Shown here: positions 1-64,000 of the stretch, one piece after another | How the letters are laid out: each line of letters begins with the position of its first letter | Numbering within the stretch: position 1 is the first letter of the stretch | Notes under the pieces: model-generated | Told to the model about the DNA's origin: nothing | The model's input: only the letters and a program-made list of their open reading frames with translations | Database searches by the model: none | IMG/VR virus record: IMGVR_UViG_3300027804_002057 | From: a virus | Direction: 5' to 3' (one strand) | Length of the DNA stretch: 64,000 bases | Made by a program: the position numbers and the translations under genes

Positions 1-110
1 TCCATCCACCAAGAGGATTTACCATAAGAACTATATGATTTACTTTTTTTAGATTTACCACTAGCGATGTGGTCTTTTGTACCTGTCTTAAAATCTGTGT
101 ACCAACTCAT
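1..110 (-). CDS. Hypothetical protein, N-terminal part only (runs off left edge)
   Basis: ATG at 110, open frame MSWYTDFKTGTKDHIASGKSKKSKSYSSYGKSSWWM to the window edge; 30 nt downstream of a Bacteroidota-type promoter. Confidence 0.6.
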   Translation of the reverse strand, partial: MSWYTDFKTGTKDHIASGKSKKSKSYSSYGKSSWWM

Positions 111-139
111 ATAAAGGGGTTTTAATTAACGATTGAATA

Positions 140-171
140 CAAATATACGAATAATACCCGATATAAACAAG
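140..171 (-). promoter_or_regulatory. Bacteroidota primary-sigma promoter (-33/-7)
   Basis: Minus strand CTTG-N20-TATATTTG, matching TTTG/TAnnTTTG consensus. Confidence 0.75.
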
Positions 172-190
172 CTTTTTTTAAAATATTTTT

Positions 191-267
191 TAAGGCACTG
201 AAAATCAACCAGTTATAACAGGTTGATAATCAATTAGTTATGTAAGTGGTTGAAAATTAATCAGTTA
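191..267. repeat. Three tandem 25-bp imperfect palindromes TAAnnnnnTGAnnATCAAnnAGTTA (putative operator array)
   Basis: Copies at 191-215, 216-240, 243-267; a fourth copy at 60533-60557. Confidence 0.7.
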
Positions 268-1006
268 TACGTGGGTCCGAATATCCCAATTTTTTGATTA
301 TATCTGATTCTGTAAGTATTTTACTAAGTTCTTTTGGTATATCAACTTCCCCATTCATATTTTGGAAAGGTTGATTGATTTGCCATGTTCTAATAACACC
401 CTGCCCATCATCATAGGTTGGAATTGAATTTATAGAATCATAATTTATTCCAGGTATATGTGTATAGGTTTTTGTTTTCGTTTTGAATATATCATCGGAA
501 AATTCAAGACCTAATTTAGTCATCATTTTTTTTATGATTTCACCATCATTATCAAAAAAATCTTCATATCTTATACAATACACATTTGGATAATTATTTT
601 CAACACCATCTAAAAATATTTTAGCTGCTTCTTCATATTCACCAAAACTCATATGATAATTAAATGTTGAATTAGGACCGTCTGTTGTTAGTGGATTATA
701 TCCTGCTTTAATTACAGAATTAAATACATTCCAAGGATTTCTTATAACAAATATTAAAATATAATCGCCATATTCTTTTTTAGCAGTGGTTATATATTTT
801 AATCCATTTGCTCTAATTTCAACCGGTATAACCGGTGATTTTGCCAAAACAAATTCTTTATCTCCAGATTGTAAAATATCCGTATTAGAAATACTGAAAT
901 ATTCTTTTGGCATTTCATACAAGTTTTTACATTCACCTAATTTAGCTTTTAAAATAGATGTACCGGTATGAGGAAATCCCGTAATTAAAATTTTCTTTTT
1001 ATTCAA
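257..1006 (-). CDS. Sulfotransferase family protein
   Basis: N-terminal PAPS-binding loop ITGFPHTGTS, VIRNPWNVFNS and IRYEDF motifs; TTG start. Confidence 0.75.
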   Translation of the reverse strand: MNKKKILITGFPHTGTSILKAKLGECKNLYEMPKEYFSISNTDILQSGDKEFVLAKSPVIPVEIRANGLKYITTAKKEYGDYILIFVIRNPWNVFNSVIKAGYNPLTTDGPNSTFNYHMSFGEYEEAAKIFLDGVENNYPNVYCIRYEDFFDNDGEIIKKMMTKLGLEFSDDIFKTKTKTYTHIPGINYDSINSIPTYDDGQGVIRTWQINQPFQNMNGEVDIPKELSKILTESDIIKKLGYSDPRITD

Positions 1007-1011
1007 AACAA

Positions 1012-1179
1012 TTATTTAAAATCTTCTGTATCTTCATCCCATTCATCTAAAGGAAATGATGATTCCATTTCTTCGTATAAAAATGTTAGTTCTTTTTGTG
1101 CATTCTCTACCATTTTCCAATCTTCAAATGAGATAGCATCTTCTAACATTTCAATAATGTCTTTAAGTTTGTTTTCCAT
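1012..1179 (-). CDS. Small acidic hypothetical protein
   Basis: ORF fills gap; start uncertain (1179, 1185 or 1203). Confidence 0.65.
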   Translation of the reverse strand: MENKLKDIIEMLEDAISFEDWKMVENAQKELTFLYEEMESSFPLDEWDEDTEDFK

Positions 1180-1223
1180 ATTCATAATGCTACGATTTTT
1201 CATTTAAATATAATGTTAATTAA

Positions 1224-2039
1224 TTAAACGATAAAATCATCTTTTATTGATTCTTTTTTAAACGAACCATGTGATATTGGAATAAATTCAGTTTCATCAC
1301 TCCATCTAATAGCTTCATGTGGGCTTGAAATAAATTTATTATAAATTTCATTTGGAGAATCTTTCCAAACCCTAGTAATCATCATATAGTTTTCAAAGAA
1401 TCGTATTGGTATATGCACTTTACTAAAATGAACAGATAGAAAATGTTCTGGTGGAAATGCATAATGGCCATCTTTCAAATATTCCATCATTTGTAAATAA
1501 ATAAAAGAATAATAATCCATTATTTTTGGTATTCCATATGCAAAACAATCATTAATACCATCTGAATTTGGTAATGATGGGACCATCATCCAACCCATAG
1601 GTACATTTAAATTTTTATTTTTTTCTATTTTAAACTTATCATCTAAAACAATATCGGTTCTTGCTCTTATAACAATATCGTAATCAATACCCAATTGTTT
1701 ACTTAGTATATTACATCTCCAAACTTTATAATACATTGGTAGTTGCCCAAATGCTTTAGATGCTTTTCTTAAATGTTCCAATATTAATTTTGGAGATTCA
1801 ATATGCATAGAAGCTATATCTTGGGTAGTTTCTTTGAATATTTTGTAGTTTTCTATTTCGTATTTTTTAGGTGTATATATCTTTAAAAAATTATTTAAGG
1901 TATCTCCGTTTTCTTCATTTTCAGTATCCCAAAATGAAGCATAGACATCTATATCGTATTCTTTAATTAAATCGGTCCAAAAGTTTTTTGTTTCATTAAT
2001 ATCTCTTATATTTCCAGAAAAACATAAAGCTATTTTCAT
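1224..2039 (-). CDS. Putative glycosyltransferase-like protein (KIALCFSG / YDIVIRARTD family)
   Basis: Motifs typical of an uncharacterised GT-A-like family common in viral glycan loci. Confidence 0.6.
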   Translation of the reverse strand: MKIALCFSGNIRDINETKNFWTDLIKEYDIDVYASFWDTENEENGDTLNNFLKIYTPKKYEIENYKIFKETTQDIASMHIESPKLILEHLRKASKAFGQLPMYYKVWRCNILSKQLGIDYDIVIRARTDIVLDDKFKIEKNKNLNVPMGWMMVPSLPNSDGINDCFAYGIPKIMDYYSFIYLQMMEYLKDGHYAFPPEHFLSVHFSKVHIPIRFFENYMMITRVWKDSPNEIYNKFISSPHEAIRWSDETEFIPISHGSFKKESIKDDFIV

Positions 2040-2494
2040 CGTTTACCTTCTTTATAATCTTTTATATAATCTGAACAGATTCCACCGCATTTAGAAATAT
2101 CATCTTTATTTATTTCGGGCATAACTGCTATACTTTTCTTAATTGGTTGTTTACCAGGATAAGCCCAAACATAATTAAAAGATGTTAAAGTCATAGCATC
2201 ATTTTCGTGCCAAAACCAATTGATGTTAGCTGCTTCATAATCATTCTCTACCAAATATTCAACCGCTTGCTTATTCTTACAATGAATCCATAATTTATGG
2301 CTTCGATTATCCATCCATTCAAAATCTATTTCATATTGAGGACCATCATGTCCCAACCACCATTTACCATCAATATACCAAACATCAATTTCAACATCAA
2401 ATCCTAATTGAATAGTATCATCAATATATTCTGGTTTATTTTCTGAATCTTCGATACGACCATTTATATTTCCTCTATGTGATATGTATATCAT
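2036..2494 (-). CDS. PLC-like / glycerophosphodiester phosphodiesterase-like protein
   Basis: ISHRGN, FDVEIDVW, LGHD and WIHCKN motifs. Confidence 0.75.
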   Translation of the reverse strand: MIYISHRGNINGRIEDSENKPEYIDDTIQLGFDVEIDVWYIDGKWWLGHDGPQYEIDFEWMDNRSHKLWIHCKNKQAVEYLVENDYEAANINWFWHENDAMTLTSFNYVWAYPGKQPIKKSIAVMPEINKDDISKCGGICSDYIKDYKEGKR

Positions 2495-3256
2495 TTAATC
2501 TAATTTATAAGGGTCATCACTAAATATTCTATCTATGTTAGATATACTAAAGTTTTTTTCAGGTACAAAGTTATCTTTAAATTCTATCTTAAAAAGATTT
2601 GCTTTTACTTTGTATGGTTTTAATAATTGTATATCTAAAATATTAAAATGTTTTTTCATCAATTCTCTACCATCAACTTTTTCAAAATCTTCTGATTCTT
2701 TTGCTTCTAAATATGATTTTGTTAATCTTTCTTCTGGTGCATGTGTGTGGATGTATCTTGTAAATACGCCATCAATCTTCCATTTAGAAACATTTAACCT
2801 ACCGTTATCCCAATTATATTTTGATTTTTCAAAAAGTAATTTCAAATTTTCAGTTGTACCAGCTATAATATGGTCACTCATGTGATATTCACAATATTGC
2901 CATGCTCTAAAGAAAACCGATGAACAATGTAACTTATCAGGTTCATTTATGATTGCATGGTAAATATTTTCTGGATATGACCAATATTCATCGCCTCTCA
3001 TTTTAATAACATACTTTGTTTTCACCAAATCTAATGCGTTCAAAGTTGATATTAATTGATAATTGATATTTTGGTCACCACTTTCCATCGGAAGCGGTGC
3101 CATTACTAATTTAAAATTTTTTGGAATATTTGAAAAATCAATAGAACATTCTGACCATGTTGAAATAACAACCGGGCAGTTTCTATATTTTGCTACATAA
3201 AAATCATAACAATCTTGTTCGATTCTTCCTTGAATAATAATTGTAGTATTCTCCAT
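2495..3256 (-). CDS. WavE-like polysaccharide synthesis protein
   Basis: TIIIQG, ISTW, NINYQLISTLNAL, TKYVIKMRGD, HMSDHIIAG motifs; start moved to 3256 to avoid overlap. Confidence 0.7.
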   Translation of the reverse strand: MENTTIIIQGRIEQDCYDFYVAKYRNCPVVISTWSECSIDFSNIPKNFKLVMAPLPMESGDQNINYQLISTLNALDLVKTKYVIKMRGDEYWSYPENIYHAIINEPDKLHCSSVFFRAWQYCEYHMSDHIIAGTTENLKLLFEKSKYNWDNGRLNVSKWKIDGVFTRYIHTHAPEERLTKSYLEAKESEDFEKVDGRELMKKHFNILDIQLLKPYKVKANLFKIEFKDNFVPEKNFSISNIDRIFSDDPYKLD

Positions 3257-3257
3257 A

Positions 3258-3671
3258 TTACTTTCTCCATCCAATCTTTTCTCCATTTTTTACTCTACGT
3301 TGCCATTCTTCTTCTGAACCTGGAAATCTCCAAGCCCATACTAACCAAAACAACATAAATAATCCTATTCCAATTAGAGCGAATGGTTTGTGTGAAAGTG
3401 TAAATAATAAAATAGTATAACTAATACTCATAGTTATAAGCATTATCCATTTAACCTTTGTTGGATAGATACTTTTTTCTTCCCATCTTATTAAGTGCGG
3501 TGAAAATGTTGGATGTGTGTGTAGCCAATGATTTAATGCTGGTGAGCTTTTAGCGAATGCCCAAGCTGCTAACACTACAAAAGTTGTCATCGGTATACCT
3601 GGCACAATAGCCCCGATGTAAGCACAACCTACAAAAAGTAAGCCAAGTGCTCTCCATAACCATTTATTCAT
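3258..3671 (-). CDS. ybaN: YbaN / DUF454 family inner-membrane protein
   Basis: IGAIVPGIPMTTFVVLAAWAFAKSSP..HWLHTHPTFSP signature, hydrophobic helices. Confidence 0.85.
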   Translation of the reverse strand: MNKWLWRALGLLFVGCAYIGAIVPGIPMTTFVVLAAWAFAKSSPALNHWLHTHPTFSPHLIRWEEKSIYPTKVKWIMLITMSISYTILLFTLSHKPFALIGIGLFMLFWLVWAWRFPGSEEEWQRRVKNGEKIGWRK

Positions 3672-3682
3672 AACTATATAGT

Positions 3683-3847
3683 TTAATCCCAATCTTCCGA
3701 AAAACTCTTTTTACCTCTTTGTGGTTTAGTGTCTTTCTTTTTTGGTTTATTAATTTTCTTTACTTTAACTTTATCTTTTATGTATAATTCTTCTTCATCA
3801 ATCTCATTATACACAAACTTTTTTAGATAAGCCTTTTCGTTTTTCAT
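3683..3847 (-). CDS. Small Lys-rich hypothetical protein (54 aa, absent from ORF track)
   Basis: Manual translation MKNEKAYLKKFVYNEIDEEELYIKDKVKVKKINKPKKKDTKPQRGKKSFSEDWD; fills gap between neighbours. Confidence 0.6.
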   Translation of the reverse strand: MKNEKAYLKKFVYNEIDEEELYIKDKVKVKKINKPKKKDTKPQRGKKSFSEDWD

Positions 3848-3856
3848 AACCCATTT

Positions 3857-3982
3857 TTATCTACCCTGTCCTCTATACTTCTTAGGTGCTTGCGCTTTAG
3901 GACCATATGATTTCTTACCATTAGGATTGCTCTTTCTTTTACCAAAAGATACTTTGTTTGCCGAACCTACTGATTTTGCCAT
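3857..3982 (-). CDS. Small very basic peptide ending KKYRGQGR (41 aa, absent from ORF track)
   Basis: Manual translation MAKSVGSANKVSFGKRKSNPNGKKSYGPKAQAPKKYRGQGR; A-rich context before ATG. Confidence 0.7.
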   Translation of the reverse strand: MAKSVGSANKVSFGKRKSNPNGKKSYGPKAQAPKKYRGQGR

Positions 3983-4017
3983 TTGTTGTTACATTTTGTT
4001 GTAAATTGTAACGTAAC

Positions 4018-4809
4018 CTATTTAAGATGCTTTTTAAGTGTTCTTGCTCCCAATATCCATTTCTTTCCTATTGGGTTTTCAATTGGTTTTCTTAAAAATG
4101 CATCTACTTGCTTTTGTACTGATTTAGTAACTGGTTGATATTCCGTATTATCTACTATGATAAAATTGTTGTGGAATATTCCCTGAAACTTACCCATATT
4201 CTCTTGGCATTTTCTCCAAACGTCTTTTACCAATGATTCCGGTAGGCTTCTACTTCTTTCAGCATTTCTTTTTAGTGCAACTTCCAACGAAGTGTTTACG
4301 AATACCATATAACAATCATAACCAAGCTTTTCAGCTTTGTCTTTTTTGTTTTTGATTTTAAGAACTTCATCGCCTGTTCCATCGATTATCATTCCCAATC
4401 TCCCAGCTTCGTAAAATGCTTGTTGTTTTTGTGTAACGGCTTTAGCTTTGTTACGAATTGAATCACCTTCTTCTCCGGCTATATAAGCCCAGAAGTTAGG
4501 GTCATTCTTTTCTATATCCGCTAAATCTTTTGGATTAATACCATTCTTTTTAAGAGCTTGCTCAAACGCAGTATCCGAATTTAGAATCTTTAATCCACCT
4601 GCGGAAACGGATGCTATATCACCCTTACCTACGCCAAATATTTCATTTGCTACATAGGATTTGCCACTACCCGGTCCACCAGCCAAAAAGATACATTTAA
4701 GAATACCAGGATCATCAACTCCTTCGGTGATTATCTCAGCGAATAGTTTAGTTCTGACTTCCTTAATCTCTTTTTGGATAGTAGATAGTTCGGATATAAG
4801 ATTCTTCAT
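4018..4809 (-). CDS. Zeta-toxin-like / AAA_33 P-loop kinase
   Basis: Walker A GGPGSGKS, LNSD, IIDGTG, ALKRNAERSR lid motif. Confidence 0.75.
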   Translation of the reverse strand: MKNLISELSTIQKEIKEVRTKLFAEIITEGVDDPGILKCIFLAGGPGSGKSYVANEIFGVGKGDIASVSAGGLKILNSDTAFEQALKKNGINPKDLADIEKNDPNFWAYIAGEEGDSIRNKAKAVTQKQQAFYEAGRLGMIIDGTGDEVLKIKNKKDKAEKLGYDCYMVFVNTSLEVALKRNAERSRSLPESLVKDVWRKCQENMGKFQGIFHNNFIIVDNTEYQPVTKSVQKQVDAFLRKPIENPIGKKWILGARTLKKHLK

Positions 4810-4812
4810 TGA

Positions 4813-5055
4813 TTACTTAGTCTTCTTAGCTGCTGGCTTCTTCTTTTCAACAACAACAGTTTTAGCAACTTTCTTAGCTTTATCAGCTACTTTCTTTACT
4901 TTAACTGCAACTTCCTTTACTTCTTCGATTTTTTCTTCGATAACGTCAGGAATGTTATTGTTGTTCTTATCTTCAATCTTGCCAGATTTCATACCAAAGT
5001 ATGCAAATACTCCGCCGATTGCAAGAACAGCCAAAATAATTAAAAATGTTCCCAT
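4813..5055 (-). CDS. Small membrane-anchored Lys-rich protein
   Basis: N-terminal TM helix, DKNNNNIPD motif, basic tail. Confidence 0.7.
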   Translation of the reverse strand: MGTFLIILAVLAIGGVFAYFGMKSGKIEDKNNNNIPDVIEEKIEEVKEVAVKVKKVADKAKKVAKTVVVEKKKPAAKKTK

Positions 5056-5078
5056 GATTTTAGTTTTTAAGGTTTATG

Positions 5079-5087
5079 TATAAATAT
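5079..5087 (-). promoter_or_regulatory. Putative phage late promoter (ATATTTATA)
   Basis: Recurrent motif shortly upstream of unit-leading genes; see finding. Confidence 0.45.
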
Positions 5088-5108
5088 ATAGTTTTTCAGT
5101 AAACAAAC

Positions 5109-5366
5109 TTAATCCTCATCATATAAAGAGTACCTTTTTACAGGTTTTTCAACCTTTACTTCTTCTTTATAGATTACTTCCACAGTCCCTTTACGAGCCG
5201 ATAGAAAGAATTCTGTTTGTCCAGTCTTTTGGAAATGATATTCCAAACCATCAGTTAGTGATTCCAAAATAGTAGAAGGAGAGTCTACCGGCTGCCATCT
5301 ATCACCCGGTGGAACTCTTTTAAGAACTACCTCTTTGGTTTCTTCTATTTTAGTTTCAAATGCCAT
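5109..5366 (-). CDS. Hypothetical protein
   Basis: ORF with TAATG coupling to upstream gene. Confidence 0.7.
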   Translation of the reverse strand: MAFETKIEETKEVVLKRVPPGDRWQPVDSPSTILESLTDGLEYHFQKTGQTEFFLSARKGTVEVIYKEEVKVEKPVKRYSLYDED

Positions 5367-5587
5367 TATGCGATAACTTGTAAGATTTTAGATTCTCTTG
5401 CAGCTGATACCTCATACTCTAAGCTTATACCTGCTGATTCGAATTCTTTAACTACTCTAGCTTCTGCTTCCGTAACGGTCATAGCATCTACTAAATACGA
5501 TTCTCTTACTTTTTTAATTTTTGTACCACCTTTACCGCCATCAACTTCGTGTTGAACGGTCACTGTAACTTCAAAATACTTTGCCAT
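5366..5587 (-). CDS. DUF4494 family protein
   Basis: KKVRESYLVDAMTVTEAEAR signature of this Bacteroidota family. Confidence 0.8.
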   Translation of the reverse strand: MAKYFEVTVTVQHEVDGGKGGTKIKKVRESYLVDAMTVTEAEARVVKEFESAGISLEYEVSAARESKILQVIA

Positions 5588-5613
5588 AATTTATTGTTTT
5601 TATTGTTTAATTA

Positions 5614-5645
5614 CAAATATACGAAATTTTTACGAATCTACCAAA
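5614..5645 (-). promoter_or_regulatory. Bacteroidota primary-sigma promoter (-33/-7)
   Basis: TTTG-N20-TATATTTG, 26 nt upstream of the DUF4494 ATG. Confidence 0.8.
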
Positions 5646-6209
5646 TTAATATTCATATTCTTTTCTAGGACCGGTAAGGTTTCCATTTATTAGGAAAGAA
5701 CAGTTAAAACATAGCATACGGAGATTATCGTATGAATGATTTTTACGATTTGCATCTATAAAATCCAAAACTAATGGAACTCTATGGTCTGTTACCCTTC
5801 TTTCTTCAAATCCACAATTTGAACACTTTTCTTCTACATATCCACTAAGAAGTAATCTCTTTTTTAATTTCCAAACTGGGTAATTGGGGTACTTACCTGC
5901 TAAAATATCATCAAGCGCATGATACCCATGTGTGGTTGTTGCTCCCTTACGAATTCCAATACCAGAAGGATTTTTTAATTCTTCAAAAATACCATATTCT
6001 CTAGCATATTTTTTGTATGTATTATATGATACTCCCAATAATTTAGCTGCTTCAGCTGCTGAACGTGCTTTCTTTTGAATATCCTTTATTTCAGATTCCA
6101 ATAAAGGTCTTGCTCCTAATCCTCTTTTAGTTCTCCTTTGTGGTGCTAATGATAGATTCTTTGTTGGGTCAAAGTTGGAAAACTCTTTAAATTCTTTTTC
6201 TTCTTCCAT
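5646..6209 (-). CDS. HTH plus degenerate HNH zinc-finger protein
   Basis: SAAEAAKLLGVSYNTYKKY HTH; CSNC...LVLDFIDANRKN..DNLRMLCFNCS with both His positions substituted. Confidence 0.7.
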   Translation of the reverse strand: MEEEKEFKEFSNFDPTKNLSLAPQRRTKRGLGARPLLESEIKDIQKKARSAAEAAKLLGVSYNTYKKYAREYGIFEELKNPSGIGIRKGATTTHGYHALDDILAGKYPNYPVWKLKKRLLLSGYVEEKCSNCGFEERRVTDHRVPLVLDFIDANRKNHSYDNLRMLCFNCSFLINGNLTGPRKEYEY

Positions 6210-6251
6210 AACTATTTTGATAGACTATTTATATTTCTTTATATAAGTATA

Positions 6252-6467
6252 TCAATTTTCTTTTTTAAGGCCGAATTTTATCCACTTATACCAAATTCTT
6301 TCATGTATGTAGTATTGAATAGGCTTGTAAACGAGTTCTGCTACCCCAAATGCGGCACCTACTTTAATTGAACCACTTACCCACCACATTATACAAAACC
6401 CGATTAAAGTGGATATAATACGATATGAAATGGTCTTAGCTATGTGTCTCTTGCGTTGTACTATCAT
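6252..6467 (-). CDS. DUF2061 family membrane protein
   Basis: RHIAKTISYRIIST ... YYIHERIW signature. Confidence 0.8.
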   Translation of the reverse strand: MIVQRKRHIAKTISYRIISTLIGFCIMWWVSGSIKVGAAFGVAELVYKPIQYYIHERIWYKWIKFGLKKEN

Positions 6468-6843
6468 TACTATTTATATTGTAAGCAATTATATCTCCAT
6501 TTGAATCAATGTATCCTTTTCTAATACCAGTTCCACTTATAGCTTCTATTTCAGTTGGTGGTTGGTGATATATCACATCATACCCAACACCTCTACCATA
6601 GTTTACACTTTCAATATCTGGAATGATTGATAAAAGAATTTTGTCTGAATTATCTATAAAGAAAGGTTCTTTTGATAAGTCCAATAATACTTGATGTGCT
6701 GTTTTTGGATTTTGTTCATCTTGCTGAACATCTCTAATTGCTACCCAACAATTTTTTCCTTTTTCTAATTGTTGATTAATTAACCATTCATGTCCTTTGT
6801 GCCATGTTTGCCATCTTCCAATGAACATTGCGTACTTTTTCAT
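6436..6843 (-). CDS. HIGH-superfamily nucleotidyltransferase (cytidyltransferase-like)
   Basis: FIGRWQTWHKGH (HxGH) and ISGTGIR motifs. Confidence 0.8.
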   Translation of the reverse strand: MKKYAMFIGRWQTWHKGHEWLINQQLEKGKNCWVAIRDVQQDEQNPKTAHQVLLDLSKEPFFIDNSDKILLSIIPDIESVNYGRGVGYDVIYHQPPTEIEAISGTGIRKGYIDSNGDIIAYNINSNDSTTQETHS

Positions 6844-6850
6844 AATGTAT

Positions 6851-7123
6851 TTATTTTATTTGATTATATCTTTCTTTATTTTGTTTATTTGACCATTCCA
6901 TTTCAACCGCTGTCCATTTACCTTTTGGACAAGCTCCTATTTTTGGTGAATATACTTTTGCTTTTAATGCACATCCACATTCTCCACAATGAATAATAGG
7001 TGATGTTCTTTTTGAATCACAACTATCACATATTTCCATTCTTTTTCCAGCTAATTCGGATTGTGCATCATTTGGATTAAATGCAATCCCCCACGCTTTA
7101 AATATTTCTACTACTTTATTCAT
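6851..7123 (-). CDS. Small six-cysteine domain protein (DUF6171-like)
   Basis: RMEICDSC...CGECGCALKAK...CPKGKW. Confidence 0.7.
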   Translation of the reverse strand: MNKVVEIFKAWGIAFNPNDAQSELAGKRMEICDSCDSKRTSPIIHCGECGCALKAKVYSPKIGACPKGKWTAVEMEWSNKQNKERYNQIK

Positions 7124-7590
7124 ATTTTATCATTTTCTCTTAAAAAATGAACCAACTTTGTAAATGATTGAACTGGATTGTCCGATGTTGTATCCATATC
7201 AAAGAAATTTATTTCTGGAATCTCATATCCCTCTACTTTAAATTGCTCTCTTTGTCTTTTACGATTTGTATGAACATATATTTCAACAATATTACCGCCA
7301 CATTCAGTTTTAAATTCTTCTCTTAATTCTCTATATGGTGATACTAAAGATACAACCACATCACATCCTTTTGCGTTTAAGAAAAAAGAAAGTAATTGTG
7401 CGTTTTTTATATTTTGAATCCTACCTGCTTCTGAATAATCTTTGTTGAGTGTGAGTTCTCTCAAATCATCCCCGTCAATATGAAATACATCCTTTCTCCA
7501 ATTTCTTTTTTCCGTTTGGAGAAGGTCTTTAAGTTTTGTAGCTTGAATAGTTTTACCTGCTCCAGGTTGGCCAGTGAACCAATATATCAT
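7120..7590 (-). CDS. cysC: Adenylylsulfate (APS) kinase
   Basis: WFTGQPGAGKT, IDGDDLR, DYSEAGRIQN, VSLVSPYRELR motifs. Confidence 0.88.
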   Translation of the reverse strand: MIYWFTGQPGAGKTIQATKLKDLLQTEKRNWRKDVFHIDGDDLRELTLNKDYSEAGRIQNIKNAQLLSFFLNAKGCDVVVSLVSPYRELREEFKTECGGNIVEIYVHTNRKRQREQFKVEGYEIPEINFFDMDTTSDNPVQSFTKLVHFLRENDKI

Positions 7591-7613
7591 AACTTTTCTA
7601 TTTTAAATAAGTA

Positions 7614-9200
7614 TTAATTTATAAATTTTTTAGCGTATCTTTCAAAATACTGAATGTTTATTTTATCCATATTATTGTTAAACCAATTATAGTATTTTTC
7701 ATATACTTTATTTATTTCTTCATCGGATAATTTTTCCAAAGGTCTTTTAGCAAAATCTACCGATTGATTTTTGTGTTGTTCAAAATTATCAGGCGAATTT
7801 ATATTACCACTTTGTTTATGACCTGCAACTTCTGCTGGGTCACTCCAATTAAAACAATACGATGGTACATAATTTTTATTATGTTCATCTAATTGCGCTT
7901 CATCTCTTAATTTTGTGTACCAACTCAATCCTTCATATCCAGTAATATCTGAACGGAATCCTATTTCTCTGATTCTATTCATCTTTATAATAACACTTGC
8001 TTCTAATGTATTCATAACAAGCATAGTATTACTTTGAGTTGAAAAGAAACTCATTTCAGGTTTCCAAGCATCTCTACGATTTTCTCTAATACCATCAACT
8101 GCCTGTTCTAAATGCCAAGGTAAATAAATGTCATCATCATCTGCCAACATAAAGTAATCTCCAGTTGCATGAGTTACAGCATCTCTACATATCTGTCCTC
8201 TATTTTCATAAGGCTCTCCGGTTTGATAATCCTTTGAATTATTTACGATTATAATAGAAGGGTCATCAAATCCTAAAGTGTATGGATGTTCTTCATCCGT
8301 ATTGAAGATAACTAATTCTTTATTTTCATATGTTTGTGCATGATATTGAGCTACTATTCTTTCTACACAAGTAAATCTACCATAGGTTGTACATACAAAA
8401 CTAACCTTACCATCTTTTAGATATTCTTTATATTTTTGAATACCATCATATATGTTTACATTAGGTTGCCATCCACCCATAAATTTATCAGGAGAACTAT
8501 ATGTATTAAATTGATAACCCGTTGGTATATCACTTTCTTCTAAATAGGAGTATGGAATACCCAATGTATCAAATATAGTTTCAAATTCAACACTTTGTCC
8601 TGTTGCTACTTCGTACCATTTTCCTTTTAAAGAATCATAATAATCTAATGCATAAAAATTGGCACGAACTACATCATCTATGTAAACAAAATCTCTTTTT
8701 GGTTTGCCTGGAAATAACTTAACTTCATCTTTATTTATATTCTGATAAATCATAGATGCCATATTACCCTTATGTTCTTCACCAGGTCCATATACATTAA
8801 AATATCTTAATGCAATTCCACCTTTAGCTACAACATAATCTTCACCTAATAACTTACTCCAACCATATAAATTAGAAGGTTTATTATAATCAACACCATA
8901 AACAGCTGCAGATGATGAATAAACTAATTTTTTATTATTCAACACACACCAATCCATCAACCATTTAGTTGAAAGATAATTTCTTTCTAACATAAAATCA
9001 ACATCGGTATTCAATGTATCCGAGCAAGCACCTACATGAAGTATTGCATCTGGATTTATATTATCCAAAAATCTTTCTAAGTATTCTTTTGGATTTGGTT
9101 CGTTAAAATATTCGACATCCAATTTAATATAATGATGTCCTAATTTATTCAATATATTTTTACCAATAAATCCTTTGTATCCCGTAACTAATACTACCAT
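7614..9200 (-). CDS. Fusion: ADP-heptose 6-epimerase-like SDR (HldD/RfaD-like) plus GT2 glycosyltransferase
   Basis: TGYKGFIG, HVGACSDT, YSSSAAVYG, YGWSK, LRYFNVYGPGEEHKGNMAS, then VSFVCTTYGR and ADDDDIYLP GT-A motifs. Confidence 0.8.
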   Translation of the reverse strand: MVVLVTGYKGFIGKNILNKLGHHYIKLDVEYFNEPNPKEYLERFLDNINPDAILHVGACSDTLNTDVDFMLERNYLSTKWLMDWCVLNNKKLVYSSSAAVYGVDYNKPSNLYGWSKLLGEDYVVAKGGIALRYFNVYGPGEEHKGNMASMIYQNINKDEVKLFPGKPKRDFVYIDDVVRANFYALDYYDSLKGKWYEVATGQSVEFETIFDTLGIPYSYLEESDIPTGYQFNTYSSPDKFMGGWQPNVNIYDGIQKYKEYLKDGKVSFVCTTYGRFTCVERIVAQYHAQTYENKELVIFNTDEEHPYTLGFDDPSIIIVNNSKDYQTGEPYENRGQICRDAVTHATGDYFMLADDDDIYLPWHLEQAVDGIRENRRDAWKPEMSFFSTQSNTMLVMNTLEASVIIKMNRIREIGFRSDITGYEGLSWYTKLRDEAQLDEHNKNYVPSYCFNWSDPAEVAGHKQSGNINSPDNFEQHKNQSVDFAKRPLEKLSDEEINKVYEKYYNWFNNNMDKINIQYFERYAKKFIN

Positions 9201-9994
9201 ATACCGCCATTTACAAATTCTTTAAGATATGGTGTAGAATTTGTGTTTATTTCATTATCTTCAATAAACTTTTCAATTCTAACTCTACCATATATTTGCT
9301 GCATAGCCATACCACCTTCCAATAAAAATCCATCTTCAGAAGTATTGGTATAATTTATTTTATTTTCTCCAACCGTTCTTTCTAAAAATCTTGCAAATCG
9401 TTGTTCAAATATACCACTCGTATCATCACACCAATCACTCCATCCTTCCTTACCTATATGTCCAACTAATGCGTCAGGTCTACATCCAAATATTCTAGTA
9501 GAACGTTCATATCCACCTATGTTAGCTCTATGCCAAGTCATAACATCTTTATCTGCTAATTCATTTGGTAGTTCTGACAAAACATCTTTAACTAATATTG
9601 ATGTTCCCGTAAGTTTTAAACAATAATTTTGTTTATCAATATTTCTATCACCCATAATTGCAGCTTGCATTAATCCCAACGCAACAGAAGTTGCTTCACC
9701 TCTTTGTTTTCCTAGTCTTGGATTAAAATGTATAACTTTAAATTGTTCAATTTGCGGAAACCATTTATGAGCATCATATAATAAATTCACATCTGAACAA
9801 TAGTTGTTTGGTTTCACCACATTATATGGGTCTTCAGATTGATGCATATTAACTGCTGCCTCAGTATCCATATTTGGTGTAGAACTATCTACTATAATAA
9901 CACTAAATCTATCTTTTATTATTTGTGCGTTTAATGATAAAGATAATAATGTTTGTTTTATTCTATTACAAGATGTTAATAAAAGTATATTCAT
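9194..9994 (-). CDS. Hypothetical protein, possible GT-A fold
   Basis: LLLTSCNR, VIIVDSS, LKLTGT; lies within glycan operon. Confidence 0.55.
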   Translation of the reverse strand: MNILLLTSCNRIKQTLLSLSLNAQIIKDRFSVIIVDSSTPNMDTEAAVNMHQSEDPYNVVKPNNYCSDVNLLYDAHKWFPQIEQFKVIHFNPRLGKQRGEATSVALGLMQAAIMGDRNIDKQNYCLKLTGTSILVKDVLSELPNELADKDVMTWHRANIGGYERSTRIFGCRPDALVGHIGKEGWSDWCDDTSGIFEQRFARFLERTVGENKINYTNTSEDGFLLEGGMAMQQIYGRVRIEKFIEDNEINTNSTPYLKEFVNGGIW

Positions 9995-9995
9995 T

Positions 9996-10679
9996 TTAAT
10001 CAATTAATCCTTTTGCAAATTTTTCTTTATTGGTATGTTCCCAACTATATAACGCATGATGTTTTAAAACTTCATTTTGAAAAGTGTTATAATCACCATA
10101 TTCTATATTATGTTTATCCAAATGTCCTCTTACTACACTATGGTAATGCCAAATTTCATTACTAAATTCGTTTTCCAATCCCAAATATCTTTTAGCTTCA
10201 ATTCCTGTCCATCCTGGCGAATATGGTGCGTTGCAATAACCATATTCAATTGGCATACTATCAATCATATGTTTAACCATTGGATGTTCTTTTTGAAAAG
10301 CAAATACGTTATTTGTTAATGTATAATCACAATGTTGCCAACCAACTCCCCAATGTCCAAAAACAATACCATCTCTATTTTCTAAGTTAAGAGAATCCAA
10401 GCTTTGTTTGAATTCCCAATCAATATCTAAGTACCAACCACCATGCTCATAAACAACTAACCATCGTATCATATCTGCACAAAATACATAATCTTTTCTT
10501 TCGTACATCGTATCATACATTTGTTGTAATCTTTCTGGTATTTGTGGTAAATTATCATCGGTCCACAAATTGTATTTGTAATCGGGATGTTTATCTCTAA
10601 TTTCTTCCGATATTCTTTTTTCTCTACTTGGTATAGGGTACTTACCAACCCAAACCTGATTTATAACTTTATCTATCAT
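9996..10679 (-). CDS. GT32 (OCH1-like, DxD) glycosyltransferase
   Basis: IDKVINQVWVG, HPDYKYNLWTD, ADMIRWLVVYEHGGWYLDID. Confidence 0.85.
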   Translation of the reverse strand: MIDKVINQVWVGKYPIPSREKRISEEIRDKHPDYKYNLWTDDNLPQIPERLQQMYDTMYERKDYVFCADMIRWLVVYEHGGWYLDIDWEFKQSLDSLNLENRDGIVFGHWGVGWQHCDYTLTNNVFAFQKEHPMVKHMIDSMPIEYGYCNAPYSPGWTGIEAKRYLGLENEFSNEIWHYHSVVRGHLDKHNIEYGDYNTFQNEVLKHHALYSWEHTNKEKFAKGLID

Positions 10680-11263
10680 AGCTTTGTTATTTCAAAAATT
10701 AAATCATCATATCTACCTTTTACATCTCTACTATCAAATATTTTTGTAGATACGTTAAAATTATTATCTTTTATTAGTTTTTCAAACTTTTCAAATCTAT
10801 CATATTCCTGCACATCTTCTATAATAATTTTACCACCCGGTTTTATTTTAGGTAACCAATATTGAATACAATACATTTGCGATTCAAATGTATGTGGGCC
10901 ATCATCTATCAAATAATCAATAGAATTATCTTCAAATAAATCAACAGTGCTTTGTTGATAAGCATCTTGGAAAATACTTGTTGCTCCCTTAATTTCAAAT
11001 GGTTTTTTATGATTGTAATGATATGGATATTTTTCTATTGCTGTGATTTCTGCTTTACGAAGCCACTCTCTCCACAATACCATAGAATATCCATCACCAA
11101 TCCCAATCTCAACCAAATTTATTTCCGCATCTCTATTTGTAAATTCATTGGTATAATAAGAATTTATGTAATCATGTGTTGTACCTTTATCGGTAATATT
11201 AAACCCACTATATTTTTGAGTATAATAATTCCAAAATTCACTAAGTGTTTTTAAATCTTCCAT
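10676..11263 (-). CDS. Class I SAM-dependent methyltransferase (sugar O-methyltransferase-like)
   Basis: TDKGTTHDY, LVEIGI, IDDGPH, KPGGKIIIEDV. Confidence 0.85.
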   Translation of the reverse strand: MEDLKTLSEFWNYYTQKYSGFNITDKGTTHDYINSYYTNEFTNRDAEINLVEIGIGDGYSMVLWREWLRKAEITAIEKYPYHYNHKKPFEIKGATSIFQDAYQQSTVDLFEDNSIDYLIDDGPHTFESQMYCIQYWLPKIKPGGKIIIEDVQEYDRFEKFEKLIKDNNFNVSTKIFDSRDVKGRYDDLIFEITKL

Positions 11264-11850
11264 TATTTTTCTTTAAATTTAATTAATTGAGAACCTCTAA
11301 ATGTAGGTATATAAAGTGCCCACTCAATTCTATGTGAATAATCTCTCATAAATTGAGATACGGAATTTCTTACGTCTGTGTGATAATCATAGTCATCCAA
11401 AATAACGTAACGTGAATTTTCCATTGCCATTTTTAAATCGTGAATTTTACAATTATAATCGTGACAACCATCAATTGATACTAAATCAAAAAATTGTGGA
11501 AGTTCGGTTTGTTCTTGTGAATCTAAATGTTGAATTTCCCATTTACAATTTCCGTTATAGTATTCACCTATATTGTTTCTTGCTATTTCGTTATTACCAT
11601 AAGTTTCCAAATCCCAACCCAATGCATATTCTAAATTTTCAGAACCTAACATTGTTGGTAAAAATGAAAAACCAAAACGTACACCTATTTCCATAAATGT
11701 TTTTGGTTTGATTGTTTTTGCTATGGCATAGTACCATTCAAAGCAGTTACCACTCCATACATAATCGTAAGAGTCATACTTAGTAAAAAATTCAGATGGT
11801 ATTACATCGTGAATTGATTCGGGTTTGTTTTTAAATAATTCTTCTATCAT
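11263..11850 (-). CDS. Methyltransf_24 family methyltransferase
   Basis: MEIGVRFGFS, DLVSIDGCHDY, ILDDY; start at 11850 (ATGA overlap). Confidence 0.85.
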   Translation of the reverse strand: MIEELFKNKPESIHDVIPSEFFTKYDSYDYVWSGNCFEWYYAIAKTIKPKTFMEIGVRFGFSFLPTMLGSENLEYALGWDLETYGNNEIARNNIGEYYNGNCKWEIQHLDSQEQTELPQFFDLVSIDGCHDYNCKIHDLKMAMENSRYVILDDYDYHTDVRNSVSQFMRDYSHRIEWALYIPTFRGSQLIKFKEK

Positions 11851-13031
11851 AATAAAACTGATTTTTTTGCTGTTTTTTGTATTTCGTTCCAATAATGCCA
11901 ACTGGCAGTATTTTCTTTTATATTTAAATTTTCTAAATATGGTAATTTATCCATATATTGTGCTTTATAGAATTGTCCATTTTCACCGGTGGTTATTCCT
12001 GCATTATGCATTATATTATATTTGTTATAATCATCTTCATTTGATGTTGCCCAACTAAATTGAAGATTATCATGACAAATTGTTTGGTATCCCATTTTCC
12101 ACCCATTCCATAATACAGCCCACATATCAGCGCACCATATTTGTAATTCGTGATGTGTTGGGTCTTCTTGCTTTTTCTTTGTATTTAATTCAGATACATC
12201 TTTAAAAAGTATTTCACATTCCTTTTCAACCCTATCCCAAAAATAATGAGATATTCCCTTCATTATATATTGTGCACCAATTGCATTTAATTCATTTGCT
12301 TCAACCAATTTTTTATCAATACCAACTATTTCACACATCAAGTCTAAAACATCTTCACCTTTTGATTTTATGTAATTATGTCCAATATACCAGCGAGTAT
12401 CCGACCCGTACCACTTATCATCATTAATCATATCATTGGTAATCCAATCTTTAATTGGTTTAGTGAATATAATATCACAATCATGATAAAATATTGTTTC
12501 ATCTTTTAGATATGGATGTGCTTTAAAATGTTGTTTAAGTATATTAGGTCTGATTGATGATATGTAATCTTTTGTTACCCTAATATCATCATAAAAAAAG
12601 AATCTTGCTGCGTAATTGTTAGCAAGTTTAGACCAAGCTTCAGGAATTGTACCATCCTCTTTCCAACAAACAATATCAACATTGTTTAAGTTTACACCCA
12701 TTTCTATAAAGTTATTTAGCATAACTTCAACTTGCCATGTGTAATATGGAATTGCAGGTTGCGCCGATACGAATCTTAGATTTTTACTTATTTTGTATTT
12801 TACAAGTTGTTGTTCAACTTCATTCCACCTATCATCGGGACACTGTCCCATTTCGGCAGTAAATACTTTGGATTTTAACATACATCCACATAATGAACAT
12901 ACGTTTCTAACACCATCCATTTCTTTTTTATTAGGACACGAATTACAAACTTCAATTCGTTTAAATGCTAATTCATTTATTTCATCATTTGGGTCATAAT
13001 TAATTCCCCAAGATTTAAAAATTTCTTCCAT
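11847..13031 (-). CDS. Six-Cys domain fused to a putative protein O-glycosyltransferase (GT95 HPAT / GT96 peptidyl-serine galactosyltransferase-like)
   Basis: YYTWQVEVM, YISSIRPNIL, FYHDCDIIFTKP (DxD), GAQYIM, WCADMWA in the same order as GT95/GT96 motifs. Confidence 0.6.
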   Translation of the reverse strand: MEEIFKSWGINYDPNDEINELAFKRIEVCNSCPNKKEMDGVRNVCSLCGCMLKSKVFTAEMGQCPDDRWNEVEQQLVKYKISKNLRFVSAQPAIPYYTWQVEVMLNNFIEMGVNLNNVDIVCWKEDGTIPEAWSKLANNYAARFFFYDDIRVTKDYISSIRPNILKQHFKAHPYLKDETIFYHDCDIIFTKPIKDWITNDMINDDKWYGSDTRWYIGHNYIKSKGEDVLDLMCEIVGIDKKLVEANELNAIGAQYIMKGISHYFWDRVEKECEILFKDVSELNTKKKQEDPTHHELQIWCADMWAVLWNGWKMGYQTICHDNLQFSWATSNEDDYNKYNIMHNAGITTGENGQFYKAQYMDKLPYLENLNIKENTASWHYWNEIQKTAKKSVLL

Positions 13032-13078
13032 TTTATTTATAACCTTTATTTAGTATAACTATAAAATTTTATAATTTT

Positions 13079-13726
13079 TTAACAAGATGTACAAGGTGAA
13101 CCAGACCCAGCAAATTGAGGTACATATTCCTGATTTAATGATGTCATCGGTGATATATCTCCTAAGAATTCTAAATTACTAAAGTTCTCACCAATTTGTC
13201 CAGCCAATACATTAACAGTACCACAAGTCTGTCCATTGTTTATTATTACATATCCTTCGAATACAGAAGATAAATCACCTGTCCATCTGAAAGGTACTGA
13301 TATTTGAGTATCTACTGCAATACTTGAGTATGCAAATACATCAACATATCCACTTCCGTCTGCTCCACCAGCACATAAATTTATATTAACCTGAGTCAGA
13401 GGTGCCGCAGTAGTTGTTGATGTAGATGTTGTAGTTGGTGCTGCGGTTGTAGTTGTTGTAGTTGTAGATGTTGTAGTTGTAGATGTTGTAGTTGTTGTTC
13501 CACCTGCACATGGTATAGTTTGTGTTATTGCGTTTGTACAAGTTCCGGTTGATGTTACTGTAACTTGTGTTGCCGCATCATCCACACTCACACTCTTACC
13601 AGCAGTTAATTCAGTTTTAGTTGCGGTTGATGGAGTTACACTTCCCACATTTGCTGTGAGATTAAAATTTGGTCCTAAATCAGCCCCTAAACCAGCTCCT
13701 AATGTTAATGTTATATTTCTTGCCAT
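13079..13726 (-). CDS. Thr-rich mucin-like probable virion protein
   Basis: Poly-Thr/Ser linker ending AAP between Cys-containing modules; N-domain paralogous to 13761..15410; no signal peptide. Confidence 0.75.
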   Translation of the reverse strand: MARNITLTLGAGLGADLGPNFNLTANVGSVTPSTATKTELTAGKSVSVDDAATQVTVTSTGTCTNAITQTIPCAGGTTTTTSTTTTSTTTTTTTAAPTTTSTSTTTAAPLTQVNINLCAGGADGSGYVDVFAYSSIAVDTQISVPFRWTGDLSSVFEGYVIINNGQTCGTVNVLAGQIGENFSNLEFLGDISPMTSLNQEYVPQFAGSGSPCTSC

Positions 13727-13760
13727 TTTATTTTTATTAATCTATAATTTCAAGTTAGGG

Positions 13761-15410
13761 TTAAGATGTATAAGTTGTTACTACACCTGAACTATTAATG
13801 AATGCAGCATAATTTGTACCTGCTCCATTTAATTGTACACGATACCATAAATCACCACCATTAAATGTAGTACTTAATCCCGAATCAGTATAGAATGTAG
13901 TTACATTCCCTATCATAGCATTACTATTTGAATATCTAGTTGGGCCTCCTGAAAACGATGCCAAAGCTGCTGCAGATGTACTATATCCTGTGCCACTTCC
14001 GTGGAATACCCACGAATAAGCAGCAGATGTTGTTGTAGTTGTTGTTGCCGAATCACACACAATTGTTAATCCATCATAAGTACATTGTGCTGCTGCCGCT
14101 GTGGTTGTTGATGTACTAGTCGATGTAGATGTACTTGTAGTTGTTGGTGCACCAGTTGTTGTTGATGTAGTTGTAGTTGTTGTTGTTTCATTTGGTGCCA
14201 ACGTTGTAGTAGTTGTAGTTGTTGGTGCACCAGTTGTTGTTGATGTAGTTGATGTTGATGTAGTTGATGTTGAAGTACTTGTAGAAGTAGACGTTGTTGG
14301 TGGCAACGTTGTACTCGTAGAAGTAGATGTTGAAGTAGTAGATGTTGAAGTAGATGTTGATGTAGTTGATGTAGATGTAGAAGTACTTGTTGAAGTTGTT
14401 GTACCAGGACAAGCAGTTTCTAAACTCAATGTACCATCGGTAGTTATTAAACATATACCAACACCTTTATTAACTGTTGTACAACCATTTAATTCGTCAA
14501 ATTGTTGTGAACAAACATTTTCAGTTGCACCAGCTGCAATAGTTAATAATGTAACAACTCCATCACAATCTCTAAATTGAATATTAACCGCACTTGCGCC
14601 ACCATTTGTAACATCATATTCAAAACAAGTTGGTGATACATACCAATAATTAGTACCATCCGAATACCACCCAGCAGGCGCCAATGTAGTTAATGAACCA
14701 TTTGTGTATATAACAGTTCCATCTCCCAACAATGAACCATTTTCTGCATAATAAGTTGTTGCAGATTGGTAACAAGCATCACCGCCACTAATTGTACTAT
14801 ATCTTAAACTAAATGTAGCCGGAGCCTGTGTTGTTGTAGTAGTTGATGTTGGTCCAGCGGTAGTAGTTGATGTGGATGTAGAAGTTGATGTAGTTGTAGT
14901 TGGTGCTCCGGTTGTTGTAGTTGTTGATGTTGTTGCACAAGAACCATTTGAAGATATAACACCCAATACACCAGTAACTCTAAACCAATTCGTACCATCT
15001 GAATAAAATCCAAGATTAACCGGTGTAGTTAATTGTTGGTCATAATATAAAGCCACACCGTTTGCCAAAACAGCGCCATTTGCCGCATAAACTATTCTCG
15101 GGTCTATTGTTCTATTTGTACAAGATATAAATGGATTAGCCGCATCATACCCTATCGTAAATTGAGCAGGTGCTGCGGTAGTTGTTGTAGTTGTTTGGCC
15201 CGATATATTGATATTAATTGATGTTGTACATGCGCCAGTTGATGTAACCGTAACTTGAGTTGCGGATGCATCGACATCAACTAATTTACCAGCCAGCAAT
15301 TCACTTCTTGTTGCGGTGCTAGGTGTAACACTCCCCACATCTGCTGTGAGATTGAAATTAGGCCCTAAATCAGCCCCTAATCCAGAATTAAGTGTTATAG
15401 TTACATACAT
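13761..15410 (-). CDS. Thr-rich mucin-like probable virion protein
   Basis: Four Thr/Ser tracts (longest about 100 aa) separating repeated YSDGTN modules. Confidence 0.75.
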   Translation of the reverse strand: MYVTITLNSGLGADLGPNFNLTADVGSVTPSTATRSELLAGKLVDVDASATQVTVTSTGACTTSININISGQTTTTTTAAPAQFTIGYDAANPFISCTNRTIDPRIVYAANGAVLANGVALYYDQQLTTPVNLGFYSDGTNWFRVTGVLGVISSNGSCATTSTTTTTGAPTTTTSTSTSTSTTTAGPTSTTTTTQAPATFSLRYSTISGGDACYQSATTYYAENGSLLGDGTVIYTNGSLTTLAPAGWYSDGTNYWYVSPTCFEYDVTNGGASAVNIQFRDCDGVVTLLTIAAGATENVCSQQFDELNGCTTVNKGVGICLITTDGTLSLETACPGTTTSTSTSTSTSTTSTSTSTSTTSTSTSTSTTLPPTTSTSTSTSTSTTSTSTTSTTTGAPTTTTTTTLAPNETTTTTTTSTTTGAPTTTSTSTSTSTSTTTAAAAQCTYDGLTIVCDSATTTTTTSAAYSWVFHGSGTGYSTSAAALASFSGGPTRYSNSNAMIGNVTTFYTDSGLSTTFNGGDLWYRVQLNGAGTNYAAFINSSGVVTTYTS

Positions 15411-15439
15411 CTTTTATATATATCTTTTCTTTTCATTTT

Positions 15440-17665
15440 TTATATTGAACATGCTAGCCCACAACTATTAAATGATTGTTCATACATTATCAAACCAGGT
15501 CCTGTTGATGGAGTTGTAGATGTTAATTGATATGCATATCCATCAGGAGTAGGTGTTGAATACCATTTGTTAATAACTGGAGTAAATGTGTCCGGAAACG
15601 CTATTTCAGTAGCCTCAACAAAAGCTCCACAATTTGGTGCATCACATACATATTTGTCCGCAGGATAAGCTATATAATTAATACCAGCAGTAGTTGTAGT
15701 TGTAGTAGTTGGTGCTGCAGTTGTAGTTGTTGTGGTAGTTCCACAAGTTTGTACAAAATCATAAATTATATAATGATAGAATCCACCACCATCGTCTGTT
15801 AATCTAATAACATCATTGCCGATTCTATAATGATTTTGACTTAAAGAATATGGTGCGCCGGAAATTACACCAGGCCCACAACCGCTATCAAAGTATAATT
15901 CACTACCAGCTATCAATGGACTATCATATGAATAAACTGTGAAATTATTTGTAGCCGTACATGCATCATTAGGGTCAGTAAATCCTATCACAATTGGTAA
16001 TCCATCATCATAATCATAGTACATTGTATATGAATATGGTGGTAATGGTCCACAAGTTGTAGTTGTAGTGGTTGTTGTACCAGCTATTGTTGTTGTACTT
16101 GTTGTAGTTGGTGCAGCCGTTGTAGTAGATGTTGAAGTAGAGGTTGAAGTACTTGTAGTTGATGTAGTAGTTGTTGTTGCAGGTACTTCACCAACAAATG
16201 TCCAGTTAGAACCACTTACAATATAAGTTTTACCAGAATTAAATGTTACACCAGACGTGAAATCAACAGCCCCTTCATTCTTTCTATATAAATTAGTTTG
16301 ATTTACAATTAATATACCATCTTCAAATACTTTCAATGTTGCACTTGCTGTTGTGAAACTACCCCATAAATGCGAAGCCAATCCATCTTTTGTTTTTAAT
16401 GTAATATCAGATGAAATATTAGCAGGAACATATTGTGTATATGAACCACCATCAAAATAGTATGTAGAACCAGCCACTATCATATCCATATCTAAGTAAG
16501 GTGGATTTCCGCCATCATACTCATCTAATTGAACAGTTATTAATAATGGTGCTGCGGTAGTAGTTGATGTAGAAGTACTAGTAGTAGATGTAGAAGTACT
16601 TGTAGTCGATGTTGATGTACTTGTAGTTGATGTAGTTGTTGTTGATAAATTACAAGCAGAAATACAAGTTGGATATGAAGTTTCATCACAATCAACCGAT
16701 GTACCAGCAGTTGTTAATCCTATTGGTTTATAACTATATCCATCAGGTGTAGTTGGTCTATACCATCTATTAACATTTGCGTAGAATGTTGAACTAAATC
16801 TAATCTTAACAGTACCAGGTATCAAACTACAATCAGTACAATCGTATCTTCTTGCTGAATAGTAGTTGTAAGGAGATGCTGTTGTAGTAGATGTTGATGT
16901 TGAAGTACTTGTTGATGTTGAAGTACTTGTTGATGTTGATGTAGTTGTAGTTGATGTAGGTGCAGCCGTTGTAGTACTTGTTGTTGAAGTAGTTGTTGAA
17001 GTACTTGTAGTTGATGTACCATATACAATAACAACACTACCACCATTGTAAGTACATATTGGTGCTGCGGTTGTTGTTGTTGTAGTTGATGTTGATGTAG
17101 ATGTAGTAGTTGATGTAGATGTAGTAGTTGATGTTGCATTACAACTAACCGCCACATTATTTATTTGATAATTTCCAGCACTATCTCTTAATATAACAAA
17201 ATAAGTACCATTTGATAAACTCGTAAACTGATATGATGTTGCTCCTAATAATTCAGTTTGTGCGGCTGAAAATGCTTGTCCAGATGTTGTACCAATACCA
17301 ACACTATAATATGTACCATTTCCACCGGTAAATGAACCAATTGTAATTCTACCAGTTCCATTCAATCCAGTACCCGTACAATCCGATGATATTGAAAAAT
17401 TTACACCAGCTAATGTAGTTGTAGTTGTGGTTGGTAATGCCGTATATGAACATAAACAAGATGGATATGGATAGCAAGTTCCTACAATTTGTATAGTTGC
17501 TGCAGATGATGCTGACACAGTGTTTTCTATCGCAGCAAAATCTATTGAACGATTCTTATTATAGATTAAATGTCTTGGACTACCAAATCCTTCACATTCT
17601 GTCCATTCCACATAAGAATCAGTCTTTTCAGGAACCGATACTCTATAAATGTAAACATCTGCCAT
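15440..17665 (-). CDS. Thr-rich mucin-like probable virion protein
   Basis: Six Thr/Ser tracts separating Cys-rich modules; duplicated WY..TPDGYxY module. Confidence 0.75.
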   Translation of the reverse strand: MADVYIYRVSVPEKTDSYVEWTECEGFGSPRHLIYNKNRSIDFAAIENTVSASSAATIQIVGTCYPYPSCLCSYTALPTTTTTTLAGVNFSISSDCTGTGLNGTGRITIGSFTGGNGTYYSVGIGTTSGQAFSAAQTELLGATSYQFTSLSNGTYFVILRDSAGNYQINNVAVSCNATSTTTSTSTTTSTSTSTTTTTTAAPICTYNGGSVVIVYGTSTTSTSTTTSTTSTTTAAPTSTTTTSTSTSTSTSTSTSTSTSTTTASPYNYYSARRYDCTDCSLIPGTVKIRFSSTFYANVNRWYRPTTPDGYSYKPIGLTTAGTSVDCDETSYPTCISACNLSTTTTSTTSTSTSTTSTSTSTTSTSTSTTTAAPLLITVQLDEYDGGNPPYLDMDMIVAGSTYYFDGGSYTQYVPANISSDITLKTKDGLASHLWGSFTTASATLKVFEDGILIVNQTNLYRKNEGAVDFTSGVTFNSGKTYIVSGSNWTFVGEVPATTTTTSTTSTSTSTSTSTTTAAPTTTSTTTIAGTTTTTTTTCGPLPPYSYTMYYDYDDGLPIVIGFTDPNDACTATNNFTVYSYDSPLIAGSELYFDSGCGPGVISGAPYSLSQNHYRIGNDVIRLTDDGGGFYHYIIYDFVQTCGTTTTTTTAAPTTTTTTTAGINYIAYPADKYVCDAPNCGAFVEATEIAFPDTFTPVINKWYSTPTPDGYAYQLTSTTPSTGPGLIMYEQSFNSCGLACSI

Positions 17666-17706
17666 TAATTATCCAGTATTTGTTAGATACTAATAAGTAT
17701 ATATTA

Positions 17707-19620
17707 TCAAGGTTTCGGTTCTATGGTATCATCTGAAACGAAATAGCTGGATATTGCATTAATTATGATTTTAGACCCTCTTTCCGATGTAGGATATGTT
17801 CTAGAATTTATATACTTTCGTTTACCAGCGTTCACAAAAGTAGATGCATTTGTATTAGAATTACAGTCCACCCAATAAACATATCCACCTTTTGTAGCCG
17901 TTATCATATATTCCGAACATACTACTGGTGCTTTTGTTGTTGTGGTTGTTGTTGGTCCTAATGTTGTTGTGGATGTAGATGTTGACGTAGATGTTGATGT
18001 AGTTGATGTTGATGTAGTTGTCAATGCGGGCGCAGCCGTTGTTGTTGTAGTTGTTGAAGTTGATGTGGTTGTAGTAGATGTTGAAGTTGATGTGGTTGTA
18101 GTTGTTATACCAATCAAATCATAATCAGCGTATAAAAAAGCCTGTGTACCACCTTGTAAACTTCTTGTATCAGACCAATCATTACTAAGTCCAGTTGTGT
18201 ATATTGTTGCCGTAGCTTTTGCTAATAATGATGCTTTAACTTGTGCAGGTGTCCAAGTTGGATTTTGTTGTAAAACCAATGCAGCAACTCCAGCTACTTG
18301 CGGAGATGCCATTGATGTACCACTTATATTAACTTGTCTATAAGATGCATTATTATAATAATTTTGTGCTGAGAATCTAGTTGTAGTTGAACACGCACTC
18401 ATTATATTTGTACCAGGTGCCCATATATCAACACCAGGTCCAGTTTCAGATGAAGTTGATTTTTGGTCTAAAGTTGAACTAAATGGAACTCTATCAACAT
18501 TACCAACAGTTAATGCATCATCATCATGTGGTGATGAACCTCTATGAATATATTTTGTACCAGTATCAGTAGATATTGTATTATTATAATCAGTACCACC
18601 AATCTTGTCTATTTTAAAAGAACGATTACCAGCTGCCACACAAACAACAACACCAGCATCTAATAATTCCTGAACATCAACATCTACGGAATCAATTCTG
18701 GTATTACAAATGTAATTATATCCATATGCAGCCCCACTTATATTTCTGATTCCATATGTACTTTGTCTATATGCCGCATTTCCAGTTGTGTTTGTGTCTG
18801 TATAATTTGTTCCTCTATATGTTACAGAAGATACTGTATTATAAAAACTCAAATATCCCCAACTCATATTAACTACCGTTGGTCTACTTCCTGCTTTTGA
18901 TGCATGCCAATTTTTAATAACATCAAATGCATATGTTACTGAAATACCAGTACCGCTATCACCACTCCCTTCTAATCCATTAACTTTTACAGAATATATT
19001 CTTGCTTCTTTTGCCCAACCATATGTTTTACCGCAAGCTATACCAGCACAATGTGTACCATGTCCATCGTAATCTCTATAATGATTTGCGTTTTGTGTGA
19101 AAGCACCACCACTATAAGAACCCCAATCTATTTGTTGAACTCTATTATTACCTAAAGCATCTTGAAATTCAGGATGGTCAACTTGAATACCACTATCTTG
19201 AATTACAACATCTACCCCATTACCATCTAAAGTATAATCATAAGTTGATGTAGTAGTTGTACCAGTACCATAAACGTTTGTTGGATTTGATGCTCTTATC
19301 AATCCCCAGTTAAGATACGAACCAGCCGATGTAGTTACTTTTGTAAAATCGCCCGTTTGCGTTGCTGCATGGGCCATTATAATATCATCTCTATGCTCCG
19401 GTGGAATTTCTACACAATAAACTCTTTCATCATTTCTAAGAGTTTCTGCTTCTTCATCTGTGAGCAAATACCAACATTGACGAAGTGATGCCGGTCTTTC
19501 GTTTGTAAATTCTATTCTACGATTTGGAATATAAAGTAAACCATCGGTTTCGGATTCCATATCATTCCAAAACCCATCGTAGTCAACTCCGGCTTTTAAC
19601 GCAACATTATATTGTTTCAT
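17707..19620 (-). CDS. Subtilisin-family (S8) serine protease with Thr-rich C-terminal stalk
   Basis: Catalytic triad motifs VVIQDSG, DGHGTHCAG, SGTSMASP; oxyanion AAGN; Thr tract near C-terminus. Confidence 0.9.
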   Translation of the reverse strand: MKQYNVALKAGVDYDGFWNDMESETDGLLYIPNRRIEFTNERPASLRQCWYLLTDEEAETLRNDERVYCVEIPPEHRDDIIMAHAATQTGDFTKVTTSAGSYLNWGLIRASNPTNVYGTGTTTTSTYDYTLDGNGVDVVIQDSGIQVDHPEFQDALGNNRVQQIDWGSYSGGAFTQNANHYRDYDGHGTHCAGIACGKTYGWAKEARIYSVKVNGLEGSGDSGTGISVTYAFDVIKNWHASKAGSRPTVVNMSWGYLSFYNTVSSVTYRGTNYTDTNTTGNAAYRQSTYGIRNISGAAYGYNYICNTRIDSVDVDVQELLDAGVVVCVAAGNRSFKIDKIGGTDYNNTISTDTGTKYIHRGSSPHDDDALTVGNVDRVPFSSTLDQKSTSSETGPGVDIWAPGTNIMSACSTTTRFSAQNYYNNASYRQVNISGTSMASPQVAGVAALVLQQNPTWTPAQVKASLLAKATATIYTTGLSNDWSDTRSLQGGTQAFLYADYDLIGITTTTTSTSTSTTTTSTSTTTTTTAAPALTTTSTSTTSTSTSTSTSTTTLGPTTTTTTKAPVVCSEYMITATKGGYVYWVDCNSNTNASTFVNAGKRKYINSRTYPTSERGSKIIINAISSYFVSDDTIEPKP

Positions 19621-19624
19621 CTAA

Positions 19625-19870
19625 TTATGATTCGCTTACTAAAGAAGCTTGATATGCTGCTATCACTTCTTCTGTCCAAACTGCATTTGCGATAGCTTGA
19701 ACTTTTGGGTCTTCGTTTACAATACTATCACCAGGTGAAAGTACATGTCTATGAAATGTTCTTGCAATTTCTTTACCATCTTTTTCTATGATTGTTGCAG
19801 TACGAACTTGAATATGATTTGATTGTACAAGTTCTACTAAGTCTACGATTTGTTTTTCTATTAATGCCAT
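19625..19870 (-). CDS. Small tail-fibre-associated protein
   Basis: IQVRTATIIEKDG..IARTFHRHV...VQAIANAVWT family usually found directly after phage fibre genes. Confidence 0.65.
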   Translation of the reverse strand: MALIEKQIVDLVELVQSNHIQVRTATIIEKDGKEIARTFHRHVLSPGDSIVNEDPKVQAIANAVWTEEVIAAYQASLVSES

Positions 19871-19880
19871 TTTATATTAT

Positions 19881-22800
19881 TTATGCTGTTTGATAAGTCA
19901 TTGAAAAGTGAATATTTGCAGAAGTGTCGATTGGAACGGAAGTAGCTGCTCCCCCACCAACAGGGTACTGAGTCACAGACGCTTCAGTTGAACTTGGTGT
20001 AATAGCCATTGTTGCTAAATTATTTGCAGTTAAGCTAAGGTTTTCTATCCAACCAAATGTTCCAGAAGCACGATAATTAGTTGTACTTATTGAAGTGAAT
20101 GGGAAATTAGCCAACAACATGTCTCCCGTTCCAGTGTGACCACTCCAATTAAGCCAAACATTGATTGTGACAAGATTTCCAATCTTTGTATAAGTTCCTT
20201 GTTGAACAGTGTATGTACCAGTTCCTGCGGTAGTTGAACCTTTTATTGTTGGTGTAAATGTTCCTTCTTCGTAATCATTTAATAATTCGGAAGTCATTGT
20301 ACCAGCACTATTTGATGTTGCCGAAAAGTCTATACCTTTGCCAGACGTACCGATTACTAAGTTACCAGTTGATACAGTTAGATTTCCAGTGGTTGCAGCT
20401 ATTCTTAATCTTTCAGTATCAGAACCAACTTTAACATATAAATCACCACCCACCGCGTCAGTACCAGTTCCAACCGATATTGATGCGAATCTATGAGTTG
20501 ATGAATTACCATAGCAAATAGTAGCTTCCTCACTATTACCACCTATAATACTAATTCCACTATTTCTACCAAATAGATATAATCCACTTTGATTTGAATA
20601 ATATGATTGTGCAGTTGTTGATGGTACAGATGCTATATCGTTATTGTATGATTTACGAATAGTTAAAGAACCAGTTAAAAAACTTGCAACCGGAGCGGTA
20701 GTATTTACACCAATGTTACCATCACCATTGATAGCAAATCGTATTGGTACACCATATGTATTTCCAGCAGTTACAGATACATCAGTTGCTTGATATCTCA
20801 ATAAAGCACCATCCATCGTAAGCATTCCCATTCCGTTTGCAGAAGTATAATTTGCTACTACAGTTCCAGCTGAGCCATATTTTGCATTTGAGCCAATATA
20901 AATGTCCGATGCGTTTCTATACATAATAGAACCACCACCAAAATTTAAATAATTATATGATGCTAATAGACTTGTTTGTGGATTGAAGTTAAAAGTAGTT
21001 TCTGTATTTACAAATGTTTGTGTACCATAGAATGTATTTGCCGATGCCGTTTCAGCGAACTTATAATAGTTTGTTATTTGTTGTGAAGATGATACAATTG
21101 CTGCTCCTTTTAAAGATGCCGTATATGCTTCAATACCACCCATCTCAGCTTTGATTGATGCGGTTTCAGCGTACAATTGATAAAGTTGTGCATCAGTTGC
21201 GTATGTCGAATCTAATGCTGCCGTAAATGCCATCAAACCATTTGTAATTCCTATTAAAGAACCCGTAGTTAATTCTAATGATTGCGTTGCCTGATATAAT
21301 TGGTATAATTGTGCATCAGTTGCGTATGTTGAATCTAATGCTGCTGTAAATGCCATCAAACCATTCGTAATTCCAATCAATGAACCAGTAGATGTATATA
21401 GATTAGAGTTTAATGCGAATACATCATAGTTTTGAACCTGCGTTGATGAAGATACAATTGCTGCTGCTTTTAAAGATGCAGTATAAGATTCTATTCCAGC
21501 TACTTCCGCTTTTATAGAACCTGTACCATTATATAAGTTAGAGTTTAATGCGAATAAATCATAGTTTTGAACTTGCGTTGAAGATGATACTATTGCTTGT
21601 CCTTTTAAAGATGCAGTGTATGCTTCAATACTATTTAATTCGATTCTAGCCGAAGATGTGAATATTGCATTTCCTAAATTTACAGCTAATTGAGAAGATG
21701 TGAATGCAGATACACCAACTATACTATTATTTGTTGATGAAGTGAATTGTGATATTACAAAGTTTCTACTATCTTGAGAACCAGTAAATATGTTCAATGA
21801 AGATGTAGTTTGGTACACTCTTACCAACTCACTACTTACACCAGAAGAAAGTCCAGCTATACTATTAGCAGTTGAACTACTATAATTTGTAAATGTAGTT
21901 GAGTTAGAACTACTAAATGTTGTATTATAGCTTGAATTTGAGCTACTATAATTTGTAAATGTAGTTGAGTTAGAACTACTAAATGTTGTATTATAGCTTG
22001 AATTTGAACTACTAAAGTTTGTAAACAATGTAGAGTTAGAGCTACTAAAGTTTGTAAATAATGTTGAATTCGAGCTACTTAGATTTGTATTGTAGCTTGA
22101 ATTTGAACTACTAAAGTTTGTAAACAATGTAGAGTTAGAACTACTCAAATTTGTGTTATAGCTTGAATTAGAACTACTTAATGCAGTTACATAAGTTGCA
22201 TTAGAACTACTAAATGTAGTGTTGTAAGTTGAGTTAGAACTACTTAATGCAGTTATGTACGTTGCATTAGAACTACTAAATGTTGTATTGTAGCTTGAAT
22301 TAGAACTACTAAAGTTTGTGAATAAAGTAGAATTAGAACTACTGAAATTTGTAAATAATGTAGAATTAGAACTACTAAAGTTTGTGTATAAAGTAGAATT
22401 TGAACTACTGAAGCTTGTTATAGCACTTGAGTTAGAACTACTAAAATCTGTAAATACTGCTGAATTTGAACTACTATAATATGTGTAATCTTCACCATTT
22501 ATAGTATGAGAACCTGTGAAGTATATAGAGCCTGTAAATTCGTGTAAATCATCAAAAGAGTTTCCGAATTTTGTAGAACCACTGGAATATATTATAGAAG
22601 ATGTTTCATATTGAGTATGTAATGTTCCTTTTACACTAACATTACCACCAATTTCCAAATTACCAGCCACCTCAATTCCGTTTCCACGAACAGTAACTGC
22701 ACCCTTTAAAGATGATGTATATGTTTGAACGCCAGCAACAGTTGCTCTGACTTCTCTAATAAAGTTATCTTTTAGATTATCCGCTGTAATTTGGTTAGTA

Positions 22801-22907
22801 GTACCATATAAAACCACAGGAATAACTGTAGTATTAGCTGGTGCCGTACCTACCGAAGCCGTTACATCCGTTATAAAAGGTAATTCGGTTATCTTCTTAT
22901 CTGCCAT
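19881..22907 (-). CDS. Long tail-fibre-like protein with Ser-rich 11-residue repeats
   Basis: MADKKITELP start, SSGSTKFG..DDLHEFTGS, GNIGVNTTAP, C-terminal GKGIDFSAT...LNDYEEGTFTP...YTKIGNLV fibre-tip domain. Confidence 0.8.
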   Translation of the reverse strand: MADKKITELPFITDVTASVGTAPANTTVIPVVLYGTTNQITADNLKDNFIREVRATVAGVQTYTSSLKGAVTVRGNGIEVAGNLEIGGNVSVKGTLHTQYETSSIIYSSGSTKFGNSFDDLHEFTGSIYFTGSHTINGEDYTYYSSSNSAVFTDFSSSNSSAITSFSSSNSTLYTNFSSSNSTLFTNFSSSNSTLFTNFSSSNSSYNTTFSSSNATYITALSSSNSTYNTTFSSSNATYVTALSSSNSSYNTNLSSSNSTLFTNFSSSNSSYNTNLSSSNSTLFTNFSSSNSTLFTNFSSSNSSYNTTFSSSNSTTFTNYSSSNSSYNTTFSSSNSTTFTNYSSSTANSIAGLSSGVSSELVRVYQTTSSLNIFTGSQDSRNFVISQFTSSTNNSIVGVSAFTSSQLAVNLGNAIFTSSARIELNSIEAYTASLKGQAIVSSSTQVQNYDLFALNSNLYNGTGSIKAEVAGIESYTASLKAAAIVSSSTQVQNYDVFALNSNLYTSTGSLIGITNGLMAFTAALDSTYATDAQLYQLYQATQSLELTTGSLIGITNGLMAFTAALDSTYATDAQLYQLYAETASIKAEMGGIEAYTASLKGAAIVSSSQQITNYYKFAETASANTFYGTQTFVNTETTFNFNPQTSLLASYNYLNFGGGSIMYRNASDIYIGSNAKYGSAGTVVANYTSANGMGMLTMDGALLRYQATDVSVTAGNTYGVPIRFAINGDGNIGVNTTAPVASFLTGSLTIRKSYNNDIASVPSTTAQSYYSNQSGLYLFGRNSGISIIGGNSEEATICYGNSSTHRFASISVGTGTDAVGGDLYVKVGSDTERLRIAATTGNLTVSTGNLVIGTSGKGIDFSATSNSAGTMTSELLNDYEEGTFTPTIKGSTTAGTGTYTVQQGTYTKIGNLVTINVWLNWSGHTGTGDMLLANFPFTSISTTNYRASGTFGWIENLSLTANNLATMAITPSSTEASVTQYPVGGGAATSVPIDTSANIHFSMTYQTA
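21171..21390 (-). repeat. Intragenic duplication, 123-nt period (TGSLIGITNGLMAFTAALDSTYATDAQLYQLY x2)
   Basis: Identical 32-aa peptide with synonymous nucleotide differences. Confidence 0.85.
21855..22481 (-). repeat. About 18-19 tandem 33-nt units encoding x[FLY]SSSN[SA][ST]xxT
   Basis: Directly visible in translation and as recurring gaactacta on plus strand. Confidence 0.9.
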
Positions 22908-22945
22908 TTTTCAATATTATTTTCGTAAAGTTAGTATTTAACTCA

Positions 22946-22954
22946 TATAAATAT
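22946..22954 (-). promoter_or_regulatory. Putative phage late promoter (ATATTTATA)
   Basis: About 40 nt upstream of tail-fibre ATG. Confidence 0.5.
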
Positions 22955-22971
22955 TGAAAAATATAATAAAA

Positions 22972-23244
22972 CTACTCCCCAGAAAATCCTCTTTTCTTTT
23001 TCTTAGTACTCAACGCAGATGTGGGTAGAGTTCCTTCGGCTATCTTATCTAATATAACCTCTCTTTGATTTTTACGAATAGCCTTTTGTTTTTGTTCCCT
23101 TTTTTCGGTTGTGGGTTTTGTATATTCTTTTCGGTCTCTCAATTCCATAATGTGACCGGATTTGATTACCTTTCTTTTGAATTCTTTTAGAGCCTTATTT
23201 ATGTCCTGCTTTGTACAGTCCACTATAACGATTGATACTCCCAT
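22972..23244 (-). CDS. rpsU: Ribosomal protein bS21
   Basis: DINKALKEFKRKVIKSGHIMELRDRKEYTKPTTEKR matches bS21 pattern. Confidence 0.85.
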   Translation of the reverse strand: MGVSIVIVDCTKQDINKALKEFKRKVIKSGHIMELRDRKEYTKPTTEKREQKQKAIRKNQREVILDKIAEGTLPTSALSTKKKKRGFSGE

Positions 23245-23245
23245 A

Positions 23246-23944
23246 TTATTTTTTTATCATTTTTTCAGCAGCCTTAAATACTTTGGAATCTTTATCGTAT
23301 TGTAAAGCTGATTTTAATTTAATATCTCTACCAGTGTCTGGATTTTTAATAGTTTTTGTTAAATCTGCTTTTGGAAGCATTGATATTAATTTTGTTGATT
23401 GGGATTCCATTTCTTCTTTTGGTTTTACTTGTTGAATCTTTTGTTTTACGTTTGGATAGTTTTTTAATCTTTTTCTAACCGCTTCCACATTTTTTGGAGA
23501 GTCATCTATAAAATAAACATCATCAAAACCAGCCTTTACCTTATCCTCAATCCAATCAGCTTTCTTTTCAGGGTTAGCATCACCTAATGCAACTACAGTA
23601 ACACCTCTTATACCCAAATCTTTTATAAATTTAGATACAGGCTTTTCTGCTGAACGAGCGGTTAGAATAAATACTTCTCTACTACCACCACTATTAACCA
23701 TTCTTCTTAATAATTCAACATATCCTTTAATTAACTTAGGTTCTGTTACCTTTTGGAAATCAGTATAATCAAACACATCACCTGGTCTTTCTTTGTAAAC
23801 GGCATATTGACCAGGACTTAATTTAGATTTTTTACCATCTTTATCAGTTACATATATGAATGAATTTGTTTTGACAAGTGTATCATCAAAATCAAATACT
23901 CTTAATTTTTTATCTTCCGTAAAAAGGGTTCTTGCTATTGGCAT
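23246..23944 (-). CDS. HAD-superfamily phosphatase
   Basis: VFDFDDTL, ILTAR, K and FIDDS motifs; C-terminal IKNPDTGRDIK extension. Confidence 0.8.
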   Translation of the reverse strand: MPIARTLFTEDKKLRVFDFDDTLVKTNSFIYVTDKDGKKSKLSPGQYAVYKERPGDVFDYTDFQKVTEPKLIKGYVELLRRMVNSGGSREVFILTARSAEKPVSKFIKDLGIRGVTVVALGDANPEKKADWIEDKVKAGFDDVYFIDDSPKNVEAVRKRLKNYPNVKQKIQQVKPKEEMESQSTKLISMLPKADLTKTIKNPDTGRDIKLKSALQYDKDSKVFKAAEKMIKK

Positions 23945-24258
23945 TATCCGTTCAATTGTCTTTTAGCTTTTGGAACTGCTTTTTCCAATTTATCGTTCTC
24001 TTTAGTAAGATACTCTACCTTTACGGTTAATTCGGCAACTTTTGCTGTCATTTCTATAATCATCTTACGCATTTCATCTTTTTCTTTTGATGATGCTACT
24101 AAAAGGGCTTCTAATTTAGAAATTCTATCTCTACAATCGTGTCTGATAAATTCCTCATCTCTTTCCTTTCTCATTGATTTTTTCTCATAGAAACGGAAAG
24201 CTGCTGCACTACCTAATACTGTACATGCAGTTATCAATACTGAATATATGTTATCCAT
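23944..24258 (-). CDS. Membrane-anchored coiled-coil protein (possibly holin-like)
   Basis: N-terminal hydrophobic helix followed by heptad coiled coil. Confidence 0.55.
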   Translation of the reverse strand: MDNIYSVLITACTVLGSAAAFRFYEKKSMRKERDEEFIRHDCRDRISKLEALLVASSKEKDEMRKMIIEMTAKVAELTVKVEYLTKENDKLEKAVPKAKRQLNG

Positions 24259-24259
24259 A

Positions 24260-24592
24260 TTAAATTTCTTTTTGTGGTTCTTCTTCAGTTTGAGGTAACG
24301 CTGCTGCTACGTGTTCAACACCTTTTTTATCAACGTATTCTAATTTCAATTTAAAGTGGTCCATAACATCCCATATTTCATCATATCCATAATCACCCAG
24401 CTCATCTAATATTTGATTTCTAGTTGCATGTGGTTTACGAAGTAGATATAAAGATAATGCTTTTTTAGCATTCGAACTACCTTTATCGTAGAATTTCATT
24501 ATTTCTTTTACATGAACATCATTTTTAGACATTTCATTAATGAATTCTTCCCTTATTACAGAACGTATTATTTCCTTAAGTTGTTTTTCCAT
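24260..24592 (-). CDS. Hypothetical protein, possible internal head protein
   Basis: N-terminal LKEIIRSVIREEFINE leader; follows late-type motif. Confidence 0.6.
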   Translation of the reverse strand: MEKQLKEIIRSVIREEFINEMSKNDVHVKEIMKFYDKGSSNAKKALSLYLLRKPHATRNQILDELGDYGYDEIWDVMDHFKLKLEYVDKKGVEHVAAALPQTEEEPQKEI

Positions 24593-24611
24593 TTTTACCT
24601 AAAATTATAGA

Positions 24612-24620
24612 TATAAATAT
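24612..24620 (-). promoter_or_regulatory. Putative phage late promoter (ATATTTATA)
   Basis: About 20 nt upstream of 24592 ATG; heads unit containing rpsU. Confidence 0.5.
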
Positions 24621-24625
24621 ACTTT

Positions 24626-25522
24626 TTAGGAATTAGGGATATTTTTTTCAATTAGTTTCTTTGCAAATGCTACTATTAATTCTTGACCTTTTGCAGATGC
24701 AGAATCATAAAATTCTTTTTTCTTATCAATTGATTTTATTTTATCAGAAAATGATGGAGTTCTATTTTGATAATCTTCTGTTATATATACCCCATCCATA
24801 ACAAATTGTTTAATATCATACCCCAATTTAATGGCAACTTTACCAGCTTCCATTCCGTAAGTATCCTCAGGACCATATCCGCCAAATTCTTCAGGTATTC
24901 CTACAAAATTCCAAAACGATTTAGAATATAAAGTATGCATCCCACATCCAAATTTAAGTGTTGGTATTTGTTTTGCATTTACTCTTTCTATTATTTGAGA
25001 ATCTGCATTATTCATAGCATCTTTTGTTGTTGCATATCCATATTCTTTATCCATATAATCGGAATGACAAAGTATATTCCAACTAGCATCCCACCACTTA
25101 GGTAATGATGGTGAAACTATGTACATACCATCTAATTGATAAGATACATTTAATTGGTATTTTAACATATGTTCGTGGAATAGAATATCAGTATCACAAA
25201 ATATAAATTGGTCATAGTTTAACTTAATCACTTCTCTTTTTTGTTGAGTAGTTCCCCAACAAGACGTGTCCAATATTACTTCATTTATATTTTTTATACC
25301 ATTAAATAATAAAGCAAAACGAGATACAAAATAGTCTTGTTTATATTCACTATTGTTCCAATCAGTTAATTCTGGATTTAGATTTAAAGTTACTTTTAAA
25401 GTCACATCATCATTTTCATCTAAATAGGATAATGCCTTATGCATGTTTACCATAAGTCTACTAAACATTTCCAATTCAGATGGCATTACATGTATGCAAA
25501 TAAGTGTTTTTTTCTTTGTCAT
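24626..25522 (-). CDS. GT-A fold glycosyltransferase
   Basis: FIFCDTDI (DxD) and FGGYGPEDT motifs. Confidence 0.7.
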   Translation of the reverse strand: MTKKKTLICIHVMPSELEMFSRLMVNMHKALSYLDENDDVTLKVTLNLNPELTDWNNSEYKQDYFVSRFALLFNGIKNINEVILDTSCWGTTQQKREVIKLNYDQFIFCDTDILFHEHMLKYQLNVSYQLDGMYIVSPSLPKWWDASWNILCHSDYMDKEYGYATTKDAMNNADSQIIERVNAKQIPTLKFGCGMHTLYSKSFWNFVGIPEEFGGYGPEDTYGMEAGKVAIKLGYDIKQFVMDGVYITEDYQNRTPSFSDKIKSIDKKKEFYDSASAKGQELIVAFAKKLIEKNIPNS

Positions 25523-26748
25523 TAAAATACGTTTTTAAAGAATGGTGGGACCATATCGGCTGCTTGTAAACTAAATATATGTATTTGAAATATATCCCAT
25601 TCAAAACTACCCAAACTATCAGTTTGTTGAACTATGAATGGAATGTTTTTTATAAATGTTTGAAAATGCTGCGGTGTTATTTTAGAACCATCAAAAAGAA
25701 TTTGAACATCTCCTTTCATTTCTTCACCAATTGAATGTACTTTACCAATTATATCAAACATAGATTCATTTTGTTCATTGCCAACATAATCTGCGTAATT
25801 ACAATCAACGTATATATGGTCACACCAAGGTTCTAAAGCTGCTAACAATTGTGGATGGCAATTATGTACCACAAATGTAGTATCATATCGGTTTGGTACA
25901 ATTGGCATCATCAATTCATCATGCAATACATCAGTATGCCATTTTCTCCACCACTCTTTGAATTTATTTTGTCTTAATAAAGTGTATTCTACTGAATCTT
26001 TAGGTTTGTACCATTTGGTCCCATCCGGTAAATCAATAACTCTTTCAATTTCAATACCATCTTTGAATCTACTACCTCTACAAGTCATATGATATACAAA
26101 TGCATCTCTACTTTGTATTAACTTATATTCTTGCAAATGGAATCTATTGAATATATCGGAATCTTCTAACTCCATTGGTGCGAATAATTTGTCATGTCCA
26201 CCAATTGCTACAAAATCTTCTTTATATAACATCCAAGGTGCAAAAATACCATTTGTAACTTTACCTTCATTTACATATTCCTTTTCATAAACAAATTTAT
26301 TAAATTCAGCTTGCTTAAATGATTCAGGCTCCATACCAAAATCCTCAACATATTTTTCAGGACCTGGTGGATGTAATGGTGGTTCAATACGAGTAGCTGA
26401 AACTACACTTAGTGGTGCTAAATGTTTCAACATGTTCTGAACATAATTTTGAGTTACAATCATATCCGAATGTAAAATTGTAACTATTGGGGTTTCTGCT
26501 AACTGAATACCTCTATCGTATAAAACAGTATGTCCAACCCTATCAGGTCCTTCGTTTCTATATGTTTTAATATATGGTTTGTTAAGAGAGCTCACCCATT
26601 CCCATGTACCATCATTTGAAGCATCATCTAATATTACTATTTGATGATAATCATTGTAGTTATCTTCTATACTATGAATAGCTTGCTTCAAATATTTTAA
26701 GTTATTACGGCAAGGTATTATAAATGTAACCGATTGATAATGTGCCAT
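25522..26748 (-). CDS. GT2 glycosyltransferase
   Basis: FIIPCRNN, ILDDASNDGT, LHSDM, IGGHD...EDSD. Confidence 0.88.
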   Translation of the reverse strand: MAHYQSVTFIIPCRNNLKYLKQAIHSIEDNYNDYHQIVILDDASNDGTWEWVSSLNKPYIKTYRNEGPDRVGHTVLYDRGIQLAETPIVTILHSDMIVTQNYVQNMLKHLAPLSVVSATRIEPPLHPPGPEKYVEDFGMEPESFKQAEFNKFVYEKEYVNEGKVTNGIFAPWMLYKEDFVAIGGHDKLFAPMELEDSDIFNRFHLQEYKLIQSRDAFVYHMTCRGSRFKDGIEIERVIDLPDGTKWYKPKDSVEYTLLRQNKFKEWWRKWHTDVLHDELMMPIVPNRYDTTFVVHNCHPQLLAALEPWCDHIYVDCNYADYVGNEQNESMFDIIGKVHSIGEEMKGDVQILFDGSKITPQHFQTFIKNIPFIVQQTDSLGSFEWDIFQIHIFSLQAADMVPPFFKNVF

Positions 26749-28112
26749 TATTTATTATAATTTTCTAAGTAATATTTTAAATCTTCAGGTGTTCCCAATC
26801 CCCACATCTTATCAATATTGAATGTTTTAATTTTCTTCCCATCACCAATTGCTTCATTGAAAGTTGGACAAGTATAAAACTCATTGTTAGTTCTGATATT
26901 CTTACTAATCATTTGCTCTGCATATTTTACATAATCAGAACCTTTAGCCCAATAGTAAACACCAACAGTTGCTATATCTGAAATTGGGTTTTTCTCTGCT
27001 ACTTCGATAACATATCCATATTCATCCACTTTAGCGAATGACCATTTTGGATGTGTTGCTTTAAATGTAACAATTCCACCATCTACTTTTTGTTCAATCA
27101 TTTTGTACATAAATTCATTAGAATCCCATTCTACAAATTGGTCAGAGTTTGCCATCAATAACGGAGAATCATTATCAATGTATTCTTTTGCCAATAGAGT
27201 TGTACAAGCTGCTCCTTCAGTCAAACCATCTACTTCCACAATTTTACAATTGGGAGTGATTAGATTTAATAAAGTATCTAAGTTGTATTTCTCTCTATGT
27301 TCTTTTTGTACTACATAAATAAATGTAGCATCTATGTTTAGGTTATCAACAACTACTTGAATCATTGGTTTTCCTTCCACATCGATTAGTGGTTTTGGAA
27401 ATGTATAACCTGCTTGTTGGAATCTACTTCCAGCTCCAGCCATTGGGATAAGTACATTCATCTTACCACCTTGCCATTTTGGTATGCTCATAGTTTTAGT
27501 TTCCTCTAATTTACGAATAATTTTTGATATTACCAAATCTTTTGGAGAATCTACTCTCAAAACATTTGCTCTACTTCTACTTGCGGCTAGTAATCCATGT
27601 GGAGAATCTTCTACAATAAGAGTTTCTTCTGGCAATACACCCATCATACTCATTGTTTTCCAATACATCTCAGGATGTGGTTTAGAATTCTTTACATCCT
27701 CATTAGAAAGGATTAAGTCCATATACTCAATTATACCTATCTTTGCTAACATAACCAACACAGACCTTCTAATTGAGTTTGAAGCAACTGCTAATTTATA
27801 TCCCCTATCTCTTAGTTCTTTAAACAACTCAATCTTTTGCAAATCAGGTTGTAATTGTGAAATAGCTTCAATAGTTAAGTGTTGCTTTCTATACCAAATA
27901 TCATCATAGAACTCCGGATGCAATCCTTTGTTCTTAGTAAGTAATTCAAGCTTTTGAGTTGTCTTTAATCCATCGTAGGTAGATAGATGCTCAGCTTCAG
28001 TAATTATATATTTCTCATCAATTTCTTTTAATGCTTGATTTAATGTATCGTAATGTATTTGCTTTGCTTCTATCAATACACCATCTAAATCAAAGATAAT
28101 CAATTTTATCAT
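26748..28112 (-). CDS. Fusion: HAD phosphatase plus sugar nucleotidyltransferase
   Basis: IFDLDGVL, KPHPE, VEDS; then LIPMAGAGSRF...PKPLIDV, ANSDQ, LGTPEDL. Confidence 0.88.
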   Translation of the reverse strand: MIKLIIFDLDGVLIEAKQIHYDTLNQALKEIDEKYIITEAEHLSTYDGLKTTQKLELLTKNKGLHPEFYDDIWYRKQHLTIEAISQLQPDLQKIELFKELRDRGYKLAVASNSIRRSVLVMLAKIGIIEYMDLILSNEDVKNSKPHPEMYWKTMSMMGVLPEETLIVEDSPHGLLAASRSRANVLRVDSPKDLVISKIIRKLEETKTMSIPKWQGGKMNVLIPMAGAGSRFQQAGYTFPKPLIDVEGKPMIQVVVDNLNIDATFIYVVQKEHREKYNLDTLLNLITPNCKIVEVDGLTEGAACTTLLAKEYIDNDSPLLMANSDQFVEWDSNEFMYKMIEQKVDGGIVTFKATHPKWSFAKVDEYGYVIEVAEKNPISDIATVGVYYWAKGSDYVKYAEQMISKNIRTNNEFYTCPTFNEAIGDGKKIKTFNIDKMWGLGTPEDLKYYLENYNK

Positions 28113-28867
28113 GGAAGTGCTTTTAGATGTTTACCAACTTTTGTTACTCCTTTATGTTGAACTGCAATTGTTGCACATTCGTTACCATAAAGTATCGCAC
28201 TTTCAATATCATTTGTTCTACAATATTGTATTGCTAATGCTGAAATAAATGTATCCCCTGCTCCACTATTATCTCTTACTTCTACTTCCTGAACTCTATA
28301 CTCTTTATCCATATATTTACAACCCTTACCACTCATAGTTACAATTAACTTATCGTAGAATTCTTTAAAGTATTGTCCAGCTGCGATATTGTTTTCATAC
28401 TCATGCTCATTTATTTTAATGAACCTAGCACCTAACATCTTTTCATTAACAATCTTTTTAGTATCAATGAAAACAGTGTCATGCTTTGAACAAATGTATT
28501 CAATATCCTCATACTCTAAGAATCCTTTATTGTAATCTGATATGATAATTGCACAATAATCTGAATATGGTATATGTTCCAATCCTTCTACTCTTTGTGA
28601 TTTAGCAGAATCCGAATCTACTCTAATGATTTGATGATTTGTTTTTTCTTCAACATATCTAGTCTTAGTAATAACTTCCGAATTAGTAACTAAATCAACT
28701 TCAACACCCAATGATTCTATGTTTTCATAAACATTAGCTGCCATACCACCTGTTTCAGTCTTTCTTTGTGGAATGAATACAGGTACAGGAGCTTCAGGGC
28801 AAAGTCTATTTGCTTTACCATAAATGAATACATCTTTACAACCATCTCCTATAACTAATATTTTCAT
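28109..28867 (-). CDS. PfkB-family sugar kinase, HldE/RfaE kinase-domain-like
   Basis: RLCPEAPVPV, GGMAANV, ISDYNKG, DNSGAGDTF. Confidence 0.85.
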   Translation of the reverse strand: MKILVIGDGCKDVFIYGKANRLCPEAPVPVFIPQRKTETGGMAANVYENIESLGVEVDLVTNSEVITKTRYVEEKTNHQIIRVDSDSAKSQRVEGLEHIPYSDYCAIIISDYNKGFLEYEDIEYICSKHDTVFIDTKKIVNEKMLGARFIKINEHEYENNIAAGQYFKEFYDKLIVTMSGKGCKYMDKEYRVQEVEVRDNSGAGDTFISALAIQYCRTNDIESAILYGNECATIAVQHKGVTKVGKHLKALP

Positions 28868-28879
28868 AACTTTTTAATT

Positions 28880-29284
28880 TTACCAACTAATTTCCCAATC
28901 TTTAAAATCTGCTGCTAAGCAATCAATTTTATAATCCTTTCTACCACCCATAACTTCCTGAATCTTATTCTTAGCTACATTACGGATACCATTCAATCCA
29001 TGTGTTAATTCTAAGTTGTTACCATCTTTGATTCCCTTACGATAGTTTGATTCGTTGTGCCAAATGTGTAAGTTCATTTGAGATAATACCACAATTGCTC
29101 TGATTGTTTCTGCTGTAATTGGTTCTTTTGTTTCATTTAAATACAATTGTATATCATGCACAATTGCTTTAATTTCTTCAGAATATTCTGCTTTGTGTTC
29201 AGCGATAAACACTTCTTTTAATTGAACGATACTCAAGCGGTCAATTAATTCACTTAACGTAGGTAGATACTTTCTTTCTTCCAT
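28880..29284 (-). CDS. Helical hypothetical protein of glycan loci
   Basis: SELIDRLSIVQLK...NLHIWHNE...LNGIRNVAKNKI. Confidence 0.65.
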   Translation of the reverse strand: MEERKYLPTLSELIDRLSIVQLKEVFIAEHKAEYSEEIKAIVHDIQLYLNETKEPITAETIRAIVVLSQMNLHIWHNESNYRKGIKDGNNLELTHGLNGIRNVAKNKIQEVMGGRKDYKIDCLAADFKDWEISW

Positions 29285-29285
29285 A

Positions 29286-30224
29286 TTATAAATTTGTAAA
29301 GTTTTGATTGTTTTTATTTACTACTAATTTGTATGCTTCTATTAGTTGTTTGATTCCATAATCCAAATCATAGATTGGTTTCCAACCTAATGATTCTAAT
29401 TTCTCATTTGATACGATATAATTTCTCTTATCAAAATCTTCTTTGAAATCATCTTGCTTAATTACCAAAGATGGAATGTGTGATTTAATCTTCTCTGCTA
29501 ATTCCAATTTAGATAAGTTAGCAGTTGATAACCCCACATTAAATGCCTGCCCTTTACATTTATCATAATTCTCAATAATGAATTGGAATGTACGAGCTAT
29601 ATCCTGAACGTGGATGTAGTTTCTTTTAAAGTGTGCTTCGAACAATACTAAGTATCCATCTACTACACTCTTATATGTAAAGTCATTTACCAAAAGGTCA
29701 GTTCTCATACGAGGTGATACACCAAATACAGTTGCTAATCTTAATGATACGCCATTTCCTTTTGCTAGCATTGCGTTTTCAGCATCACACTTAGTTGTTG
29801 CGTATAATGATAAAGGTTTGAATGGAGATTCTTCTGTAATGATTGAATCCGATGACCCGTATTGTGAATTAGTATTAGGTAAGATTAACTTTTGGTCATC
29901 TCTTAATACTTCTAATACATCAGCCACTTGCTGATAATTCACAGCCACCGTTAATTCTGGATTAGCTTTACATGCAGGCATACCTACAATCGCTGCTAAT
30001 GGAATTATTACGTTGTGTTCACTAACTAACTTTTGTAACAATTCTTTATTTCTAACATCACCCAATTCAAATTTGAAACCATCTCTTTTGAATAGATGTA
30101 AGAGTGATAATTGGTCATACATTAAGTTGTCCAATACCGTAACTTCATAATTGTTATTTAATAAGTGTTCTGCCAATGTAGAACCTAAATAACCTGCTCC
30201 GCCTGTGATTAAAACTTTATTCAT
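29286..30224 (-). CDS. NAD-dependent nucleotide-sugar epimerase/dehydratase
   Basis: ITGGAGYLGS, LAAIVG, YATTK, LRLATVFGVSPRMR. Confidence 0.88.
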   Translation of the reverse strand: MNKVLITGGAGYLGSTLAEHLLNNNYEVTVLDNLMYDQLSLLHLFKRDGFKFELGDVRNKELLQKLVSEHNVIIPLAAIVGMPACKANPELTVAVNYQQVADVLEVLRDDQKLILPNTNSQYGSSDSIITEESPFKPLSLYATTKCDAENAMLAKGNGVSLRLATVFGVSPRMRTDLLVNDFTYKSVVDGYLVLFEAHFKRNYIHVQDIARTFQFIIENYDKCKGQAFNVGLSTANLSKLELAEKIKSHIPSLVIKQDDFKEDFDKRNYIVSNEKLESLGWKPIYDLDYGIKQLIEAYKLVVNKNNQNFTNL

Positions 30225-31197
30225 TTTCTATTCTATTTTTTATGTTGTTATATACATTTGTCATTCCATCTTTTAAAGATGTTTGTGCTTCCCATCCTAA
30301 TTCTTCTTTTACTTTAGATACATCACACCATTGTCCCCAAATAACTGTTTTCTTATTAGTATCCCACTCAACCTCTATATCCTTTCCACTAATCTCAACA
30401 GCTGTTTTTGCTATATCTTCAATAGTACATCTTTCTCCTTTACCCACATTATAAGGTCCAACTAATTGTTTGGTATCCATTGCTTCAATCATTTTTTCAA
30501 TACAATCTAAAGCATCATCAATATAACAATAAGAACGAGTCTCTTTACCAGTTCCCCAAACTTTAAATGGAACTTCAGGATATTTGATTGCTCTATGTGA
30601 AAATACAGGAATTACTGAGCCAGTTTCTAATCCATAATCTTGATTTGGTCCATAGATACCAATGAATCTTGCTATTGCTGCTTTTAACCAATCGTTTTCA
30701 ACAATTGCTGCTTCAATTGATTTTTCACCAATCAACTTTGCCCAACCATATGTTAGTTCGGGATTTGCTGGGTAAGCATCTGATTCTTTAATCATTGGTG
30801 AATCTGCTACCATTTGTAATTCTTTTGGATAAATGTGTGCAGATGATGCGTAAAAGTATGTATCTATTTTATGTTCTAATACTGCTTTTAAAACATTTGC
30901 ATCCATTTCCATATTTGTTTTCATAACATCATATGGTTTATCCAAATATACACCAATACCACCAACCTTAGAAGCCAAATGAATTACAATATCTTTATCT
31001 TCAAAGAATTGTTGCATTACTTCGTAATTTGTCAAGTCACATACAATCAATTTTAATGATTTAACATTTTCAACAAATTCTACTTTACCTCTTTCTAAAT
31101 TATCCATAGCGGTTACTTCATGTCCTCTTTCAATTAATTTTTTAACCAAATGTGAACCAATAAATCCCGCTCCGCCTGTAACTAATATTCGTTTCAT
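30217..31197 (-). CDS. NAD-dependent epimerase, GDP-mannose 3,5-epimerase-like
   Basis: TGGAGFIGSH, HLASKVGG, ASSAHIYP, YGWAK, VWGTGKETRSY. Confidence 0.8.
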   Translation of the reverse strand: MKRILVTGGAGFIGSHLVKKLIERGHEVTAMDNLERGKVEFVENVKSLKLIVCDLTNYEVMQQFFEDKDIVIHLASKVGGIGVYLDKPYDVMKTNMEMDANVLKAVLEHKIDTYFYASSAHIYPKELQMVADSPMIKESDAYPANPELTYGWAKLIGEKSIEAAIVENDWLKAAIARFIGIYGPNQDYGLETGSVIPVFSHRAIKYPEVPFKVWGTGKETRSYCYIDDALDCIEKMIEAMDTKQLVGPYNVGKGERCTIEDIAKTAVEISGKDIEVEWDTNKKTVIWGQWCDVSKVKEELGWEAQTSLKDGMTNVYNNIKNRIENE

Positions 31198-31982
31198 TAT
31201 ATCCAATTTAATCCGTTTTGAAATTCAATACAATCATTAGTAATATTATTATCAATAATATATGGTATTAATTCAGTATTAACGTATCCTACGTCAGTAC
31301 CACTATTAAAAAATTGTTTAAAGTTATTTTCTGTCATAAAACTATCAAATTCAGATAAGCATTCTGATTGGGATTTTTCACCTTCATATGCAGAATGAGC
31401 GTAATATTCTGAAAATACAAAACATACTTTATTTAAAAACTTACCACAACTTTTAACAACATTTAAATCATTTGATTGCGTATCTGTTTTTAAAAATTCA
31501 ATTACCGGTATTTGTTCAAACGGAAAGTTTTCTAAAATAGTTTCTAATGATACAACATCAACATCAACTTCAAATTCAGTTTTTGCTCCATTTAATCTTT
31601 CATCAATTGGTTTATGTAATGAAGAACATCCAGTGTTTGTTATATCAGTACAATAAAATGTTTTCTTACATATTTCAGAAACATTATCAATTGCAACTTC
31701 CATTCCCTTAAAATAATTACCCTTTTCAACGTAGTTACACAATGTATCACCATTTCCAATTCTAACTATATTTTCATTTGCTACAATTTGAATTTCACCA
31801 GTAACAATAAATTTTCCATCCATTACTCTTTCATAGTTTACAGGATTTGGTTCAACACCAATTACTGCTATATCATCATATTTGTTTAACCAAAATGCTG
31901 CATTTGGGCCGGTTGATGACATCCCTACATCTATTCTTGCCCTTTTTATATTTTTAGGAATGCTATAATTTAAATCTATCAT
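31197..31982 (-). CDS. FkbM-like methyltransferase
   Basis: IDVG, GVEPNP, GCSSL, FLKTDTQSNDLNV. Confidence 0.75.
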   Translation of the reverse strand: MIDLNYSIPKNIKRARIDVGMSSTGPNAAFWLNKYDDIAVIGVEPNPVNYERVMDGKFIVTGEIQIVANENIVRIGNGDTLCNYVEKGNYFKGMEVAIDNVSEICKKTFYCTDITNTGCSSLHKPIDERLNGAKTEFEVDVDVVSLETILENFPFEQIPVIEFLKTDTQSNDLNVVKSCGKFLNKVCFVFSEYYAHSAYEGEKSQSECLSEFDSFMTENNFKQFFNSGTDVGYVNTELIPYIIDNNITNDCIEFQNGLNWI

Positions 31983-32929
31983 TACTTTCTAATATTATTT
32001 TTATTTTCTTTAAACCACTCAATTGTAGTTTTCAAACCATCTACTAATTTTGTATCAGGAACATATCCATATGCTTCTTTAAATTTATTCATATCATAGA
32101 ATCTTCTTGGTTGTCCATCTGGTCTATCGGAATTCCAAACAATTTCACCATCGTACCCAACTAAATTAGAAATAGTTTCTACCAATTCTTTAACAGTTGT
32201 TTCAACACCAGTTCCTAAATTGAAAGGGCCTGATTCTTTACATTCAACCGAATCTATAATTGCTTTAACTGCATCATCAACATAAAGAAATTCTCTAGTA
32301 GCCTTTCCAGTTCCCCAAACTTCAACTTTAGGTAAATTGTTATCCTTTGCTTCAATAAATTTTCTAATTAATGCAGGTACAACATGCGATGCTTCTAAAT
32401 TAAAATTATCTTCAGGTCCATATAAATTTGCTGGAAGTAATATTGTAGAATCAAATCCATATTGCTCTCTATATGCCCAACTTTGAATAATTAAATTTTT
32501 CTTAGCCAATGAGTATCCATATGAATTTTCATCAGGCAATCCTTGCCAAAATCCTTCTTCAGTAAATGGTACAGGCAAATGTTTTGGATAACCACATCCT
32601 GCTGCCAATGATACTACTTTTTCTGCACCATTTTCATACGCAGTATGCATTACAAATATACCCATTGTAATATTATCATAAAAGAATTCTGCTGGTTTTG
32701 CTTTGTTGATTGCTACTCCACCAACTTTACCTGCTAAGTGAAATACAATTTGTGGTGAATGTAATTCAAAATAAGTTTTAACATCCAATTGCTTTGTTAA
32801 ATTTAATTCTTCTGATGATGGTGTTAATAGATTATCAGCACCCATTCCTTTCAAAACTCTAACCAATGCTTTACCAACAAATCCATTAGCTCCTGTTATT
32901 AATATTTTTTTATTTATCCAGCTTTTCAT
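31982..32929 (-). CDS. fcl: GDP-L-fucose synthase family (Fcl/WcaG) paralogue 1
   Basis: HLAGKVGG, YSLAK, PANLYGPEDNF, SHVVPALIRKF, VWGTGKATREFLYVDD. Confidence 0.85.
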   Translation of the reverse strand: MKSWINKKILITGANGFVGKALVRVLKGMGADNLLTPSSEELNLTKQLDVKTYFELHSPQIVFHLAGKVGGVAINKAKPAEFFYDNITMGIFVMHTAYENGAEKVVSLAAGCGYPKHLPVPFTEEGFWQGLPDENSYGYSLAKKNLIIQSWAYREQYGFDSTILLPANLYGPEDNFNLEASHVVPALIRKFIEAKDNNLPKVEVWGTGKATREFLYVDDAVKAIIDSVECKESGPFNLGTGVETTVKELVETISNLVGYDGEIVWNSDRPDGQPRRFYDMNKFKEAYGYVPDTKLVDGLKTTIEWFKENKNNIRK

Positions 32930-32940
32930 ATTTTTTTAAA

Positions 32941-33501
32941 TTATTTTTTTATAGTCCACCAAGAAGCCTTTGCTCCATCATGACAAGTATCGGAATAATC
33001 AATTCCTTCAACTCCAGTTACATTAAGTTCTAAACCATTACTTTCTACAAACTCATTTACAGAATTAACTACACCAGGCCAATCTCCACTATGATAATCA
33101 TGTCCAGAAATAATACCACCTATTTTTAATTTTGGATACCAACCTTCTATATCTGCTTTTACAGATTCATAATCATGCAAACCATCTATGTAAACAAAGT
33201 CTAAACTATTGTCTTCAAACATTTCAGCTGCTGATGGTGAGTATCCCTTTACCATTTCAGCTCTATCACCATATGCGTTAAATAAACTTTTACAAGTATT
33301 ATATGCTTCTTCTGCACCATGCTCTAATTCAACATTCTTTTCCCAAGGGTCTACTGCAAATAACTTTTCAACATTTGAGTTATCCAAAATATATTTACTA
33401 AAATAACCTTCTCTAACACCAACTTCTACAACAACTTTAGCGTTGATTGTGTTTAGATATTTAGCTAATTCTTTTCTATTTTTTAATTCTACCTTTTCCA
33501 T
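32941..33501 (-). CDS. Methyltransf_24 family methyltransferase
   Basis: VEVGVREG, VDPW, DFVYIDGLHDYESV, GGIISGHDY. Confidence 0.88.
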   Translation of the reverse strand: MEKVELKNRKELAKYLNTINAKVVVEVGVREGYFSKYILDNSNVEKLFAVDPWEKNVELEHGAEEAYNTCKSLFNAYGDRAEMVKGYSPSAAEMFEDNSLDFVYIDGLHDYESVKADIEGWYPKLKIGGIISGHDYHSGDWPGVVNSVNEFVESNGLELNVTGVEGIDYSDTCHDGAKASWWTIKK

Positions 33502-33502
33502 A

Positions 33503-34453
33503 TTATTTAATTAAATGTTTATTTTGATTATACCAATCAATTGTTTTTTTAAGGTTATTTTCTAAAGTATCTGGTACTATACTTTCCATCCAGCCAAATT
33601 TTTCTTTTGCTAAATCTATTTTTAATACTTTGTGCTTAACACCAACAAATCTATTGGTATTATAAAATATATTTCCATCATAACCTACCAAAGTTTTTAT
33701 TGTTTCAGCTAAATCTCTAATAGTAGTTGTTGAACCAGTTCCAATGTTTATAATTTCACCATCATAATCAATAACTGCTAACAATGCTTTAATCTGGTCT
33801 TCAACATAAATCAATTCTCTAGTTTGAGTACCATCTCCCCATACTTCAACTTCTGGTAAATTGTTATCTTTTGCTTCAACAAATTTTCTAATTAATGCTG
33901 ATACAACGTGCGCTTTTTCTCTATCAAATGAATCATGCGGTCCATACAATGTAGCAAAAACTACGGTAGTTCCTTTTAAACCATATTGCTCTTTATATGC
34001 TTTGATACCAGTTGTCATAACTTTCTTTGTTAATCCATAAATGTCAACTGATTCATGCATAGGGCCATCCCAATAATCAGTTTCACTTAATTCTTGTATA
34101 TCACCAGGGTATGAACAAGAACTACCAATACCAATTAATTTTGCTTGTGGTTGATATTTGTGCCAACAAGCAAATGTGTTTGTATGAATTTTACAATTAA
34201 TATCAAATTGTTCCGCTTTGTGTTTTAATGGCCAATCACCAGCACCCTGTAATACAGCTGCATGTATGATGTAATCATATTCTTTGTTAAAATCGGTGAA
34301 TGCTCTTTCTGCTTCAGATACTATTGATAAATCGTAGTTAGACCCAAAAAAGTCTGCTTCACCACCATTATCAATAACATATTTTACGAAATTCTTTCCT
34401 AAGAATCCAGTTCCACCCGTTACTAAAAACTTTTTACCTTTTACTATTTCCAT
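33503..34453 (-). CDS. GDP-L-fucose synthase family paralogue 2
   Basis: GSSCSYP, YGLTK, LYGPHDSF, AHVVSALIRKF, VWGDGTQTRE. Confidence 0.8.
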   Translation of the reverse strand: MEIVKGKKFLVTGGTGFLGKNFVKYVIDNGGEADFFGSNYDLSIVSEAERAFTDFNKEYDYIIHAAVLQGAGDWPLKHKAEQFDINCKIHTNTFACWHKYQPQAKLIGIGSSCSYPGDIQELSETDYWDGPMHESVDIYGLTKKVMTTGIKAYKEQYGLKGTTVVFATLYGPHDSFDREKAHVVSALIRKFVEAKDNNLPEVEVWGDGTQTRELIYVEDQIKALLAVIDYDGEIINIGTGSTTTIRDLAETIKTLVGYDGNIFYNTNRFVGVKHKVLKIDLAKEKFGWMESIVPDTLENNLKKTIDWYNQNKHLIK

Positions 34454-35385
34454 TTTTTATTGTTTTTTATATGTTCGTATAATTTTTTTGAAGTATAATT
34501 TAAACTTTTATTATAAGCGTTTTCAATTATGTGCTCATAATCTTTATAATTGTTAAGAATATCTTTTATCAATCCTTCCAATTCACTATTTTCATTGAAG
34601 TAAATGAAATCTTCATTTGGTGTATAATAATCTTCTATTATATTCCAATGGTCTCTTTTACACAAAATTAAACTTCTACTAAAAGCAGATTCATGTACTC
34701 TTTGCTTAAATTGAGGAACTCTACCATGCTCATCCATATATTGAAAAGCTGGATTTTCTTCCCATCTTTCATGCATTTTTACAATCTCTCTTTGGTCTGG
34801 TCTAAAGTGTAATAAATTATAGCATACAGATATTTTTGTTTTTGCAACAATATCTAATTTTTCTTTAAATGGTACATTATAATCAGTTGGTGTGTAAATA
34901 CCATTATACATTTGCTGAGAAACGAATCTATAATTAAATTTACTTATTTGCTGAATACACTCCGCATGGTCTATACCATGTATTCCACCAAAATAACAAA
35001 CATCATATATTTTTTCTTGTCTCTCAGGAATAATATCATCTCCAAATGGATAGAATATAGCTTCATGCCTTTCATCTCCAAAACAATCATTTAACCATTT
35101 TGCTGTATATGGACAAATAGTATATACTTTTGTGAAATATAATATTTGCTCAAATGCGTTTTGACCTGCTGGGTCAGCTGGAAATACGAATTCACAAGGT
35201 TGCCAAAGATTTAAAAGTTTTCTACTTTCAAATTGTTGATATTGTTTTTGTAAATCAAAATTTAATGTACAATTAATACCATACATCAAAACATCGTTAT
35301 CACTTTGTTCTGAATGTCTTTCTATTTTTAAATAATCATTTACTCCATCCGGCGTATCACCACCCATGTCTTTTACTACTAGCAT
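34444..35385 (-). CDS. GT-B glycosyltransferase (CgeB/YkvP-like)
   Basis: YDVCYFGG, KISVCYN, KQRVHESA, YYTPNEDFIYF C-terminal domain. Confidence 0.7.
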   Translation of the reverse strand: MLVVKDMGGDTPDGVNDYLKIERHSEQSDNDVLMYGINCTLNFDLQKQYQQFESRKLLNLWQPCEFVFPADPAGQNAFEQILYFTKVYTICPYTAKWLNDCFGDERHEAIFYPFGDDIIPERQEKIYDVCYFGGIHGIDHAECIQQISKFNYRFVSQQMYNGIYTPTDYNVPFKEKLDIVAKTKISVCYNLLHFRPDQREIVKMHERWEENPAFQYMDEHGRVPQFKQRVHESAFSRSLILCKRDHWNIIEDYYTPNEDFIYFNENSELEGLIKDILNNYKDYEHIIENAYNKSLNYTSKKLYEHIKNNKKWK

Positions 35386-36236
35386 AAAATATAATTTTTT
35401 GGATAAAATTTTTCTCTTTTTAAATCAGTATGGTCAGGGTGATACCACTCCGGAGCCACAACTATTTTATTTGGATTTTGATTTACATATGCCGCCCACC
35501 ATCCAAAGCTACTAGCGTGAGATAATATGTTATGGTCACAACTCATTATTCTACAATAATCATCAATTTGTTCTTGTCCTTCTGAAAACAAAAATCCATC
35601 TTCACCAAAAAATTGTTTACACCATTCTACATCAACACTATTATCCTCATTAAATCTCTGTCCACCTGTGAATACTAAAAACTTTACATTCTTACCTTCA
35701 AACACTTTCTTAGCTTTTTTAAAATATGTTTCATACATACCACCCGGCTCAAATGCTTGAATCAATCCAGTTTGTCCGTTTGTCATATTATCACCTCTCC
35801 TAACATGCACACTTACAATTTCACATTGATGCTTTTCTTTTAAGAAATCAATGTAATTCATTGCCTTATCCAAATATTCATTTTTTGGAGTAAGTTCTTT
35901 TTTAATTTGGTCTTCGATGTGTTCAAAATAAAATATACTTTGATAATAACCATCTATTGTTGTATTATCAGGTAGATTAAAAAAGTTTGGGTCATATTTT
36001 TGCCAAGATGGTTCTTCGTACATATGTTGTAGATTGTTAGCATCTTCTTGGGTTAAATAATCACATTCAATATTAAATCTATCTAACAAACAATTTTGAC
36101 CATGCCAACTCATTGTTTGAGGATTTGGTATTTTCATTTTATAACCATTTTTAGTAGCTAATCCTTTTAGTGCAGCGTACTGAAATAGTTGATTACCCAA
36201 TCTTCCGTTTTCTCCTAATCTATGAAACGTTACCAT
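35379..36236 (-). CDS. GT11 alpha-1,2-fucosyltransferase-like
   Basis: GRLGNQLFQYA, GYYQS, SVHVRRGD, CDHNI..SSFGWWAAY. Confidence 0.92.
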   Translation of the reverse strand: MVTFHRLGENGRLGNQLFQYAALKGLATKNGYKMKIPNPQTMSWHGQNCLLDRFNIECDYLTQEDANNLQHMYEEPSWQKYDPNFFNLPDNTTIDGYYQSIFYFEHIEDQIKKELTPKNEYLDKAMNYIDFLKEKHQCEIVSVHVRRGDNMTNGQTGLIQAFEPGGMYETYFKKAKKVFEGKNVKFLVFTGGQRFNEDNSVDVEWCKQFFGEDGFLFSEGQEQIDDYCRIMSCDHNILSHASSFGWWAAYVNQNPNKIVVAPEWYHPDHTDLKREKFYPKNYILC

Positions 36237-36238
36237 TA

Positions 36239-36877
36239 CTATAATCCTTTTAATTTAAAGTATCCAGAATGAACATCATGTGTGTTTGAAATCCAATCTA
36301 TTAATTCTTTTTTCTTATCATCGCTGAAGTGGAATTCTCCAACTATGTAATTTATTTTAGATAAATCTTTTCCTAATAAAAATTCATATTCAGAGCCTTC
36401 TACATCAACTTTTAATAAGTTTATGTTTCCATATTGTTCTATTATTGATTCGATAGATATTGTTCTTACCAAATCAATTGTATTATTTTTATCCCAACCC
36501 TCACCTTGAGGTCCTTTATATTCGATACACCCAACGTTTCCAGAATTACCAAAATGTTGTAAATTTTTAGTATCCCAAGGTTCATATGCAAACACATTAA
36601 TAAATTCATCTGCTTTTGACCAAACTGCTAATTTATTAACTTCTACTTCAGCTACTAAATCTTTTGTATTTTTAATACATTCTTCTACGTTTTCTTGAAA
36701 TACATCAAAGCAAACATATTTATCAAATCTATTTTTATGATTCATTTCAAAATCCCCAATATTACAACCAGCATCCACACATAAGCCACCTTTACATTCA
36801 TCAGGAACATTATACTTTGCTTCATTCATTATAAATGATTTCCAAGCATCTTTATTTTCTATACTAATATTTTTCAT
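36239..36877 (-). CDS. FkbM-like methyltransferase
   Basis: VDAGCNIG, LLKVDVEGSEY, IVGEFH. Confidence 0.85.
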   Translation of the reverse strand: MKNISIENKDAWKSFIMNEAKYNVPDECKGGLCVDAGCNIGDFEMNHKNRFDKYVCFDVFQENVEECIKNTKDLVAEVEVNKLAVWSKADEFINVFAYEPWDTKNLQHFGNSGNVGCIEYKGPQGEGWDKNNTIDLVRTISIESIIEQYGNINLLKVDVEGSEYEFLLGKDLSKINYIVGEFHFSDDKKKELIDWISNTHDVHSGYFKLKGL

Positions 36878-37509
36878 TATTCAATAACTTTATTATTTTT
36901 GAAAACAGTGAATTCGGTTAAATCTCTATAACCATTTAGTTCACCTTGGTCTGAATTATGATATGGTAGATTTTGCATTACTGCCAATCCATGTGCTGCT
37001 TGTTGTGGAGTCATATACATATTCCATCCTAAGAACTCAATATCATCATCCTTATAATACTTCTCACTTCTACCTTCATAACGAGCTCTCTTAAACCACT
37101 CAGCTGCTTTAGGGTCATCGGTAAGAATCATACCACCTTTCCAAATTGGTAATATCTTTTTAATATGGAATGATAATCCCATAAACTGACCAGGCATATA
37201 CATATCTTTTGTGAATCTCTTAGCCGCATCCCAAATTGGATATGGTTTTAATTGATATGCACCTACCCAATGATTTGTTTCAGGTCTCTTATCAAAGATA
37301 ACTTCACCACCAGCGTGTATAATTGATTGTGGTACTGAAAGGTACGTTTTAGATGGAATGGTTACCTCTTTAACTTCTAAGTACTTACAAATAAGGAATA
37401 GTGCATTTGTACAACTATCAATAGAAATAGCGTATGGTGCTCCAGTGTACTCAGCTACTTCTTCCTCAAACATCTTTACGATTTTGTATGGATTGTGTAA
37501 TTTTATCAT
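36877..37509 (-). CDS. Compact DegT/DnrJ/EryC1/StrS PLP-dependent sugar aminotransferase
   Basis: FEEEVAEYTGAPYAISIDSCTNAL, WDAA, LSFHIKK...GGMILTDD; about 210 aa. Confidence 0.8.
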   Translation of the reverse strand: MIKLHNPYKIVKMFEEEVAEYTGAPYAISIDSCTNALFLICKYLEVKEVTIPSKTYLSVPQSIIHAGGEVIFDKRPETNHWVGAYQLKPYPIWDAAKRFTKDMYMPGQFMGLSFHIKKILPIWKGGMILTDDPKAAEWFKRARYEGRSEKYYKDDDIEFLGWNMYMTPQQAAHGLAVMQNLPYHNSDQGELNGYRDLTEFTVFKNNKVIE

Positions 37510-37514
37510 AGTTT

Positions 37515-37733
37515 TTAATTTTCTTCTTCGTTTATTATTTCTATGCAAAGGATATTTTTATCATTAACCATTACCAATCTACCATCTTTTGTTTCAAATT
37601 TAGTAAACTGACCTTGCTTAATTGAATGCGTATCCACCTCATTAAAAGTACGTTTCTCTCCACCAACAAAATGTAGGATTTGAGAAACATATCTTCCTTT
37701 TTTTATTATAGAACTTTTTAAATTAGTTTTCAT
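37515..37733 (-). CDS. Hypothetical protein
   Basis: ORF with TAATG coupling. Confidence 0.65.
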   Translation of the reverse strand: MKTNLKSSIIKKGRYVSQILHFVGGEKRTFNEVDTHSIKQGQFTKFETKDGRLVMVNDKNILCIEIINEEEN

Positions 37734-39430
37734 TACTTTTCAATAACAATATTATTCATAACCAAATAATCAATACCAGATTTATAAAAACAATCAATAG
37801 CATCTGATGGCGATTCTACCAATGGCATTCCATTAATATTAAATGATGTATTTAATACAATTGCATATCCAGAAAGTTTTTCAAATTCGGAAATTAATTT
37901 ATGGTATTTTGGATTTGTTTTTTTAGAAACAGATTGTATTCTTCCAGTACCGTCAAAATGAACAACACCAGGAAGTTTATCTTTATATTCATCTTTAAAC
38001 ATAAACACCTTTTCCATAAAATAAGAATGCTGACCTTTTGGTATGTGGAAATATATGTTTTCTTTTTCTTCTAATACAGAAGGTGCAAATGGTCTAAACC
38101 CTTCTCTATATTTTATAGATGAATTTACTTTATCTTTAACATCATCAAATGTTGGGTCAGCTAAAATACTTCTATTACCCAATGCTCTTTGTCCAAATTC
38201 ACTTTTACCTTGAAACCATGCAATAATATTTTTTTCTCTTAATTTTTTAGCTGCAAATACTTCTACATCATCAACAATTGTAAATTTAATTTTTCTCTTT
38301 TTAAGTTCTGAAATTATATCGTTATCAGAAAACTCAAATCCATAATAGTTATGTTGTAATTTTGGTAAAATTGTTTTTTGGTTTTTATCAAATACCAATC
38401 CATATAAAGCAGAACCTATTGAAATTCCACTGTCATCAGGACTTCCGCCTATATGTATATTTTCATATTGTGTTTTTTCTAAAATCTTTCCGTTTAAAAC
38501 AGAATTCATAAAAAATCCACCAGCCACAATAATATTTTTAGATTGTGTTTTTGATTGTATATTATTTAATATTTCAATACTAACATCTTCTGCAACCTTT
38601 TGTACAGCAGCTACTAAGTCATAATGATATTCAGTAAGTTCTTCTAATTTACTTATAGGATTTCCAAACTCTTTTATAAATTTTGGAGAAAAGTAATTCT
38701 GAGTAAAAAACATATAGTGTTCAAAATAACTTAAATCCAATTCAAAATTCAAATCATCAAGTTTAATTAAATTCCTTACCTTATCATAATATTTGTTTGG
38801 GTTTCCTAAAGATGCCAATGCCATAACTTTCCACTCATCTCCGTTTGGATGGAATCCCAAAAATTCAGTAAATGTTGAATAAAAACTACCAAGAGAATGT
38901 GGTGTTCTCAAATTTGATATAGCTTCTATTTTAGAATAATCAATTGTTCCAATCAACCCAGTTGTATTTTCACCAAAGCCATCTGCTACAAAATAATCTG
39001 AACTTTCAAACCCAGAAGTAAAAAATGAATTTGAAAGATGTGCATGGTGGTGGTTTACAAAATGAACTTTTATGTTTGAATTTATTGTTTTAATTTCCTG
39101 TTCTATTTGTAACGAGTTATACTCAGACATTGATGCTAATTCGTTAAGAGCTAGATATGCCATCTTACCTCTATCTTTTAATGCATCACTTATAGTATTA
39201 TCTGAACGATACATATATGTTGCAGGATTCCAACCAACATATACATCTGTTATATCTTCAAAAGATACTCCTGCTATTTTGCAACAATATTTTATAGATT
39301 GTTTAGGAAAGTTTTTATCTCTCTTTAATCTACTTAATCTTTCTTCTGTAATTGCTGCTTTAATTTCTCCATCAATAATCAAGCATGCCGAAGAATGAAA
39401 TCCACTTATATTAATTCCTAATATTACCAT
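37733..39430 (-). CDS. O-carbamoyltransferase (NodU/CmcH/TobZ family)
   Basis: EERLSRLK, HHHAH, ADGFGE, EWKVMALAS, EFGQRALGNRSILADP, FRPFAP, LNTSFN. Confidence 0.92.
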   Translation of the reverse strand: MVILGINISGFHSSACLIIDGEIKAAITEERLSRLKRDKNFPKQSIKYCCKIAGVSFEDITDVYVGWNPATYMYRSDNTISDALKDRGKMAYLALNELASMSEYNSLQIEQEIKTINSNIKVHFVNHHHAHLSNSFFTSGFESSDYFVADGFGENTTGLIGTIDYSKIEAISNLRTPHSLGSFYSTFTEFLGFHPNGDEWKVMALASLGNPNKYYDKVRNLIKLDDLNFELDLSYFEHYMFFTQNYFSPKFIKEFGNPISKLEELTEYHYDLVAAVQKVAEDVSIEILNNIQSKTQSKNIIVAGGFFMNSVLNGKILEKTQYENIHIGGSPDDSGISIGSALYGLVFDKNQKTILPKLQHNYYGFEFSDNDIISELKKRKIKFTIVDDVEVFAAKKLREKNIIAWFQGKSEFGQRALGNRSILADPTFDDVKDKVNSSIKYREGFRPFAPSVLEEKENIYFHIPKGQHSYFMEKVFMFKDEYKDKLPGVVHFDGTGRIQSVSKKTNPKYHKLISEFEKLSGYAIVLNTSFNINGMPLVESPSDAIDCFYKSGIDYLVMNNIVIEK

Positions 39431-40197
39431 ATACAAATTTTTTGAATGTCCTGTCCACCTCTATATCCCCAAAATGCCTGAAGGTATCCTCTATGCGTTG
39501 GCATGTTCATCATCGGAGTAAGACACGTTCCAATATCAATATAGGAATTATCGGGAAAATCTCTGAATAATTCATATACTGCCAAATTGGTGAATGTAGA
39601 AGCTGAGAATAAGAACACATGATTTTTGATGTTGTTCTCTCTAATCCATTGTTTAATTTCTTCAATTTTATCATAATCATTTATAAATGCGTTATAACCC
39701 ACTCTAAAGTCTTTTACAACAAATGGGAGTTTAGATATATCTGCATCTTTATGTCCAACAAATACACAATCTTTACTATAAAGAATTGGAAGTGTATGTG
39801 TCACAAATAAAGGATAATTGCCATTAACCCAAAGATTTGCCCATGTCAAGCTATCATCATCCCCACCATGCAAATCTAATTGAAATTTAAATGCATCATC
39901 ACCAACACAACATTTACAACTAATACCTTTATAGTAATTTGATTGTTTATGTTGATATGCTTCGATTAATTTATTTCTAAATTCTATGTGTTCCAATGGA
40001 TTATAATGTTTAAAATCTGGCGCTTGATATACACCAGGACTTTTTGTTTCACCAACTTGAATTACATCTGCACTTAATTTTAATTCTTTATTTTCTAAAA
40101 TTGATAGTTCACCATCAGAATAGCGAGCAAAACCAAAATGTTTGTTATTTCTAATCATTTCGGTAAATTTAATAAAATCTTGTCTAAAGTTCTTCAT
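39424..40197 (-). CDS. GT-D fold (DUF1792-like) glycosyltransferase
   Basis: FARYSDGE and YIDIGT motifs. Confidence 0.65.
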   Translation of the reverse strand: MKNFRQDFIKFTEMIRNNKHFGFARYSDGELSILENKELKLSADVIQVGETKSPGVYQAPDFKHYNPLEHIEFRNKLIEAYQHKQSNYYKGISCKCCVGDDAFKFQLDLHGGDDDSLTWANLWVNGNYPLFVTHTLPILYSKDCVFVGHKDADISKLPFVVKDFRVGYNAFINDYDKIEEIKQWIRENNIKNHVFLFSASTFTNLAVYELFRDFPDNSYIDIGTCLTPMMNMPTHRGYLQAFWGYRGGQDIQKICIW

Positions 40198-41191
40198 CTA
40201 ATATTTTTTTAATCTTTTCGGCTGCTCTACCATCTCCATATGGACAAGGTCTACAAATATACGAATTATATTCCAATTTAACAAATAATTCTTTTAAATC
40301 TTTTGGAGAATCACATAAATAAAGATGTCCAGTCCCAATACCTTCCGGTCTTTCGGTTGTTTTTCTACAAACAATAACTTTTTTATTAAAGAATGAACCT
40401 TCTTCTTGCAATCCACCACTATCGGTAATTACTAATTTACAATCTTTAAGAATGGTTATTGTTTCATCATGTGTTAATGGTTCTACTACATTTATATTTG
40501 TAAGTAAATTCTTATGTTTCTGAACATTTGGGTTAGGGTGAAGTGGGAGTACAAACTTTAAATTAGGATACATTTTAGCTAAGTTGTTTATTTCAACAAA
40601 CCATTCATCCATCCAATGATGATTTTCTCTACGGTGCATTGTAACTAAGATAGTATCACCATAACTACCCTTATCATACTTCATAAGATTATCCAATACA
40701 GTATTTCCAACTATGTGAATATCTCCTTTTACTCTTTCAGCATCTAAGTTCTCAGCGGAAAGTTGTGTTGGCGCAAAGTTAATGTCTGCCAAGCGAGCTA
40801 TCATTTGTCTGTAACCTTCCTCTGGATAAGGATTTTCTAAATCGTAACTACGGAGTCCCGCTTCTAAATAGTAAACCTTTATTCCTCTATGAAACGCTGC
40901 TAGCGCACAAGCAAACGCAGAAGCTGTATCACCCTGCACCAACACACCGCTGAAGTTGTAATTTGGAAAATATTCCATACAACCAATCATAATAGAATCC
41001 AATCTAGTATGACGAAAAGTTTCTTCTATACTAACTCTAAAATCAACTCTTATATCTTTAAGTAAATCCTCATGCTGACCTGTGAATAAGAGTTTATAAT
41101 CTTTCTTATTCATAATATCAATCAATGGTTTTACTTTTAACCATTCTGGTCTAGTACCAAAACATATTAATATTGGGTCTTTCTTATTCAT
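40184..41191 (-). CDS. wecB: UDP-N-acetylglucosamine 2-epimerase (non-hydrolysing)
   Basis: FGTRPE, TGQH, VQGDT, EAGLRS, PYPEE, HRREN, TDSGGLQEE. Confidence 0.93.
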   Translation of the reverse strand: MNKKDPILICFGTRPEWLKVKPLIDIMNKKDYKLLFTGQHEDLLKDIRVDFRVSIEETFRHTRLDSIMIGCMEYFPNYNFSGVLVQGDTASAFACALAAFHRGIKVYYLEAGLRSYDLENPYPEEGYRQMIARLADINFAPTQLSAENLDAERVKGDIHIVGNTVLDNLMKYDKGSYGDTILVTMHRRENHHWMDEWFVEINNLAKMYPNLKFVLPLHPNPNVQKHKNLLTNINVVEPLTHDETITILKDCKLVITDSGGLQEEGSFFNKKVIVCRKTTERPEGIGTGHLYLCDSPKDLKELFVKLEYNSYICRPCPYGDGRAAEKIKKILDEEL

Positions 41192-41951
41192 TTACTAATT
41201 TCCAACCTTTTAATCTTTGTTCTCTAAAATACTGATTCATTAATTCTTTGAAAGGAACTCCCTCTACACTTTTTTGATTTGATTCCCAAAGTGAAGCAGA
41301 ATCTCCACCATAAGTTCCACCCTTTATACTTCCCCACATTTCGATATCGGAACGAGGATGTGGTGGAACATATGTATTAATTCCAGCATACTTTTGCAGC
41401 ATATAAGAGAAGTGCATATCCTCACCACAAGTATTATACTTTGGGTCTGGTTGTTCTCTCCACATATGAGATAACCACTCTTTTTTGAAGAACCAACTAT
41501 GTCCAACTAAATCAACCTGAACAGTCTTATCGTTATTACCCAAATCAGGCCATCCGAATCTTAAGTAGTGTTCATAGTAAGATGAGTATTGTGGTGGTAA
41601 TGGAACTGGATATAGTAATCCTACCGTACCTAACAAGCCTTCTTTCTCTTTCATTGTGTTCATACAATTCTCTAACCATTTCTTACCGGGAATTGTATCA
41701 TCATCAAAAATACACACATAAGGATTCTTAGCCATAAATGCGAAAGCAAATCGTGCCCATACACCAAAGTTATAGTTACAATATGCACCAGCAATTTCAG
41801 TACCAATATCGTAATTAATCAAATCATTATCACCGGGATTGTTATACCAAAAAAGTATTTCATCCGGTGGTAATGTTTGATTTTTAAGAGCCTCTAATTG
41901 TTCATTAAGATTCTCTGCTCGTTTGTAACCATTTAGTATAACTGTTATCAT
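41184..41951 (-). CDS. GT-A fold glycosyltransferase (GT2-like)
   Basis: VILNGYKR, CIFDDDTIPG, GEDMHFS. Confidence 0.8.
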   Translation of the reverse strand: MITVILNGYKRAENLNEQLEALKNQTLPPDEILFWYNNPGDNDLINYDIGTEIAGAYCNYNFGVWARFAFAFMAKNPYVCIFDDDTIPGKKWLENCMNTMKEKEGLLGTVGLLYPVPLPPQYSSYYEHYLRFGWPDLGNNDKTVQVDLVGHSWFFKKEWLSHMWREQPDPKYNTCGEDMHFSYMLQKYAGINTYVPPHPRSDIEMWGSIKGGTYGGDSASLWESNQKSVEGVPFKELMNQYFREQRLKGWKLVNE

Positions 41952-42949
41952 AATTCTCTTTTTATTCTTTGTAACCAAACTTCTTTTGAAAAACAAGCTT
42001 CATAATTAGCCTTTGCCATTTCCGAACACTCATTGTAAAATTCAACATCATCCTTTAATCGTATTGCTAATTCTCTTGCACTCTCTAAATCATTTACAGC
42101 TACTGATAATGATGGGTGGCAGAGTAATTGAGTATCTACATCTTGGTTTCCAATACAAGGTATTCCAAAATATGCACAATTCAGAGCAAATGTACCAGCT
42201 GCTACTGTTGGCATTAAGTGAACTCCATATTTAAATGTTGATAAATTTTGCATCCATTCATTCCACATCATTCTTGGTAAATGCTTTATTGTACCACCCA
42301 TATCCTCACCATCTCTCATAGCGTGAGATGTTTGTGCCCATATATCACACTCAAAAATATCAGCTATAATAAAACTTTCAAATCCACCATACCATCTTGC
42401 TAAGTTACCGCCAATGATTACTTTATTCTCTTTTATTGGAGTTATATCTTTAACTAATGTATCAATCATTAATGTACCAATTGGTCTAACATCTTTATCC
42501 CAAAAAAGACCTTTATAGTAAGGCACATCAAATTCATTATGAGTAAAAATAGAATCACAACTTTGAAGAAAATTATAAAAATGAATTTGGTCATTTACTG
42601 AATAATCATTCCACCACCAATGAGGTCCTTCTTGTACATAGTGTACTTTTTTGTTTCCTCTTTCTTTTAACTTTTCAACTATTGGTTGTTGTAATAATTC
42701 AGAAACTGGATTTATTCCATTTACCAAAGAGCTACCTTCGGAACTGAGAAATGTTTTGCCTTTTGGAAATATAATAAACACATGGTCATAATTAACCAAA
42801 TTCTTATCGGAAGCAAATAGGTGAATGTTATAATGGTCAGCATCTAAAGCATGCATCCAAGCAAACTCCGTTCTCATATTTGGATGGGTAGCTGGAATTT
42901 TACCAATAAATCCCATTTCAGTTAGAAAAGCTATCTTAGATTGTATCAT
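41948..42949 (-). CDS. GT-B fold glycosyltransferase
   Basis: C-terminal GTFALNCAYFGIPCIG donor-binding region; operon context. Confidence 0.7.
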   Translation of the reverse strand: MIQSKIAFLTEMGFIGKIPATHPNMRTEFAWMHALDADHYNIHLFASDKNLVNYDHVFIIFPKGKTFLSSEGSSLVNGINPVSELLQQPIVEKLKERGNKKVHYVQEGPHWWWNDYSVNDQIHFYNFLQSCDSIFTHNEFDVPYYKGLFWDKDVRPIGTLMIDTLVKDITPIKENKVIIGGNLARWYGGFESFIIADIFECDIWAQTSHAMRDGEDMGGTIKHLPRMMWNEWMQNLSTFKYGVHLMPTVAAGTFALNCAYFGIPCIGNQDVDTQLLCHPSLSVAVNDLESARELAIRLKDDVEFYNECSEMAKANYEACFSKEVWLQRIKREL

Positions 42950-43565
42950 ATAAAGCGTTTTGTTTTTCTTGTCTTTCAATTTGCTTGTGATGATATAAAC
43001 AATAAATTTCTTCTTGAGGAAGAACTGAAAGTGTATTGTATCCTACAATTCTTTCATGCACTTTTCCCTGCCATTCAATTTCCGAAGTTCTTCTATAAAG
43101 ACGTGTTTGATAATCGGGAAAGTTTACCCATCCGTTTTCGTTTACCTTCCATCCCCATTTTTGAATATGAGTATCAGTCAATCCATTTACGGTATTAATT
43201 CTAGGAACAAAGAAAAGGTCTACATCTTTATTATATTCTAAAAAAGTATGTATATTTTCAACTAAATATTCAGATGGCATTTCATCCGCATCTATTTGAA
43301 ATATAAAAATTCCGCTTGCATGATTTTTTAAATTATTTTTATATGAAGCAAAATCCTTATTTAGTGCAAAAGGTATAACCTTTATATTATTGTGCAATTG
43401 ATTAATAATTGCCAAATAATCTTTTACCTGAGAACTAACCGAATCGGTATCATATTGTATTAAAATCTCATCTTCAGATTTTATTCTAGGGTGTAGAAAA
43501 TTTATTAAGTTAGTAATTTCAACAAGTTCATTACAAACTGTTATTGCGTATGTAACATTTATCAT
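42936..43565 (-). CDS. GT2 glycosyltransferase (beta-1,4-glucosyltransferase-like)
   Basis: YAITVCNE, IFQIDADE, FPDYQTRLY, WQGKVHE. Confidence 0.88.
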   Translation of the reverse strand: MINVTYAITVCNELVEITNLINFLHPRIKSEDEILIQYDTDSVSSQVKDYLAIINQLHNNIKVIPFALNKDFASYKNNLKNHASGIFIFQIDADEMPSEYLVENIHTFLEYNKDVDLFFVPRINTVNGLTDTHIQKWGWKVNENGWVNFPDYQTRLYRRTSEIEWQGKVHERIVGYNTLSVLPQEEIYCLYHHKQIERQEKQNALYDTI

Positions 43566-43570
43566 AGGTA

Positions 43571-43602
43571 CAAATATAATACTTTTTTTTTAATTTACCA
43601 AA
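43571..43602 (-). promoter_or_regulatory. Bacteroidota primary-sigma promoter heading the main glycan operon
   Basis: TTTG-N20-TATATTTG ending 5 nt before the ATG. Confidence 0.75.
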
Positions 43603-43656
43603 TATAATTTATGTATATGTATATATAGATATAAATATAAGATTTTAAGTTAAAAC

Positions 43657-43691
43657 AATAAAAAATGGGTAACTTTTTTTAGTTACCCATT
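43657..43691 (-). terminator. Rho-independent terminator after Gly-Thr-Ser repeat gene
   Basis: 11-bp inverted repeat AATGGGTAACT/AGTTACCCATT with 6-nt loop, followed by U-run on minus strand. Confidence 0.8.
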
Positions 43692-43714
43692 AGATTTATT
43701 TTATTTAATTACTA

Positions 43715-46096
43715 TTAGTAAGTTTGAACAGTTACCCAAGTTGAACCATTGTGGAACATTAAATATGCATTACCTGTTGAACCAGATGCGTATAACATAC
43801 CACCTTGCCCAGTTGGTGGATATTGATTAGGAATAAGATGAATTCCAGAATACAAATCAACAGAACCACTAACCGTTAATATTTTTTGAGTTGGTTCAAA
43901 TCTTAAATCAGCTTCAACATATCCACCTGATGTTGCGTTATGATATGTAATAAGCCCATTATCAGTTGTACCATTTAGTACTAGCAATCCGTTTGTACCA
44001 CTAACTCCAGAAGTTCCAGATGTACCACTTGTACCACCACCACCAGTTAATCCAGATGTACCACTACTTCCCGAAGTTCCAGATGACCCGTTTTCACCAG
44101 CCACACCATTACTACCACTTGTACCAGATGTACCATTAGTACCAACGCCGTTTAATCCAGAAGTACCAGAACTACCCGATGAACCATTTGAACCTTCTAA
44201 TCCGCTTGTTCCCGAAGTCCCAGATGAACCTGATGTTCCGGCTCCACCAACAACTCCAGAAGTTCCAGAAGAACCGCTTGTACCGGATGAACCATCATTA
44301 CCAACACCATTAACACCAGAAGTACCACTTGTACCAGAAGTACCACCACCACCAGCAGCTCCGGTATTTTCTACTCTCACACTACCACCACCCAAATCAG
44401 AAATTGAAAAAGCAGAACCACTAAATGCAATAGTTGTTACATTTTGTAAATTAAATGCACCAAATGATGCACCACTATAATTTCTTACAGATAAAGATGC
44501 TCCAAAAGAAGATGTTGGTACTAATCTAGTAATGTTACCAGCACCACCAACCCATGTATATCCACTTGCCAATGATGCGGAGAATGAGCCAGATAATTGA
44601 ACATCGTTTCCTGTACCATATGTATTTGATGTTCCGATTTGAGCAAATATACCACTACCAAATGATGAAGTTGCTACTAATGCAGTCACACCACCAGCAC
44701 CACCAACCCAAGCATATCCACTTGCTAATGAAGCGGTTAATGTACTTGATGCAGAAACACGACCAGTTACTGTCAATAAACTACCATCAAATAATAAGTT
44801 AGTATTTACCGTTGAGTTTGGTACATTAAATGTAACTACTCCATTTAAAGTAAATCCATTTAAAGTTAATGCACCAGCCGTTAAAGAAGATGTTGTAACT
44901 AATCTTGAAACATTACCAGGTCCACCAACCCACATATAACCATTTGCTAAAGATGCGGATAAAGAACCTGTAATTTGTATATCATTTGTTGTTGCGTAGA
45001 ATGAACCAGTTTGTACAAAAATACCACTACCACCACCAGCTCCAAATCCCAATGCGGTAATTTGAGCTGCTCCAGATATAATTGCTGAATTTTTAAGAGA
45101 TGCCGTGTATGCTTCTAATCCATTTATTTCTGCTCTAATAGAACCTGTAAATGTATTTAATGATGCAGTTGTTTGCCATACTCTTGCTAAAGATGCAGTT
45201 GTAATATTAAGAGATGCAGTTGTTTGTTGTAATCTTTGAATCGTTGCATCAGTTGAACCAGTATATGTGTTTAAAGATGCAGTTGTTTGTTGTAATCTTT
45301 GAATTCTTGCATCAGTTGAACCAGTATATGTGTTTAAAGAAGCCGTTGCTTGTTGTAACGTAGCTATTTGAGTTGCAGTTGAACCAGTAAATGCGTTAAG
45401 TAAACTTATATCAGTAACAGAAGTACCAGATGTACCACCACTACCAGCAGTTCCGTTTGTACCAGAAACGCCAGATGTACCGCTTGTACCAGACGTTCCA
45501 GATGAACCACCACTACCAGCAGTAGAATTTGTTCCAGATATTCCAGAAGTACCAGAAGTACCAGATGAACCACCACTACCAGCAGTACCTGTTGTACCAG
45601 ATGTACCCGCTTGCCCAGTTGCTCCAGCTGTATTAATATACCAAGAAGAAATTCCGGTAGTACTACCAACGATAGAAGTTACATTAACAACAAACGAACC
45701 ATTACCACTATTGTAAGATACAACAGTTGCATTTAATACATTATTAGAATCATAAGATATGATTGTTTGTTGGCCAGGTGTCCATTTTAACCCAGTACCT
45801 ATTGTAAAAGTCTTTGAACCTAAAGATACATCATGCGTATCATTTGATGTGGATGCATAACGGTCACCATCTGAACCAGACGTACCCGATGTACCAGATG
45901 TACCACCACTACCAGCAGTACCGGTAGAACCGGTTGCACCTGATGTTCCTGAAGTTCCTGATGTACCAGCCGTACCACCACTACCAGCCGTTCCTGATGT
46001 ACCTGCTAAAATTTGGGCTTGTAAATAATCCAAATTGTCATCCATCTCCTGTGCGCTTAGCGGAGACCCCTTTGATAAACGTTTAACTAATGCCAT
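43715..46096 (-). CDS. Fibre-like probable virion protein with Gly-Thr-Ser triplet repeats
   Basis: KRLSKGSPLSAQEMDDNL N-terminal motif; three (G-T/S-S)n tracts; three SASLAxGYxWVGG repeats. Confidence 0.8.
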   Translation of the reverse strand: MALVKRLSKGSPLSAQEMDDNLDYLQAQILAGTSGTAGSGGTAGTSGTSGTSGATGSTGTAGSGGTSGTSGTSGSDGDRYASTSNDTHDVSLGSKTFTIGTGLKWTPGQQTIISYDSNNVLNATVVSYNSGNGSFVVNVTSIVGSTTGISSWYINTAGATGQAGTSGTTGTAGSGGSSGTSGTSGISGTNSTAGSGGSSGTSGTSGTSGVSGTNGTAGSGGTSGTSVTDISLLNAFTGSTATQIATLQQATASLNTYTGSTDARIQRLQQTTASLNTYTGSTDATIQRLQQTTASLNITTASLARVWQTTASLNTFTGSIRAEINGLEAYTASLKNSAIISGAAQITALGFGAGGGSGIFVQTGSFYATTNDIQITGSLSASLANGYMWVGGPGNVSRLVTTSSLTAGALTLNGFTLNGVVTFNVPNSTVNTNLLFDGSLLTVTGRVSASSTLTASLASGYAWVGGAGGVTALVATSSFGSGIFAQIGTSNTYGTGNDVQLSGSFSASLASGYTWVGGAGNITRLVPTSSFGASLSVRNYSGASFGAFNLQNVTTIAFSGSAFSISDLGGGSVRVENTGAAGGGGTSGTSGTSGVNGVGNDGSSGTSGSSGTSGVVGGAGTSGSSGTSGTSGLEGSNGSSGSSGTSGLNGVGTNGTSGTSGSNGVAGENGSSGTSGSSGTSGLTGGGGTSGTSGTSGVSGTNGLLVLNGTTDNGLITYHNATSGGYVEADLRFEPTQKILTVSGSVDLYSGIHLIPNQYPPTGQGGMLYASGSTGNAYLMFHNGSTWVTVQTY
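45212..45340 (-). repeat. 63-nt tandem duplication (SLNTYTGSTDAxIQRLQQTTA x2)
   Basis: Near-identical direct repeat. Confidence 0.88.
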
Positions 46097-46170
46097 TTTA
46101 TATTATGTTGCGTATTTTGAGATTTATACACAAGTAAATATAATTAAAAGGTAAAAGAAGAAGATTGTAC

Positions 46171-46641
46171 CTATTTAATATATTGAGTTAATACTTCTTT
46201 TTTGAACTTTACCAATTCAATGTTTTTTATGTTTTTGGTAATATAAGTTCTGTAAGTAGGTATATTTTGATTATATATCCTACTTTGGGCCACAAATTGA
46301 TTGAATATTTTACGTCCATCTTTGTTATCAAGAATTAAAATATCTTCCAATCTTTCGGATTCAGTTATTAAATTTTCAGTAATAGCGGGTTTATAAAGTT
46401 TTTTTAACCACCTAAAAAACTCCTTTGGCTTAACTAAACTAATTTTTAAAGCAGATATAACTTTTGTTGGAGATATTCCTATAACAAAAATGTAAGATGT
46501 TTCCACACCTGCTAAACTCTTTGTTTTACCATCTTTGTAAGTATAACTATTAATTTTGTATATGTTTCTAGGTCTTATCAAATTTTTAGAAACACTTTCT
46601 TCATACTCAATTAATGGTATATACTCTTTTGAAAATGGCAT
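46171..46641 (-). CDS. Basic hypothetical protein
   Basis: ORF between GT4 and fibre genes. Confidence 0.65.
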   Translation of the reverse strand: MPFSKEYIPLIEYEESVSKNLIRPRNIYKINSYTYKDGKTKSLAGVETSYIFVIGISPTKVISALKISLVKPKEFFRWLKKLYKPAITENLITESERLEDILILDNKDGRKIFNQFVAQSRIYNQNIPTYRTYITKNIKNIELVKFKKEVLTQYIK

Positions 46642-46642
46642 T

Positions 46643-47935
46643 TTATAGTTTATTTAATTTTGGTATTTGAATCTTAGCTTTGTTAAGCTGCGGAACATTA
46701 AATGGAACAACTTTAGGAGTTGCTTTTACATAAGTATCCATAATTTCAGTAAATCTATCATGCATTTTTTCTAATGTAAAATTTTTCAAAGTATTTTCTT
46801 TTAATCCCTGTGATTTAGAAAGGTAAGTATCATACTTTTTATAAACATCATACATTTTATTAGCTGCAGAACTATAATTTACAGTAAACCATTGTGCTTC
46901 TTTCATAATGAATTGGTCAGCTGCGGATTCATCTACTGCTGTCAAACTACCTTCCAATAAAACTGCATGTTCTGCTGGTAGAAAATCTATTTGCCCACTC
47001 CATCCACTTGCTATAAGTGGTTTACCTGTCAAAGTAAACTCAGCCATTGGTCTACCATATCCCTCACCTTTAGCAAATGAAATCATTGCTTTAACTTTTG
47101 GATGATGGTATAAATTACTCATATCACTTTCTTCCATATCACCATGTATCAAATATACAGATGGAGATTTATCACCAAATGATTTTAATACTTCATCAAT
47201 CTTTCTACGAGTTTCCTCTCTATCAATTACACTAAATCCAGCATGAGATGTTTTTAATAAAAGAGCAGGTTGTTTATCTTTTGGTAGGTATTGAAACACT
47301 GTTGCAAATGTTTTAATTACCATTCCAATATCTTTTCTATCTTGTCCCAATGAACCTTTCAACCAATGTCCAACAGTTAGGAAACAAAAATCTTCTTTTA
47401 CGTTTTCCAAAACATCTTTACCATTTCCATTAGAAAATATTTCAGTATCAACACCTTCAAATAGAACTTCGATTGGTCTTTGTATTTTAAACTCACCTAC
47501 AATCTGCCCAGTTGTTTGGTCCTTTTGTTGATATACAGTTCCGCCTAAATTTTGTTTTGTAAAATTAGATGGTACTAAAATCAAATCCATTTTGTTAGAA
47601 CCATCAATAAAATCTTTAGGTGCAATTGTAGTTTCAACTCCAGCAGTAATACCAATGTTATAATTTCCTTTTGGTTCGAATTCATTTGCTACTGAAATTT
47701 GCATGAATACGTCAGGCTTTTCTCCAATCTCTCCAATAACTCTTTCTAACATCCAACGGCCAAATTCATCTTGGTCACTAACTTGGTTTTGTGGTGTGTT
47801 ACCCCAACGAAGTGGAATAATTTTTATATCGTACTTATCCATTTTACGAAGTGATTTCATCAAATCTCTACAATGGTCACCATAACCACTTCTAGTAAAA
47901 ATAGGTCCTTGAAATACTAATGTTGGTTTGCTCAT
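46643..47935 (-). CDS. GT4-like glycosyltransferase
   Basis: RSGYGDH, RKDI, KGEGYGRPMAE (EX7E), SGWSGQIDF. Confidence 0.85.
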   Translation of the reverse strand: MSKPTLVFQGPIFTRSGYGDHCRDLMKSLRKMDKYDIKIIPLRWGNTPQNQVSDQDEFGRWMLERVIGEIGEKPDVFMQISVANEFEPKGNYNIGITAGVETTIAPKDFIDGSNKMDLILVPSNFTKQNLGGTVYQQKDQTTGQIVGEFKIQRPIEVLFEGVDTEIFSNGNGKDVLENVKEDFCFLTVGHWLKGSLGQDRKDIGMVIKTFATVFQYLPKDKQPALLLKTSHAGFSVIDREETRRKIDEVLKSFGDKSPSVYLIHGDMEESDMSNLYHHPKVKAMISFAKGEGYGRPMAEFTLTGKPLIASGWSGQIDFLPAEHAVLLEGSLTAVDESAADQFIMKEAQWFTVNYSSAANKMYDVYKKYDTYLSKSQGLKENTLKNFTLEKMHDRFTEIMDTYVKATPKVVPFNVPQLNKAKIQIPKLNKL

Positions 47936-47945
47936 ATACTATAAC

Positions 47946-49328
47946 TTATTTAACTTTAAATACCTCAAATCTTTGGCGAGGTTTCCAATTTTCAAATGTA
48001 GATTCAATTCCATCCACTAATGTTTGACACATATTTGTATGTGATAAACCAGCTTCATTAATAAAGAATTCTCTACCAATTAAAGCATTTGCTTTTCTTT
48101 CTTCTTTAGGTGTGTTGTACATTTTTTCGATTGCATCCGCAACATCATGTAAATCAACTCTATCATCCCAAATATAAGGAGTTGGAACTGAACCTGCTAA
48201 TGCCAATGCTCTACTCCAAACAGGAATAGCCCAAGAACCAGGTTTTGCTTTTTCTTCCCACTTTCTCCACTCATGCAGAGAACCAATTTTTATATAATCA
48301 TCCGCAACTAATACATTACCCTCAACTTTAAATCCACATTGGTCTTGCAATCCGCCTGTTACGTTTACGATGATTGGAGTTCCTGCCATTACCGATTCTG
48401 CAGTTGCTAATCCAAATCCTTCGTTGTTAGCGATGTTAATTGTTGCATCTACCATATTGTAGATAAGATTTAACTCTTGTTGAGGTCTTCTCTTTTCAGA
48501 AAATTTAATATTAACATCAGGTGCAATTGCTTCAATAACTGCCGGTAAATCCGTACCATTATCATCCACAGGTTGAGTGTGCATTAATAACAAACACTTA
48601 TCTGCTTTTTCTTTACCAATTCTATCACAAAATAATTTATATGCATAGATTACATCAGATGGTTGCTTTCTTCTAATATTGCGATTTGACCAATAAAGAA
48701 TGAAATCATATTTTTTATCACCAACAACATCTTTGTAAAACTCATCAGATACATCAGCTGGTTTGTATATATCAGTATTAATACCATGTGGTACATAACT
48801 TACTTGCCAATCTGCTTTTGGTTTCCAAGTTGGTTTATCAACTCTAGCACCAATTCTTTTAATAATACCATAAGTTTGGCGAGAGATACAACCAATCCAA
48901 TCACAACTTTCATAGAAGTTACGATTATACATTGGGTCTGGCAAATCATCCCAAATTGCGTAGAATAAAAGAGGAACATTTTGTCTGATTTCATGCTCTA
49001 TATCATACAACCATGTCCAATAGCGAGGGTCAGTAAAGTGTAGGATAGCATCAGGTCTTTCTGAATTAATCAGCTGACGTATTAAATCAGCGTTACCATA
49101 TCCATTCCAAGGTAAAATTTTTACATTTGCATCTTGTATTCCATAGTTTTGTCTGATGTCTTCACTAACATCTAAAATCTTTCCAGCTTCTGGATGGTTG
49201 ATTGCAGCTCCTACTTGAAACCAATCGTATTTATGTACTGTCCCTAATACTAATTCTTTGGACATTGTAGCGATACCACTCGCCATTCTTAAATCATCTG
49301 AAAGTAACAATATTTTTTTCTTTGCCAT
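47946..49328 (-). CDS. GT4-like glycosyltransferase
   Basis: LSDDLRMASG, VPHGIN, NRNIRRKQ, NEGFGLATAE (EX7E), TGGLQDQ. Confidence 0.88.
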   Translation of the reverse strand: MAKKKILLLSDDLRMASGIATMSKELVLGTVHKYDWFQVGAAINHPEAGKILDVSEDIRQNYGIQDANVKILPWNGYGNADLIRQLINSERPDAILHFTDPRYWTWLYDIEHEIRQNVPLLFYAIWDDLPDPMYNRNFYESCDWIGCISRQTYGIIKRIGARVDKPTWKPKADWQVSYVPHGINTDIYKPADVSDEFYKDVVGDKKYDFILYWSNRNIRRKQPSDVIYAYKLFCDRIGKEKADKCLLLMHTQPVDDNGTDLPAVIEAIAPDVNIKFSEKRRPQQELNLIYNMVDATINIANNEGFGLATAESVMAGTPIIVNVTGGLQDQCGFKVEGNVLVADDYIKIGSLHEWRKWEEKAKPGSWAIPVWSRALALAGSVPTPYIWDDRVDLHDVADAIEKMYNTPKEERKANALIGREFFINEAGLSHTNMCQTLVDGIESTFENWKPRQRFEVFKVK

Positions 49329-49336
49329 AACTAATT

Positions 49337-49537
49337 TTAAAATTGTGAACCTGAAATTTGAAGTTTTGCGTATTCATTCATTTCTTTTCTGAAATCCTCA
49401 TCATTAACATATCTTTCGACTGTTCTATTGACTAATTTTTGTAAAGTAACATCCGAATTAAATGATACTTTTTTAAACGATGAATATACATCTTTCAAGA
49501 TTTTCACAGTTGTTAATTTTGTGTTTTCTTGATTCAT
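49337..49537 (-). CDS. Small ribbon-helix-helix-like DNA-binding protein
   Basis: KLTTVKI strand followed by two amphipathic helices. Confidence 0.55.
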   Translation of the reverse strand: MNQENTKLTTVKILKDVYSSFKKVSFNSDVTLQKLVNRTVERYVNDEDFRKEMNEYAKLQISGSQF

Positions 49538-49595
49538 TGTAATATCTATTTTATATATTTGTATATATAAGTATATTACAACAAGAAAAAAGAAT

Positions 49596-49611
49596 AAGTT
49601 TTTAAAAACTT
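49596..49611 (-). terminator. Possible weak terminator or binding site (16-bp perfect palindrome)
   Basis: AAGTTTTTAAAAACTT just after nuclease stop, U-rich downstream on minus strand. Confidence 0.3.
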
Positions 49612-49614
49612 TTT

Positions 49615-50484
49615 TTATTTATCAGCCTTACCATCACAGTGTTTTCCTAAAAATTCACACCATTTACAATTCTTTTTGTTTTGACCGGGTACTTTAGGGA
49701 ATTTAATATCTTTGTAAGTACCATCATCATTAAAGACCGTATTGATGAATTCCATAAATTCATCATGTGCTTTTGTAACAGATGGTGCACCATTCGATGG
49801 GGCGTGTTTTGATATATAAGGAACTGGAAATGCCGAATCTTCGGGCAACTTCCTTCTCATAATCTGATATTCAACTCTAATCTTTTGTAAAGGAATGTTA
49901 AATAATTCAGAATAGTATTTTTTATACAAAAGGATTTGTGCGTTTTTAAACTTATCCGCCTTCTGATATTGATTCCAACCCTGTGTTGATGTTTTAAGGT
50001 CAATAATTATAATTGAATTCTCAGCCATATCTCTAAGAACAATATCTATGAATCCAATAAAGTGAACACCTTCTTTAATTTTAGCGTTCAATGGAATCTC
50101 AATACCAACTAATTCAAATCCTGATTTAGAATAGAACTTATTAAGATTCTTTTTTAACCACTCCAATATTCTTCTACCATCACCATAAAATTCTTCTAAT
50201 TCAATTTGGGTACAAGGTGTACCTTCACTAAGAGCTTCTCTTTCTTTCGTAAAGTTTTCTTTCATCCTATCCAATAATAACTTATCCAAATCAATCTCAT
50301 CAGCTTGCTTTTTGGATACACCATACATTACTGAAAGGTAGTGTTGGATAGTTTCATGCATTGAACTACCAAATATAGTGTGAATGTTACCAGAACTTTC
50401 ACCTAATTTATCTATATAATTTAACTTATATTGTTGCGGGCAGCTACTCCACATTGAGTACTGCGAAAATGATACTTTTGCCAT
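49615..50484 (-). CDS. PD-(D/E)XK nuclease (RecB/Cas4-like)
   Basis: SFSQYSMWSSCP, FGSSMHE, GFIDIV, IIDLKT, QILLY, CKWCEF...C. Confidence 0.88.
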   Translation of the reverse strand: MAKVSFSQYSMWSSCPQQYKLNYIDKLGESSGNIHTIFGSSMHETIQHYLSVMYGVSKKQADEIDLDKLLLDRMKENFTKEREALSEGTPCTQIELEEFYGDGRRILEWLKKNLNKFYSKSGFELVGIEIPLNAKIKEGVHFIGFIDIVLRDMAENSIIIIDLKTSTQGWNQYQKADKFKNAQILLYKKYYSELFNIPLQKIRVEYQIMRRKLPEDSAFPVPYISKHAPSNGAPSVTKAHDEFMEFINTVFNDDGTYKDIKFPKVPGQNKKNCKWCEFLGKHCDGKADK

Positions 50485-50488
50485 AATG

Positions 50489-50520
50489 TAAAGATACGAA
50501 AATTATCCGATATTACCAAT
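50489..50520 (-). promoter_or_regulatory. Bacteroidota-type promoter (-33/-7)
   Basis: ATTG-N20-TATCTTTA ending 4 nt before ATG. Confidence 0.6.
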
Positions 50521-50969
50521 TAAATTTTCAACTTTAATTTAGTAATTTGCTTAGGGTCAGTACCATAAGCTTCCGCAATTTCTTTGATATGAGTTTTACC
50601 TGCGGTTGTTTGGTAAAGTATATGAACATAATCTTCAGCCTCTAACTTAGATACTTCATAGTATTTAGCTATTAACTCAATTACCCAACCTTCGTACTTA
50701 TCTGCCGAAGCTGGTTTCATATATTTTAAAAATGCTCTTGTCTTTGGTATTAATCCAATCAACGCAAGATACATTGCTTTTGGTGGAGCCTCCTGAATGT
50801 AAGGTGATATATCTGCTATCAATTCAATCCAATCCGGCTTCATAGAAAGAAAACGGAGTATCATATAGTTACTCCATGTTTTTTTATCACTTTCATCAAG
50901 CTTATCCCAATACTTTGGGTCTTTATCTTGTGTTATTGCGTTAATATGGTCAAATAAAGTTTTAGCCAT
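50520..50969 (-). CDS. Clamp loader small subunit (T4 gp62-like)
   Basis: LFDHINAI, YMILRFLSM, YYEVSKLEAEDY; near large subunit. Confidence 0.75.
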   Translation of the reverse strand: MAKTLFDHINAITQDKDPKYWDKLDESDKKTWSNYMILRFLSMKPDWIELIADISPYIQEAPPKAMYLALIGLIPKTRAFLKYMKPASADKYEGWVIELIAKYYEVSKLEAEDYVHILYQTTAGKTHIKEIAEAYGTDPKQITKLKLKI

Positions 50970-51273
50970 TTGTATCTAAATCTATTTTTGGTTGAGATGA
51001 CATTTTATCTTTTGCTTCCAATGCTCTTAATTCAAGCGGTTTAAGTGGTTCAAATTCTTCACCACAACTTCCACATATAACTAAATCAAAAGGTATAACC
51101 ATATCCTGTGCTCCACCGAATGATAACTTTGATAATCTTCTTACTTTAACAGTTGGTATGAATTTATCATATCCACATTCACACACCATTGGTACTGATT
51201 GTGATATATCAACTTTTGGATTTGTTCCTCCGGGCATTTGTGGTAATTCACCTTGTCCAATAATGTTTGCCAT
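50962..51273 (-). CDS. Zinc-ribbon hypothetical protein
   Basis: CECG...CGSCG. Confidence 0.7.
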   Translation of the reverse strand: MANIIGQGELPQMPGGTNPKVDISQSVPMVCECGYDKFIPTVKVRRLSKLSFGGAQDMVIPFDLVICGSCGEEFEPLKPLELRALEAKDKMSSQPKIDLDTNG

Positions 51274-51274
51274 A

Positions 51275-52213
51275 TTATATTACGTTTAAAATTTGTATTA
51301 ATGTTGATGCTGCTATAATTTCTTTATCAATTGCTACCGCAGATTTAGCAATACTATCACCTAAGATAAGAATTACACCGGATGTATTATCAGCTGCATA
51401 TTCATCTACTTTATCATAAAGAAGTGTGTACAATTCTGAAAATTCTGATGCTCTACTATCAATAATAGCCTGTCTTAGTTTCATATATTTATTTCTCTTA
51501 TCATCATTTGATTTAAGAATATCCAATACTTTTAACTTATAATCATTTTCTAATAGATTTTGTACATCTACTTTCAACTTACCTTTATGAGAATTCAATT
51601 GGCAAGTGTTGATTACTTTACGAATATCAGGATAACTAGCATCAATGATTGGAACTAAATCTTTTACATCAAACTCCACACCTTCAGCTTTCAAAATTTT
51701 ACTCATTTGAATAGCCACATCTTTTTTAGTTGGTGGGATAATTTGGAAAGATTGACATCTACTTTGAATTGGTTCAATTACTTTCTCCACATAGTTACAA
51801 GTCAAAATGAATCTACAATGTTTACTAAATGTTTCCATTAAGTTTCTTAGGATAGCCTGAGCGTTTTGTGACATGTAATCAAACTCATCCATTATAATAA
51901 TCTTAAATGGCTTGAATCCCATTGATGATGCAAAGTTCTTTACTTTGTTACGAACTGTATCTACGTTGTTTTCATCCGATGCGTTAATAATGATGTAATC
52001 ACAATCTAATGAATTAACAATCAATTTTGCTAATGTGGTTTTACCCGTACCCGCTCTACCATAAAGTAACAGATGCGGTACATCACCACTTTCTAAATAA
52101 GTTTCTACTTTTGATTTTAAGTGCTCATTACCTACATAATCTTCTAACTTATTAGGTCTATATTTTTCAACCCACAATGAGTGGTTGTTTTCTTCTTGCT
52201 GATATTCGAACAT
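51275..52213 (-). CDS. Clamp loader AAA+ subunit (gp44 / RFC small subunit-like)
   Basis: LWVEKYRP, GRAGTGKT, INASD, MDEFD, SRC. Confidence 0.93.
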   Translation of the reverse strand: MFEYQQEENNHSLWVEKYRPNKLEDYVGNEHLKSKVETYLESGDVPHLLLYGRAGTGKTTLAKLIVNSLDCDYIIINASDENNVDTVRNKVKNFASSMGFKPFKIIIMDEFDYMSQNAQAILRNLMETFSKHCRFILTCNYVEKVIEPIQSRCQSFQIIPPTKKDVAIQMSKILKAEGVEFDVKDLVPIIDASYPDIRKVINTCQLNSHKGKLKVDVQNLLENDYKLKVLDILKSNDDKRNKYMKLRQAIIDSRASEFSELYTLLYDKVDEYAADNTSGVILILGDSIAKSAVAIDKEIIAASTLIQILNVI

Positions 52214-52220
52214 AATTTTT

Positions 52221-52655
52221 TTATTTTCCAGTTGAACCGAATCCACCTTCGCCTCTTTCGGTGTTTGTTAATTCATCTACTTCTTTAAATTCAATTGGTG
52301 GATATGGTATAATCATAATTTGAGCAACTCTATCACCAACGATATAGGTATGCCCACCATCAATTTGGGATACACCTTTTTTATTAAATGTTGCCTGTAA
52401 TTCACCTCTATATTTACTATCAACCACACCAACACAATTTGATAATGATAAATCGGTATTTCTTACTGATGAACGAGGGAATACTAATCCTACAAATCCG
52501 TCAGGTATTTCTAATGCAATGCCCAATCCATATGTAATTTGTGTTTTAGTATCTAATATAATTGATGTTGCAACCAAATCCATTCCAGCATCACCTTCTT
52601 TGGCGTATGTTGGAATTACTGCATTAGGCTTCAGTTTCTTTATCTTCACTTCCAT
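52221..52655 (-). CDS. dut: Trimeric dUTPase
   Basis: DAGMDL, PRSS, GVVDSKYRGE, RVAQ, RGEGGFGSTG. Confidence 0.95.
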   Translation of the reverse strand: MEVKIKKLKPNAVIPTYAKEGDAGMDLVATSIILDTKTQITYGLGIALEIPDGFVGLVFPRSSVRNTDLSLSNCVGVVDSKYRGELQATFNKKGVSQIDGGHTYIVGDRVAQIMIIPYPPIEFKEVDELTNTERGEGGFGSTGK

Positions 52656-53004
52656 TTTGTAAATTTTTAATAGCTTCTCTTTGTTTTTCTCTTAGTTCTT
52701 TACCTTCGGATGAAATCTCTCTAGCAAATATTTTAAATATTTTACCAGTCTTTCCATTTTGAAAAGTAATATAAGAATCTTTAACATTGGTAATTGTAAA
52801 AATTACTTTTGGGTCTTCATCTTTATTTAACTCATCATCAGTCCATGCAAATACTTGTGGTTCATCTTCATCAAACTGAAAACACCATTCGCATTCTTCA
52901 TACTTTTCCTGATTCAATGCAATTTGTCCAATTGGTTCTAATTGTTGAGATACTTCCTCAACTTTTACTTCTTCTACTTTTTTTGTTTTTTTAGCCTTTG
53001 CCAT
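52624..53004 (-). CDS. Hypothetical protein
   Basis: Intact ORF within replication operon. Confidence 0.7.
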   Translation of the reverse strand: MAKAKKTKKVEEVKVEEVSQQLEPIGQIALNQEKYEECEWCFQFDEDEPQVFAWTDDELNKDEDPKVIFTITNVKDSYITFQNGKTGKIFKIFAREISSEGKELREKQREAIKNLQNGSEDKETEA

Positions 53005-53016
53005 ATTATTTTGTTT

Positions 53017-54228
53017 TTATCTTCCTACTTCTGATAGGTATTTTGCTTTCATTTCTTCCCAACTAATTCCGATAGCATCTATGTAGAATAAGTGTTCAGG
53101 TTTAATTCTTCCTTCATCATGTAGTTTTGTATATCTACTGATTGCGTGTTTCTTCCACCATTTGTTGATGTATTCAGTACCTTGCTTAAATTTATCTTTA
53201 AGGATTAATTGGTCTTCGGTAATTTTATCACAAAGGAAATCAGTACCATTTTCATACATCATAGCCATATACACACCTCTCTTAAATCCGTGATGATATT
53301 CAGTTGCTTTGATACCACACTCCTTAAAGATTTGTCCTAATATCTTTTGTTTGATACCACTAACAGGTCCGTTAGCTTCATATCCCATATTAGCACCATT
53401 ACGAGCTCTCTCATCTGAAATGTTATCTTTGTACCATTCAGCACGATTTTCTTTTAACCATTGATGCCAAGGGTCATAATACTTATCATCCGGCTTAATA
53501 CTAATTTTACCAGCTGATTCTCCTAATGTTTTAAATAAAGGGATACCATTGTATTGAGAATGGATACCATATAGAGATGTTGTACCTACTGCTATAAGAA
53601 CGTTTTCATATTTTTTCTTCCAATACTCTCTAACTTCAGGCACCGTAGTCATCATAGCTATTAACTTACCACCTAAGAAGTTATATCCTAAAGGTTGAGT
53701 ACATACAATAGTTGAAGCAATAGTTGTGTTGTTTAACTTACCCTTCTGAAACTTATCTTCTTTTGACCAACCAATAAAGTTATCTCTAACACCTAATGCG
53801 GTTACATCGGATGCCAATGAAATTTGTCCTAATAATTTTCCACTTGTCCTATCCTTTACATTAATCTTTACATTACGACCAGGGTTTGCTGTAAAATCCA
53901 TTGTGTGAATCATACGTCTTACTGCTGCCCATTTAGTAGATTCCTTAGGGTCTTCCACAATCTCAACGTAAGGGTCTAACGATTCAATTTCTTTTATCGT
54001 TAGCTCCTTATCATTGATATTTGTTGGTTTCCATTGAGAGTCATAATACGATGCTATTTGGGCTTTAGCCTGAATCATTGACGGTTCTTGCAACTCCACC
54101 CACTTTTTGTATAGTGTTTGTTCTTGCACAGACATCGTCATAAGATAGTCCATATTTTCTTTTAACTTTTGTTTCTCAACATCAAAGTCAAAGATAGGTT
54201 TTTGTGGTTCAGTTTCCCAAAAGCTCAT
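53017..54228 (-). CDS. DUF4338 / Druantia DruA-like protein
   Basis: NPGRN, RDNFIGW, QPLGYNFLGGKLIAM, TTSLYG..SQYN, LGESAG, HGFKRGVY. Confidence 0.75.
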   Translation of the reverse strand: MSFWETEPQKPIFDFDVEKQKLKENMDYLMTMSVQEQTLYKKWVELQEPSMIQAKAQIASYYDSQWKPTNINDKELTIKEIESLDPYVEIVEDPKESTKWAAVRRMIHTMDFTANPGRNVKINVKDRTSGKLLGQISLASDVTALGVRDNFIGWSKEDKFQKGKLNNTTIASTIVCTQPLGYNFLGGKLIAMMTTVPEVREYWKKKYENVLIAVGTTSLYGIHSQYNGIPLFKTLGESAGKISIKPDDKYYDPWHQWLKENRAEWYKDNISDERARNGANMGYEANGPVSGIKQKILGQIFKECGIKATEYHHGFKRGVYMAMMYENGTDFLCDKITEDQLILKDKFKQGTEYINKWWKKHAISRYTKLHDEGRIKPEHLFYIDAIGISWEEMKAKYLSEVGR

Positions 54229-54233
54229 ATTAA

Positions 54234-54929
54234 TTATTTAATTTCTACTAAGTAATAGTTTGATGTGTAATCTCCATCAGTAAATGATACATGTGATAAT
54301 CCTTTAGATGAGATTTTCAATGAAGATGATTTAGAACCTTTGTTAGCGGTTAAGATTGCTTTCAAATATTTTGCTGAGAATGCAATTGGTTCAACATCTT
54401 CTTTTGCTGTTGTTTCCACAGCGATTGAAATTCGATTTGAGTTGATTGAAGAATAACCCAAAATGATTTCAGCTTTTTTATCTTTTACAGTAAATGTAAA
54501 AGTATCTGCATCAGCCAATGCACCTTTTGATTTAATAAACTTATTTACAAAGTCATCATTCAAAGTAACTTCTGCATCAAAAGCAGGTAATGCTTTCAAA
54601 TCAGGTACTGCAGGAATCACCGATGGTGCTGCTAACATATATTGTACCTTAGTTCCTTTATCAGAGAACTTAACTGCTCCAGTTGTTTCTTCAACTGAAA
54701 TTGCTTCATCCAATACACTCAACAATCCTTTTAATTGAGATGTAGTGTAAATACCAAACTCACCATTAGGGAAATCAGTTTCAGCAACTGTAACATCACC
54801 TAACAATGTTTTGTCATCGGAAATCATTCTTACTGATAATTCTTTATCAGAAGATTTAATCATAACGGATTCAATCTCACCACCAAGGTTATAACGATTG
54901 ATAAAACCATCAAATTTGCTTTTGTTCAT
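54234..54929 (-). CDS. DNA polymerase sliding clamp (T4 gp45-like)
   Basis: EFGIYTTSQLKGLLSVL, VQYMLAAPSVI, YYLVE end; 231 aa; directly downstream of PolB. Confidence 0.82.
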   Translation of the reverse strand: MNKSKFDGFINRYNLGGEIESVMIKSSDKELSVRMISDDKTLLGDVTVAETDFPNGEFGIYTTSQLKGLLSVLDEAISVEETTGAVKFSDKGTKVQYMLAAPSVIPAVPDLKALPAFDAEVTLNDDFVNKFIKSKGALADADTFTFTVKDKKAEIILGYSSINSNRISIAVETTAKEDVEPIAFSAKYLKAILTANKGSKSSSLKISSKGLSHVSFTDGDYTSNYYLVEIK

Positions 54930-54964
54930 AATTGAAATTTTATATTTTAAAAGTTTATATTACA

Positions 54965-54996
54965 CAAATATACGAAAAATACTTGAAACTACCAAC
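54965..54996 (-). promoter_or_regulatory. Bacteroidota primary-sigma promoter (-33/-7)
   Basis: GTTG-N20-TATATTTG upstream of clamp gene. Confidence 0.75.
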
Positions 54997-57518
54997 TAAA
55001 ATGAAAAGAATTTTTCAGCAGTTTTAGCGGCAGATAGTACCTCACCCCATCCCAATGCTCCATAAAAGTCCTCTAATTTCTTCAATAACTCTCTTTCAAA
55101 GATTTTATCATAATCAATGTATTGAGTTACCAATTCCATAATTTCAGGTGCATCATTATATCCCTTAAATCCAAGTCCTTCCAATCCATATGGATTTTGT
55201 TTTAGATACACCCATTTAATCTTGTCACCATCTCTCATTGGTTCGTATTTAGATGGGCATTTAAAGTGTACCAACAATTGATTGTGAGCAATTGCTGCTT
55301 TAACGTGAGCCGGAGTACCAGATGCAAATTGGAACATTGCCGTTTGGTCTTTTTTCTTTGGAAGATATTTAGATAATTCTTTTACAGCCGAGTTCTTAGC
55401 AATTGAAGTTACATCCATAGTTACCAATGCTTTTTTGAAAGCCTGTATCTTATCGGTTAGTATTTCTTCATTATCACCTTTTAGAATTTGAATAAGAACC
55501 TCACCCATAAATTTACGGAACTCAGCTGGATATGATGAACGAACTACGTCCAACCCTTTAACATCCAATCTATCCATTGGAATACCATTCTCAGCCACAA
55601 TCCATTGAGCGTATCTTTTCTTAGCAATCCAAATACCACTTCGAGATACGAACTCTTTCTTAATTTGGAATCTATGTTTTTCTTTTGCTACATTGAATAT
55701 TTTTTCAGCCAACACATCATAAAAATTATTTAAGAAGTCTTGCGTTTCACCAGCAATACTATCTACTAATTTGGCAATTTCCGAATCTTCTTTTGTTTTC
55801 CAATCAGGGAATCTATGGTCTAAGATAGGTACTGCTGAAAAGAATACTGAATCCGTATCAATGTAAATGTTGTAATCACCACCTTTAGTTCCTAACTCTT
55901 TGTTGTACTTAATGTTAGCCATATCCGCAGTTGATTTAATTACGGTCTGACCTGTTAGTGTTACAGCCTCAGCGTTATCCACATCATAGAATCGGAATGC
56001 CGGCAAACCTAACACACCATAAAGAGAGTTCAATAAGATTTTTTGTACCAACTGTCTTTTCTTATAGAATGCGTACTTCTCTTTGTCACCAGCTTCACCA
56101 AACTTCTTCTCCAACTTACGGAACTCAACACGCTGATTAAACCATAAATCCAAAATATCAGGGATACAGCCGGGCTTATCGGTTTTATATAGAACACCAT
56201 TTGATGCTACCGAACATTTAGCTTCTTCAAATAGTTTCTTTAAGTTTTCTTTTGTGATTTGTCTATCACCAATTGTGTACATATCCACTTCACCCTTCAT
56301 AAACTTTTGTGCATCCCAATCGTTAATCTTACCAATCTTAGTTTCGGGACTGATGTTTACAGTCATAATGATTGATGGATATAGTGAAGTTAAGTCCAAG
56401 TCATAAATCCAATCGTATTTACCAACAATAGGTGCCTTTACATAAGCTCCAATGAATTTTTCTTCATTGTTCTCTCTAATGGCTTCCATACGTTCTTGTC
56501 TATCCGCAGGTTTGTTTGGTGCTACAATGTTCTTACGTTTAAGGTAAGTAAGCATTGCACCTTCTAAATATTTAGATGAATAAACAAAATCTTCATAAGG
56601 AACATGTCCAGCGTGACATATACCTCTACACAAATCAATGAATTGTAATTTTCTATCTAATGAAACTACCAGGTCAACGTCAATCAAGTTATACTCAATA
56701 AACTTTTCAATATCATCTTTGAATAATTGGTCCAAATTACCTTTGTATTCAATCTTACCTCTACCCAATTCTTTCATAGCGATACTATCCAAACGATAGT
56801 TATCCAATTCTGAATATGTGTATGTACGATATAATTGTAAGTAGTCCAAATAAGATACACCTGCCATAAAGAATCTCTTACGATATGGTGACCAAAAACA
56901 CTCACCAATTGGAGATAATCTATTAGCGTGCTTAGCACCTAATAATCTTTTAATACGATTGTACAAATACGGAGTATCGAAATAATCAATGTTCCAACCA
57001 GTTACAATTGTTGGATTAATCATTTCGTATAAATCTAAATACTTTAGAATCATATCCCTTTCATCTCTAAAAGGAATTACAGTTCTATTACCGGTATTAC
57101 TTTCTTTCATCTTACCGGCTTTATCCATAATCAATACCCAAAAATGGTCAGTAGCTGAATCATGCAAACCTATCGCTGTTAATTCATTCTCTGATTTTTC
57201 AACATCAGGTAATCCACTTTCCATCTCAACCTCAATATCGTATGTAAGTGTAATGTGGCCTTCAGATGGTATATCCGAATCGGTATATGTATCAACTAAT
57301 ACTCTTGTTGTTTCAGGTACATCGGATTCAAATAAATCCGGGTCATCTTTTTTAAATTTGAATATCTTAGTAAGCTTATCACCATAAAGAGAAGTGTATT
57401 CACCTCTATCTGCTTTTTCGTAAGCATATCTACTATAAGGGAAAGTGCGGTATCCCAATTTATCATCCCAAATATGCACTAAATTCTTTTCTCTTTGATA
57501 ATAACAATTCTGATACAT
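54996..57518 (-). CDS. Family B DNA polymerase (T4 gp43-like)
   Basis: YDIE, GWNIDYFD, YNLID exonuclease motifs; DLTSLYPS, KILLNSLYG, YIDTDS, KKRY. Confidence 0.97.
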   Translation of the reverse strand: MYQNCYYQREKNLVHIWDDKLGYRTFPYSRYAYEKADRGEYTSLYGDKLTKIFKFKKDDPDLFESDVPETTRVLVDTYTDSDIPSEGHITLTYDIEVEMESGLPDVEKSENELTAIGLHDSATDHFWVLIMDKAGKMKESNTGNRTVIPFRDERDMILKYLDLYEMINPTIVTGWNIDYFDTPYLYNRIKRLLGAKHANRLSPIGECFWSPYRKRFFMAGVSYLDYLQLYRTYTYSELDNYRLDSIAMKELGRGKIEYKGNLDQLFKDDIEKFIEYNLIDVDLVVSLDRKLQFIDLCRGICHAGHVPYEDFVYSSKYLEGAMLTYLKRKNIVAPNKPADRQERMEAIRENNEEKFIGAYVKAPIVGKYDWIYDLDLTSLYPSIIMTVNISPETKIGKINDWDAQKFMKGEVDMYTIGDRQITKENLKKLFEEAKCSVASNGVLYKTDKPGCIPDILDLWFNQRVEFRKLEKKFGEAGDKEKYAFYKKRQLVQKILLNSLYGVLGLPAFRFYDVDNAEAVTLTGQTVIKSTADMANIKYNKELGTKGGDYNIYIDTDSVFFSAVPILDHRFPDWKTKEDSEIAKLVDSIAGETQDFLNNFYDVLAEKIFNVAKEKHRFQIKKEFVSRSGIWIAKKRYAQWIVAENGIPMDRLDVKGLDVVRSSYPAEFRKFMGEVLIQILKGDNEEILTDKIQAFKKALVTMDVTSIAKNSAVKELSKYLPKKKDQTAMFQFASGTPAHVKAAIAHNQLLVHFKCPSKYEPMRDGDKIKWVYLKQNPYGLEGLGFKGYNDAPEIMELVTQYIDYDKIFERELLKKLEDFYGALGWGEVLSAAKTAEKFFSF

Positions 57519-58664
57519 CTATTCACTTAATTTTTTATGTAATACTGAAAACATTTTTGTATCGTTTTCTGATAATTCGTTTGCTCTTTTTAATGCTGCC
57601 AATTCCCTCTCACTTCTATAAGTATCGTCATCTAATATCTTATCAAGTAATTCAAACAATTCTTTTTGGTTATTAAAAAACATACCATTCGGTTCTATTT
57701 CTCTATAACAATCTGAATTATGAAATATCATTGGAGTTCCATTCATCATACAATCCGTTGCAGACACACTCCATCCATAATTTGTTTGTAATGGTTGTAT
57801 TCCAACTTTACATAATTGTAATTTTTCATAGTATGCTTGCTTTGATGCCTCTTTTGTTGTATCAAACCAAGGTAACTTTTTATCCTTATGTTGATATTGT
57901 GGCACCCATACTTTAAAATCTTGTCTATGTTTTTTGTAAGCTTCCATATAACCAACAAACTTATTATAGTTTTTATATCCAGCCGTTCTATGATTGAATA
58001 CAATTATGTTATGCTTATTTGGATTTGGTTGTGATATAATTTTATCTTTCATCACTCCCAAATTCCAAACACATAGTTTTTCATTCAATTTGTTTAAAAC
58101 ATCATCACTAAACCATTGCTTTGCTTCTTCAATAACTTTGTTCTTTTGGTCTTGTGTATTGATAAAGCAAGTATCCATTTGTAGTACACCCAATATTTCG
58201 TTGGGTAACCAAAGTTCTTTTGCTTTACCAGGTCTATTATCTACACCATTACAATAACTCATCTCCCACCAATGACAATAACCAATTATTTTTGTATCAA
58301 CAGTTTTCTTATATCTACCCACCACATTCCAATCAGGCAGATGCGAATAGATAATATCATAATCTGTATTCTTTAACACACCAACTAATTCTTCTGATGG
58401 GAAACATCTCTGATTCATCATATCGCCAGGTATAGGGACTTCAATTTGCTTAACGTTATCTAACATATTAAGCTTTGCACATACATTACCTTTTGGCATT
58501 ACTACATACCAAAAATATTCACCATAATTCTTTAAGGCATTAACGTGATTGAAAAGGACATCCACAAAGGAGTCCTTTTCAATATTTGAGTAGTTAGTAA
58601 TATTTGGTATCACTAATACTTTTCTTGCCGTATGGTAATTAACAGTTGTTTCCCAAAATGACAT
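57519..58664 (-). CDS. GT-B glycosyltransferase next to PolB (candidate DNA glycosyltransferase)
   Basis: YDIIYSHLPDW, IVFNHR, YGWSVSATDCMMNGTP; sits in replication operon apart from glycan genes. Confidence 0.7.
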   Translation of the reverse strand: MSFWETTVNYHTARKVLVIPNITNYSNIEKDSFVDVLFNHVNALKNYGEYFWYVVMPKGNVCAKLNMLDNVKQIEVPIPGDMMNQRCFPSEELVGVLKNTDYDIIYSHLPDWNVVGRYKKTVDTKIIGYCHWWEMSYCNGVDNRPGKAKELWLPNEILGVLQMDTCFINTQDQKNKVIEEAKQWFSDDVLNKLNEKLCVWNLGVMKDKIISQPNPNKHNIIVFNHRTAGYKNYNKFVGYMEAYKKHRQDFKVWVPQYQHKDKKLPWFDTTKEASKQAYYEKLQLCKVGIQPLQTNYGWSVSATDCMMNGTPMIFHNSDCYREIEPNGMFFNNQKELFELLDKILDDDTYRSERELAALKRANELSENDTKMFSVLHKKLSE

Positions 58665-58674
58665 TTAATTTAAT

Positions 58675-60366
58675 TTATTTGTTAGTGAACAACATACCCG
58701 CCACCATTCTAATTTCATCAGGTGTCAATGCAGTTGTTCTATTATCTACATCTAATATATCTAATAAACTTTGTGTTTTACTATACTTTACAAGTTTACA
58801 TACATACTTAACATCATCAGCATCACATCCTGCTGATTTGTTTCGGTTTACTTCATTTAGTATTAATTGACCATTGTACACTTCAGTAGGTCCACCATAA
58901 GTGTATGCTATAATGTGGTCAGCTCTCCATTCTGATTGTGGATAGTCACTAAGTTTCTTACCGGTCTTTCTACATAATCCATTTTGGATAGTATATAATT
59001 CATCTCTTTGTTGCTGAGAGAATTCTCTTGGATTTTTGTTTGCTTTTGAGAATCCCCAGCTTTCAAAGTCAAAACCATCTAATAGTGGCATCAGAGTAAA
59101 CTCCAAGTCATCTATACGAGCACCACCATTGAATACAGAGCGGTATCCATATTCCTCACCTTTGTTTACTTTCTTAGATGTGGTTTTTTTAACCATCCTA
59201 CCATCAGAATCAATAGATTCATATCTTTGGTGCGGATTATGTTTGAAACTCTTTTTACCAGCAAAGAGTGTAATTCTATCTCTAAGTGTTTCTAAGAATT
59301 TTGCTGAATTGAAGTTCTTATCCAATACTTGCCAATTTTGGTTAATCAATCCTATTTCATATATTAGGCAGAATACCTTTTTAATGTTACCTTTCTTCCA
59401 ATTTTGTTTTGCACCAATTTTACCAGTTCTTACAACTCTATCTGTCATAGATAGAATTATCTCAAGATTTTTAATGAATTGGATACCTTCTTTTATTGTA
59501 AGGAATTCATTAAATTCTTCACTCCTATACATTTCCTCTAACGGACCTGCCGTAGAATCTAAACCGGTACATTCGTTACTTGTAAACCCACCTTGCTTCA
59601 TATACAACATACACAATGAAACAATCTCATCGGTTTCTCTTTTTGTTGTTTTCAACCCAATATGGGCCAACTTTTGGCCTACTTTTTCGGAAAGGAATTT
59701 GAAGGCTTCACTACTATCTACTGCTCCATATTTTCTACATAAGTCTGAAACATATGAATTGATTGCGTTTCTCTTATCCGCTGCACTCATATCGTGCAAA
59801 TCGTTTAGTGTTAGGAATATATCTTCCGCCTCATCATCAGATATATTTGAATGTATTGTTAAATCGAAGTATATACTTGTTTGGTATATTTCTTCCAATT
59901 CAGAATGTTTATCGGTAATTTGTTTCCAGCTCATATCACTCAAGTCATATTCGGTTTCAATTCCAGTTTCAGAATTTACCAATGTGATGATTAAGTTTTT
60001 TGGAGTTCTAATTTTGTTTGTGAAGAACGCCAGAATAGTTCTGGAACGATGCCCACCATCCAATATTTCGTAGAATCCATCTTGAGTTAATCTAAGATGA
60101 ATTTTTTGGAATGGTTTAAGTTTTAATACATCTCCTATAAGATGTTGTTGCCATATTTCACCAGTTCCCCACGCCACATCTACATAGTGGTAAGGTCTTT
60201 GGAATTTTGGAGATGGGTTGATTTTACCCTGATGATAATAATCAAGGAATTTTCTTAGAGTCCAATATTGGTTTTGGATGTTTGAGTGCTTTTCTAAATA
60301 CACTCTTTTGAATTCGTTAATGGTTGCGAATCTGATTGCACCATCAAGTAATGGTTGATTACTCAT
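58675..60366 (-). CDS. DUF262 (ParB-like) plus C-terminal HNH protein, GmrSD/SspE-like nuclease
   Basis: PKFQRPY, ILDGGHRS, FLTLN DUF262 motifs; ADHIIAYTYGGPT..NGQLI...NRNKS HNH. Confidence 0.8.
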   Translation of the reverse strand: MSNQPLLDGAIRFATINEFKRVYLEKHSNIQNQYWTLRKFLDYYHQGKINPSPKFQRPYHYVDVAWGTGEIWQQHLIGDVLKLKPFQKIHLRLTQDGFYEILDGGHRSRTILAFFTNKIRTPKNLIITLVNSETGIETEYDLSDMSWKQITDKHSELEEIYQTSIYFDLTIHSNISDDEAEDIFLTLNDLHDMSAADKRNAINSYVSDLCRKYGAVDSSEAFKFLSEKVGQKLAHIGLKTTKRETDEIVSLCMLYMKQGGFTSNECTGLDSTAGPLEEMYRSEEFNEFLTIKEGIQFIKNLEIILSMTDRVVRTGKIGAKQNWKKGNIKKVFCLIYEIGLINQNWQVLDKNFNSAKFLETLRDRITLFAGKKSFKHNPHQRYESIDSDGRMVKKTTSKKVNKGEEYGYRSVFNGGARIDDLEFTLMPLLDGFDFESWGFSKANKNPREFSQQQRDELYTIQNGLCRKTGKKLSDYPQSEWRADHIIAYTYGGPTEVYNGQLILNEVNRNKSAGCDADDVKYVCKLVKYSKTQSLLDILDVDNRTTALTPDEIRMVAGMLFTNK

Positions 60367-60481
60367 AAATAATTTGGTTTACCTATACACCATTTCAAGG
60401 TTTTAGTTGGTTGCTGCTACCTTTTTGTTTTAATTGTAAAGTATTTGCATCAGCATTACAAATACCTTTTGTTTGTAAATA

Positions 60482-60513
60482 CAAATATACGAAGATTTTT
60501 TGATATGGCCAAA
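60482..60513 (-). promoter_or_regulatory. Bacteroidota primary-sigma promoter (-33/-7)
   Basis: TTTG-N20-TATATTTG; heads DUF262-HNH / GT / PolB unit. Confidence 0.8.
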
Positions 60514-60532
60514 CTTTTTTAGTACTTTTTTC

Positions 60533-60557
60533 TAACTTATTGATTATCAATGAGTTA
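60533..60557. promoter_or_regulatory. 25-bp palindromic operator-like site
   Basis: TAACTTATTGATTATCAATGAGTTA; same motif and same offset from promoter as 191-215. Confidence 0.7.
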
Positions 60558-60561
60558 CATA

Positions 60562-61362
60562 TTACCAAAAATTGGCCGCACCTTCTGGTGCTTCGTATGT
60601 AGTTAGGTGATGTACTATTTCTGTATTAAAAGATGCCGTATCTTTTGGGTAAGGTTTGATTTCATGCTTTAATCGTTTCATCAAATCCTTCTTTTCTTTT
60701 TTATCTTGCGCAAGTATCTGAACATATCTATGCTTTGGTGGTTCTTCCCTTCTCCAAAACTCTTTATATCCTTGCTTACCAATTTCTAATTTCAAATGGT
60801 CTAAGTTACCACTACCCCACATTGAGAATACTGTCCTACTATGAATCCATTGATAAGGGTCTTTGTGTAATGATATACCCCAGTTTGGCATCAATGCAAT
60901 ATCCGTAGATAATCCCTGATAAATCCAATTGGTGGCTTGATAGATTCCACCCAAATGCGATTGTCCATTATCAGCGTATGAAAGTAATACCTTTATATTT
61001 TTATCGTGCTCTTTTAACCATTTGAAAGATTGTCCTAATGCATATGATTCAATATTAGAACCATAACCATCATCACAATATAATCGTGTCAATTCTAAAA
61101 TGTTATCTTTGGTTAAACCTTCACAAATAGAAGTTGATGCTTTTGCTCCAACTGGGAAACCATAGATTAAACAACCTATAAGTTTATCACCATCAAAGGT
61201 ATTTGCATCTTCTGATTTGTAATATATTCCAATTGCATATCTACAAGCTGTCCAAGCATGAGTATAATGTTTCTTTACAATCATATCTTTAGCAATACTC
61301 TTTGCTATTGGTGCTACATACACTTTGGATACATCACAATAATTTTTACCTTCTACTTTCAT
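60562..61362 (-). CDS. Mom-like (GNAT-fold) DNA modification protein, paralogue A
   Basis: KKHY, ILELTRL, LLSYADNGQSHLGGIYQATNWIYQG, KHRYV, PYPK. Confidence 0.8.
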   Translation of the reverse strand: MKVEGKNYCDVSKVYVAPIAKSIAKDMIVKKHYTHAWTACRYAIGIYYKSEDANTFDGDKLIGCLIYGFPVGAKASTSICEGLTKDNILELTRLYCDDGYGSNIESYALGQSFKWLKEHDKNIKVLLSYADNGQSHLGGIYQATNWIYQGLSTDIALMPNWGISLHKDPYQWIHSRTVFSMWGSGNLDHLKLEIGKQGYKEFWRREEPPKHRYVQILAQDKKEKKDLMKRLKHEIKPYPKDTASFNTEIVHHLTTYEAPEGAANFW

Positions 61363-61365
61363 ATT

Positions 61366-61620
61366 TTACCAGTACTTTTTACCATCTTTTTTAGCCTGCT
61401 TAGCTTTCTCTAATACCGATAATGATTTTGCCAACTTAGCTTCCTTTTGTTGTTTCTTCATCATCTTATCATAGCCGGCTGGGAATTTGTTTGTTACTTC
61501 TATCGGCCCATTCGGAAATTTATCTAAATCATATTTCCATGTAGATTCAGTACCATCATCATCTATATAAACATGCTGAAACTTACGTGGTTTTTCCGGT
61601 GGTGTTTTAGATACTGCCAT
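61366..61620 (-). CDS. Hypothetical protein
   Basis: ORF behind its own promoter, between Mom paralogues. Confidence 0.65.
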   Translation of the reverse strand: MAVSKTPPEKPRKFQHVYIDDDGTESTWKYDLDKFPNGPIEVTNKFPAGYDKMMKKQQKEAKLAKSLSVLEKAKQAKKDGKKYW

Positions 61621-61634
61621 AACATAATTTTATA

Positions 61635-61666
61635 CAAATATACGAAATTATTTTGAATCTACCAAA
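61635..61666 (-). promoter_or_regulatory. Bacteroidota primary-sigma promoter (-33/-7)
   Basis: TTTG-N20-TATATTTG overlapping 3' end of upstream gene. Confidence 0.75.
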
Positions 61667-62421
61667 TCTATCGGGTCCATTCTATGAACCTCATCAATAA
61701 TATCTAATTCCACCTTTGGATAGGGGAATACCTCATGTTTAAGCGATTTTAAGAGTGCTTTACGCTCCTTCTTATCTTTTGTAAGGATATACACATATCG
61801 GTGCTTACGGGGTTCTCTTTTAATCCAGAATGGGCTTGTAACCATTGTCTGAATTATCTTTGGGTCATTCGTTCCGTACTTCACATAGGATGTTCGAGAA
61901 TGATGCCATTCATCATCTTCACTCCATTTGAAAGACCAACTATCTGACCATCTGATTTTATTACCTTGATATATCCAATTGGTAGCTTGATATACCGTTC
62001 CTAAGTGCCCAGCGTTTGGGTCTGAATAAGATATAAGTGCTTTGATACGAGGTACATTAGTTCTTAACCATTCGAAAGTTTGTCCAACGAACCAACTTTC
62101 AATGTTACTACCATATCCATCGAATACGAATAATCTTGTCAATTCTAATACACCATCTCTAGGAAGTAATTCGGAAATTGATGCTCCGGCATTTCTACCA
62201 ACCGGGTCACCATAACAGGCTACACCAACTAATTGCTCATTCACTCCACTAAAGAATGAATGCTCATCATCGGAAAGATAAAATAAGCCTATGGCAAAGG
62301 ATACCTTTGTCCATATCCCACTGTAATGGTTATTGACAATAATATCCTTTGCAATATTCTTATTGATTTCTCTTATTGAGAATTTGGATGTATCACAATA
62401 TTGTTTACCTTCTACTTTCAT
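61648..62421 (-). CDS. Mom-like (GNAT-fold) DNA modification protein, paralogue B
   Basis: NNHYSG, VLELTRL, LISYSDPNAGHLGTVYQATNWIYQG, KHRYV, PYPK. Confidence 0.8.
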   Translation of the reverse strand: MKVEGKQYCDTSKFSIREINKNIAKDIIVNNHYSGIWTKVSFAIGLFYLSDDEHSFFSGVNEQLVGVACYGDPVGRNAGASISELLPRDGVLELTRLFVFDGYGSNIESWFVGQTFEWLRTNVPRIKALISYSDPNAGHLGTVYQATNWIYQGNKIRWSDSWSFKWSEDDEWHHSRTSYVKYGTNDPKIIQTMVTSPFWIKREPRKHRYVYILTKDKKERKALLKSLKHEVFPYPKVELDIIDEVHRMDPIDLVDSK

Positions 62422-62621
62422 AGACTACCAGACCAAAATTCGTTTAAATGTGCCCAAGTTTTACGTTGAACAATTTTAATCACATTGGCCGGCGAAACTT
62501 TATTGTTACGGGCAATCACCTTTACATTTCGGTGTCCCATATTCCATAATCTTCTGATGTTTAGAACTTGCTCATCTGTCAGTTTAGCGGCAGGATGAGT
62601 TTGCCCTCTTAAAATAGCCAT
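62418..62621 (-). CDS. Stand-alone HTH protein resembling C-terminal DNA-binding domain of HNH homing endonucleases
   Basis: RGQTHPAAKLTDEQVLNIR...IARNNKVSPANVIKIVQRKTWAH. Confidence 0.7.
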   Translation of the reverse strand: MAILRGQTHPAAKLTDEQVLNIRRLWNMGHRNVKVIARNNKVSPANVIKIVQRKTWAHLNEFWSGSL

Positions 62622-62643
62622 GTAACCTTTATTATTAATTTAT

Positions 62644-62913
62644 TTATTTCAATGCTTCGTTGATAGCATTTGTATATGCTAACTTAGATGATAATCCTTG
62701 AAATCTTTCAACAACCACACCATCTTTTTCAACCACAACTACTGGAATTGAAGTTATTTTGTATTGCTGAGTTTCTTCAGGTGAATTATCAACATTATAT
62801 TCCGTATATGTTATTTTTCCTTCAAACTCTTTTACTATACTTTCCAACACAGGTTTTAGTGCTCTACAAGGACCACACCAATCTGCTCCAAATTTTTTAA
62901 CTACTACGCTCAT
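62644..62913 (-). CDS. trxA: Thioredoxin
   Basis: ADWCGPC active site, SIP cis-Pro motif. Confidence 0.93.
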   Translation of the reverse strand: MSVVVKKFGADWCGPCRALKPVLESIVKEFEGKITYTEYNVDNSPEETQQYKITSIPVVVVEKDGVVVERFQGLSSKLAYTNAINEALK

Positions 62914-63094
62914 CTTTTAAAGATTTAAATTGTTTTTCTAATTTTATGTTTCCAGCTTCATGCTTTGGTTCGTAAGGACAGTGTCTACATCCACTCCCAC
63001 AACAATGCCCACGCTCGATATGGTATTGCGGTGTAAACACTATCTTACTACCTTCAAAGTAATACAGCTCCTCTCTTTGTTTATTTAACTTCAC
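62897..63094 (-). CDS. DUF5522 family Cys-rich protein
   Basis: RGHCCGSGCRHCPY; probable GTG start at 63094. Confidence 0.75.
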   Translation of the reverse strand: MKLNKQREELYYFEGSKIVFTPQYHIERGHCCGSGCRHCPYEPKHEAGNIKLEKQFKSLKDERSS

Positions 63095-64000
63095 AAGCTC
63101 CCCCTGCACATGCCAACTCACCACTTAAGTCAGTTGTATCTTCCAATTCTATAACTTTACTTAAATCAACATCGTGCAATGTCTTCATAAGTTCTTCATA
63201 CTTTTCTTTTGTACAATCTTCAAATGGTGCTTGGATATAACTTCCACCATCGTAAGGTAATACAGAAAGTCCGTTATAGAAATCTTTATTTTCCCACATC
63301 CACTCACCAACTGCTTTCCACTCATGCTCTCTAATAGAAACAGTTGCAGATACGTTGTGTGTATTGTTACCGCTTCTATGACCAGGCTTAATCCACTCAC
63401 CATGTACTCTTTTAACTCTTTCCAATAATTGAATTGGTGATTCGGTTCTAAAAATAGCATCTGCTGGTGCTTTTTGTGGAATACCAATTACTGCGGTATC
63501 ATGTGGTCTGAAATATTCATCCTCTACTAATTCAGGGTGATGTAATGCTAAGTGAGCATAAATGCTTTCATTCTTACCAACTCTCACTCTACGAATATAG
63601 TAATCGTTATGCCAAGCGTGAATACCAGATGATGTACCTAAAGTTAATGAAGTTGTTCCAGCAGGCTTTACAGTTGTACATCTTGCTGACGGGTTAATTC
63701 CGATAATTTCAGCTACTCTTTTGTTTTCTTCTTTCACAACTTTAGCTGCTGCTTTCATATCAGCTTTTAATACTGCACCACTTCCGATACCTGTCATAGA
63801 TACACCAATTAATGCATCTTTTTCAGTTGTTCTTTGCCAAATTGGTCTTAGGTAATGAAAATCAGTATAACCCGCTTGTAATGTTCCGATGAATGATGCT
63901 GCTTTAACTCTAGCTTCTAAATCAGTTTGGTCTGCAATATCACTTACATTTACTTCACATAAGTTACAGAACTGATAAGGTCTTAATGCAATCTCACAAC
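63081..64000 (-). CDS. nrdJ: Class II (adenosylcobalamin) ribonucleotide reductase, C-terminal part (begins beyond right edge)
   Basis: Frame open to window edge: CEIALRPYQFCNL, TTVKPAGTTS, HNVSATV, YIQAPFE, ELACAGGACE. Confidence 0.92.
   Translation of the reverse strand, partial: CEIALRPYQFCNLCEVNVSDIADQTDLEARVKAASFIGTLQAGYTDFHYLRPIWQRTTEKDALIGVSMTGIGSGAVLKADMKAAAKVVKEENKRVAEIIGINPSARCTTVKPAGTTSLTLGTSSGIHAWHNDYYIRRVRVGKNESIYAHLALHHPELVEDEYFRPHDTAVIGIPQKAPADAIFRTESPIQLLERVKRVHGEWIKPGHRSGNNTHNVSATVSIREHEWKAVGEWMWENKDFYNGLSVLPYDGGSYIQAPFEDCTKEKYEELMKTLHDVDLSKVIELEDTTDLSGELACAGGACEVK

Follow-up and report, generated by a model that had tools for sequence, protein, structure and literature searches.

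Giant viruses combine their own nucleotide-sugar synthesis with virus-encoded glycosyltransferases (GTs) to assemble complex, methylated glycans onto virion proteins within the cytoplasm, as in the capsid glycans of PBCV-1 and the fibrils of Mimivirus. In Gram-positive cocci, serine-rich-repeat adhesins are glycosylated by GtfA/B together with GT8 enzymes such as GlyE. On the Bacillus spore surface, the exosporium protein BclA forms a proline-poor, collagen-like G-X-Thr filament which is glycosylated and whose gene lies near sugar-synthesis and GT genes. Mycobacteriophages encode two to four GTs that modify the C-terminal tails of capsid and tail-tube subunits, as shown experimentally (Freeman et al. 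2023, as described in PMC12619734). The T4-like cyanophage S-SCSM2R carries a cluster of 22 genes, including 13 GTs, with GT11, GT2, epimerases and mom; P-SSM2 and S-SCSM1 also carry 'cell-wall synthesis and modification' clusters, for which a host-surface role has been proposed (PMC12801897).

The DNA analysed here (the window) is the 64,000-nucleotide stretch of IMG/VR record IMGVR_UViG_3300027804_002057, with a GC content of ~31% and all main ORFs on the minus strand. Judged by sequence comparison, its source is a large, uncultured freshwater T4-like myovirus with relatives of 160-274 kb. Its DNA polymerase (PolB) shares 52.5% identity with that of Microcystis phage Mel-JY01, the nearest isolate, but only ~33% with cyanomyovirus PolB. 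An earlier note on this DNA had proposed a Bacteroidota host, which is not borne out: the nearest isolate infects Microcystis, and the sole hint of Bacteroidota came from one 1.1-kb fragment that had been assigned to a Flavobacteriaceae MAG. A ~49-kb glycan island (257-49328) occupies one strand and is bounded by a T4-like replication module (49615-63797; exonuclease, clamp loader, clamp, PolB, two Mom-like proteins, and RNR). Like the cyanomyovirus clusters of P-SSM2, S-SCSM1, and S-SCSM2R, it belongs to a T4-like phage and to a pattern of tens of soluble GTs (GT2, GT11, GT1/4), NDP-sugar epimerases, a nearby mom gene, and no exporter. Unlike those clusters, the island is larger (~30 genes), is interleaved with fibre genes, and adds APS kinase, sulfotransferase, carbamoyltransferase, and a pair formed by poly-Thr proteins and a GT8-like enzyme.

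Pfam, NCBIfam, PHROG, fold, or ESM-atlas evidence supported ~30 glycan genes in the island, 12 of them GTs, somewhat fewer than the ~34 and at least 13 that had been proposed from the letters alone. At one end are a weakly matched putative sulfotransferase (257-1006; PF00685 at 23.5 bits against a cut-off of 22, PF13469 at 25.8 bits) and a WavE-like LPS-type GT (2495-3286; PF07507, 30.7 bits). These are followed by an APS kinase, which makes PAPS (7120-7590; PF01583, E 9e-16), and by an HldD-like sugar epimerase (residues 1-262, PF01370) fused to a GT2 (residues 265-528, PF00535) at 7614-9200. The fusion scored 162 bits against TIGR02197, below the cut-off, and 16 of 80 GT8-like loci also contain its GT2 half. 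Next to it lie a GT32 (9996-10679) and two Methyltransf_24 genes (10676-11263 and 11263-11901). The core block (23246-43565) holds a HAD-like protein, GT2 genes (25522, 41184, 42936), a beta-PGM-like HAD fused to a nucleotidyltransferase (26748), an HldE-kinase-like PfkB (28109), two SDRs (29286, 30217), two Fcl-like genes (31982, 33503), a weak GT-B (34444), GT11 (35379), a short DegT-like gene (36877), a carbamoyltransferase (37733-39436), WecB (40184, above the NCBIfam cut-off), and a group-1-like GT-B (41948). It also contains a third Methyltransf_24 (32941) and two FkbM genes (31197, 36239), which bring the methyltransferases of the island to five. The evidence supports the five methyltransferases, carbamoyltransferase, APS kinase, WecB, two Fcl-like enzymes, and (weakly) sulfotransferase of the earlier note. 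Two conserved GTs bordering the replication module fill 46643-49328, a PHROG GT (46643; phrog_2170) and a GT4 (47946); Mel-JY01 carries GTs at the matching position. No assignment was obtained for the ORFs at 1224, 2036, 9194, 24626, 28880, and 39424, and a phage-encoded ribosomal protein bS21 (22972-23244; PF01165, E 6e-12) is a non-glycan gene within the island.

Six ORFs are rich in Ser/Thr (13079-13726, 13761-15410, 15440-17665, 17707-19620, 19881-22907, and 43715-46096) and none has a signal peptide or hydrophobic N-terminus. Their description as mucin-like suits just three to four of the six, and the true poly-Thr 'beads-on-a-string' proteins number three. These three (13079-17665; 215, 549, and 741 aa) reach 37 Ser/Thr per 40 residues. 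In each, poly-Thr/Ser linkers (TTTSTSTS...TTAAP type) connect small, Cys-bearing beta-sandwich modules, and Pfam and PHROG searches gave no match. Thr/Ser tracts are kept in all 27 homologues of the N-terminus of the 15440 protein, whose residues 82-175 adopt a predicted Fn3-like fold (Z 9.4), although the Fn3-like matches of the poly-Thr proteins are weak and generic. The ORF at 17707-19620 encodes an S8 subtilase (PF00082, E 2e-37; phrog_9158). Its catalytic part, conserved across 75 IMG/VR loci, is followed by a Thr/Ser linker (residues 505-562), which only the closest relatives share, and by a small C-terminal domain. The 1008-aa repeat fibre at 19881-22907 repeats a Ser-rich unit of 11 aa ~18 times (33 bp x 18.6 copies at the DNA level) and has repeated 'YTASLK' motifs and a C-terminus matching phrog_17970. 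The 793-aa protein at 43715-46096 is a collagen-like fibre (PF01391, E 9e-18; PHROG tail-fibre families) with Gly-Thr/Ser-Ser/Thr G-X-Y runs and just 9 Pro. It resembles BclA as a proline-poor collagen-like fibre encoded near sugar-synthesis and GT genes, but the likeness stops at the repeats, with no homology elsewhere, and that the phage fibre is glycosylated is a hypothesis.

Directly downstream of the poly-Thr genes lies a GT8-clan GT-A glycosyltransferase (11847-13031; phrog_4417) with an N-terminal Cys-rich domain of ~80 aa, assigned by its fold and an invariant HDxD motif. In Pfam searches its GT8-like domain matched no family. Its AF2 model (pLDDT 91.6) matched glycogenin (Z 13.8), LgtC, Skp1 AgtA, and WbbM (Z 13.5), and GlyE (Z 12.8) by VIA; Foldseek matched UGGT, LgtC, and glycogenin at E ~1e-6. 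PBCV-1 A64R and Mimivirus R699 were among the fold matches (Z ~10). The window phage shares virus-encoded nucleotide-sugar synthesis and GTs with the giant viruses, which are eukaryotic and have no sequence relationship to it beyond the GT-A fold. Plant and algal HPAT (GT95) and SGT1 (GT96) are likewise GT-A enzymes with a DxD motif, and their direct substrates are repetitive, hydroxyl-rich peptides. In a distant ESM-atlas cluster, 10% of the members carry PF23452 HPAT, although Pfam HPAT matched neither the window protein nor 70 family representatives, and the phage enzyme differs in having no membrane anchor. On its model and gene position, 11847-13031 is a candidate initiating protein O-glycosyltransferase.

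The pairing of this enzyme with Ser/Thr-rich ORFs recurs well beyond the window. Of 73 IMG/VR loci that were centred on the GT8-like gene and could be assessed, 57 had a Ser/Thr-rich ORF just upstream: the immediate same-strand ORF reached at least 28 Ser/Thr per 40 residues (strict poly-Thr/Ser) in 40 and 20-27 in 16 more, and one other locus had a poly-Thr protein as its second upstream ORF. The corresponding background counts were 0 of 842 for ORFs of at least 150 aa in PolB-centred loci and 0 of 258 for ORFs in two relatives, G003 (207 kb, complete) and G001 (160 kb). The association survived when the GT was collapsed at 75% identity into 21 clusters, of which 12 showed it strictly, 3 in weaker form, 1 in mixed form, and 5 not at all, and most of these loci have no other gene in common with the window. 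In G005, the pair stands beside 2479-aa and 1048-aa ORFs, remote from the core. Set against the PolB-locus background, this adjacency argues for dedicated O-glycosylation of the Thr/Ser linkers. The gene order is the pattern expected of an enzyme and its substrate, and partly supports direct protein O-glycosylation. A similar arrangement in serine-rich-repeat adhesins places a hydroxyl-rich repeat protein gene beside dedicated cytoplasmic GTs, but the window linkers are Thr-dominated and join Fn3-like modules, and neither the window nor G001 or G003 showed a recognisable GtfA/GtfB-type initiator or accessory Sec system.

Gene content, synteny, GT fold, the recurrent gene pair, and the absent export parts are the observations behind a two-layer interpretation of the island, to which we give about an even chance; acceptor, sugar identity, and virion location are what we infer. 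The island lies downstream of the replication genes. Its first layer is a conserved core of ~20 soluble enzymes, with nucleotide-sugar enzymes of Fcl/6-deoxyhexose, heptose-kinase/nucleotidyltransferase, and UDP-ManNAc types, GT2, GT4, GT-B, and GT11 transferases, and methyltransferases, accompanied by the repeat fibre and the proline-poor collagen-like Gly-Ser/Thr fibre. The second is a variable cassette in the order subtilase, three Fn3-like/poly-Thr strings, GT8-clan GT-A, methyltransferases, GT32, epimerase-GT2 fusion, and APS kinase. Its GT8-like enzyme may add the first sugar to linker Thr/Ser in the infected-cell cytoplasm, and adjoining transferases could then extend a glycan that is methylated and possibly sulfated or carbamoylated. 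Adjacency to fibre genes and the weak Fn3-like matches hint at a virion location for the poly-Thr proteins. One precedent is that of the mycobacteriophages, whose GTs also adjoin structural genes and act on presumed Ser/Thr-rich acceptors in the cytoplasm without export machinery (PMC12619734); the window candidates differ as separate multi-module proteins and fibres with a far larger pathway.

Comparison with the relatives separates the two layers. Mostly at 60-95% aa identity, ~20 core glycan genes are kept in G001 and G003, both of which lack the poly-Thr proteins and the full-length GT8-like gene, as do ~20 further loci that keep the core. Poly-Thr proteins therefore cannot be the obligate target of the core, and the bulk of the 'factory' is independent of them. 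The GTs of 46643-49328 are 80-92% identical in both relatives, and the APS kinase, at the edge of the cassette, has homologues in G001, G003, L083, L084, and L101. Relative to G001 and G003, the sulfotransferase, the GT32 with its two Methyltransf_24 neighbours (9996-11901), and the core-block genes 32941, 36239, and 37733 are window-specific. Homologues of the repeat fibre occupy the equivalent position in G001, G003, and L082-L101. The earlier note had regarded a cluster kept without Thr/Ser-rich proteins as evidence against its proposal; the core is kept without poly-Thr proteins, whereas the collagen-like Gly-Ser/Thr fibre is kept within the island of every relative, including G003 and G001.

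These data also bear on a less probable but credible reading, that the island is an auxiliary set for remodelling the host surface and the Ser/Thr-rich proteins are ordinary fibres or adhesins sharing a variable region. Soluble GTs would take undecaprenyl-linked O-antigen, EPS, or capsule intermediates as their acceptors and depend on the flippases and exporters of the host, altering the cell surface to give, for example, superinfection exclusion or smaller losses of progeny on debris. Similar clusters in T4-like cyanophages are read this way (PMC12801897); WavE, WecB, GT11, HldE/HldD-like, and Fcl-like enzymes are typical of LPS/O-antigen pathways, and the core persists without poly-Thr proteins. 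However, TM helices occur only in DUF454 (3258-3692) and an 80-aa ORF (4813-5055), so the window holds no Wzx/Wzy/ABC exporter or PGT, in line with the earlier note. Beyond the window, no export or lipid-carrier initiation protein was found in G003 or G001, and the complete G003 has no flippase, ligase, or initiating transferase. This reading also leaves unexplained the GT8-like gene after Ser/Thr-rich ORFs in unrelated contexts, and fibre genes are embedded in the island of every relative.

Thr/Ser linkers can work without glycosylation. It is rather unlikely, though conceivable, that the tracts are flexible, protease-resistant, unglycosylated linkers, that the GT8-like enzyme has its acceptor elsewhere (fibre, host, or small molecule), and that the genes are neighbours because a single mobile fibre cassette was inherited. 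By single-linkage clustering, shared modules connect 80 of 109 Ser/Thr-rich ORFs; with one or more modules common to most poly-Thr proteins, the association is in part explained by common descent of a cassette. The 16 of 73 loci without a Ser/Thr-rich neighbour are also in keeping with this. Against it, adjacency, strand, and gaps of 12-100 bp stay constant while the surrounding genes change, and the poly-Thr proteins adjoining the enzyme include at least three groups that BLAST does not link. Fusion to a second GT or a methyltransferase is common in the family, and the second-GT fusions suggest stepwise glycan building.

That some GTs hypermodify phage DNA, glycosylating hydroxymethyl-pyrimidines as in T-even phages, is very improbable: the lineage is T4-like, relatives encode a ThyA-family enzyme (E ~1e-95), two Mom-like genes adjoin the island, and diverse phage GTs glycosylate DNA (cited in PMC12619734), but the ThyA match scores as an ordinary thymidylate synthase, no hydroxymethylase was identified in the window, and the fucose-, heptose-, and ManNAc-type pathways, together with the carbamoyltransferase, the sulfotransferase, and the five methyltransferases, are suited to a complex glycan rather than a DNA mono- or disaccharide.

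Returning to the two-layer interpretation, the earlier proposal that glycans are built directly on hydroxyl-rich phage proteins gains from the GT8-like pair and the absent export parts, but loses from the persistence of the core without poly-Thr proteins and from G005, where the pair lies 120 kb from the core island. A glycocalyx over the entire particle, as pictured in that note, goes beyond the data. For the core layer, the odds are about even between virion fibres (through collagen-like Thr/Ser) and host envelope glycans as acceptors. Soluble GTs might just as well modify lipid-linked intermediates of the host and leave export to its own machinery. Some of the block probably puts sugars on phage proteins; in the proposed mechanism, the GT8-like enzyme would O-glycosylate the poly-Thr linkers in the cytoplasm, and lysis would then release glycosylated fibre-associated or adhesin-like proteins.

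The evidence best supports a model in which the glycan island (window 257-49328, minus strand) has two layers: a conserved core of ~20 glycan genes, and a variable cassette comprising a subtilase, the poly-Thr proteins, a GT8-like enzyme, and nearby decorating genes. The phage itself has a T4-like backbone. All substantial ORFs of the window lie on the minus strand (GC ~31%; no tRNAs in the window), and a T4-like replication module occupies its right end (49.6-64 kb), with genes for a PD-(D/E)XK-type exonuclease, clamp loader, sliding clamp, family-B polymerase (PolB), two Mom-like proteins, and ribonucleotide reductase. PolB matched phrog_262 (E 9e-185), with 52.5% identity to that of the nearest isolate, Microcystis phage Mel-JY01, and ~33% to those of T4-like cyanomyoviruses. 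Many IMG/VR relatives were found with PolB identities of 77-100%; relative contigs included G001 (160 kb; PolB 96%), G003 (207 kb; CheckV 100%), G004 (253 kb), and G005 (274 kb). 'Moraphage' (PMC12619734) was set aside, as it belongs to a different, non-T4 lineage. When 24 kb of the island were queried by megablast, no phage record matched. Occurrences of the late-promoter motif TATAAATA (8 sites; 16.7 expected) were uninformative in placement, and a scan for sigma-70 promoters and terminators yielded chance-level results only.

Two paralogous Mom-like DNA-modification genes (60562-61362 and 61648-62421, minus strand) adjoin the replication genes; each matched phrog_1384 (E ~1e-47), and both are kept in G001 and G003. 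Between them and the PolB-adjacent gene lies a 563-aa ORF (58675-60366, minus strand) with an endonuclease-VII-like C-terminus, found in neither G001 nor G003; a mobile nuclease is one possible identity. At 5646-6209 there is an HNH gene.

Between 257 and 49328, Pfam, NCBIfam, PHROG, fold, and ESM-atlas searches supported ~30 glycan genes and 12 glycosyltransferases (GTs), slightly fewer than the about 34 and at least 13 counted in the earlier note. The GTs are a WavE-like enzyme, four GT2 domains (one fused to an epimerase), GT32, GT11, GT4, a PHROG-defined GT, two GT-B-like enzymes, and the GT8-clan enzyme. Nucleotide-sugar enzymes include WecB (exceeding the NCBIfam cut-off), two Fcl-like proteins, further SDRs, HldD-like and HldE-kinase-like proteins, a beta-PGM-like HAD fused to a nucleotidyltransferase, and a short DegT-like protein. 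Decoration is represented by five methyltransferases, a carbamoyltransferase, an APS kinase, and a sulfotransferase with a weak match. For the ORFs starting at 1224, 2036, 9194, 24626, 28880, and 39424, searches of Pfam, PHROG, and PDB sequences returned nothing usable, which leaves the GT-D and GME-like labels of the earlier note tentative.

The reported absence of export machinery was borne out. The window encodes no exporter or initiating transferase, and its only transmembrane helices are in a DUF454 protein and an 80-aa protein. Among ORFs with several TM helices in G001 and G003, each either TerC or without assignment, there was no exporter or initiating transferase. The island thus lacks the defining parts of a Wzx/Wzy- or ABC-dependent surface polysaccharide locus (a polyprenyl-phosphate initiating transferase, a flippase or ABC transporter, and a polymerase). 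It has instead the content of a T4-like 'LPS/CWSM' cluster, namely many soluble GTs and NDP-sugar epimerases with no exporter.

The TerC-family membrane protein of G001 (92997-93647; L172:12997-13647) matched PF03741 (E 5e-49). The DegT-like aminotransferase (36877-37548, minus strand) has 223 aa, compared with the usual ~370 aa; as 90-95% identical short forms occur in G001 (210 aa) and G003 (208 aa), it is not a recent truncation. A P-loop kinase (4018-4809, minus strand) with AAA_33 and Zeta-toxin-like matches is conserved among relatives and adjoins the DUF454 membrane protein (3258-3692). Because Zeta toxins phosphorylate UDP-GlcNAc, this protein could, by analogy, be a sugar-nucleotide kinase.

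All six Ser/Thr-rich ORFs previously noted exist, with N-termini that do not resemble signal peptides. Their description as mucin-like (PTS-domain) proteins held for those starting at 13079, 13761, and 15440 and for the linker of 17707, which contain 29-37 Ser/Thr per 40 residues, and failed for 19881 and 43715. True poly-Thr/Ser 'beads on a string' are limited to 13079, 13761, and 15440. The 19881-22907 product is a fibre with a structured repeat (18.6 copies of 33 bp, or 11 aa). The 43715-46096 product is a collagen-like G-X-Y fibre (PF01391, E 8.8e-18, four matched stretches), with runs of 7-17 triplets consistent with a collagen triple-helix repeat and matches to PHROG tail-fibre families. 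The 17707-19620 product (minus strand) is an S8 subtilase carrying a Thr/Ser linker. An S8 subtilase without a signal peptide adjoins a fibre gene in 75 IMG/VR loci (L082-L156; 37-70% identity), marine loci included; the linker and a small C-terminal domain are found in the closest relatives only.

In the 15440 protein, the first 175 residues were modelled as two beta-sandwiches (pLDDT 84), the second being Fn3-like (Z 9.4, rmsd 2.9 over 81 residues). Each of the 27 database homologues of this N-terminus contained Thr/Ser tracts, which differed in length and position. As the fold search with it returned generic Fn3/Ig-like matches only, a virion role for the poly-Thr protein does not follow from its fold.

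Comparison with relatives separated the two layers. Synteny with G001 and G003 delineated the conserved core as window 23.2-43.5 kb and 46.1-49.3 kb, at 60-95% amino acid identity. Neither contig contains an ORF with at least 28 Ser/Thr in 40 residues, or a full-length homologue of the GT8-like enzyme (11847-13031). A further ~20 subtilase-centred loci retain parts of the core without poly-Thr proteins. Given this retention, the core does not require the poly-Thr proteins. The earlier note had tied its glycocalyx proposal to Thr/Ser-rich proteins accompanying the cluster in related phages; relatives dispense with the mucin-like proteins, which refutes the proposal as far as these are concerned, and keep the Ser/Thr-rich fibres, for which it is not refuted. 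Within the island, G001 and G003 each carry both a repeat fibre and a collagen-like Gly-Ser/Thr fibre poor in proline. Collagen-like ORFs of up to 4590 aa were present in all five relatives examined, among them Mel-JY01. In this isolate a smaller block of GTs likewise follows the replication genes, at the corresponding position, but the GT8-like/poly-Thr pair is absent. The giant collagen-like ORFs of the relatives (2242 to 4590 aa; G003 174472-193256, G004 ~135-144 kb, G005 ~193-200 kb) consist largely of Gly-Ser/Thr triplets.

The GT8-like enzyme (phrog_4417) is encoded directly after the three poly-Thr genes. It had no Pfam match at E<=0.1, nor did its domain in 70 family representatives at E<=0.01, such that it does not match CAZy GT8 or Glyco_transf_8 by sequence. 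Its AF2 model (pLDDT 91.6) has a retaining GT-A fold of the GT8/GT24 clan with a DxD motif, which lies within an HDxD invariant across the family (H183-D184-x-D186). Foldseek matches of the model reached E ~1e-6. VIA matched it to glycogenin (Z 13.8, rmsd 3.7, 227 residues aligned), followed by a GT8 protein (13.7), LgtC, WbbM, and Skp1 galactosyltransferase (13.5), UGGT (13.0), and the SRRP enzyme GlyE (12.8). The GT95/GT96-like label applied earlier was not sustained, with neither this protein nor the family representatives matching PF23452 (HPAT). An ESM-atlas lead to HPAT was weak (a 10% share in one distant cluster), and in a profile search towards plant HPAT/SGT1 the matches listed were close GT8-like family members, all at E<1e-67. 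The family comprises 1,469 clusters at 50% identity (E<=1e-3), with many members fused to a second GT (GT2, GT7C, GT6, GT32, GT29, GT25, or GT61) or to a methyltransferase. The ~80-aa Cys-rich N-terminal domain of the enzyme (11847-12090, minus strand) also occurs as a free-standing 90-aa ORF (6851-7123, minus strand), and copies of it occur alone in G001, G002, G003, and G005.

To delineate the association between enzyme and poly-Thr protein, IMG/VR was scanned with the family alignment, and 441 loci were confirmed. Of the 80 that were then fetched, 73 had upstream sequence. A Ser/Thr-rich ORF was found upstream in 57 of 73 loci. Strict poly-Thr/Ser ORFs (at least 28 Ser/Thr in 40 residues) lay immediately upstream on the same strand in 40, usually across a gap of 12-100 bp. 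Weaker ORFs (20-27 of 40) occupied this slot in 16 more, and a poly-Thr ORF was second upstream in one. The remaining 16 loci had no Ser/Thr-rich neighbour. Background was nil, both in PolB-centred loci (0 of 842 ORFs) and in G001 and G003 (0 of 258). When enzymes were collapsed at 75% identity into 21 clusters, 12 were strictly associated, three weakly, one was mixed, and five were not associated. Beyond the pair, most of these loci have no gene in common with the window, and their flanks hold ORFs of 1000-2000 aa; in G005, the pair lies 120 kb from the core island, beside 2479-aa and 1048-aa ORFs. The GT2 part of the 7614-9200 fusion was also present at 16 of the 80 loci. Subtilase loci with the GT8-like enzyme are exactly the four bearing clade-type poly-Thr tracts. 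Shared modules link most poly-Thr proteins, and the association signal therefore partly reflects common descent of one cassette.

We consider the variable cassette most likely, if far from certainly, to be a protein O-glycosylation unit. In the cytoplasm, glycans would be initiated by the GT8-like enzyme on the Thr/Ser linkers of Fn3-string proteins, and enzymes encoded nearby would lengthen and decorate them. For the core, two acceptors appear about equally likely: fibres of the collagen-like and repeat types, or envelope glycans of the host, the latter being the usual reading for comparable cyanomyovirus clusters (PMC12801897). As in mycobacteriophage-type virion glycosylation, GTs here flank structural genes (fibres 19881 and 43715). 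Doubtful, at perhaps a quarter of our belief, is the broader proposal that the whole island is an export-free phage pathway. Poly-Thr Fn3-strings and collagen-like Gly-Ser/Thr fibres would serve it as scaffolds for a complex O-glycan that combines fucose-, heptose-, and ManNAc-type sugars with methyl, sulfate, and carbamoyl groups, making a true particle glycocalyx and the GT8-clan family a widespread phage peptide O-glycosyltransferase. A minor alternative is DNA glycosylation, to which a ThyA-like gene in relatives lends some support but the pathway content is ill-suited.

The Bacteroidota host suggested earlier found no supporting evidence. The island contains a gene for ribosomal protein bS21 (PF01165; 22972-23244, minus strand), which is present in G001 at 89% identity and absent from G003. 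As a host clue it was uninformative, with 190 of 190 homologues being phage-clade sequences, and a profile search of genome contigs with the S21 alignment revealed no relative.

Large glycan gene clusters have been known in T4-like aquatic phages for some twenty years, and we know of no demonstrated target for them. Both glycan clusters and virion glycosylation have precedents among phages; new here are the size and chemistry of the island, the fibre genes embedded in it, and the repeated pairing of GT8-like enzyme and poly-Thr protein. Physical linkage joins the cluster to fibre genes, and the pair yields a specific prediction that is cheap to test directly. If O-glycosylation by the cassette is correct, environmental phages would commonly modify the proteins of their particles or of adhesins they release, and a function could be given to a large phage protein family that now lacks annotation. 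Soluble peptide glycosyltransferases of a new class would also come within reach, perhaps together with sulfated or carbamoylated glycans whose synthesis needs no membrane machinery. Should the core remodel the host surface instead, the older question of target would be settled for this clade.

Follow-up and report, generated by a model that had tools for sequence, protein, structure and literature searches.

Tail fibres and receptor-binding proteins of phages are modular, combining a conserved N-terminal anchor with exchangeable C-terminal tips, and phage particles can also bear Ig-like or FN3-like decoration domains, as exemplified by Hoc of T4. Thr/Ser-rich spacers between folded modules are a feature of secreted glycoside hydrolases and of mucin-type Pro/Thr/Ser domains. 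Glycosylation of virions is described for mycobacteriophages, in which, according to two papers, phage-encoded transferases beside structural genes modify particle proteins (PMC10877033, PMC12801897, citing Freeman et al. 2023).

Here we analyzed a 64,000-nucleotide stretch of DNA from a large T4-like water phage (IMG/VR record IMGVR_UViG_3300027804_002057; the whole stretch is referred to as the window). Four consecutive genes on its minus strand (13079-19620) encode proteins, designated A to D, in which modules are separated by tracts of Thr and Ser. We consider it moderately probable that these are fibre or adhesin proteins of the virion that are O-glycosylated and swap cassettes, and that the phage probably belongs to those of Bacteroidota.

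Organization of the locus

The strand of the four genes is shared by every other long ORF in the window, and among the 63 minus-strand ORFs of at least 100 aa only these four contain a run of at least six Thr or Ser residues. Protein A (13079..13726, minus strand, as are all features below; 215 aa) consists of an N-terminal domain, N1 (13505-13726), a 34-residue Thr/Ser linker and a 107-residue C-terminal domain with four Cys residues (13082-13402). Protein B (13761..15410; 549 aa) starts with N1 (15204..15410), continues with two copies of a module termed Y or YSDG (14943..15170 and 14616..14822) and, packed after the second copy, a Cys-rich beta-sandwich (residues 263-334; 14409..14624), and ends, beyond a 105-residue linker, with a CTYDG mini-element (14055..14093) and a Y-like end cassette (m5; 13764..14018). 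In protein C (15440..17665; 741 aa), which has seven main linkers, the order is a second type of N-terminal domain (N2), module G (17141..17407), a CTYNG mini-element (17024..17062), module W (16652..16870), m5, m6 and a second W that forms the end cassette (15443..15682). Protein D (17707..19620; 637 aa) has a propeptide-like N-terminal part, an S8 subtilase domain (about 18205-19224), a 61-residue linker and a P module (17710-17928). An earlier, sequence-only reading had described four beads-on-a-string proteins; tract-separated modules are indeed encoded by four consecutive genes, but most of D is a subtilase, to which a single long linker and a small C-terminal module are joined.

The subtilase gene is preceded by a gene for a Ser-rich fibre-like protein of 1008 aa (19881..22907), as it is by a fibre-like protein gene in the relatives examined, and between the two lies a gene for an 81-aa phrog_6228 protein (19625..19870), which among the related loci is present only in L020. 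Downstream of A lies a gene of family phrog_4417 (11847..13031), hereafter the partner gene, directly followed by two methyltransferase-like genes (10676..11901). The surroundings of A to D form a dense island of sugar-nucleotide and transferase genes. This island and replication genes flank the four genes, and the canonical T4-like structural block is absent from the window, which counts against our main reading. Within the window the T4 late-promoter motif TATAAATA occurs less often than expected by chance, and scans of the window for sigma-70 promoters and terminators stayed at shuffle level.

Composition and constraint of the Thr/Ser tracts

Mucin-type Pro/Thr/Ser domains are characterized by long Thr/Ser-dominated tracts, and with a sliding-window definition A to D contain 16 of these, 9-105 residues long, where about a dozen had been estimated. 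Thr and Ser make up 25-40% of each protein; inside the tracts, which are nearly pure Thr/Ser with little Pro, there are 277 Thr and 96 Ser residues. D scores 17.3 bits against the Pfam Mucin profile, short of its threshold of 34.7. The ending TTT[AGLQ][AGP]P occurs 16 times, ten times as TTTAAP and three times as TTTGAP, the two forms that had been noticed from the letters alone. Codon use in the tracts (ACA 0.58, ACT 0.34, TCA 0.50) is close to that in the rest of the window (0.45, 0.39 and 0.31, respectively), and repeats in the DNA are imperfect only (period 15, 18 or 78, with 65-90% match). Linkers 1 and 2 measure 9 and 38 residues in every measurable orthologue, at orthologue identities of 72-99%. 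Because two linkers keep their exact length across orthologues, the tracts are constrained and are not products of slippage; together with the genome-like codon mix, this upholds the previous suggestion of selection on the peptide.

In the AF2 model of residues 1-334 of B, linkers 72-78 and 161-193 have pLDDT values below 50, and disorder is predicted for the Thr/Ser spacers. Poly-Thr linkers of phage proteins did not turn up in the literature searched. Gram-positive serine-rich repeat adhesins, which have Ser-x dipeptide repeats, a special signal peptide and a cell-wall anchor, were rejected as a model, as the tracts are Thr-dominated and no signal or anchor motif is visible. Mucin-type domains are glycosylated in a secretory pathway; on visual inspection, with no predictor, none of A to D has a signal-peptide-like N-terminus, so that any glycosylation must be cytoplasmic.

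A candidate glycosyltransferase gene paired with Thr/Ser tracts

The partner gene product is a candidate protein O-glycosyltransferase on the basis of an invariant, DxD-like YHDCD motif, its language-model (atlas) neighbours, among which HPAT is found on only 10% of the members of one cluster, and its position. It has no Pfam match, including a scan of all 13 family members, and single-sequence and 13-member profile searches against PDB sequences returned nothing. The two methyltransferase-like genes that follow it could tailor the glycan.

In 54 of 75 metagenomic loci with a partner gene, the ORF directly upstream of this gene has a run of at least six Thr or Ser residues, and such a run is present in one of the three upstream ORFs in 62 loci; among the other same-strand ORFs it is found in 8 of 639. 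These 75 loci are 57-80% identical to the query and are therefore not independent events; the independent evidence for the pairing is mostly that of four cultured phages. Three of these, Enterococcus phiFL1A, Lactobacillus Iacchus and Clostridium phiCTP1, have an upstream gene whose product carries the annotation major tail or tail tube protein and has a poly-Thr end, as does the major head protein of phiFL1A, and in the fourth, Chryseobacterium MA9V-3, two unannotated proteins upstream of the partner gene have long internal Thr/Ser tracts. When related loci were collected via the subtilase (n = 75), a protein with several Thr/Ser runs was found only in the four closest. These four are also the only ones with a partner gene, which directly follows the last Thr/Ser-run protein in three of them and lies two genes further on in L001. 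Positionally, a candidate transferase gene is thus adjacent to the gene for its would-be structural substrate in the window, in three of the four closest loci, in the 54 metagenomic loci and in the four cultured phages.

These observations bear on the alternative that the spacers carry no modification and act simply as flexible tethers, as Pro/Thr linkers do in many multi-domain enzymes, and that the downstream gene serves some other function, with A to D still being modular fibres or adhesins. The prediction of disorder for the linkers holds either way, and searches of Pfam and PDB sequences revealed no recognizable glycosyltransferase signature in the partner gene. However, we regard this alternative as unlikely in view of the strong and polar pairing, its recurrence in unrelated cultured phages, the density of the sugar-nucleotide and transferase island around the genes, and the scarcity of Pro in the tracts.

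Modules and their predicted folds

The module reuse that had been proposed from the letters alone was recovered. N1 of A and N1 of B are 73% identical over 67 aa (E 1e-33), and C has two copies of the WY..TPDGY module (W), with 38% identity (E 9e-11). In both B and C a CTYxG element of 13 residues is flanked by linkers on either side, and relatives retain it. The YSDGTN module of B is likewise repeated, in three copies (E 6e-11 and 5e-7) and not in two as had been stated. The YSDG module, the most frequent of the modules, defines a large uncharacterised, largely phage-borne domain family with 610 representative clusters.

The AF2 model of B 1-334 comprises four confident domains, and B 197-334 modelled alone reaches a pLDDT of 91.7. 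N1 is predicted as a confident sandwich, although its best fold match in VIA-align wide, an FN3 domain (Z 5.5, rmsd 2.5 A over 67 residues), is weak and stands among many tied rows, including a phiKZ baseplate protein and T9SS substrate domains. In relatives N1 is always N-terminal, with its motif at residues 15-18 in 23 of the 23 proteins that carry it, and this anchor-like behaviour suits the idea that the shared N-domain serves as an anchor. In many relatives another module precedes N2, which is thus not always terminal, and this counts against our main reading. Cys residues bracket the modules in the alignment; any disulfides could form only after release, the Cys-rich domains being made in the reducing cytoplasm, which also counts against that reading.

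Whole proteins A to C gave no match in Pfam or PHROGs, and Pfam searches with 12 separate modules at E up to 10 produced sub-threshold noise only. No match was obtained when B and C were compared with 50,697 phage records by tblastn, or when 20 kb of the window was searched by megablast. With both B models, Foldseek against the PDB returned nothing at E 0.001 or better, the best rows (CBM22, E 0.08) not being significant; VIA-align wide on B 197-334, in which the Y part was barely covered, returned nothing at Z of at least 5, and BFVD matches were uncharacterised proteins of uncultured phages only. No fold match of the modelled modules points to ligand binding, which again counts against the main reading. 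An assignment of G as a SprB repeat or T9SS C-terminal sorting domain was rejected as sub-threshold (Por_Secre_tail 13.1 versus 27 bits, SdrD_B 15.3 versus 29.7). DUF5977 was rejected as the identity of Y, as the two occupy separate regions of P0122 (1033-1097 for DUF5977 and 1206-1415 for the Y copies).

Exchange of end cassettes

Relatives keep the modules in differing order; G is present in three copies in L001 and also occurs in P0001-P0003. B-type orthologues are 72-99% identical over residues 1-334 and some of them (P0001-5, P0007 and P0011) end in the terminal cassette of C (68-84% identity), while the terminal cassette of B ends some C-type orthologues. Judging from these alignments, the N-terminal stem is kept while C-terminal cassettes swap between gene types in near-identical orthologues. 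The sequence-only reading of a modular, shuffled set is supported by both the altered module orders and the moved cassettes.

The subtilase and the location of the proteins

D matches Pfam PF00082 with 129.5 bits (cut-off 21.8) over residues 133-472, and its Asp, His and Ser catalytic motifs (IQDSGI, GHGTHCAG and SGTSMASP) align with those of keratinase 5wsl; D is an intact S8 subtilase of the proteinase K type. Residues 1-117 have no Pfam match; by eye they resemble an I9-type propeptide, and the region is conserved in all relatives. In the cultured cyanophages S-CREM1 and P-SSM2, homologues of the subtilase are encoded in the midst of genes for baseplate, tail-pin, tail-fibre and tail-spike proteins. 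Y modules form the C-terminal ends of proteins homologous to ones that records of Cellulophaga and Flavobacterium phages annotate as virion structural. This context, and the place of the partner gene after tail and head proteins, indirectly supports the original proposal of virion proteins, with fibres or adhesins as the preferred form instead of decoration.

Alternatively, A to D might be soluble products outside the particle that are freed at lysis, the subtilase and binding proteins acting on neighbouring cells or organic matter in the manner of the carbohydrate-binding modules of secreted enzymes. The layout of D, enzyme followed by linker and small module, is typical of secreted hydrolases, and canonical structural genes are absent nearby in the window; but the genomic context of the subtilase homologues, the occurrence of Y on homologues of virion proteins, the conserved stems with swapped tips as in receptor-binding fibres, and the annotation of the partner-gene neighbours as tail or head proteins in three of the four cultured phages examined make this quite unlikely. 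Export to the host envelope, which would alter the cell surface and, for example, exclude other phages, might suit Cys-rich, Thr/Ser-rich, adhesin-like proteins with a weak, sub-threshold likeness to Bacteroidota surface-protein domains, but is very improbable, as inspection by eye showed no signal-peptide-like or hydrophobic N-terminus in A to D, nor in any but one (P0122) of 150 listed proteins that bear a module, and no sorting domain exceeds threshold.

Discussion

According to the glycosylated fibre or adhesin reading, A to D would be modular proteins of the phage particle, or would act beside it at the host surface. Each would have a conserved N-terminal stem, either N1, a small FN3/Ig-like sandwich, or the second type N2, followed by beta-rich, Cys-bracketed modules of 70-140 residues spaced by poly-Thr/Ser. 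Inside the infected cell the partner gene product would most likely O-glycosylate the spacers, and enzymes encoded in the sugar island around the genes may go on to extend and tailor the glycan. Spacers modified in this way would be stiff, extended and protease-resistant, the last property being of importance because D is itself a subtilase that is predicted to be active. They would hold the modules, which are rich in conserved aromatic residues and may bind host-surface or environmental ligands, tens of nanometres off the attachment point. End cassettes would be swapped between genes and strains, probably via recombination in similar linker-coding DNA, as in tail-fibre tips.

More tentatively, and with somewhat less than even confidence, we propose that aquatic Bacteroidota tailed phages carry bottle-brush glycoprotein stalks, in which a dedicated cytoplasmic enzyme of an undescribed family glycosylates fixed-length poly-Thr/Ser spacers that display interchangeable binding domains of the new, very widespread YSDG family and a glycan-protected active subtilase. 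If true, phages would have their own equivalent of mucins and of cellulosome-like display, with a new route to altered host range by cassette exchange at linkers. The glycosylation of phage particles, to date a matter of capsids and tail tubes in mycobacteriophages, would widen to aquatic T4-like phages and to internal poly-Thr/Ser spacers. Candidate substrates could be recognized by a sequence rule, a Thr/Ser tract in the protein encoded directly before a phrog_4417 gene, which also holds in growable Enterococcus, Lactobacillus, Clostridium and Chryseobacterium phages. The YSDG family on phage particle proteins is a candidate host-recognition element, and cassette exchange at the level of strains could account for fine-scale differences in host range among uncultured phages of freshwater or the sea.

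In mycobacteriophage virion glycosylation, as described in the papers cited above, the substrates are capsid and tail-tube subunits, whereas the presumed substrates here are long internal spacers of multi-module proteins known from sequence alone; the host is actinobacterial there but not here, and the partner enzyme here belongs to no named family. Like secreted hydrolases and mucin domains, A to D have Thr/Ser spacers between modules, and D follows the order enzyme, linker, small module, but the tracts are Pro-poor, and neither the Pfam searches with 12 modules nor the fold searches with the B models gave a significant match to a carbohydrate-binding family. N1 resembles Hoc-type decoration domains in its predicted small FN3/Ig-like sandwich; however, the match is weak, there is no corresponding sequence family, and N1 is a possible N-terminal anchor instead of an appended decoration. 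The subtilases of T4-like cyanophages (S-CREM1, S-H38 and P-SSM2 PSSM2_297; phrog_9158) are full-length relatives of D (E 1e-76, 28-36% identity) with an intact triad and the same position beside fibre genes, but the Thr/Ser linker and P module are additions of the small clade of D, being absent from L003 and from the more distant relatives examined. With respect to modular tail fibres, A to D lack trimeric coiled or beta-helical shaft signatures, match no known fibre family, and are instead built from small globular domains and low-complexity spacers, yet they share with these fibres the conserved N-terminal stems, the horizontally exchanged C-terminal cassettes and the location beside fibre genes.

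Four adjacent genes encode modules separated by Thr/Ser tracts

Genes A (13079-13726), B (13761-15410), C (15440-17665) and D (17707-19620) follow one another on the minus strand with gaps of 29-41 bases. Using a sliding-window definition, we counted 16 Thr/Ser tracts of 9-105 residues across their products, which set apart modules of 13-138 residues and a 375-residue protease core; the tract ending TTT[AGLQ][AGP]P was found in 16 cases. Among the 63 ORFs of at least 100 aa in the window, only these four contain a Thr/Ser run of at least 6 residues. Within the tracts, codon usage closely resembles that found elsewhere in the window, and the tract DNA holds imperfect repeats only, such as the approximately three imperfect 78-bp units (74-79% match) in the 105-residue linker of B (14100-14370), which record an old internal duplication. 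Module comparison confirmed every module repeat named in the sequence-only reading; the YSDGTN module, which had been placed twice in B, does recur there, in three copies and not two (minus strand, 14943-15170, 14616-14822 and 13764-14018). A 13-residue mini-element, QCTYDGLTIVC / ICTYNGGSVVIV, stands alone between two linkers on the minus strand in both B (14055-14093) and C (17024-17062); it is too short for a domain and is kept in relatives. The fibre-like protein of 1008 aa that precedes D (19881-22907) repeats an 11-residue SSSN unit about 18 times, encoded by a 33-bp tandem array, and shares only 33-60% identity with its counterparts in related loci.

Stems and two spacer lengths are conserved and distal cassettes are exchanged

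We fetched 75 metagenomic loci that are related via D. Proteins with several Thr/Ser runs were present in four of them, the closest (L001, L002, L003 and L020), and the remaining loci had single short runs at most. Module families were defined by cutting the Thr/Ser proteins at the tracts and comparing the pieces, which yielded N1, N2, N3, Y (the YSDG module), G, W and P. Their order and copy number vary between loci, G being present three times in L001. The N1 motif lies at residues 15-18 in all 23 carriers, a position as would be expected of an anchor. Many C-type relatives (P0166-P0181) have an extra 83-residue Cys-containing module before N2, which shows that N2 is not always N-terminal.

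Thirteen database proteins (P0001-P0013) match B at 72-99% across residues 1-334 and diverge beyond. The C-terminal end of P0001-P0005, P0007 and P0011 is the W cassette that closes C in the window (68-84% identity); in P0006 and P0012 a different Cys-rich module takes the terminal position. Entire additional modules were inserted in B-type orthologues past the Cys domain (residues 263-334), and the terminal cassette of B itself is present on some C-type orthologues. The lengths of the first two linkers of B (15171-15203 and 14823-14942) were counted between sequence anchors in those orthologues, at 72-99% identity, in which the anchors could be found, and were 9 and 38 residues, respectively, in all orthologues measured. 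This invariance indicates a constraint on spacer length, in contrast to the distal part, which varies by cassette, and it suggests that the spacer length of B is functionally set. The linker-coding DNA of A-D is 60-77% alike and in phase, and is a plausible substrate for cassette exchanges.

In an AF2 model based on a 43-row alignment, residues 1-334 of B were predicted to form four confident beta-rich domains, with linkers at pLDDT below 50. N1 bears a weak likeness to FN3/Ig sandwiches (best Z 5.5, rmsd 2.5 A over 67 residues). Residues 197-334, the unit of Y plus the Cys domain, reached a pLDDT of 91.7 when modelled alone; it had no solved relative at Z of at least 5 and no significant Foldseek match, and its best predicted-structure neighbours were uncharacterised proteins of uncultured tailed phages.

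A partner gene accompanies Thr/Ser-tract proteins

Directly downstream of A lies a candidate protein O-glycosyltransferase gene (11847-13031, minus strand), here called the partner gene. It matches phrog_4417, which has no assigned function in PHROGs, and gave no Pfam or PDB match, profile search included. It has an invariant YHDCD motif, and among its language-model neighbours were clusters in which 10% of members carry plant hydroxyproline arabinosyltransferase (HPAT), and also DUF7164. Among the D-related loci, homologues were found solely in the four closest; in three of these the last Thr/Ser protein immediately precedes the homologue, and in L001 the homologue sits two genes further on. 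At 75 further loci of the partner gene, the ORF directly upstream carried a Thr/Ser run in 54, and at least one of the three upstream ORFs did so in 62; among the other same-strand ORFs of these loci the figure was 8 of 639. In Enterococcus phage phiFL1A, Lactobacillus phage Iacchus and Clostridium phage phiCTP1 the homologue is preceded by a major tail or tail tube protein with a poly-Thr end, and the major head protein of phiFL1A ends in poly-Thr as well. In Chryseobacterium phage MA9V-3 (L077, 3618-9301), two proteins that lack annotation and contain long Thr/Ser tracts internally (18-41 residues) are followed by the partner homologue and then by a 786-aa protein, the C-terminus of which resembles, by eye, a tail-fibre collar domain.

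In mycobacteriophages, capsids and tail tubes have been reported to be modified by phage transferases (Freeman et al. 2023, cited via PMC10877033). The window encodes a very extensive repertoire of nucleotide-sugar enzymes and glycosyltransferases, plus a carbamoyltransferase and methyltransferases. The Thr/Ser spacers of A-D are probably glycosylated; that they serve as unmodified tethers, disordered as the low-scoring linkers of the B model may be, we regard as unlikely beside the recurrent pairing of tract proteins with the partner gene.

The Y module and the subtilase D point to phage particles

The YSDG module represents a domain family that lacks annotation. A profile built from nine copies matched 610 representative clusters at E of at most 0.001 and 132 at E of at most 1e-10, with up to eight matched copies per protein, and about half of the best 150 Y proteins have Thr/Ser runs. 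Of 32 sampled Y proteins, three matched phrog_14478 ("virion structural protein"), and others in this sample matched tail-fibre or collagen-like families. Y is often C-terminal on phage structural proteins; P0157, for example, has one copy at its C-terminal end, and phage records for Cellulophaga, Flavobacterium, Tenacibaculum and Maribacter describe its homologues as structural. The language-model neighbours of Y were viral hypothetical proteins. An identity of Y with DUF5977 was rejected, since P0122 has DUF5977 at residues 1033-1097 and Y at 1206-1415.

Matches to Pfam (129.5 bits) and phrog_9158 (E 1e-76) identify D as a full-length S8 subtilase, the Asp, His and Ser motifs of which align with those of keratinase and proteinase K. 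In cultured cyanophages, its homologues are encoded amid genes for the baseplate wedge, tail pin, tail fibre and tail spike, and in the relatives inspected a Ser/Thr-rich fibre-like protein or other tail-fibre-like genes precede the subtilase gene. In a more distant relative (L021), the subtilase is a few genes away from proteins whose N-termini, read by eye, resemble those of sheath, tube and portal proteins. L001, L002 and L020 share the linker and P module of D, which L003 and the farther relatives examined lack.

Beside this company of structural genes, it seems rather improbable that A-D are soluble proteins released at lysis, protease included. Export to the host envelope is highly improbable: judged by eye, a signal-peptide-like start was absent in all but one of the best 150 Y proteins. 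The exception is P0122, a probable cellular protein with Y at its end.

Genomic setting and host

Every long ORF of the window is on the minus strand, the GC content is about 31%, and a T4-type DNA polymerase and clamp loader are encoded. By DNA polymerase the nearest cultured phage is Microcystis phage Mel-JY01 (52%), with marine T4-like cyanophages at about 33%; megablast with 20 kb of the window gave no DNA-level match among phage records. Ten consecutive gene starts (10676-23244), inspected by eye, showed A/T-rich (A-rich) leaders and no Shine-Dalgarno-like element. Together with the Flavobacteriia hosts of the cultured phages that carry Y, and with a Chryseobacterium phage as top cultured match of the partner gene, these leaders point to a Bacteroidota host. 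The sole minus-strand TATAAATA near the locus (13034-13041) lies three bases ahead of the partner-gene ATG and was ruled out as a T4-type late promoter of this gene, being too near the start codon.

Discussion

On the present sequence evidence, A-D fit best as modular particle fibres or adhesins, in which conserved stems would be followed by constrained spacers and then by exchangeable tips. A fibre gene adjoins them, and the predicted active protease D would have joined the same modular design. The literature searched gave us no account in which poly-Thr/Ser spacers serve as a design element of phage proteins. Glycosylated particles, modular fibres and phage subtilases are known in principle; new are the combination of these parts, the design of the spacers, a partner family without a name, and the Y-domain family.

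What the first reader, a model, noticed from the sequence alone, without database searches (positions are those of the whole stretch)
53017..62421. Replisome-embedded DNA modification locus: two Mom-like genes, DUF4338/DruA-like, GT-B and DUF262-HNH around PolB and clamp
Seen order (transcription): Mom-B, small ORF, Mom-A, DUF262-HNH, GT-B, PolB, clamp, DUF4338, hypothetical, dUTPase, clamp loaders. Established: Mu Mom is a GNAT-fold enzyme that modifies adenine in replicating DNA; T-even GT-B enzymes glycosylate DNA; DUF262-HNH proteins (GmrSD, SspE) discriminate DNA by modification state; DUF4338 is the uncharacterised DruA domain of Druantia. Inference: a multi-enzyme, replication-coupled base hypermodification pathway with a paired nuclease. 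It would also suggest a DNA-modifying role for DUF4338.
Basis: partly seen in the sequence, partly recalled or inferred. Interest (0 to 1): 0.85.

Follow-up and report, generated by a model that had tools for sequence, protein, structure and literature searches.

The report
Mom-type DNA-modification genes inside phage replisome
A large uncultured T4-like phage and more than 100 relatives keep two Mom-type adenine-modifying enzymes, a third Mom-like-fold enzyme (DruA family) and a fast-changing glycosyltransferase among their DNA polymerase and sliding-clamp genes, and several of them carry the same short aromatic end-peptide as the polymerase, which suggests that they ride on the clamp.

Summary
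In detail: every gene call and the gene order hold.

**Mom paralogs.** Both keep all family-invariant residues, including catalytic R111 and S124 in Mu numbering.

**DUF4338/DruA-like protein.** It folds as a GNAT. Its best match among 48,161 solved chains is Mu Mom (Z 9.9). Profile comparison with Mom is not significant.

**Synteny.** In 76 related IMG/VR loci that span MomA to PolB, a GT of one superfamily always lies between MomA and PolB. It comes in three allelic classes about 28% identical to each other.

**DUF262-HNH.** It is not a fixed partner. It is one cassette of a hypervariable slot, and DUF262-like proteins occupy that slot in 23 of 76 loci.

**Terminal peptides.** MomA ends in an invariant F/Y-W. 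The DruA-like protein and the class-1 GTs start M-x-F-W-D/E. PolB ends FFSF. In the window, 5 of 76 genes carry such termini and all 5 lie in this locus.

**Negative findings.** I found no hydroxymethylase or hydroxylase homologue and no TET in complete relatives, so the GT has no known DNA acceptor.

**Limits.** The scan has noted the same module before on other DNA (e1-5361891 and others).

Verdict: a new variant of Mom-type hypermodification. The single-pathway and paired-nuclease reading is only partly supported.

The parts
62418..62621 (-). o67: 67-aa small protein, 4-nt overlap with the Mom-B start; candidate DNA-binding protein or regulator
   Evidence: Lies upstream of the first Mom gene in every relative inspected. 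phrog_20467 (C-terminal part of HNH endonucleases), E 4e-7. No Pfam hit.
61648..62421 (-). Mom-B: Mom-family GNAT, 257 aa
   Evidence: PF25680 E 3e-43. PDB 8bv8 (Mu Mom) E 7e-11. Invariant H58, Y59, R111, S124, Y159 and H183 kept. Orthologues 62-99% identical in relatives, missing in a few.
61366..61620 (-). 84-aa ORF between the two Mom genes, unknown function
   Evidence: No family in Pfam, PHROGs or NCBIfam. Kept only in close relatives, 66-100% identical. Its KYW end is not conserved.
60562..61362 (-). Mom-A: Mom-family GNAT, 266 aa, with a C-terminal extension ending N-F-W
   Evidence: PF25680 E 9e-45. Catalytic residues kept. W266 is invariant and F265 at least 90% conserved in 25 orthologues, while the preceding linker varies.
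60367..60561 (-). 195-nt intergenic spacer before the DUF262-HNH cassette; left border of the variable slot
   Evidence: The other gaps inside the finding's locus are 66 nt or less.
58675..60366 (-). DUF262 (ParB-like, DGGHR motif) plus Cas9-type HNH nuclease, 563 aa; variable cassette
   Evidence: PF03235 34.7 bits; phrog_1035 at residues 444-522; NsnA PADLOC E 2e-7. Motifs read. Same type only in L063 (98%), L022/L103 (73%) and L010/L012/L087 (29%).
57519..58664 (-). GT4-like GT-B glycosyltransferase, 381 aa, N-terminus M-S-F-W-E-T; stop codon abuts the PolB start
   Evidence: AF2 pLDDT 86. Foldseek: MshA 3c4q E 4e-13, also PglA, BshA, PimA. One GT of this superfamily in 76 of 76 loci, in three classes. 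No homologue in cultured phages.
54996..57518 (-). Family B DNA polymerase, 840 aa, C-terminus K-F-F-S-F
   Evidence: phrog_262 E 9e-185; PF00136 and PF03104. Tail conserved down to 52% identity.
54234..54929 (-). gp45-type sliding clamp, 231 aa
   Evidence: phrog_223 E 1e-15. 63-98% identical in relatives.
53017..54228 (-). DruA/DUF4338-family GNAT, 403 aa, N-terminus M-S-F-W-E-T, 5 nt after the clamp gene
   Evidence: PF14236 66 bits; PADLOC DruA. AF2 pLDDT 93. Best of 48,161 PDB chains is Mu Mom 8bv8: Z 9.9, rmsd 3.9, 167 residues. N-terminal M-[SNK]-F-W-[DE] in all orthologues.
52624..53004 (-). 126-aa Lys-rich hypothetical protein
   Evidence: No family. Only in close relatives.
52221..52655 (-). 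dUTPase
   Evidence: PF00692 E 2.5e-21.
51275..52246 (-). Clamp-loader large subunit (gp44-like AAA+)
   Evidence: AAA, DNA_pol3_delta2 and Gp44_lid. The likely true start gives M-F-E-Y-Q; relatives start M-G-F-F-E-E.
50520..50969 (-). Clamp-loader small subunit (gp62-like)
   Evidence: Phage_clamp_A E 6e-5, below the curated cut-off. Position conserved.

Best explanation
This is the replication module of a roughly 250-kb uncultured T4-like phage. It has acquired a DNA base-modification toolkit, which its clade retains.

**Mom-A and Mom-B (inferred by homology).** Both are probably active Mom-type GNATs. By analogy with Mu Mom, they would take an aminoacyl group from a host aminoacyl-tRNA (glycine in Mu) and place it on N6 of adenine in double-stranded phage DNA. 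This would protect the DNA from host nucleases. The two old paralogs (49% identical) probably differ in DNA context or donor, or act as a heterodimer.

**DruA-family protein (inferred).** It is encoded next to the clamp gene. It is a third GNAT whose fold is closest to Mom, and it most likely acylates DNA or a replisome component.

**GT (weakest step).** The GT4-like glycosyltransferase just upstream of PolB is replaced by divergent alleles among close relatives, as arms-race genes are. It may add a sugar to DNA or to a Mom/DruA-made adduct.

**Clamp docking (inferred from sequence only).** Mom-A (C-terminal F/Y-W) and the DruA-like protein and class-1 GTs (N-terminal M-x-F-W-D/E) carry short hydrophobic-acidic end-peptides on variable linkers. 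These resemble the polymerase tail (FFSF). I infer that they dock on the phage sliding clamp, so that modification follows the fork.

**DUF262-HNH.** This nuclease is not part of the core. It is one allele of a hypervariable slot between Mom-A and the GT. It is probably a modification-sensing or competition nuclease, or a selfish cassette.

Shown here: gene identities, folds, residue conservation, synteny and motif conservation.
For: **Mom genes**
- Family membership and catalytic residues.
- Mu Mom mechanism and essential residues: PMC13219725.

**Paralogs**
- Both are conserved across relatives.
- All 334 cultured-phage records with a Mom match have a single match.

**DruA-like protein**
- AF2 pLDDT 93. 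In an exhaustive structure search Mu Mom is the top hit at Z 9.9, against 8.7 or less for generic GNATs.
- DUF4338 was already called a GNAT in PMC10853773.
- One depositor annotated a cyanophage homologue as 'methylcarbamoylase mom' (H50).
- Homologues are fused to ParB_N. From background knowledge, ParB_N commonly accompanies phage DNA-modifying enzymes.
- The gene sits beside the clamp in nearly every relative locus that holds both genes (exceptions: L069, L070). In cyanophage S-CAM9 it lies inside the clamp-loader operon.
- In L069 and L070, Mom-A is directly followed by the DruA-like gene.

**GT**
- One GT of this superfamily in 76 of 76 loci, in three classes about 28% identical, while the flanking PolB is 77-96% identical.
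- A TAGT-family DNA-type GT ending KFW follows Mom-A in L044.

**Terminal peptides**
-.
- In the window, 5 of 76 genes carry them and all 5 are among the 11 genes of this locus. My hypergeometric p is about 2.5e-5, and the pattern was chosen post hoc.
- In a complete 252.6-kb relative, 9 of 279 genes carry them. These include Mom-A, PolB, the DruA-like protein, the clamp loader and an EndoVII-like protein.
- T4-family clamp ligands use interchangeable hydrophobic-acidic terminal peptides on divergent linkers: the C-termini of gp43, gp55 and gp33, and the N-terminus of RNase H (PMC3012046, PMC2988020).
Against: - No chemistry or binding data exist.
- hhalign of the DruA-like and Mom profiles is not significant: E 0.056 over 13 columns. 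Foldseek puts Mom only at rank 17 in BFVD, at E 0.03. The Mom link is therefore at fold level only, with a Z margin of about 1.
- Mu R151, essential in Mu, is G in Mom-A and N in Mom-B. It is not conserved in the family either.
- The genes are separable. The Mom pair lies about 6 kb beyond the clamp loader and away from the GT in L045, L048-L050 and L059. MomB is absent in L062, L070 and L076. Most DruA-bearing cyanophages show no Mom.
- The GT fold matches small-molecule and glycan GT4 enzymes as well as, or better than, a phage DNA GT (9iqz at rank 32).
- Complete relatives have a bona fide ThyA only. They have no second thymidylate-synthase homologue, no Tet_JBP and no TAGT.
- An earlier, unchecked note of this scan (e1-5697808) counts about 34 glycan genes in the window; the GT could serve these.
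- Class-2 and class-3 GTs lack the N-terminal peptide.
Confidence: 0.55

Rival explanations
1. The genes are independent neighbours and not a system. The Mom genes are ordinary anti-restriction adenine modifiers. The DruA-like GNAT acts on a protein or small molecule, for example as a replisome regulator or metabolic enzyme. The GT belongs to the phage's large glycan or protein-glycosylation repertoire. The aromatic termini are lineage quirks or serve another partner. The genes cluster only because early and middle genes of T4-like phages are packed together.
For: - The genes are separable in relatives.
- DruA-like genes occur without Mom in cyanophages and pelagiphages.
- The GT's best structural matches are MshA, PglA and BshA.
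A second GT at 47946-49328 is shared with Mel-JY01, which has no Mom or DruA-like gene in the stretch examined around PolB.
- No known DNA acceptor pathway was found.
Against: - Terminal F-W peptides are concentrated in this locus and invariant across divergent orthologues.
- The GT keeps its place next to PolB in 76 of 76 loci while its sequence class is swapped.
- A TAGT with the same tail sits after Mom-A in L044.
- The DruA-like fold is nearest to Mom.
- ParB_N fusions occur in the DruA-like family.
Confidence: 0.3
2. All the genes form one obligatory multi-enzyme hypermodification pathway, and the DUF262-HNH is its dedicated partner nuclease that discriminates modified from unmodified DNA.
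For: - The DUF262-plus-nuclease architecture resembles type IV enzymes such as GmrSD.
- DUF262-like proteins of three subfamilies fill the same slot in 23 of 76 loci.
Against: - 15 of 76 loci have no cassette at all in the slot. Others carry unrelated proteins.
- The window's own type is rare.
- It has its own 195-nt upstream spacer, like a mobile cassette.
- MomB is dispensable in some relatives, and the Mom pair has moved in one subclade.
Confidence: 0.1
3. The phage DruA-like protein is a counter-defence mimic or decoy of the bacterial Druantia DruA protein and not an enzyme of DNA modification.
For: It belongs to the DruA family. Phages often carry homologues of defence proteins; this point is background knowledge.
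Against: - It has a core-like position in the clamp or clamp-loader operon across cyanophages and this clade.
- Many residues are invariant in 45 homologues only 25-48% identical to the window's protein, which suggests an enzyme under purifying selection.
- Homing-endonuclease invasions, typical of essential phage genes, occur in the family.
- No Druantia genes are nearby.
Confidence: 0.05

Closest known systems
Phage Mu Mom (PF25680; PDB 8bv8). A Gly-tRNA-dependent GNAT that makes N6-carbamoylmethyl-adenine in dsDNA (PMC13219725).
   Same: Mom-A and Mom-B are clear family members with the invariant catalytic set and the inserted helical region.
   Different: - Two conserved paralogs in tandem, against one gene in each of 334 cultured-phage records.
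- Located in a T4-like replication module and not at a genome end under Com/Dam control.
- Mom-A has a C-terminal F-W tail.
- Mu R151 and W48 are not kept.
- The upstream small protein o67 has no Cys, so it is not Com-like.
- Donor amino acid and target motif are unknown.
DruA (DUF4338, PF14236) of type I Druantia. Function unknown; recognised as a GNAT domain (PMC10853773).
   Same: Pfam and PADLOC matches over threshold; GNAT fold.
   Different: - Phage-encoded, solo, with no DruB-E nearby.
- Sits between clamp and clamp loader.
- Has a lineage-specific N-terminal M-S-F-W peptide.
- Its nearest solved structure is Mom.
Clamp-binding terminal peptides of T4-family proteins: gp43, gp55 and gp33 C-termini and the RNase H N-terminus (PMC3012046, PMC2988020).
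   Same: Short hydrophobic-plus-acidic peptide at the extreme terminus, joined by a divergent linker. PolB here ends FFSF.
   Different: The carriers here are DNA-modifying-type enzymes (Mom, DruA-like, GT; in relatives also TAGT and EndoVII-like). The motif ends in Trp. Binding is untested.
Phage DNA glycosyltransferases: T-even alpha/beta-GT, TAGT (PF20691), and the arabinosyltransferases of RB69, DLP3 and HY126 (PMC13326640).
   Same: GT-B fold. HY126 GT 9iqz matches at E 5e-10. Allelic diversity occurs at a fixed locus. A true TAGT occupies the neighbouring slot in L044.
   Different: No 5hmC, 5hmU or 5hoC pathway was detected in complete relatives. The model is closer to MshA, PglA and BshA. 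The acceptor is unknown.
GmrSD, SspE and other DUF262 type IV nucleases.
   Same: N-terminal DUF262/ParB-like domain with a DGxxR motif, plus a C-terminal nuclease.
   Different: The motif is DGGHR and not DGQQR. The nuclease is a Cas9-type HNH and not DUF1524. The gene is phage-encoded and is a variable cassette.

Membership tests
Mom (PF25680) | Profile match over the curated cut-off | tested here: met
   148 and 153 bits against a cut-off of 27.1. phrog_1384 E about 1e-47.
Mom (PF25680) | Catalytic and essential residues R111 and S124, plus H58, Y59, Y159, W181/H183 (Mu numbering) | tested here: met
   Invariant in a 15-sequence alignment that includes Mu Mom, Mom-A and Mom-B. D149 is kept in the window's copies.
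Mom (PF25680) | R151, essential in Mu Mom | tested here: not met
   G in Mom-A and N in Mom-B. The position also varies in all other family members aligned, so it is not family-defining.
Mom (PF25680) | Aminoacyl-tRNA-dependent N6-adenine modification of dsDNA | not testable with these tools
   Needs nucleoside LC-MS or an in vitro assay.
DruA / DUF4338 (PF14236) | Profile match over the curated cut-off | tested here: met
   66.1 bits against a cut-off of 27. PADLOC DruA E 4e-17.
Druantia type I system | DruA accompanied by DruB-D and the DruE helicase | tested here: not met
   The neighbours are clamp, dUTPase, clamp loader and PolB. The same holds in relatives.
GNAT superfamily (DruA-like protein) | GNAT core fold | tested here: met
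   VIA-align: 8bv8 at Z 9.9 and 14 further GNAT chains at Z 8 or above over residues about 79-349. Foldseek gives HAT and GNAT hits only.
Mom family (DruA-like protein) | Sequence-profile relationship to Mom | tested here: not met
   hhalign E 0.056 over 13 columns.
GmrSD-type type IV nuclease | DUF262 N-domain with DGQQR | tested here: inconclusive
   PF03235 34.7 bits against 33.2. The motif is DGGHR.
GmrSD-type type IV nuclease | DUF1524 His-Me C-terminal nuclease | tested here: not met
   No DUF1524 hit. Instead a Cas9-type HNH: D-H...N...N, phrog_1035, 6o56 weak.
GT4-like GT-B glycosyltransferase | Two-Rossmann GT-B fold similar to GT4 enzymes | tested here: met
   Foldseek E 4e-13 to MshA, TM 0.68. 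Pfam GT1/GT4 matches are below their cut-offs.
Phage DNA glycosyltransferase | A pathway in the genome that makes a hydroxylated base as acceptor | tested here: not met
   One bona fide ThyA only and no Tet_JBP in 3 complete and 1-2 partial relatives. The window's own full genome is not held.
T4-type clamp-interacting peptide | Hydrophobic-acidic peptide at the extreme terminus after a variable linker | tested here: met
T4-type clamp-interacting peptide | Physical binding to the clamp | not testable with these tools

The most novel reading that the evidence does not exclude
A clamp-tethered, multi-GNAT DNA hypermodification machine. Mom-A, Mom-B and the DruA-family enzyme would each transfer a different aminoacyl or acyl group to bases in newly made DNA while docked on the sliding clamp through F-W end-peptides. 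The swappable GT would then glycosylate the adduct, giving a new class of aminoacyl-glycosyl purine modifications. This would also assign a DNA-acylating activity to the DruA component of Druantia defence.
Probability: 0.15. Interest if true: 0.9.

Novelty: new variant of a known kind. Interest (0 to 1): 0.7.

Why it matters
The chemistry of Mom was solved only in 2026, and it showed that a GNAT can use charged tRNA to modify DNA. This widespread aquatic phage clade keeps two Mom paralogs and a Mom-like-fold DruA enzyme inside its replisome operon. That makes two open questions directly testable:

- What other donors and targets do Mom-like GNATs use?
- What does the DruA/DUF4338 domain of Druantia do?

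The shared end-peptides suggest a general way for phages to recruit DNA-modifying enzymes to the sliding clamp. The variable GT and the nuclease slot mark a hotspot of phage-host or phage-phage conflict.

Tried and rejected
- Megablast of the locus against cultured phages found nothing.
- No whole genome is held for the window.
- hhalign of DruA-like against Mom was not significant.
- Foldseek of the DruA-like model against PDB gave only weak HAT and GNAT rows.
- The GT has no tblastn hit in cultured phages.
- An apparent Mom-A/GT fusion in L024 and L033 was an artefact of my ORF-extension script. The ORF listing shows separate ORFs.
- T4 late-promoter TATAAATA has no copy in the locus and is not enriched in the window. 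Sigma-70 and terminator scans were no better than shuffles.
- No tRNA genes were found in the window or in a complete relative, so there is no phage-supplied donor tRNA.
- No Tet_JBP or TAGT was found in five large relatives. The Tet_JBP control rang nowhere, so that absence is weak.
- Proteins of the variable slot were compared by hhalign. Only sf3 with sf4, and sf1 with sf7, are related; the rest are unrelated.


Full report
**Observation.** The window is AT-rich (about 31% G+C). All 76 non-overlapping ORFs that I called lie on the minus strand. Between 62421 and 50520 the order is:
- Mom-B
- an 84-aa ORF
- Mom-A
- a 195-nt spacer
- DUF262-HNH
- GT
- PolB, with no gap after the GT
- clamp
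- DruA-like, 5 nt after the clamp
- a 126-aa ORF
- dUTPase
- clamp-loader large subunit
- a 103-aa ORF
- clamp-loader small subunit

This rests. Family assignments come from Pfam, PHROGs, NCBIfam and PADLOC. Upstream lie a ribonucleotide reductase fragment, a DUF5522 protein, a thioredoxin and a 67-aa protein (o67) that overlaps the Mom-B start.

**What the phage is.** No cultured phage matches at the DNA level. The closest PolB is that of Microcystis phage Mel-JY01, at 52%. Around its PolB (about ±12 kb examined) that phage has PolB, clamp and clamp loader without Mom, GT or DruA-like genes. IMG/VR holds more than 200 contigs with the same locus, and three of them are complete genomes of 214-266 kb. 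The nearest cultured Mom is from Polaribacter phage P12002L, at 44%. One orthologue cluster carries the source name 'Polaribacter phage'. This hints at Bacteroidota hosts, but it is only a hint.

**Mom genes.** The mechanism of Mu Mom was established in 2026. Glycine from Gly-tRNA(Gly) is transferred to N6 of adenine in dsDNA after replication, and it then rearranges on the base. R111, S124 and R151 are essential, D149A greatly reduces activity, and an inserted HTH-like region is also required (PMC13219725).
- In my alignment of Mu Mom, six other phage Moms and the Mom-A and Mom-B orthologues, H58, Y59, R111, N121, S124, S146, Y159 and H183 are invariant.
- R151 is peculiar to Mu.
- Both paralogs therefore look active.
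- They are 49% identical to each other and both are kept down to 54% PolB identity.
- All 334 cultured-phage records with a Mom match have a single match.
- Some relatives lack Mom-B (L062, L070, L076).

**DruA-like protein.**
- It has about 1000 homologues in the representative library. Some are fused to ParB_N and some are invaded by homing endonucleases.
- The AF2 model is confident, with pLDDT 93.
- Foldseek against PDB gives only weak acetyltransferase rows.
- An exhaustive alignment to 48,161 PDB representatives ranks Mu Mom first (Z 9.9, rmsd 3.9 Å, 167 residues). A long list of GNATs follows at Z 8.7 or less.
- Profile-profile comparison with Mom is not significant. BFVD ranks a Mom only 17th.
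- The claim I can support is therefore 'GNAT fold, nearest solved structure Mom'. I cannot claim membership of the Mom family.
- That DUF4338 is a GNAT was already published (PMC10853773).
- In cultured phages the family occurs in 31 records, mostly T4-like cyanophages and pelagiphages.
- In S-CAM9 it sits between the large and small clamp-loader genes.
- Most of these phages show no Mom, because Synechococcus is absent from the leading hosts. The protein must therefore be able to work without Mom.

**GT.**
- The AF2 model (pLDDT 86) matches retaining GT4 enzymes: MshA, PglA, BshA and PimA. The DNA arabinosyltransferase of phage HY126 matches only at rank 32 (PMC13326640).
- One GT of this superfamily lies between Mom-A and PolB in 76 of 76 loci.
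- It falls into three classes about 28% identical to each other, and these are exchanged among phages whose PolB and Mom-A are 77-96% identical.
- Complete relatives have a single, bona fide thymidylate synthase and no Tet_JBP. No known hydroxylated pyrimidine acceptor is therefore evident.
- An earlier, unchecked note of this scan says the window holds many other glycan genes. The GT's substrate remains open.

**Variable slot.**
- Between Mom-A and the GT, and sometimes between the GT and PolB, relatives carry 0-2 extra genes.
- These belong to at least five unrelated families: three DUF262-like subfamilies (motifs DGQQR, DGQHR, DGGHR, DGQTR), a 586-676-aa family, a 425-443-aa family, a PLOD-type GT, and in L044 a TAGT-family GT.
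- Other relatives carry a GHKL-type ATPase between PolB and the clamp.
- The window's DUF262-HNH is therefore an accessory cassette.

**Terminal peptides.**
- Mom-A orthologues all end in [NTK]-[FY]-W, although the preceding 12 or so residues vary. W266 is invariant.
- DruA-like orthologues all begin M-[SNK]-F-W-[DE]. Class-1 GTs begin M-x-F-W-[ED]. PolB ends K-F-F-[SAG]-F.
- In the window only five genes have such termini, and all five lie in this locus.
- In a complete relative the carriers include Mom-A, PolB, the DruA-like protein, the clamp loader and an EndoVII-like protein.
- The TAGT of L044 ends K-F-W.
- In T4, the clamp binds interchangeable hydrophobic-acidic terminal peptides of gp43, gp55, gp33 and RNase H through divergent linkers.
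- The motif is specific to this lineage. Cyanophage and pelagiphage DruA-like proteins lack it.

**Linkage.**
- The core genes are linked to the replication genes but not rigidly to each other.
- In L045, L048-L050 and L059 the Mom pair lies about 6 kb downstream of the clamp loader, and the GT lies several kb upstream of PolB.
- In L069 and L070, Mom-A is directly followed by the DruA-like gene.
- This fits a toolkit of modifiers that share a location, and perhaps a docking platform, better than it fits one obligatory pathway.

**Earlier notes of this scan.** Other windows of the scan recorded the same module and the terminal-peptide idea on other DNA. I re-derived the motif and synteny evidence here, and I treat those notes as leads only.

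**Verdict.** It is a new variant of Mom-type DNA hypermodification, with an attached and testable hypothesis for DruA function and clamp tethering.

Noticed in passing
window 62418-62621 (-): A 67-aa protein (o67) with an ATGA overlap onto Mom-B. It is conserved upstream of the first Mom gene in every relative inspected. It resembles the C-terminal DNA-binding part of HNH endonucleases (phrog_20467). It has no cysteines, so it is unlike Mu Com. It may regulate the Mom genes.
   Followed up: partly
window 61648-61700 (-), Mom-B C-terminus: The Mom-B tail keeps a motif [IV]-H-[KR]-[ML]-[DE]-P-I-[ND] across orthologues 62-99% identical. Its function is unknown, and it differs from the F-W tail of Mom-A.
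   Followed up: no
L044:1207-2016: A TAGT-family (TET-associated) glycosyltransferase ending K-F-W lies directly after Mom-A in one relative. No TET was found in the complete relatives.
   Followed up: partly
L033:5210-6769: A GHKL/MORC-type ATPase (HATPase_c_3) gene is inserted between PolB and the clamp in a subgroup of relatives.
   Followed up: no
L174:13173-13946 (G002): An EndoVII-like 258-aa protein begins M-T-F-W-E-W, the same kind of N-terminal peptide as the DruA-like protein and the GT.
   Followed up: partly
P0141, P0147, P0007, P0009, P0020: Some DruA-like homologues carry GIY-YIG/NUMOD or LAGLIDADG domains, or an N-terminal ParB_N domain.
   Followed up: partly
BFVD hits of model m0ac49b6b21c0: Clear structural relatives of the DruA-like protein occur in giant viruses: Faunusvirus, Yasminevirus and Dasosvirus (E 6e-18 to 3e-9).
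   Followed up: no
G001:C1:186218-187453: The thymidylate synthase match in the 266-kb relative is split into two stretches within one 428-aa open frame. This suggests an insertion in the gene.
   Followed up: no
window 47946-49328 (-): A second GT-B glycosyltransferase, with a weak GT4-conflict match, lies downstream of a PD-(D/E)XK nuclease. It is shared with Mel-JY01, which has no Mom near its PolB, so it probably belongs to the glycan repertoire.
   Followed up: partly
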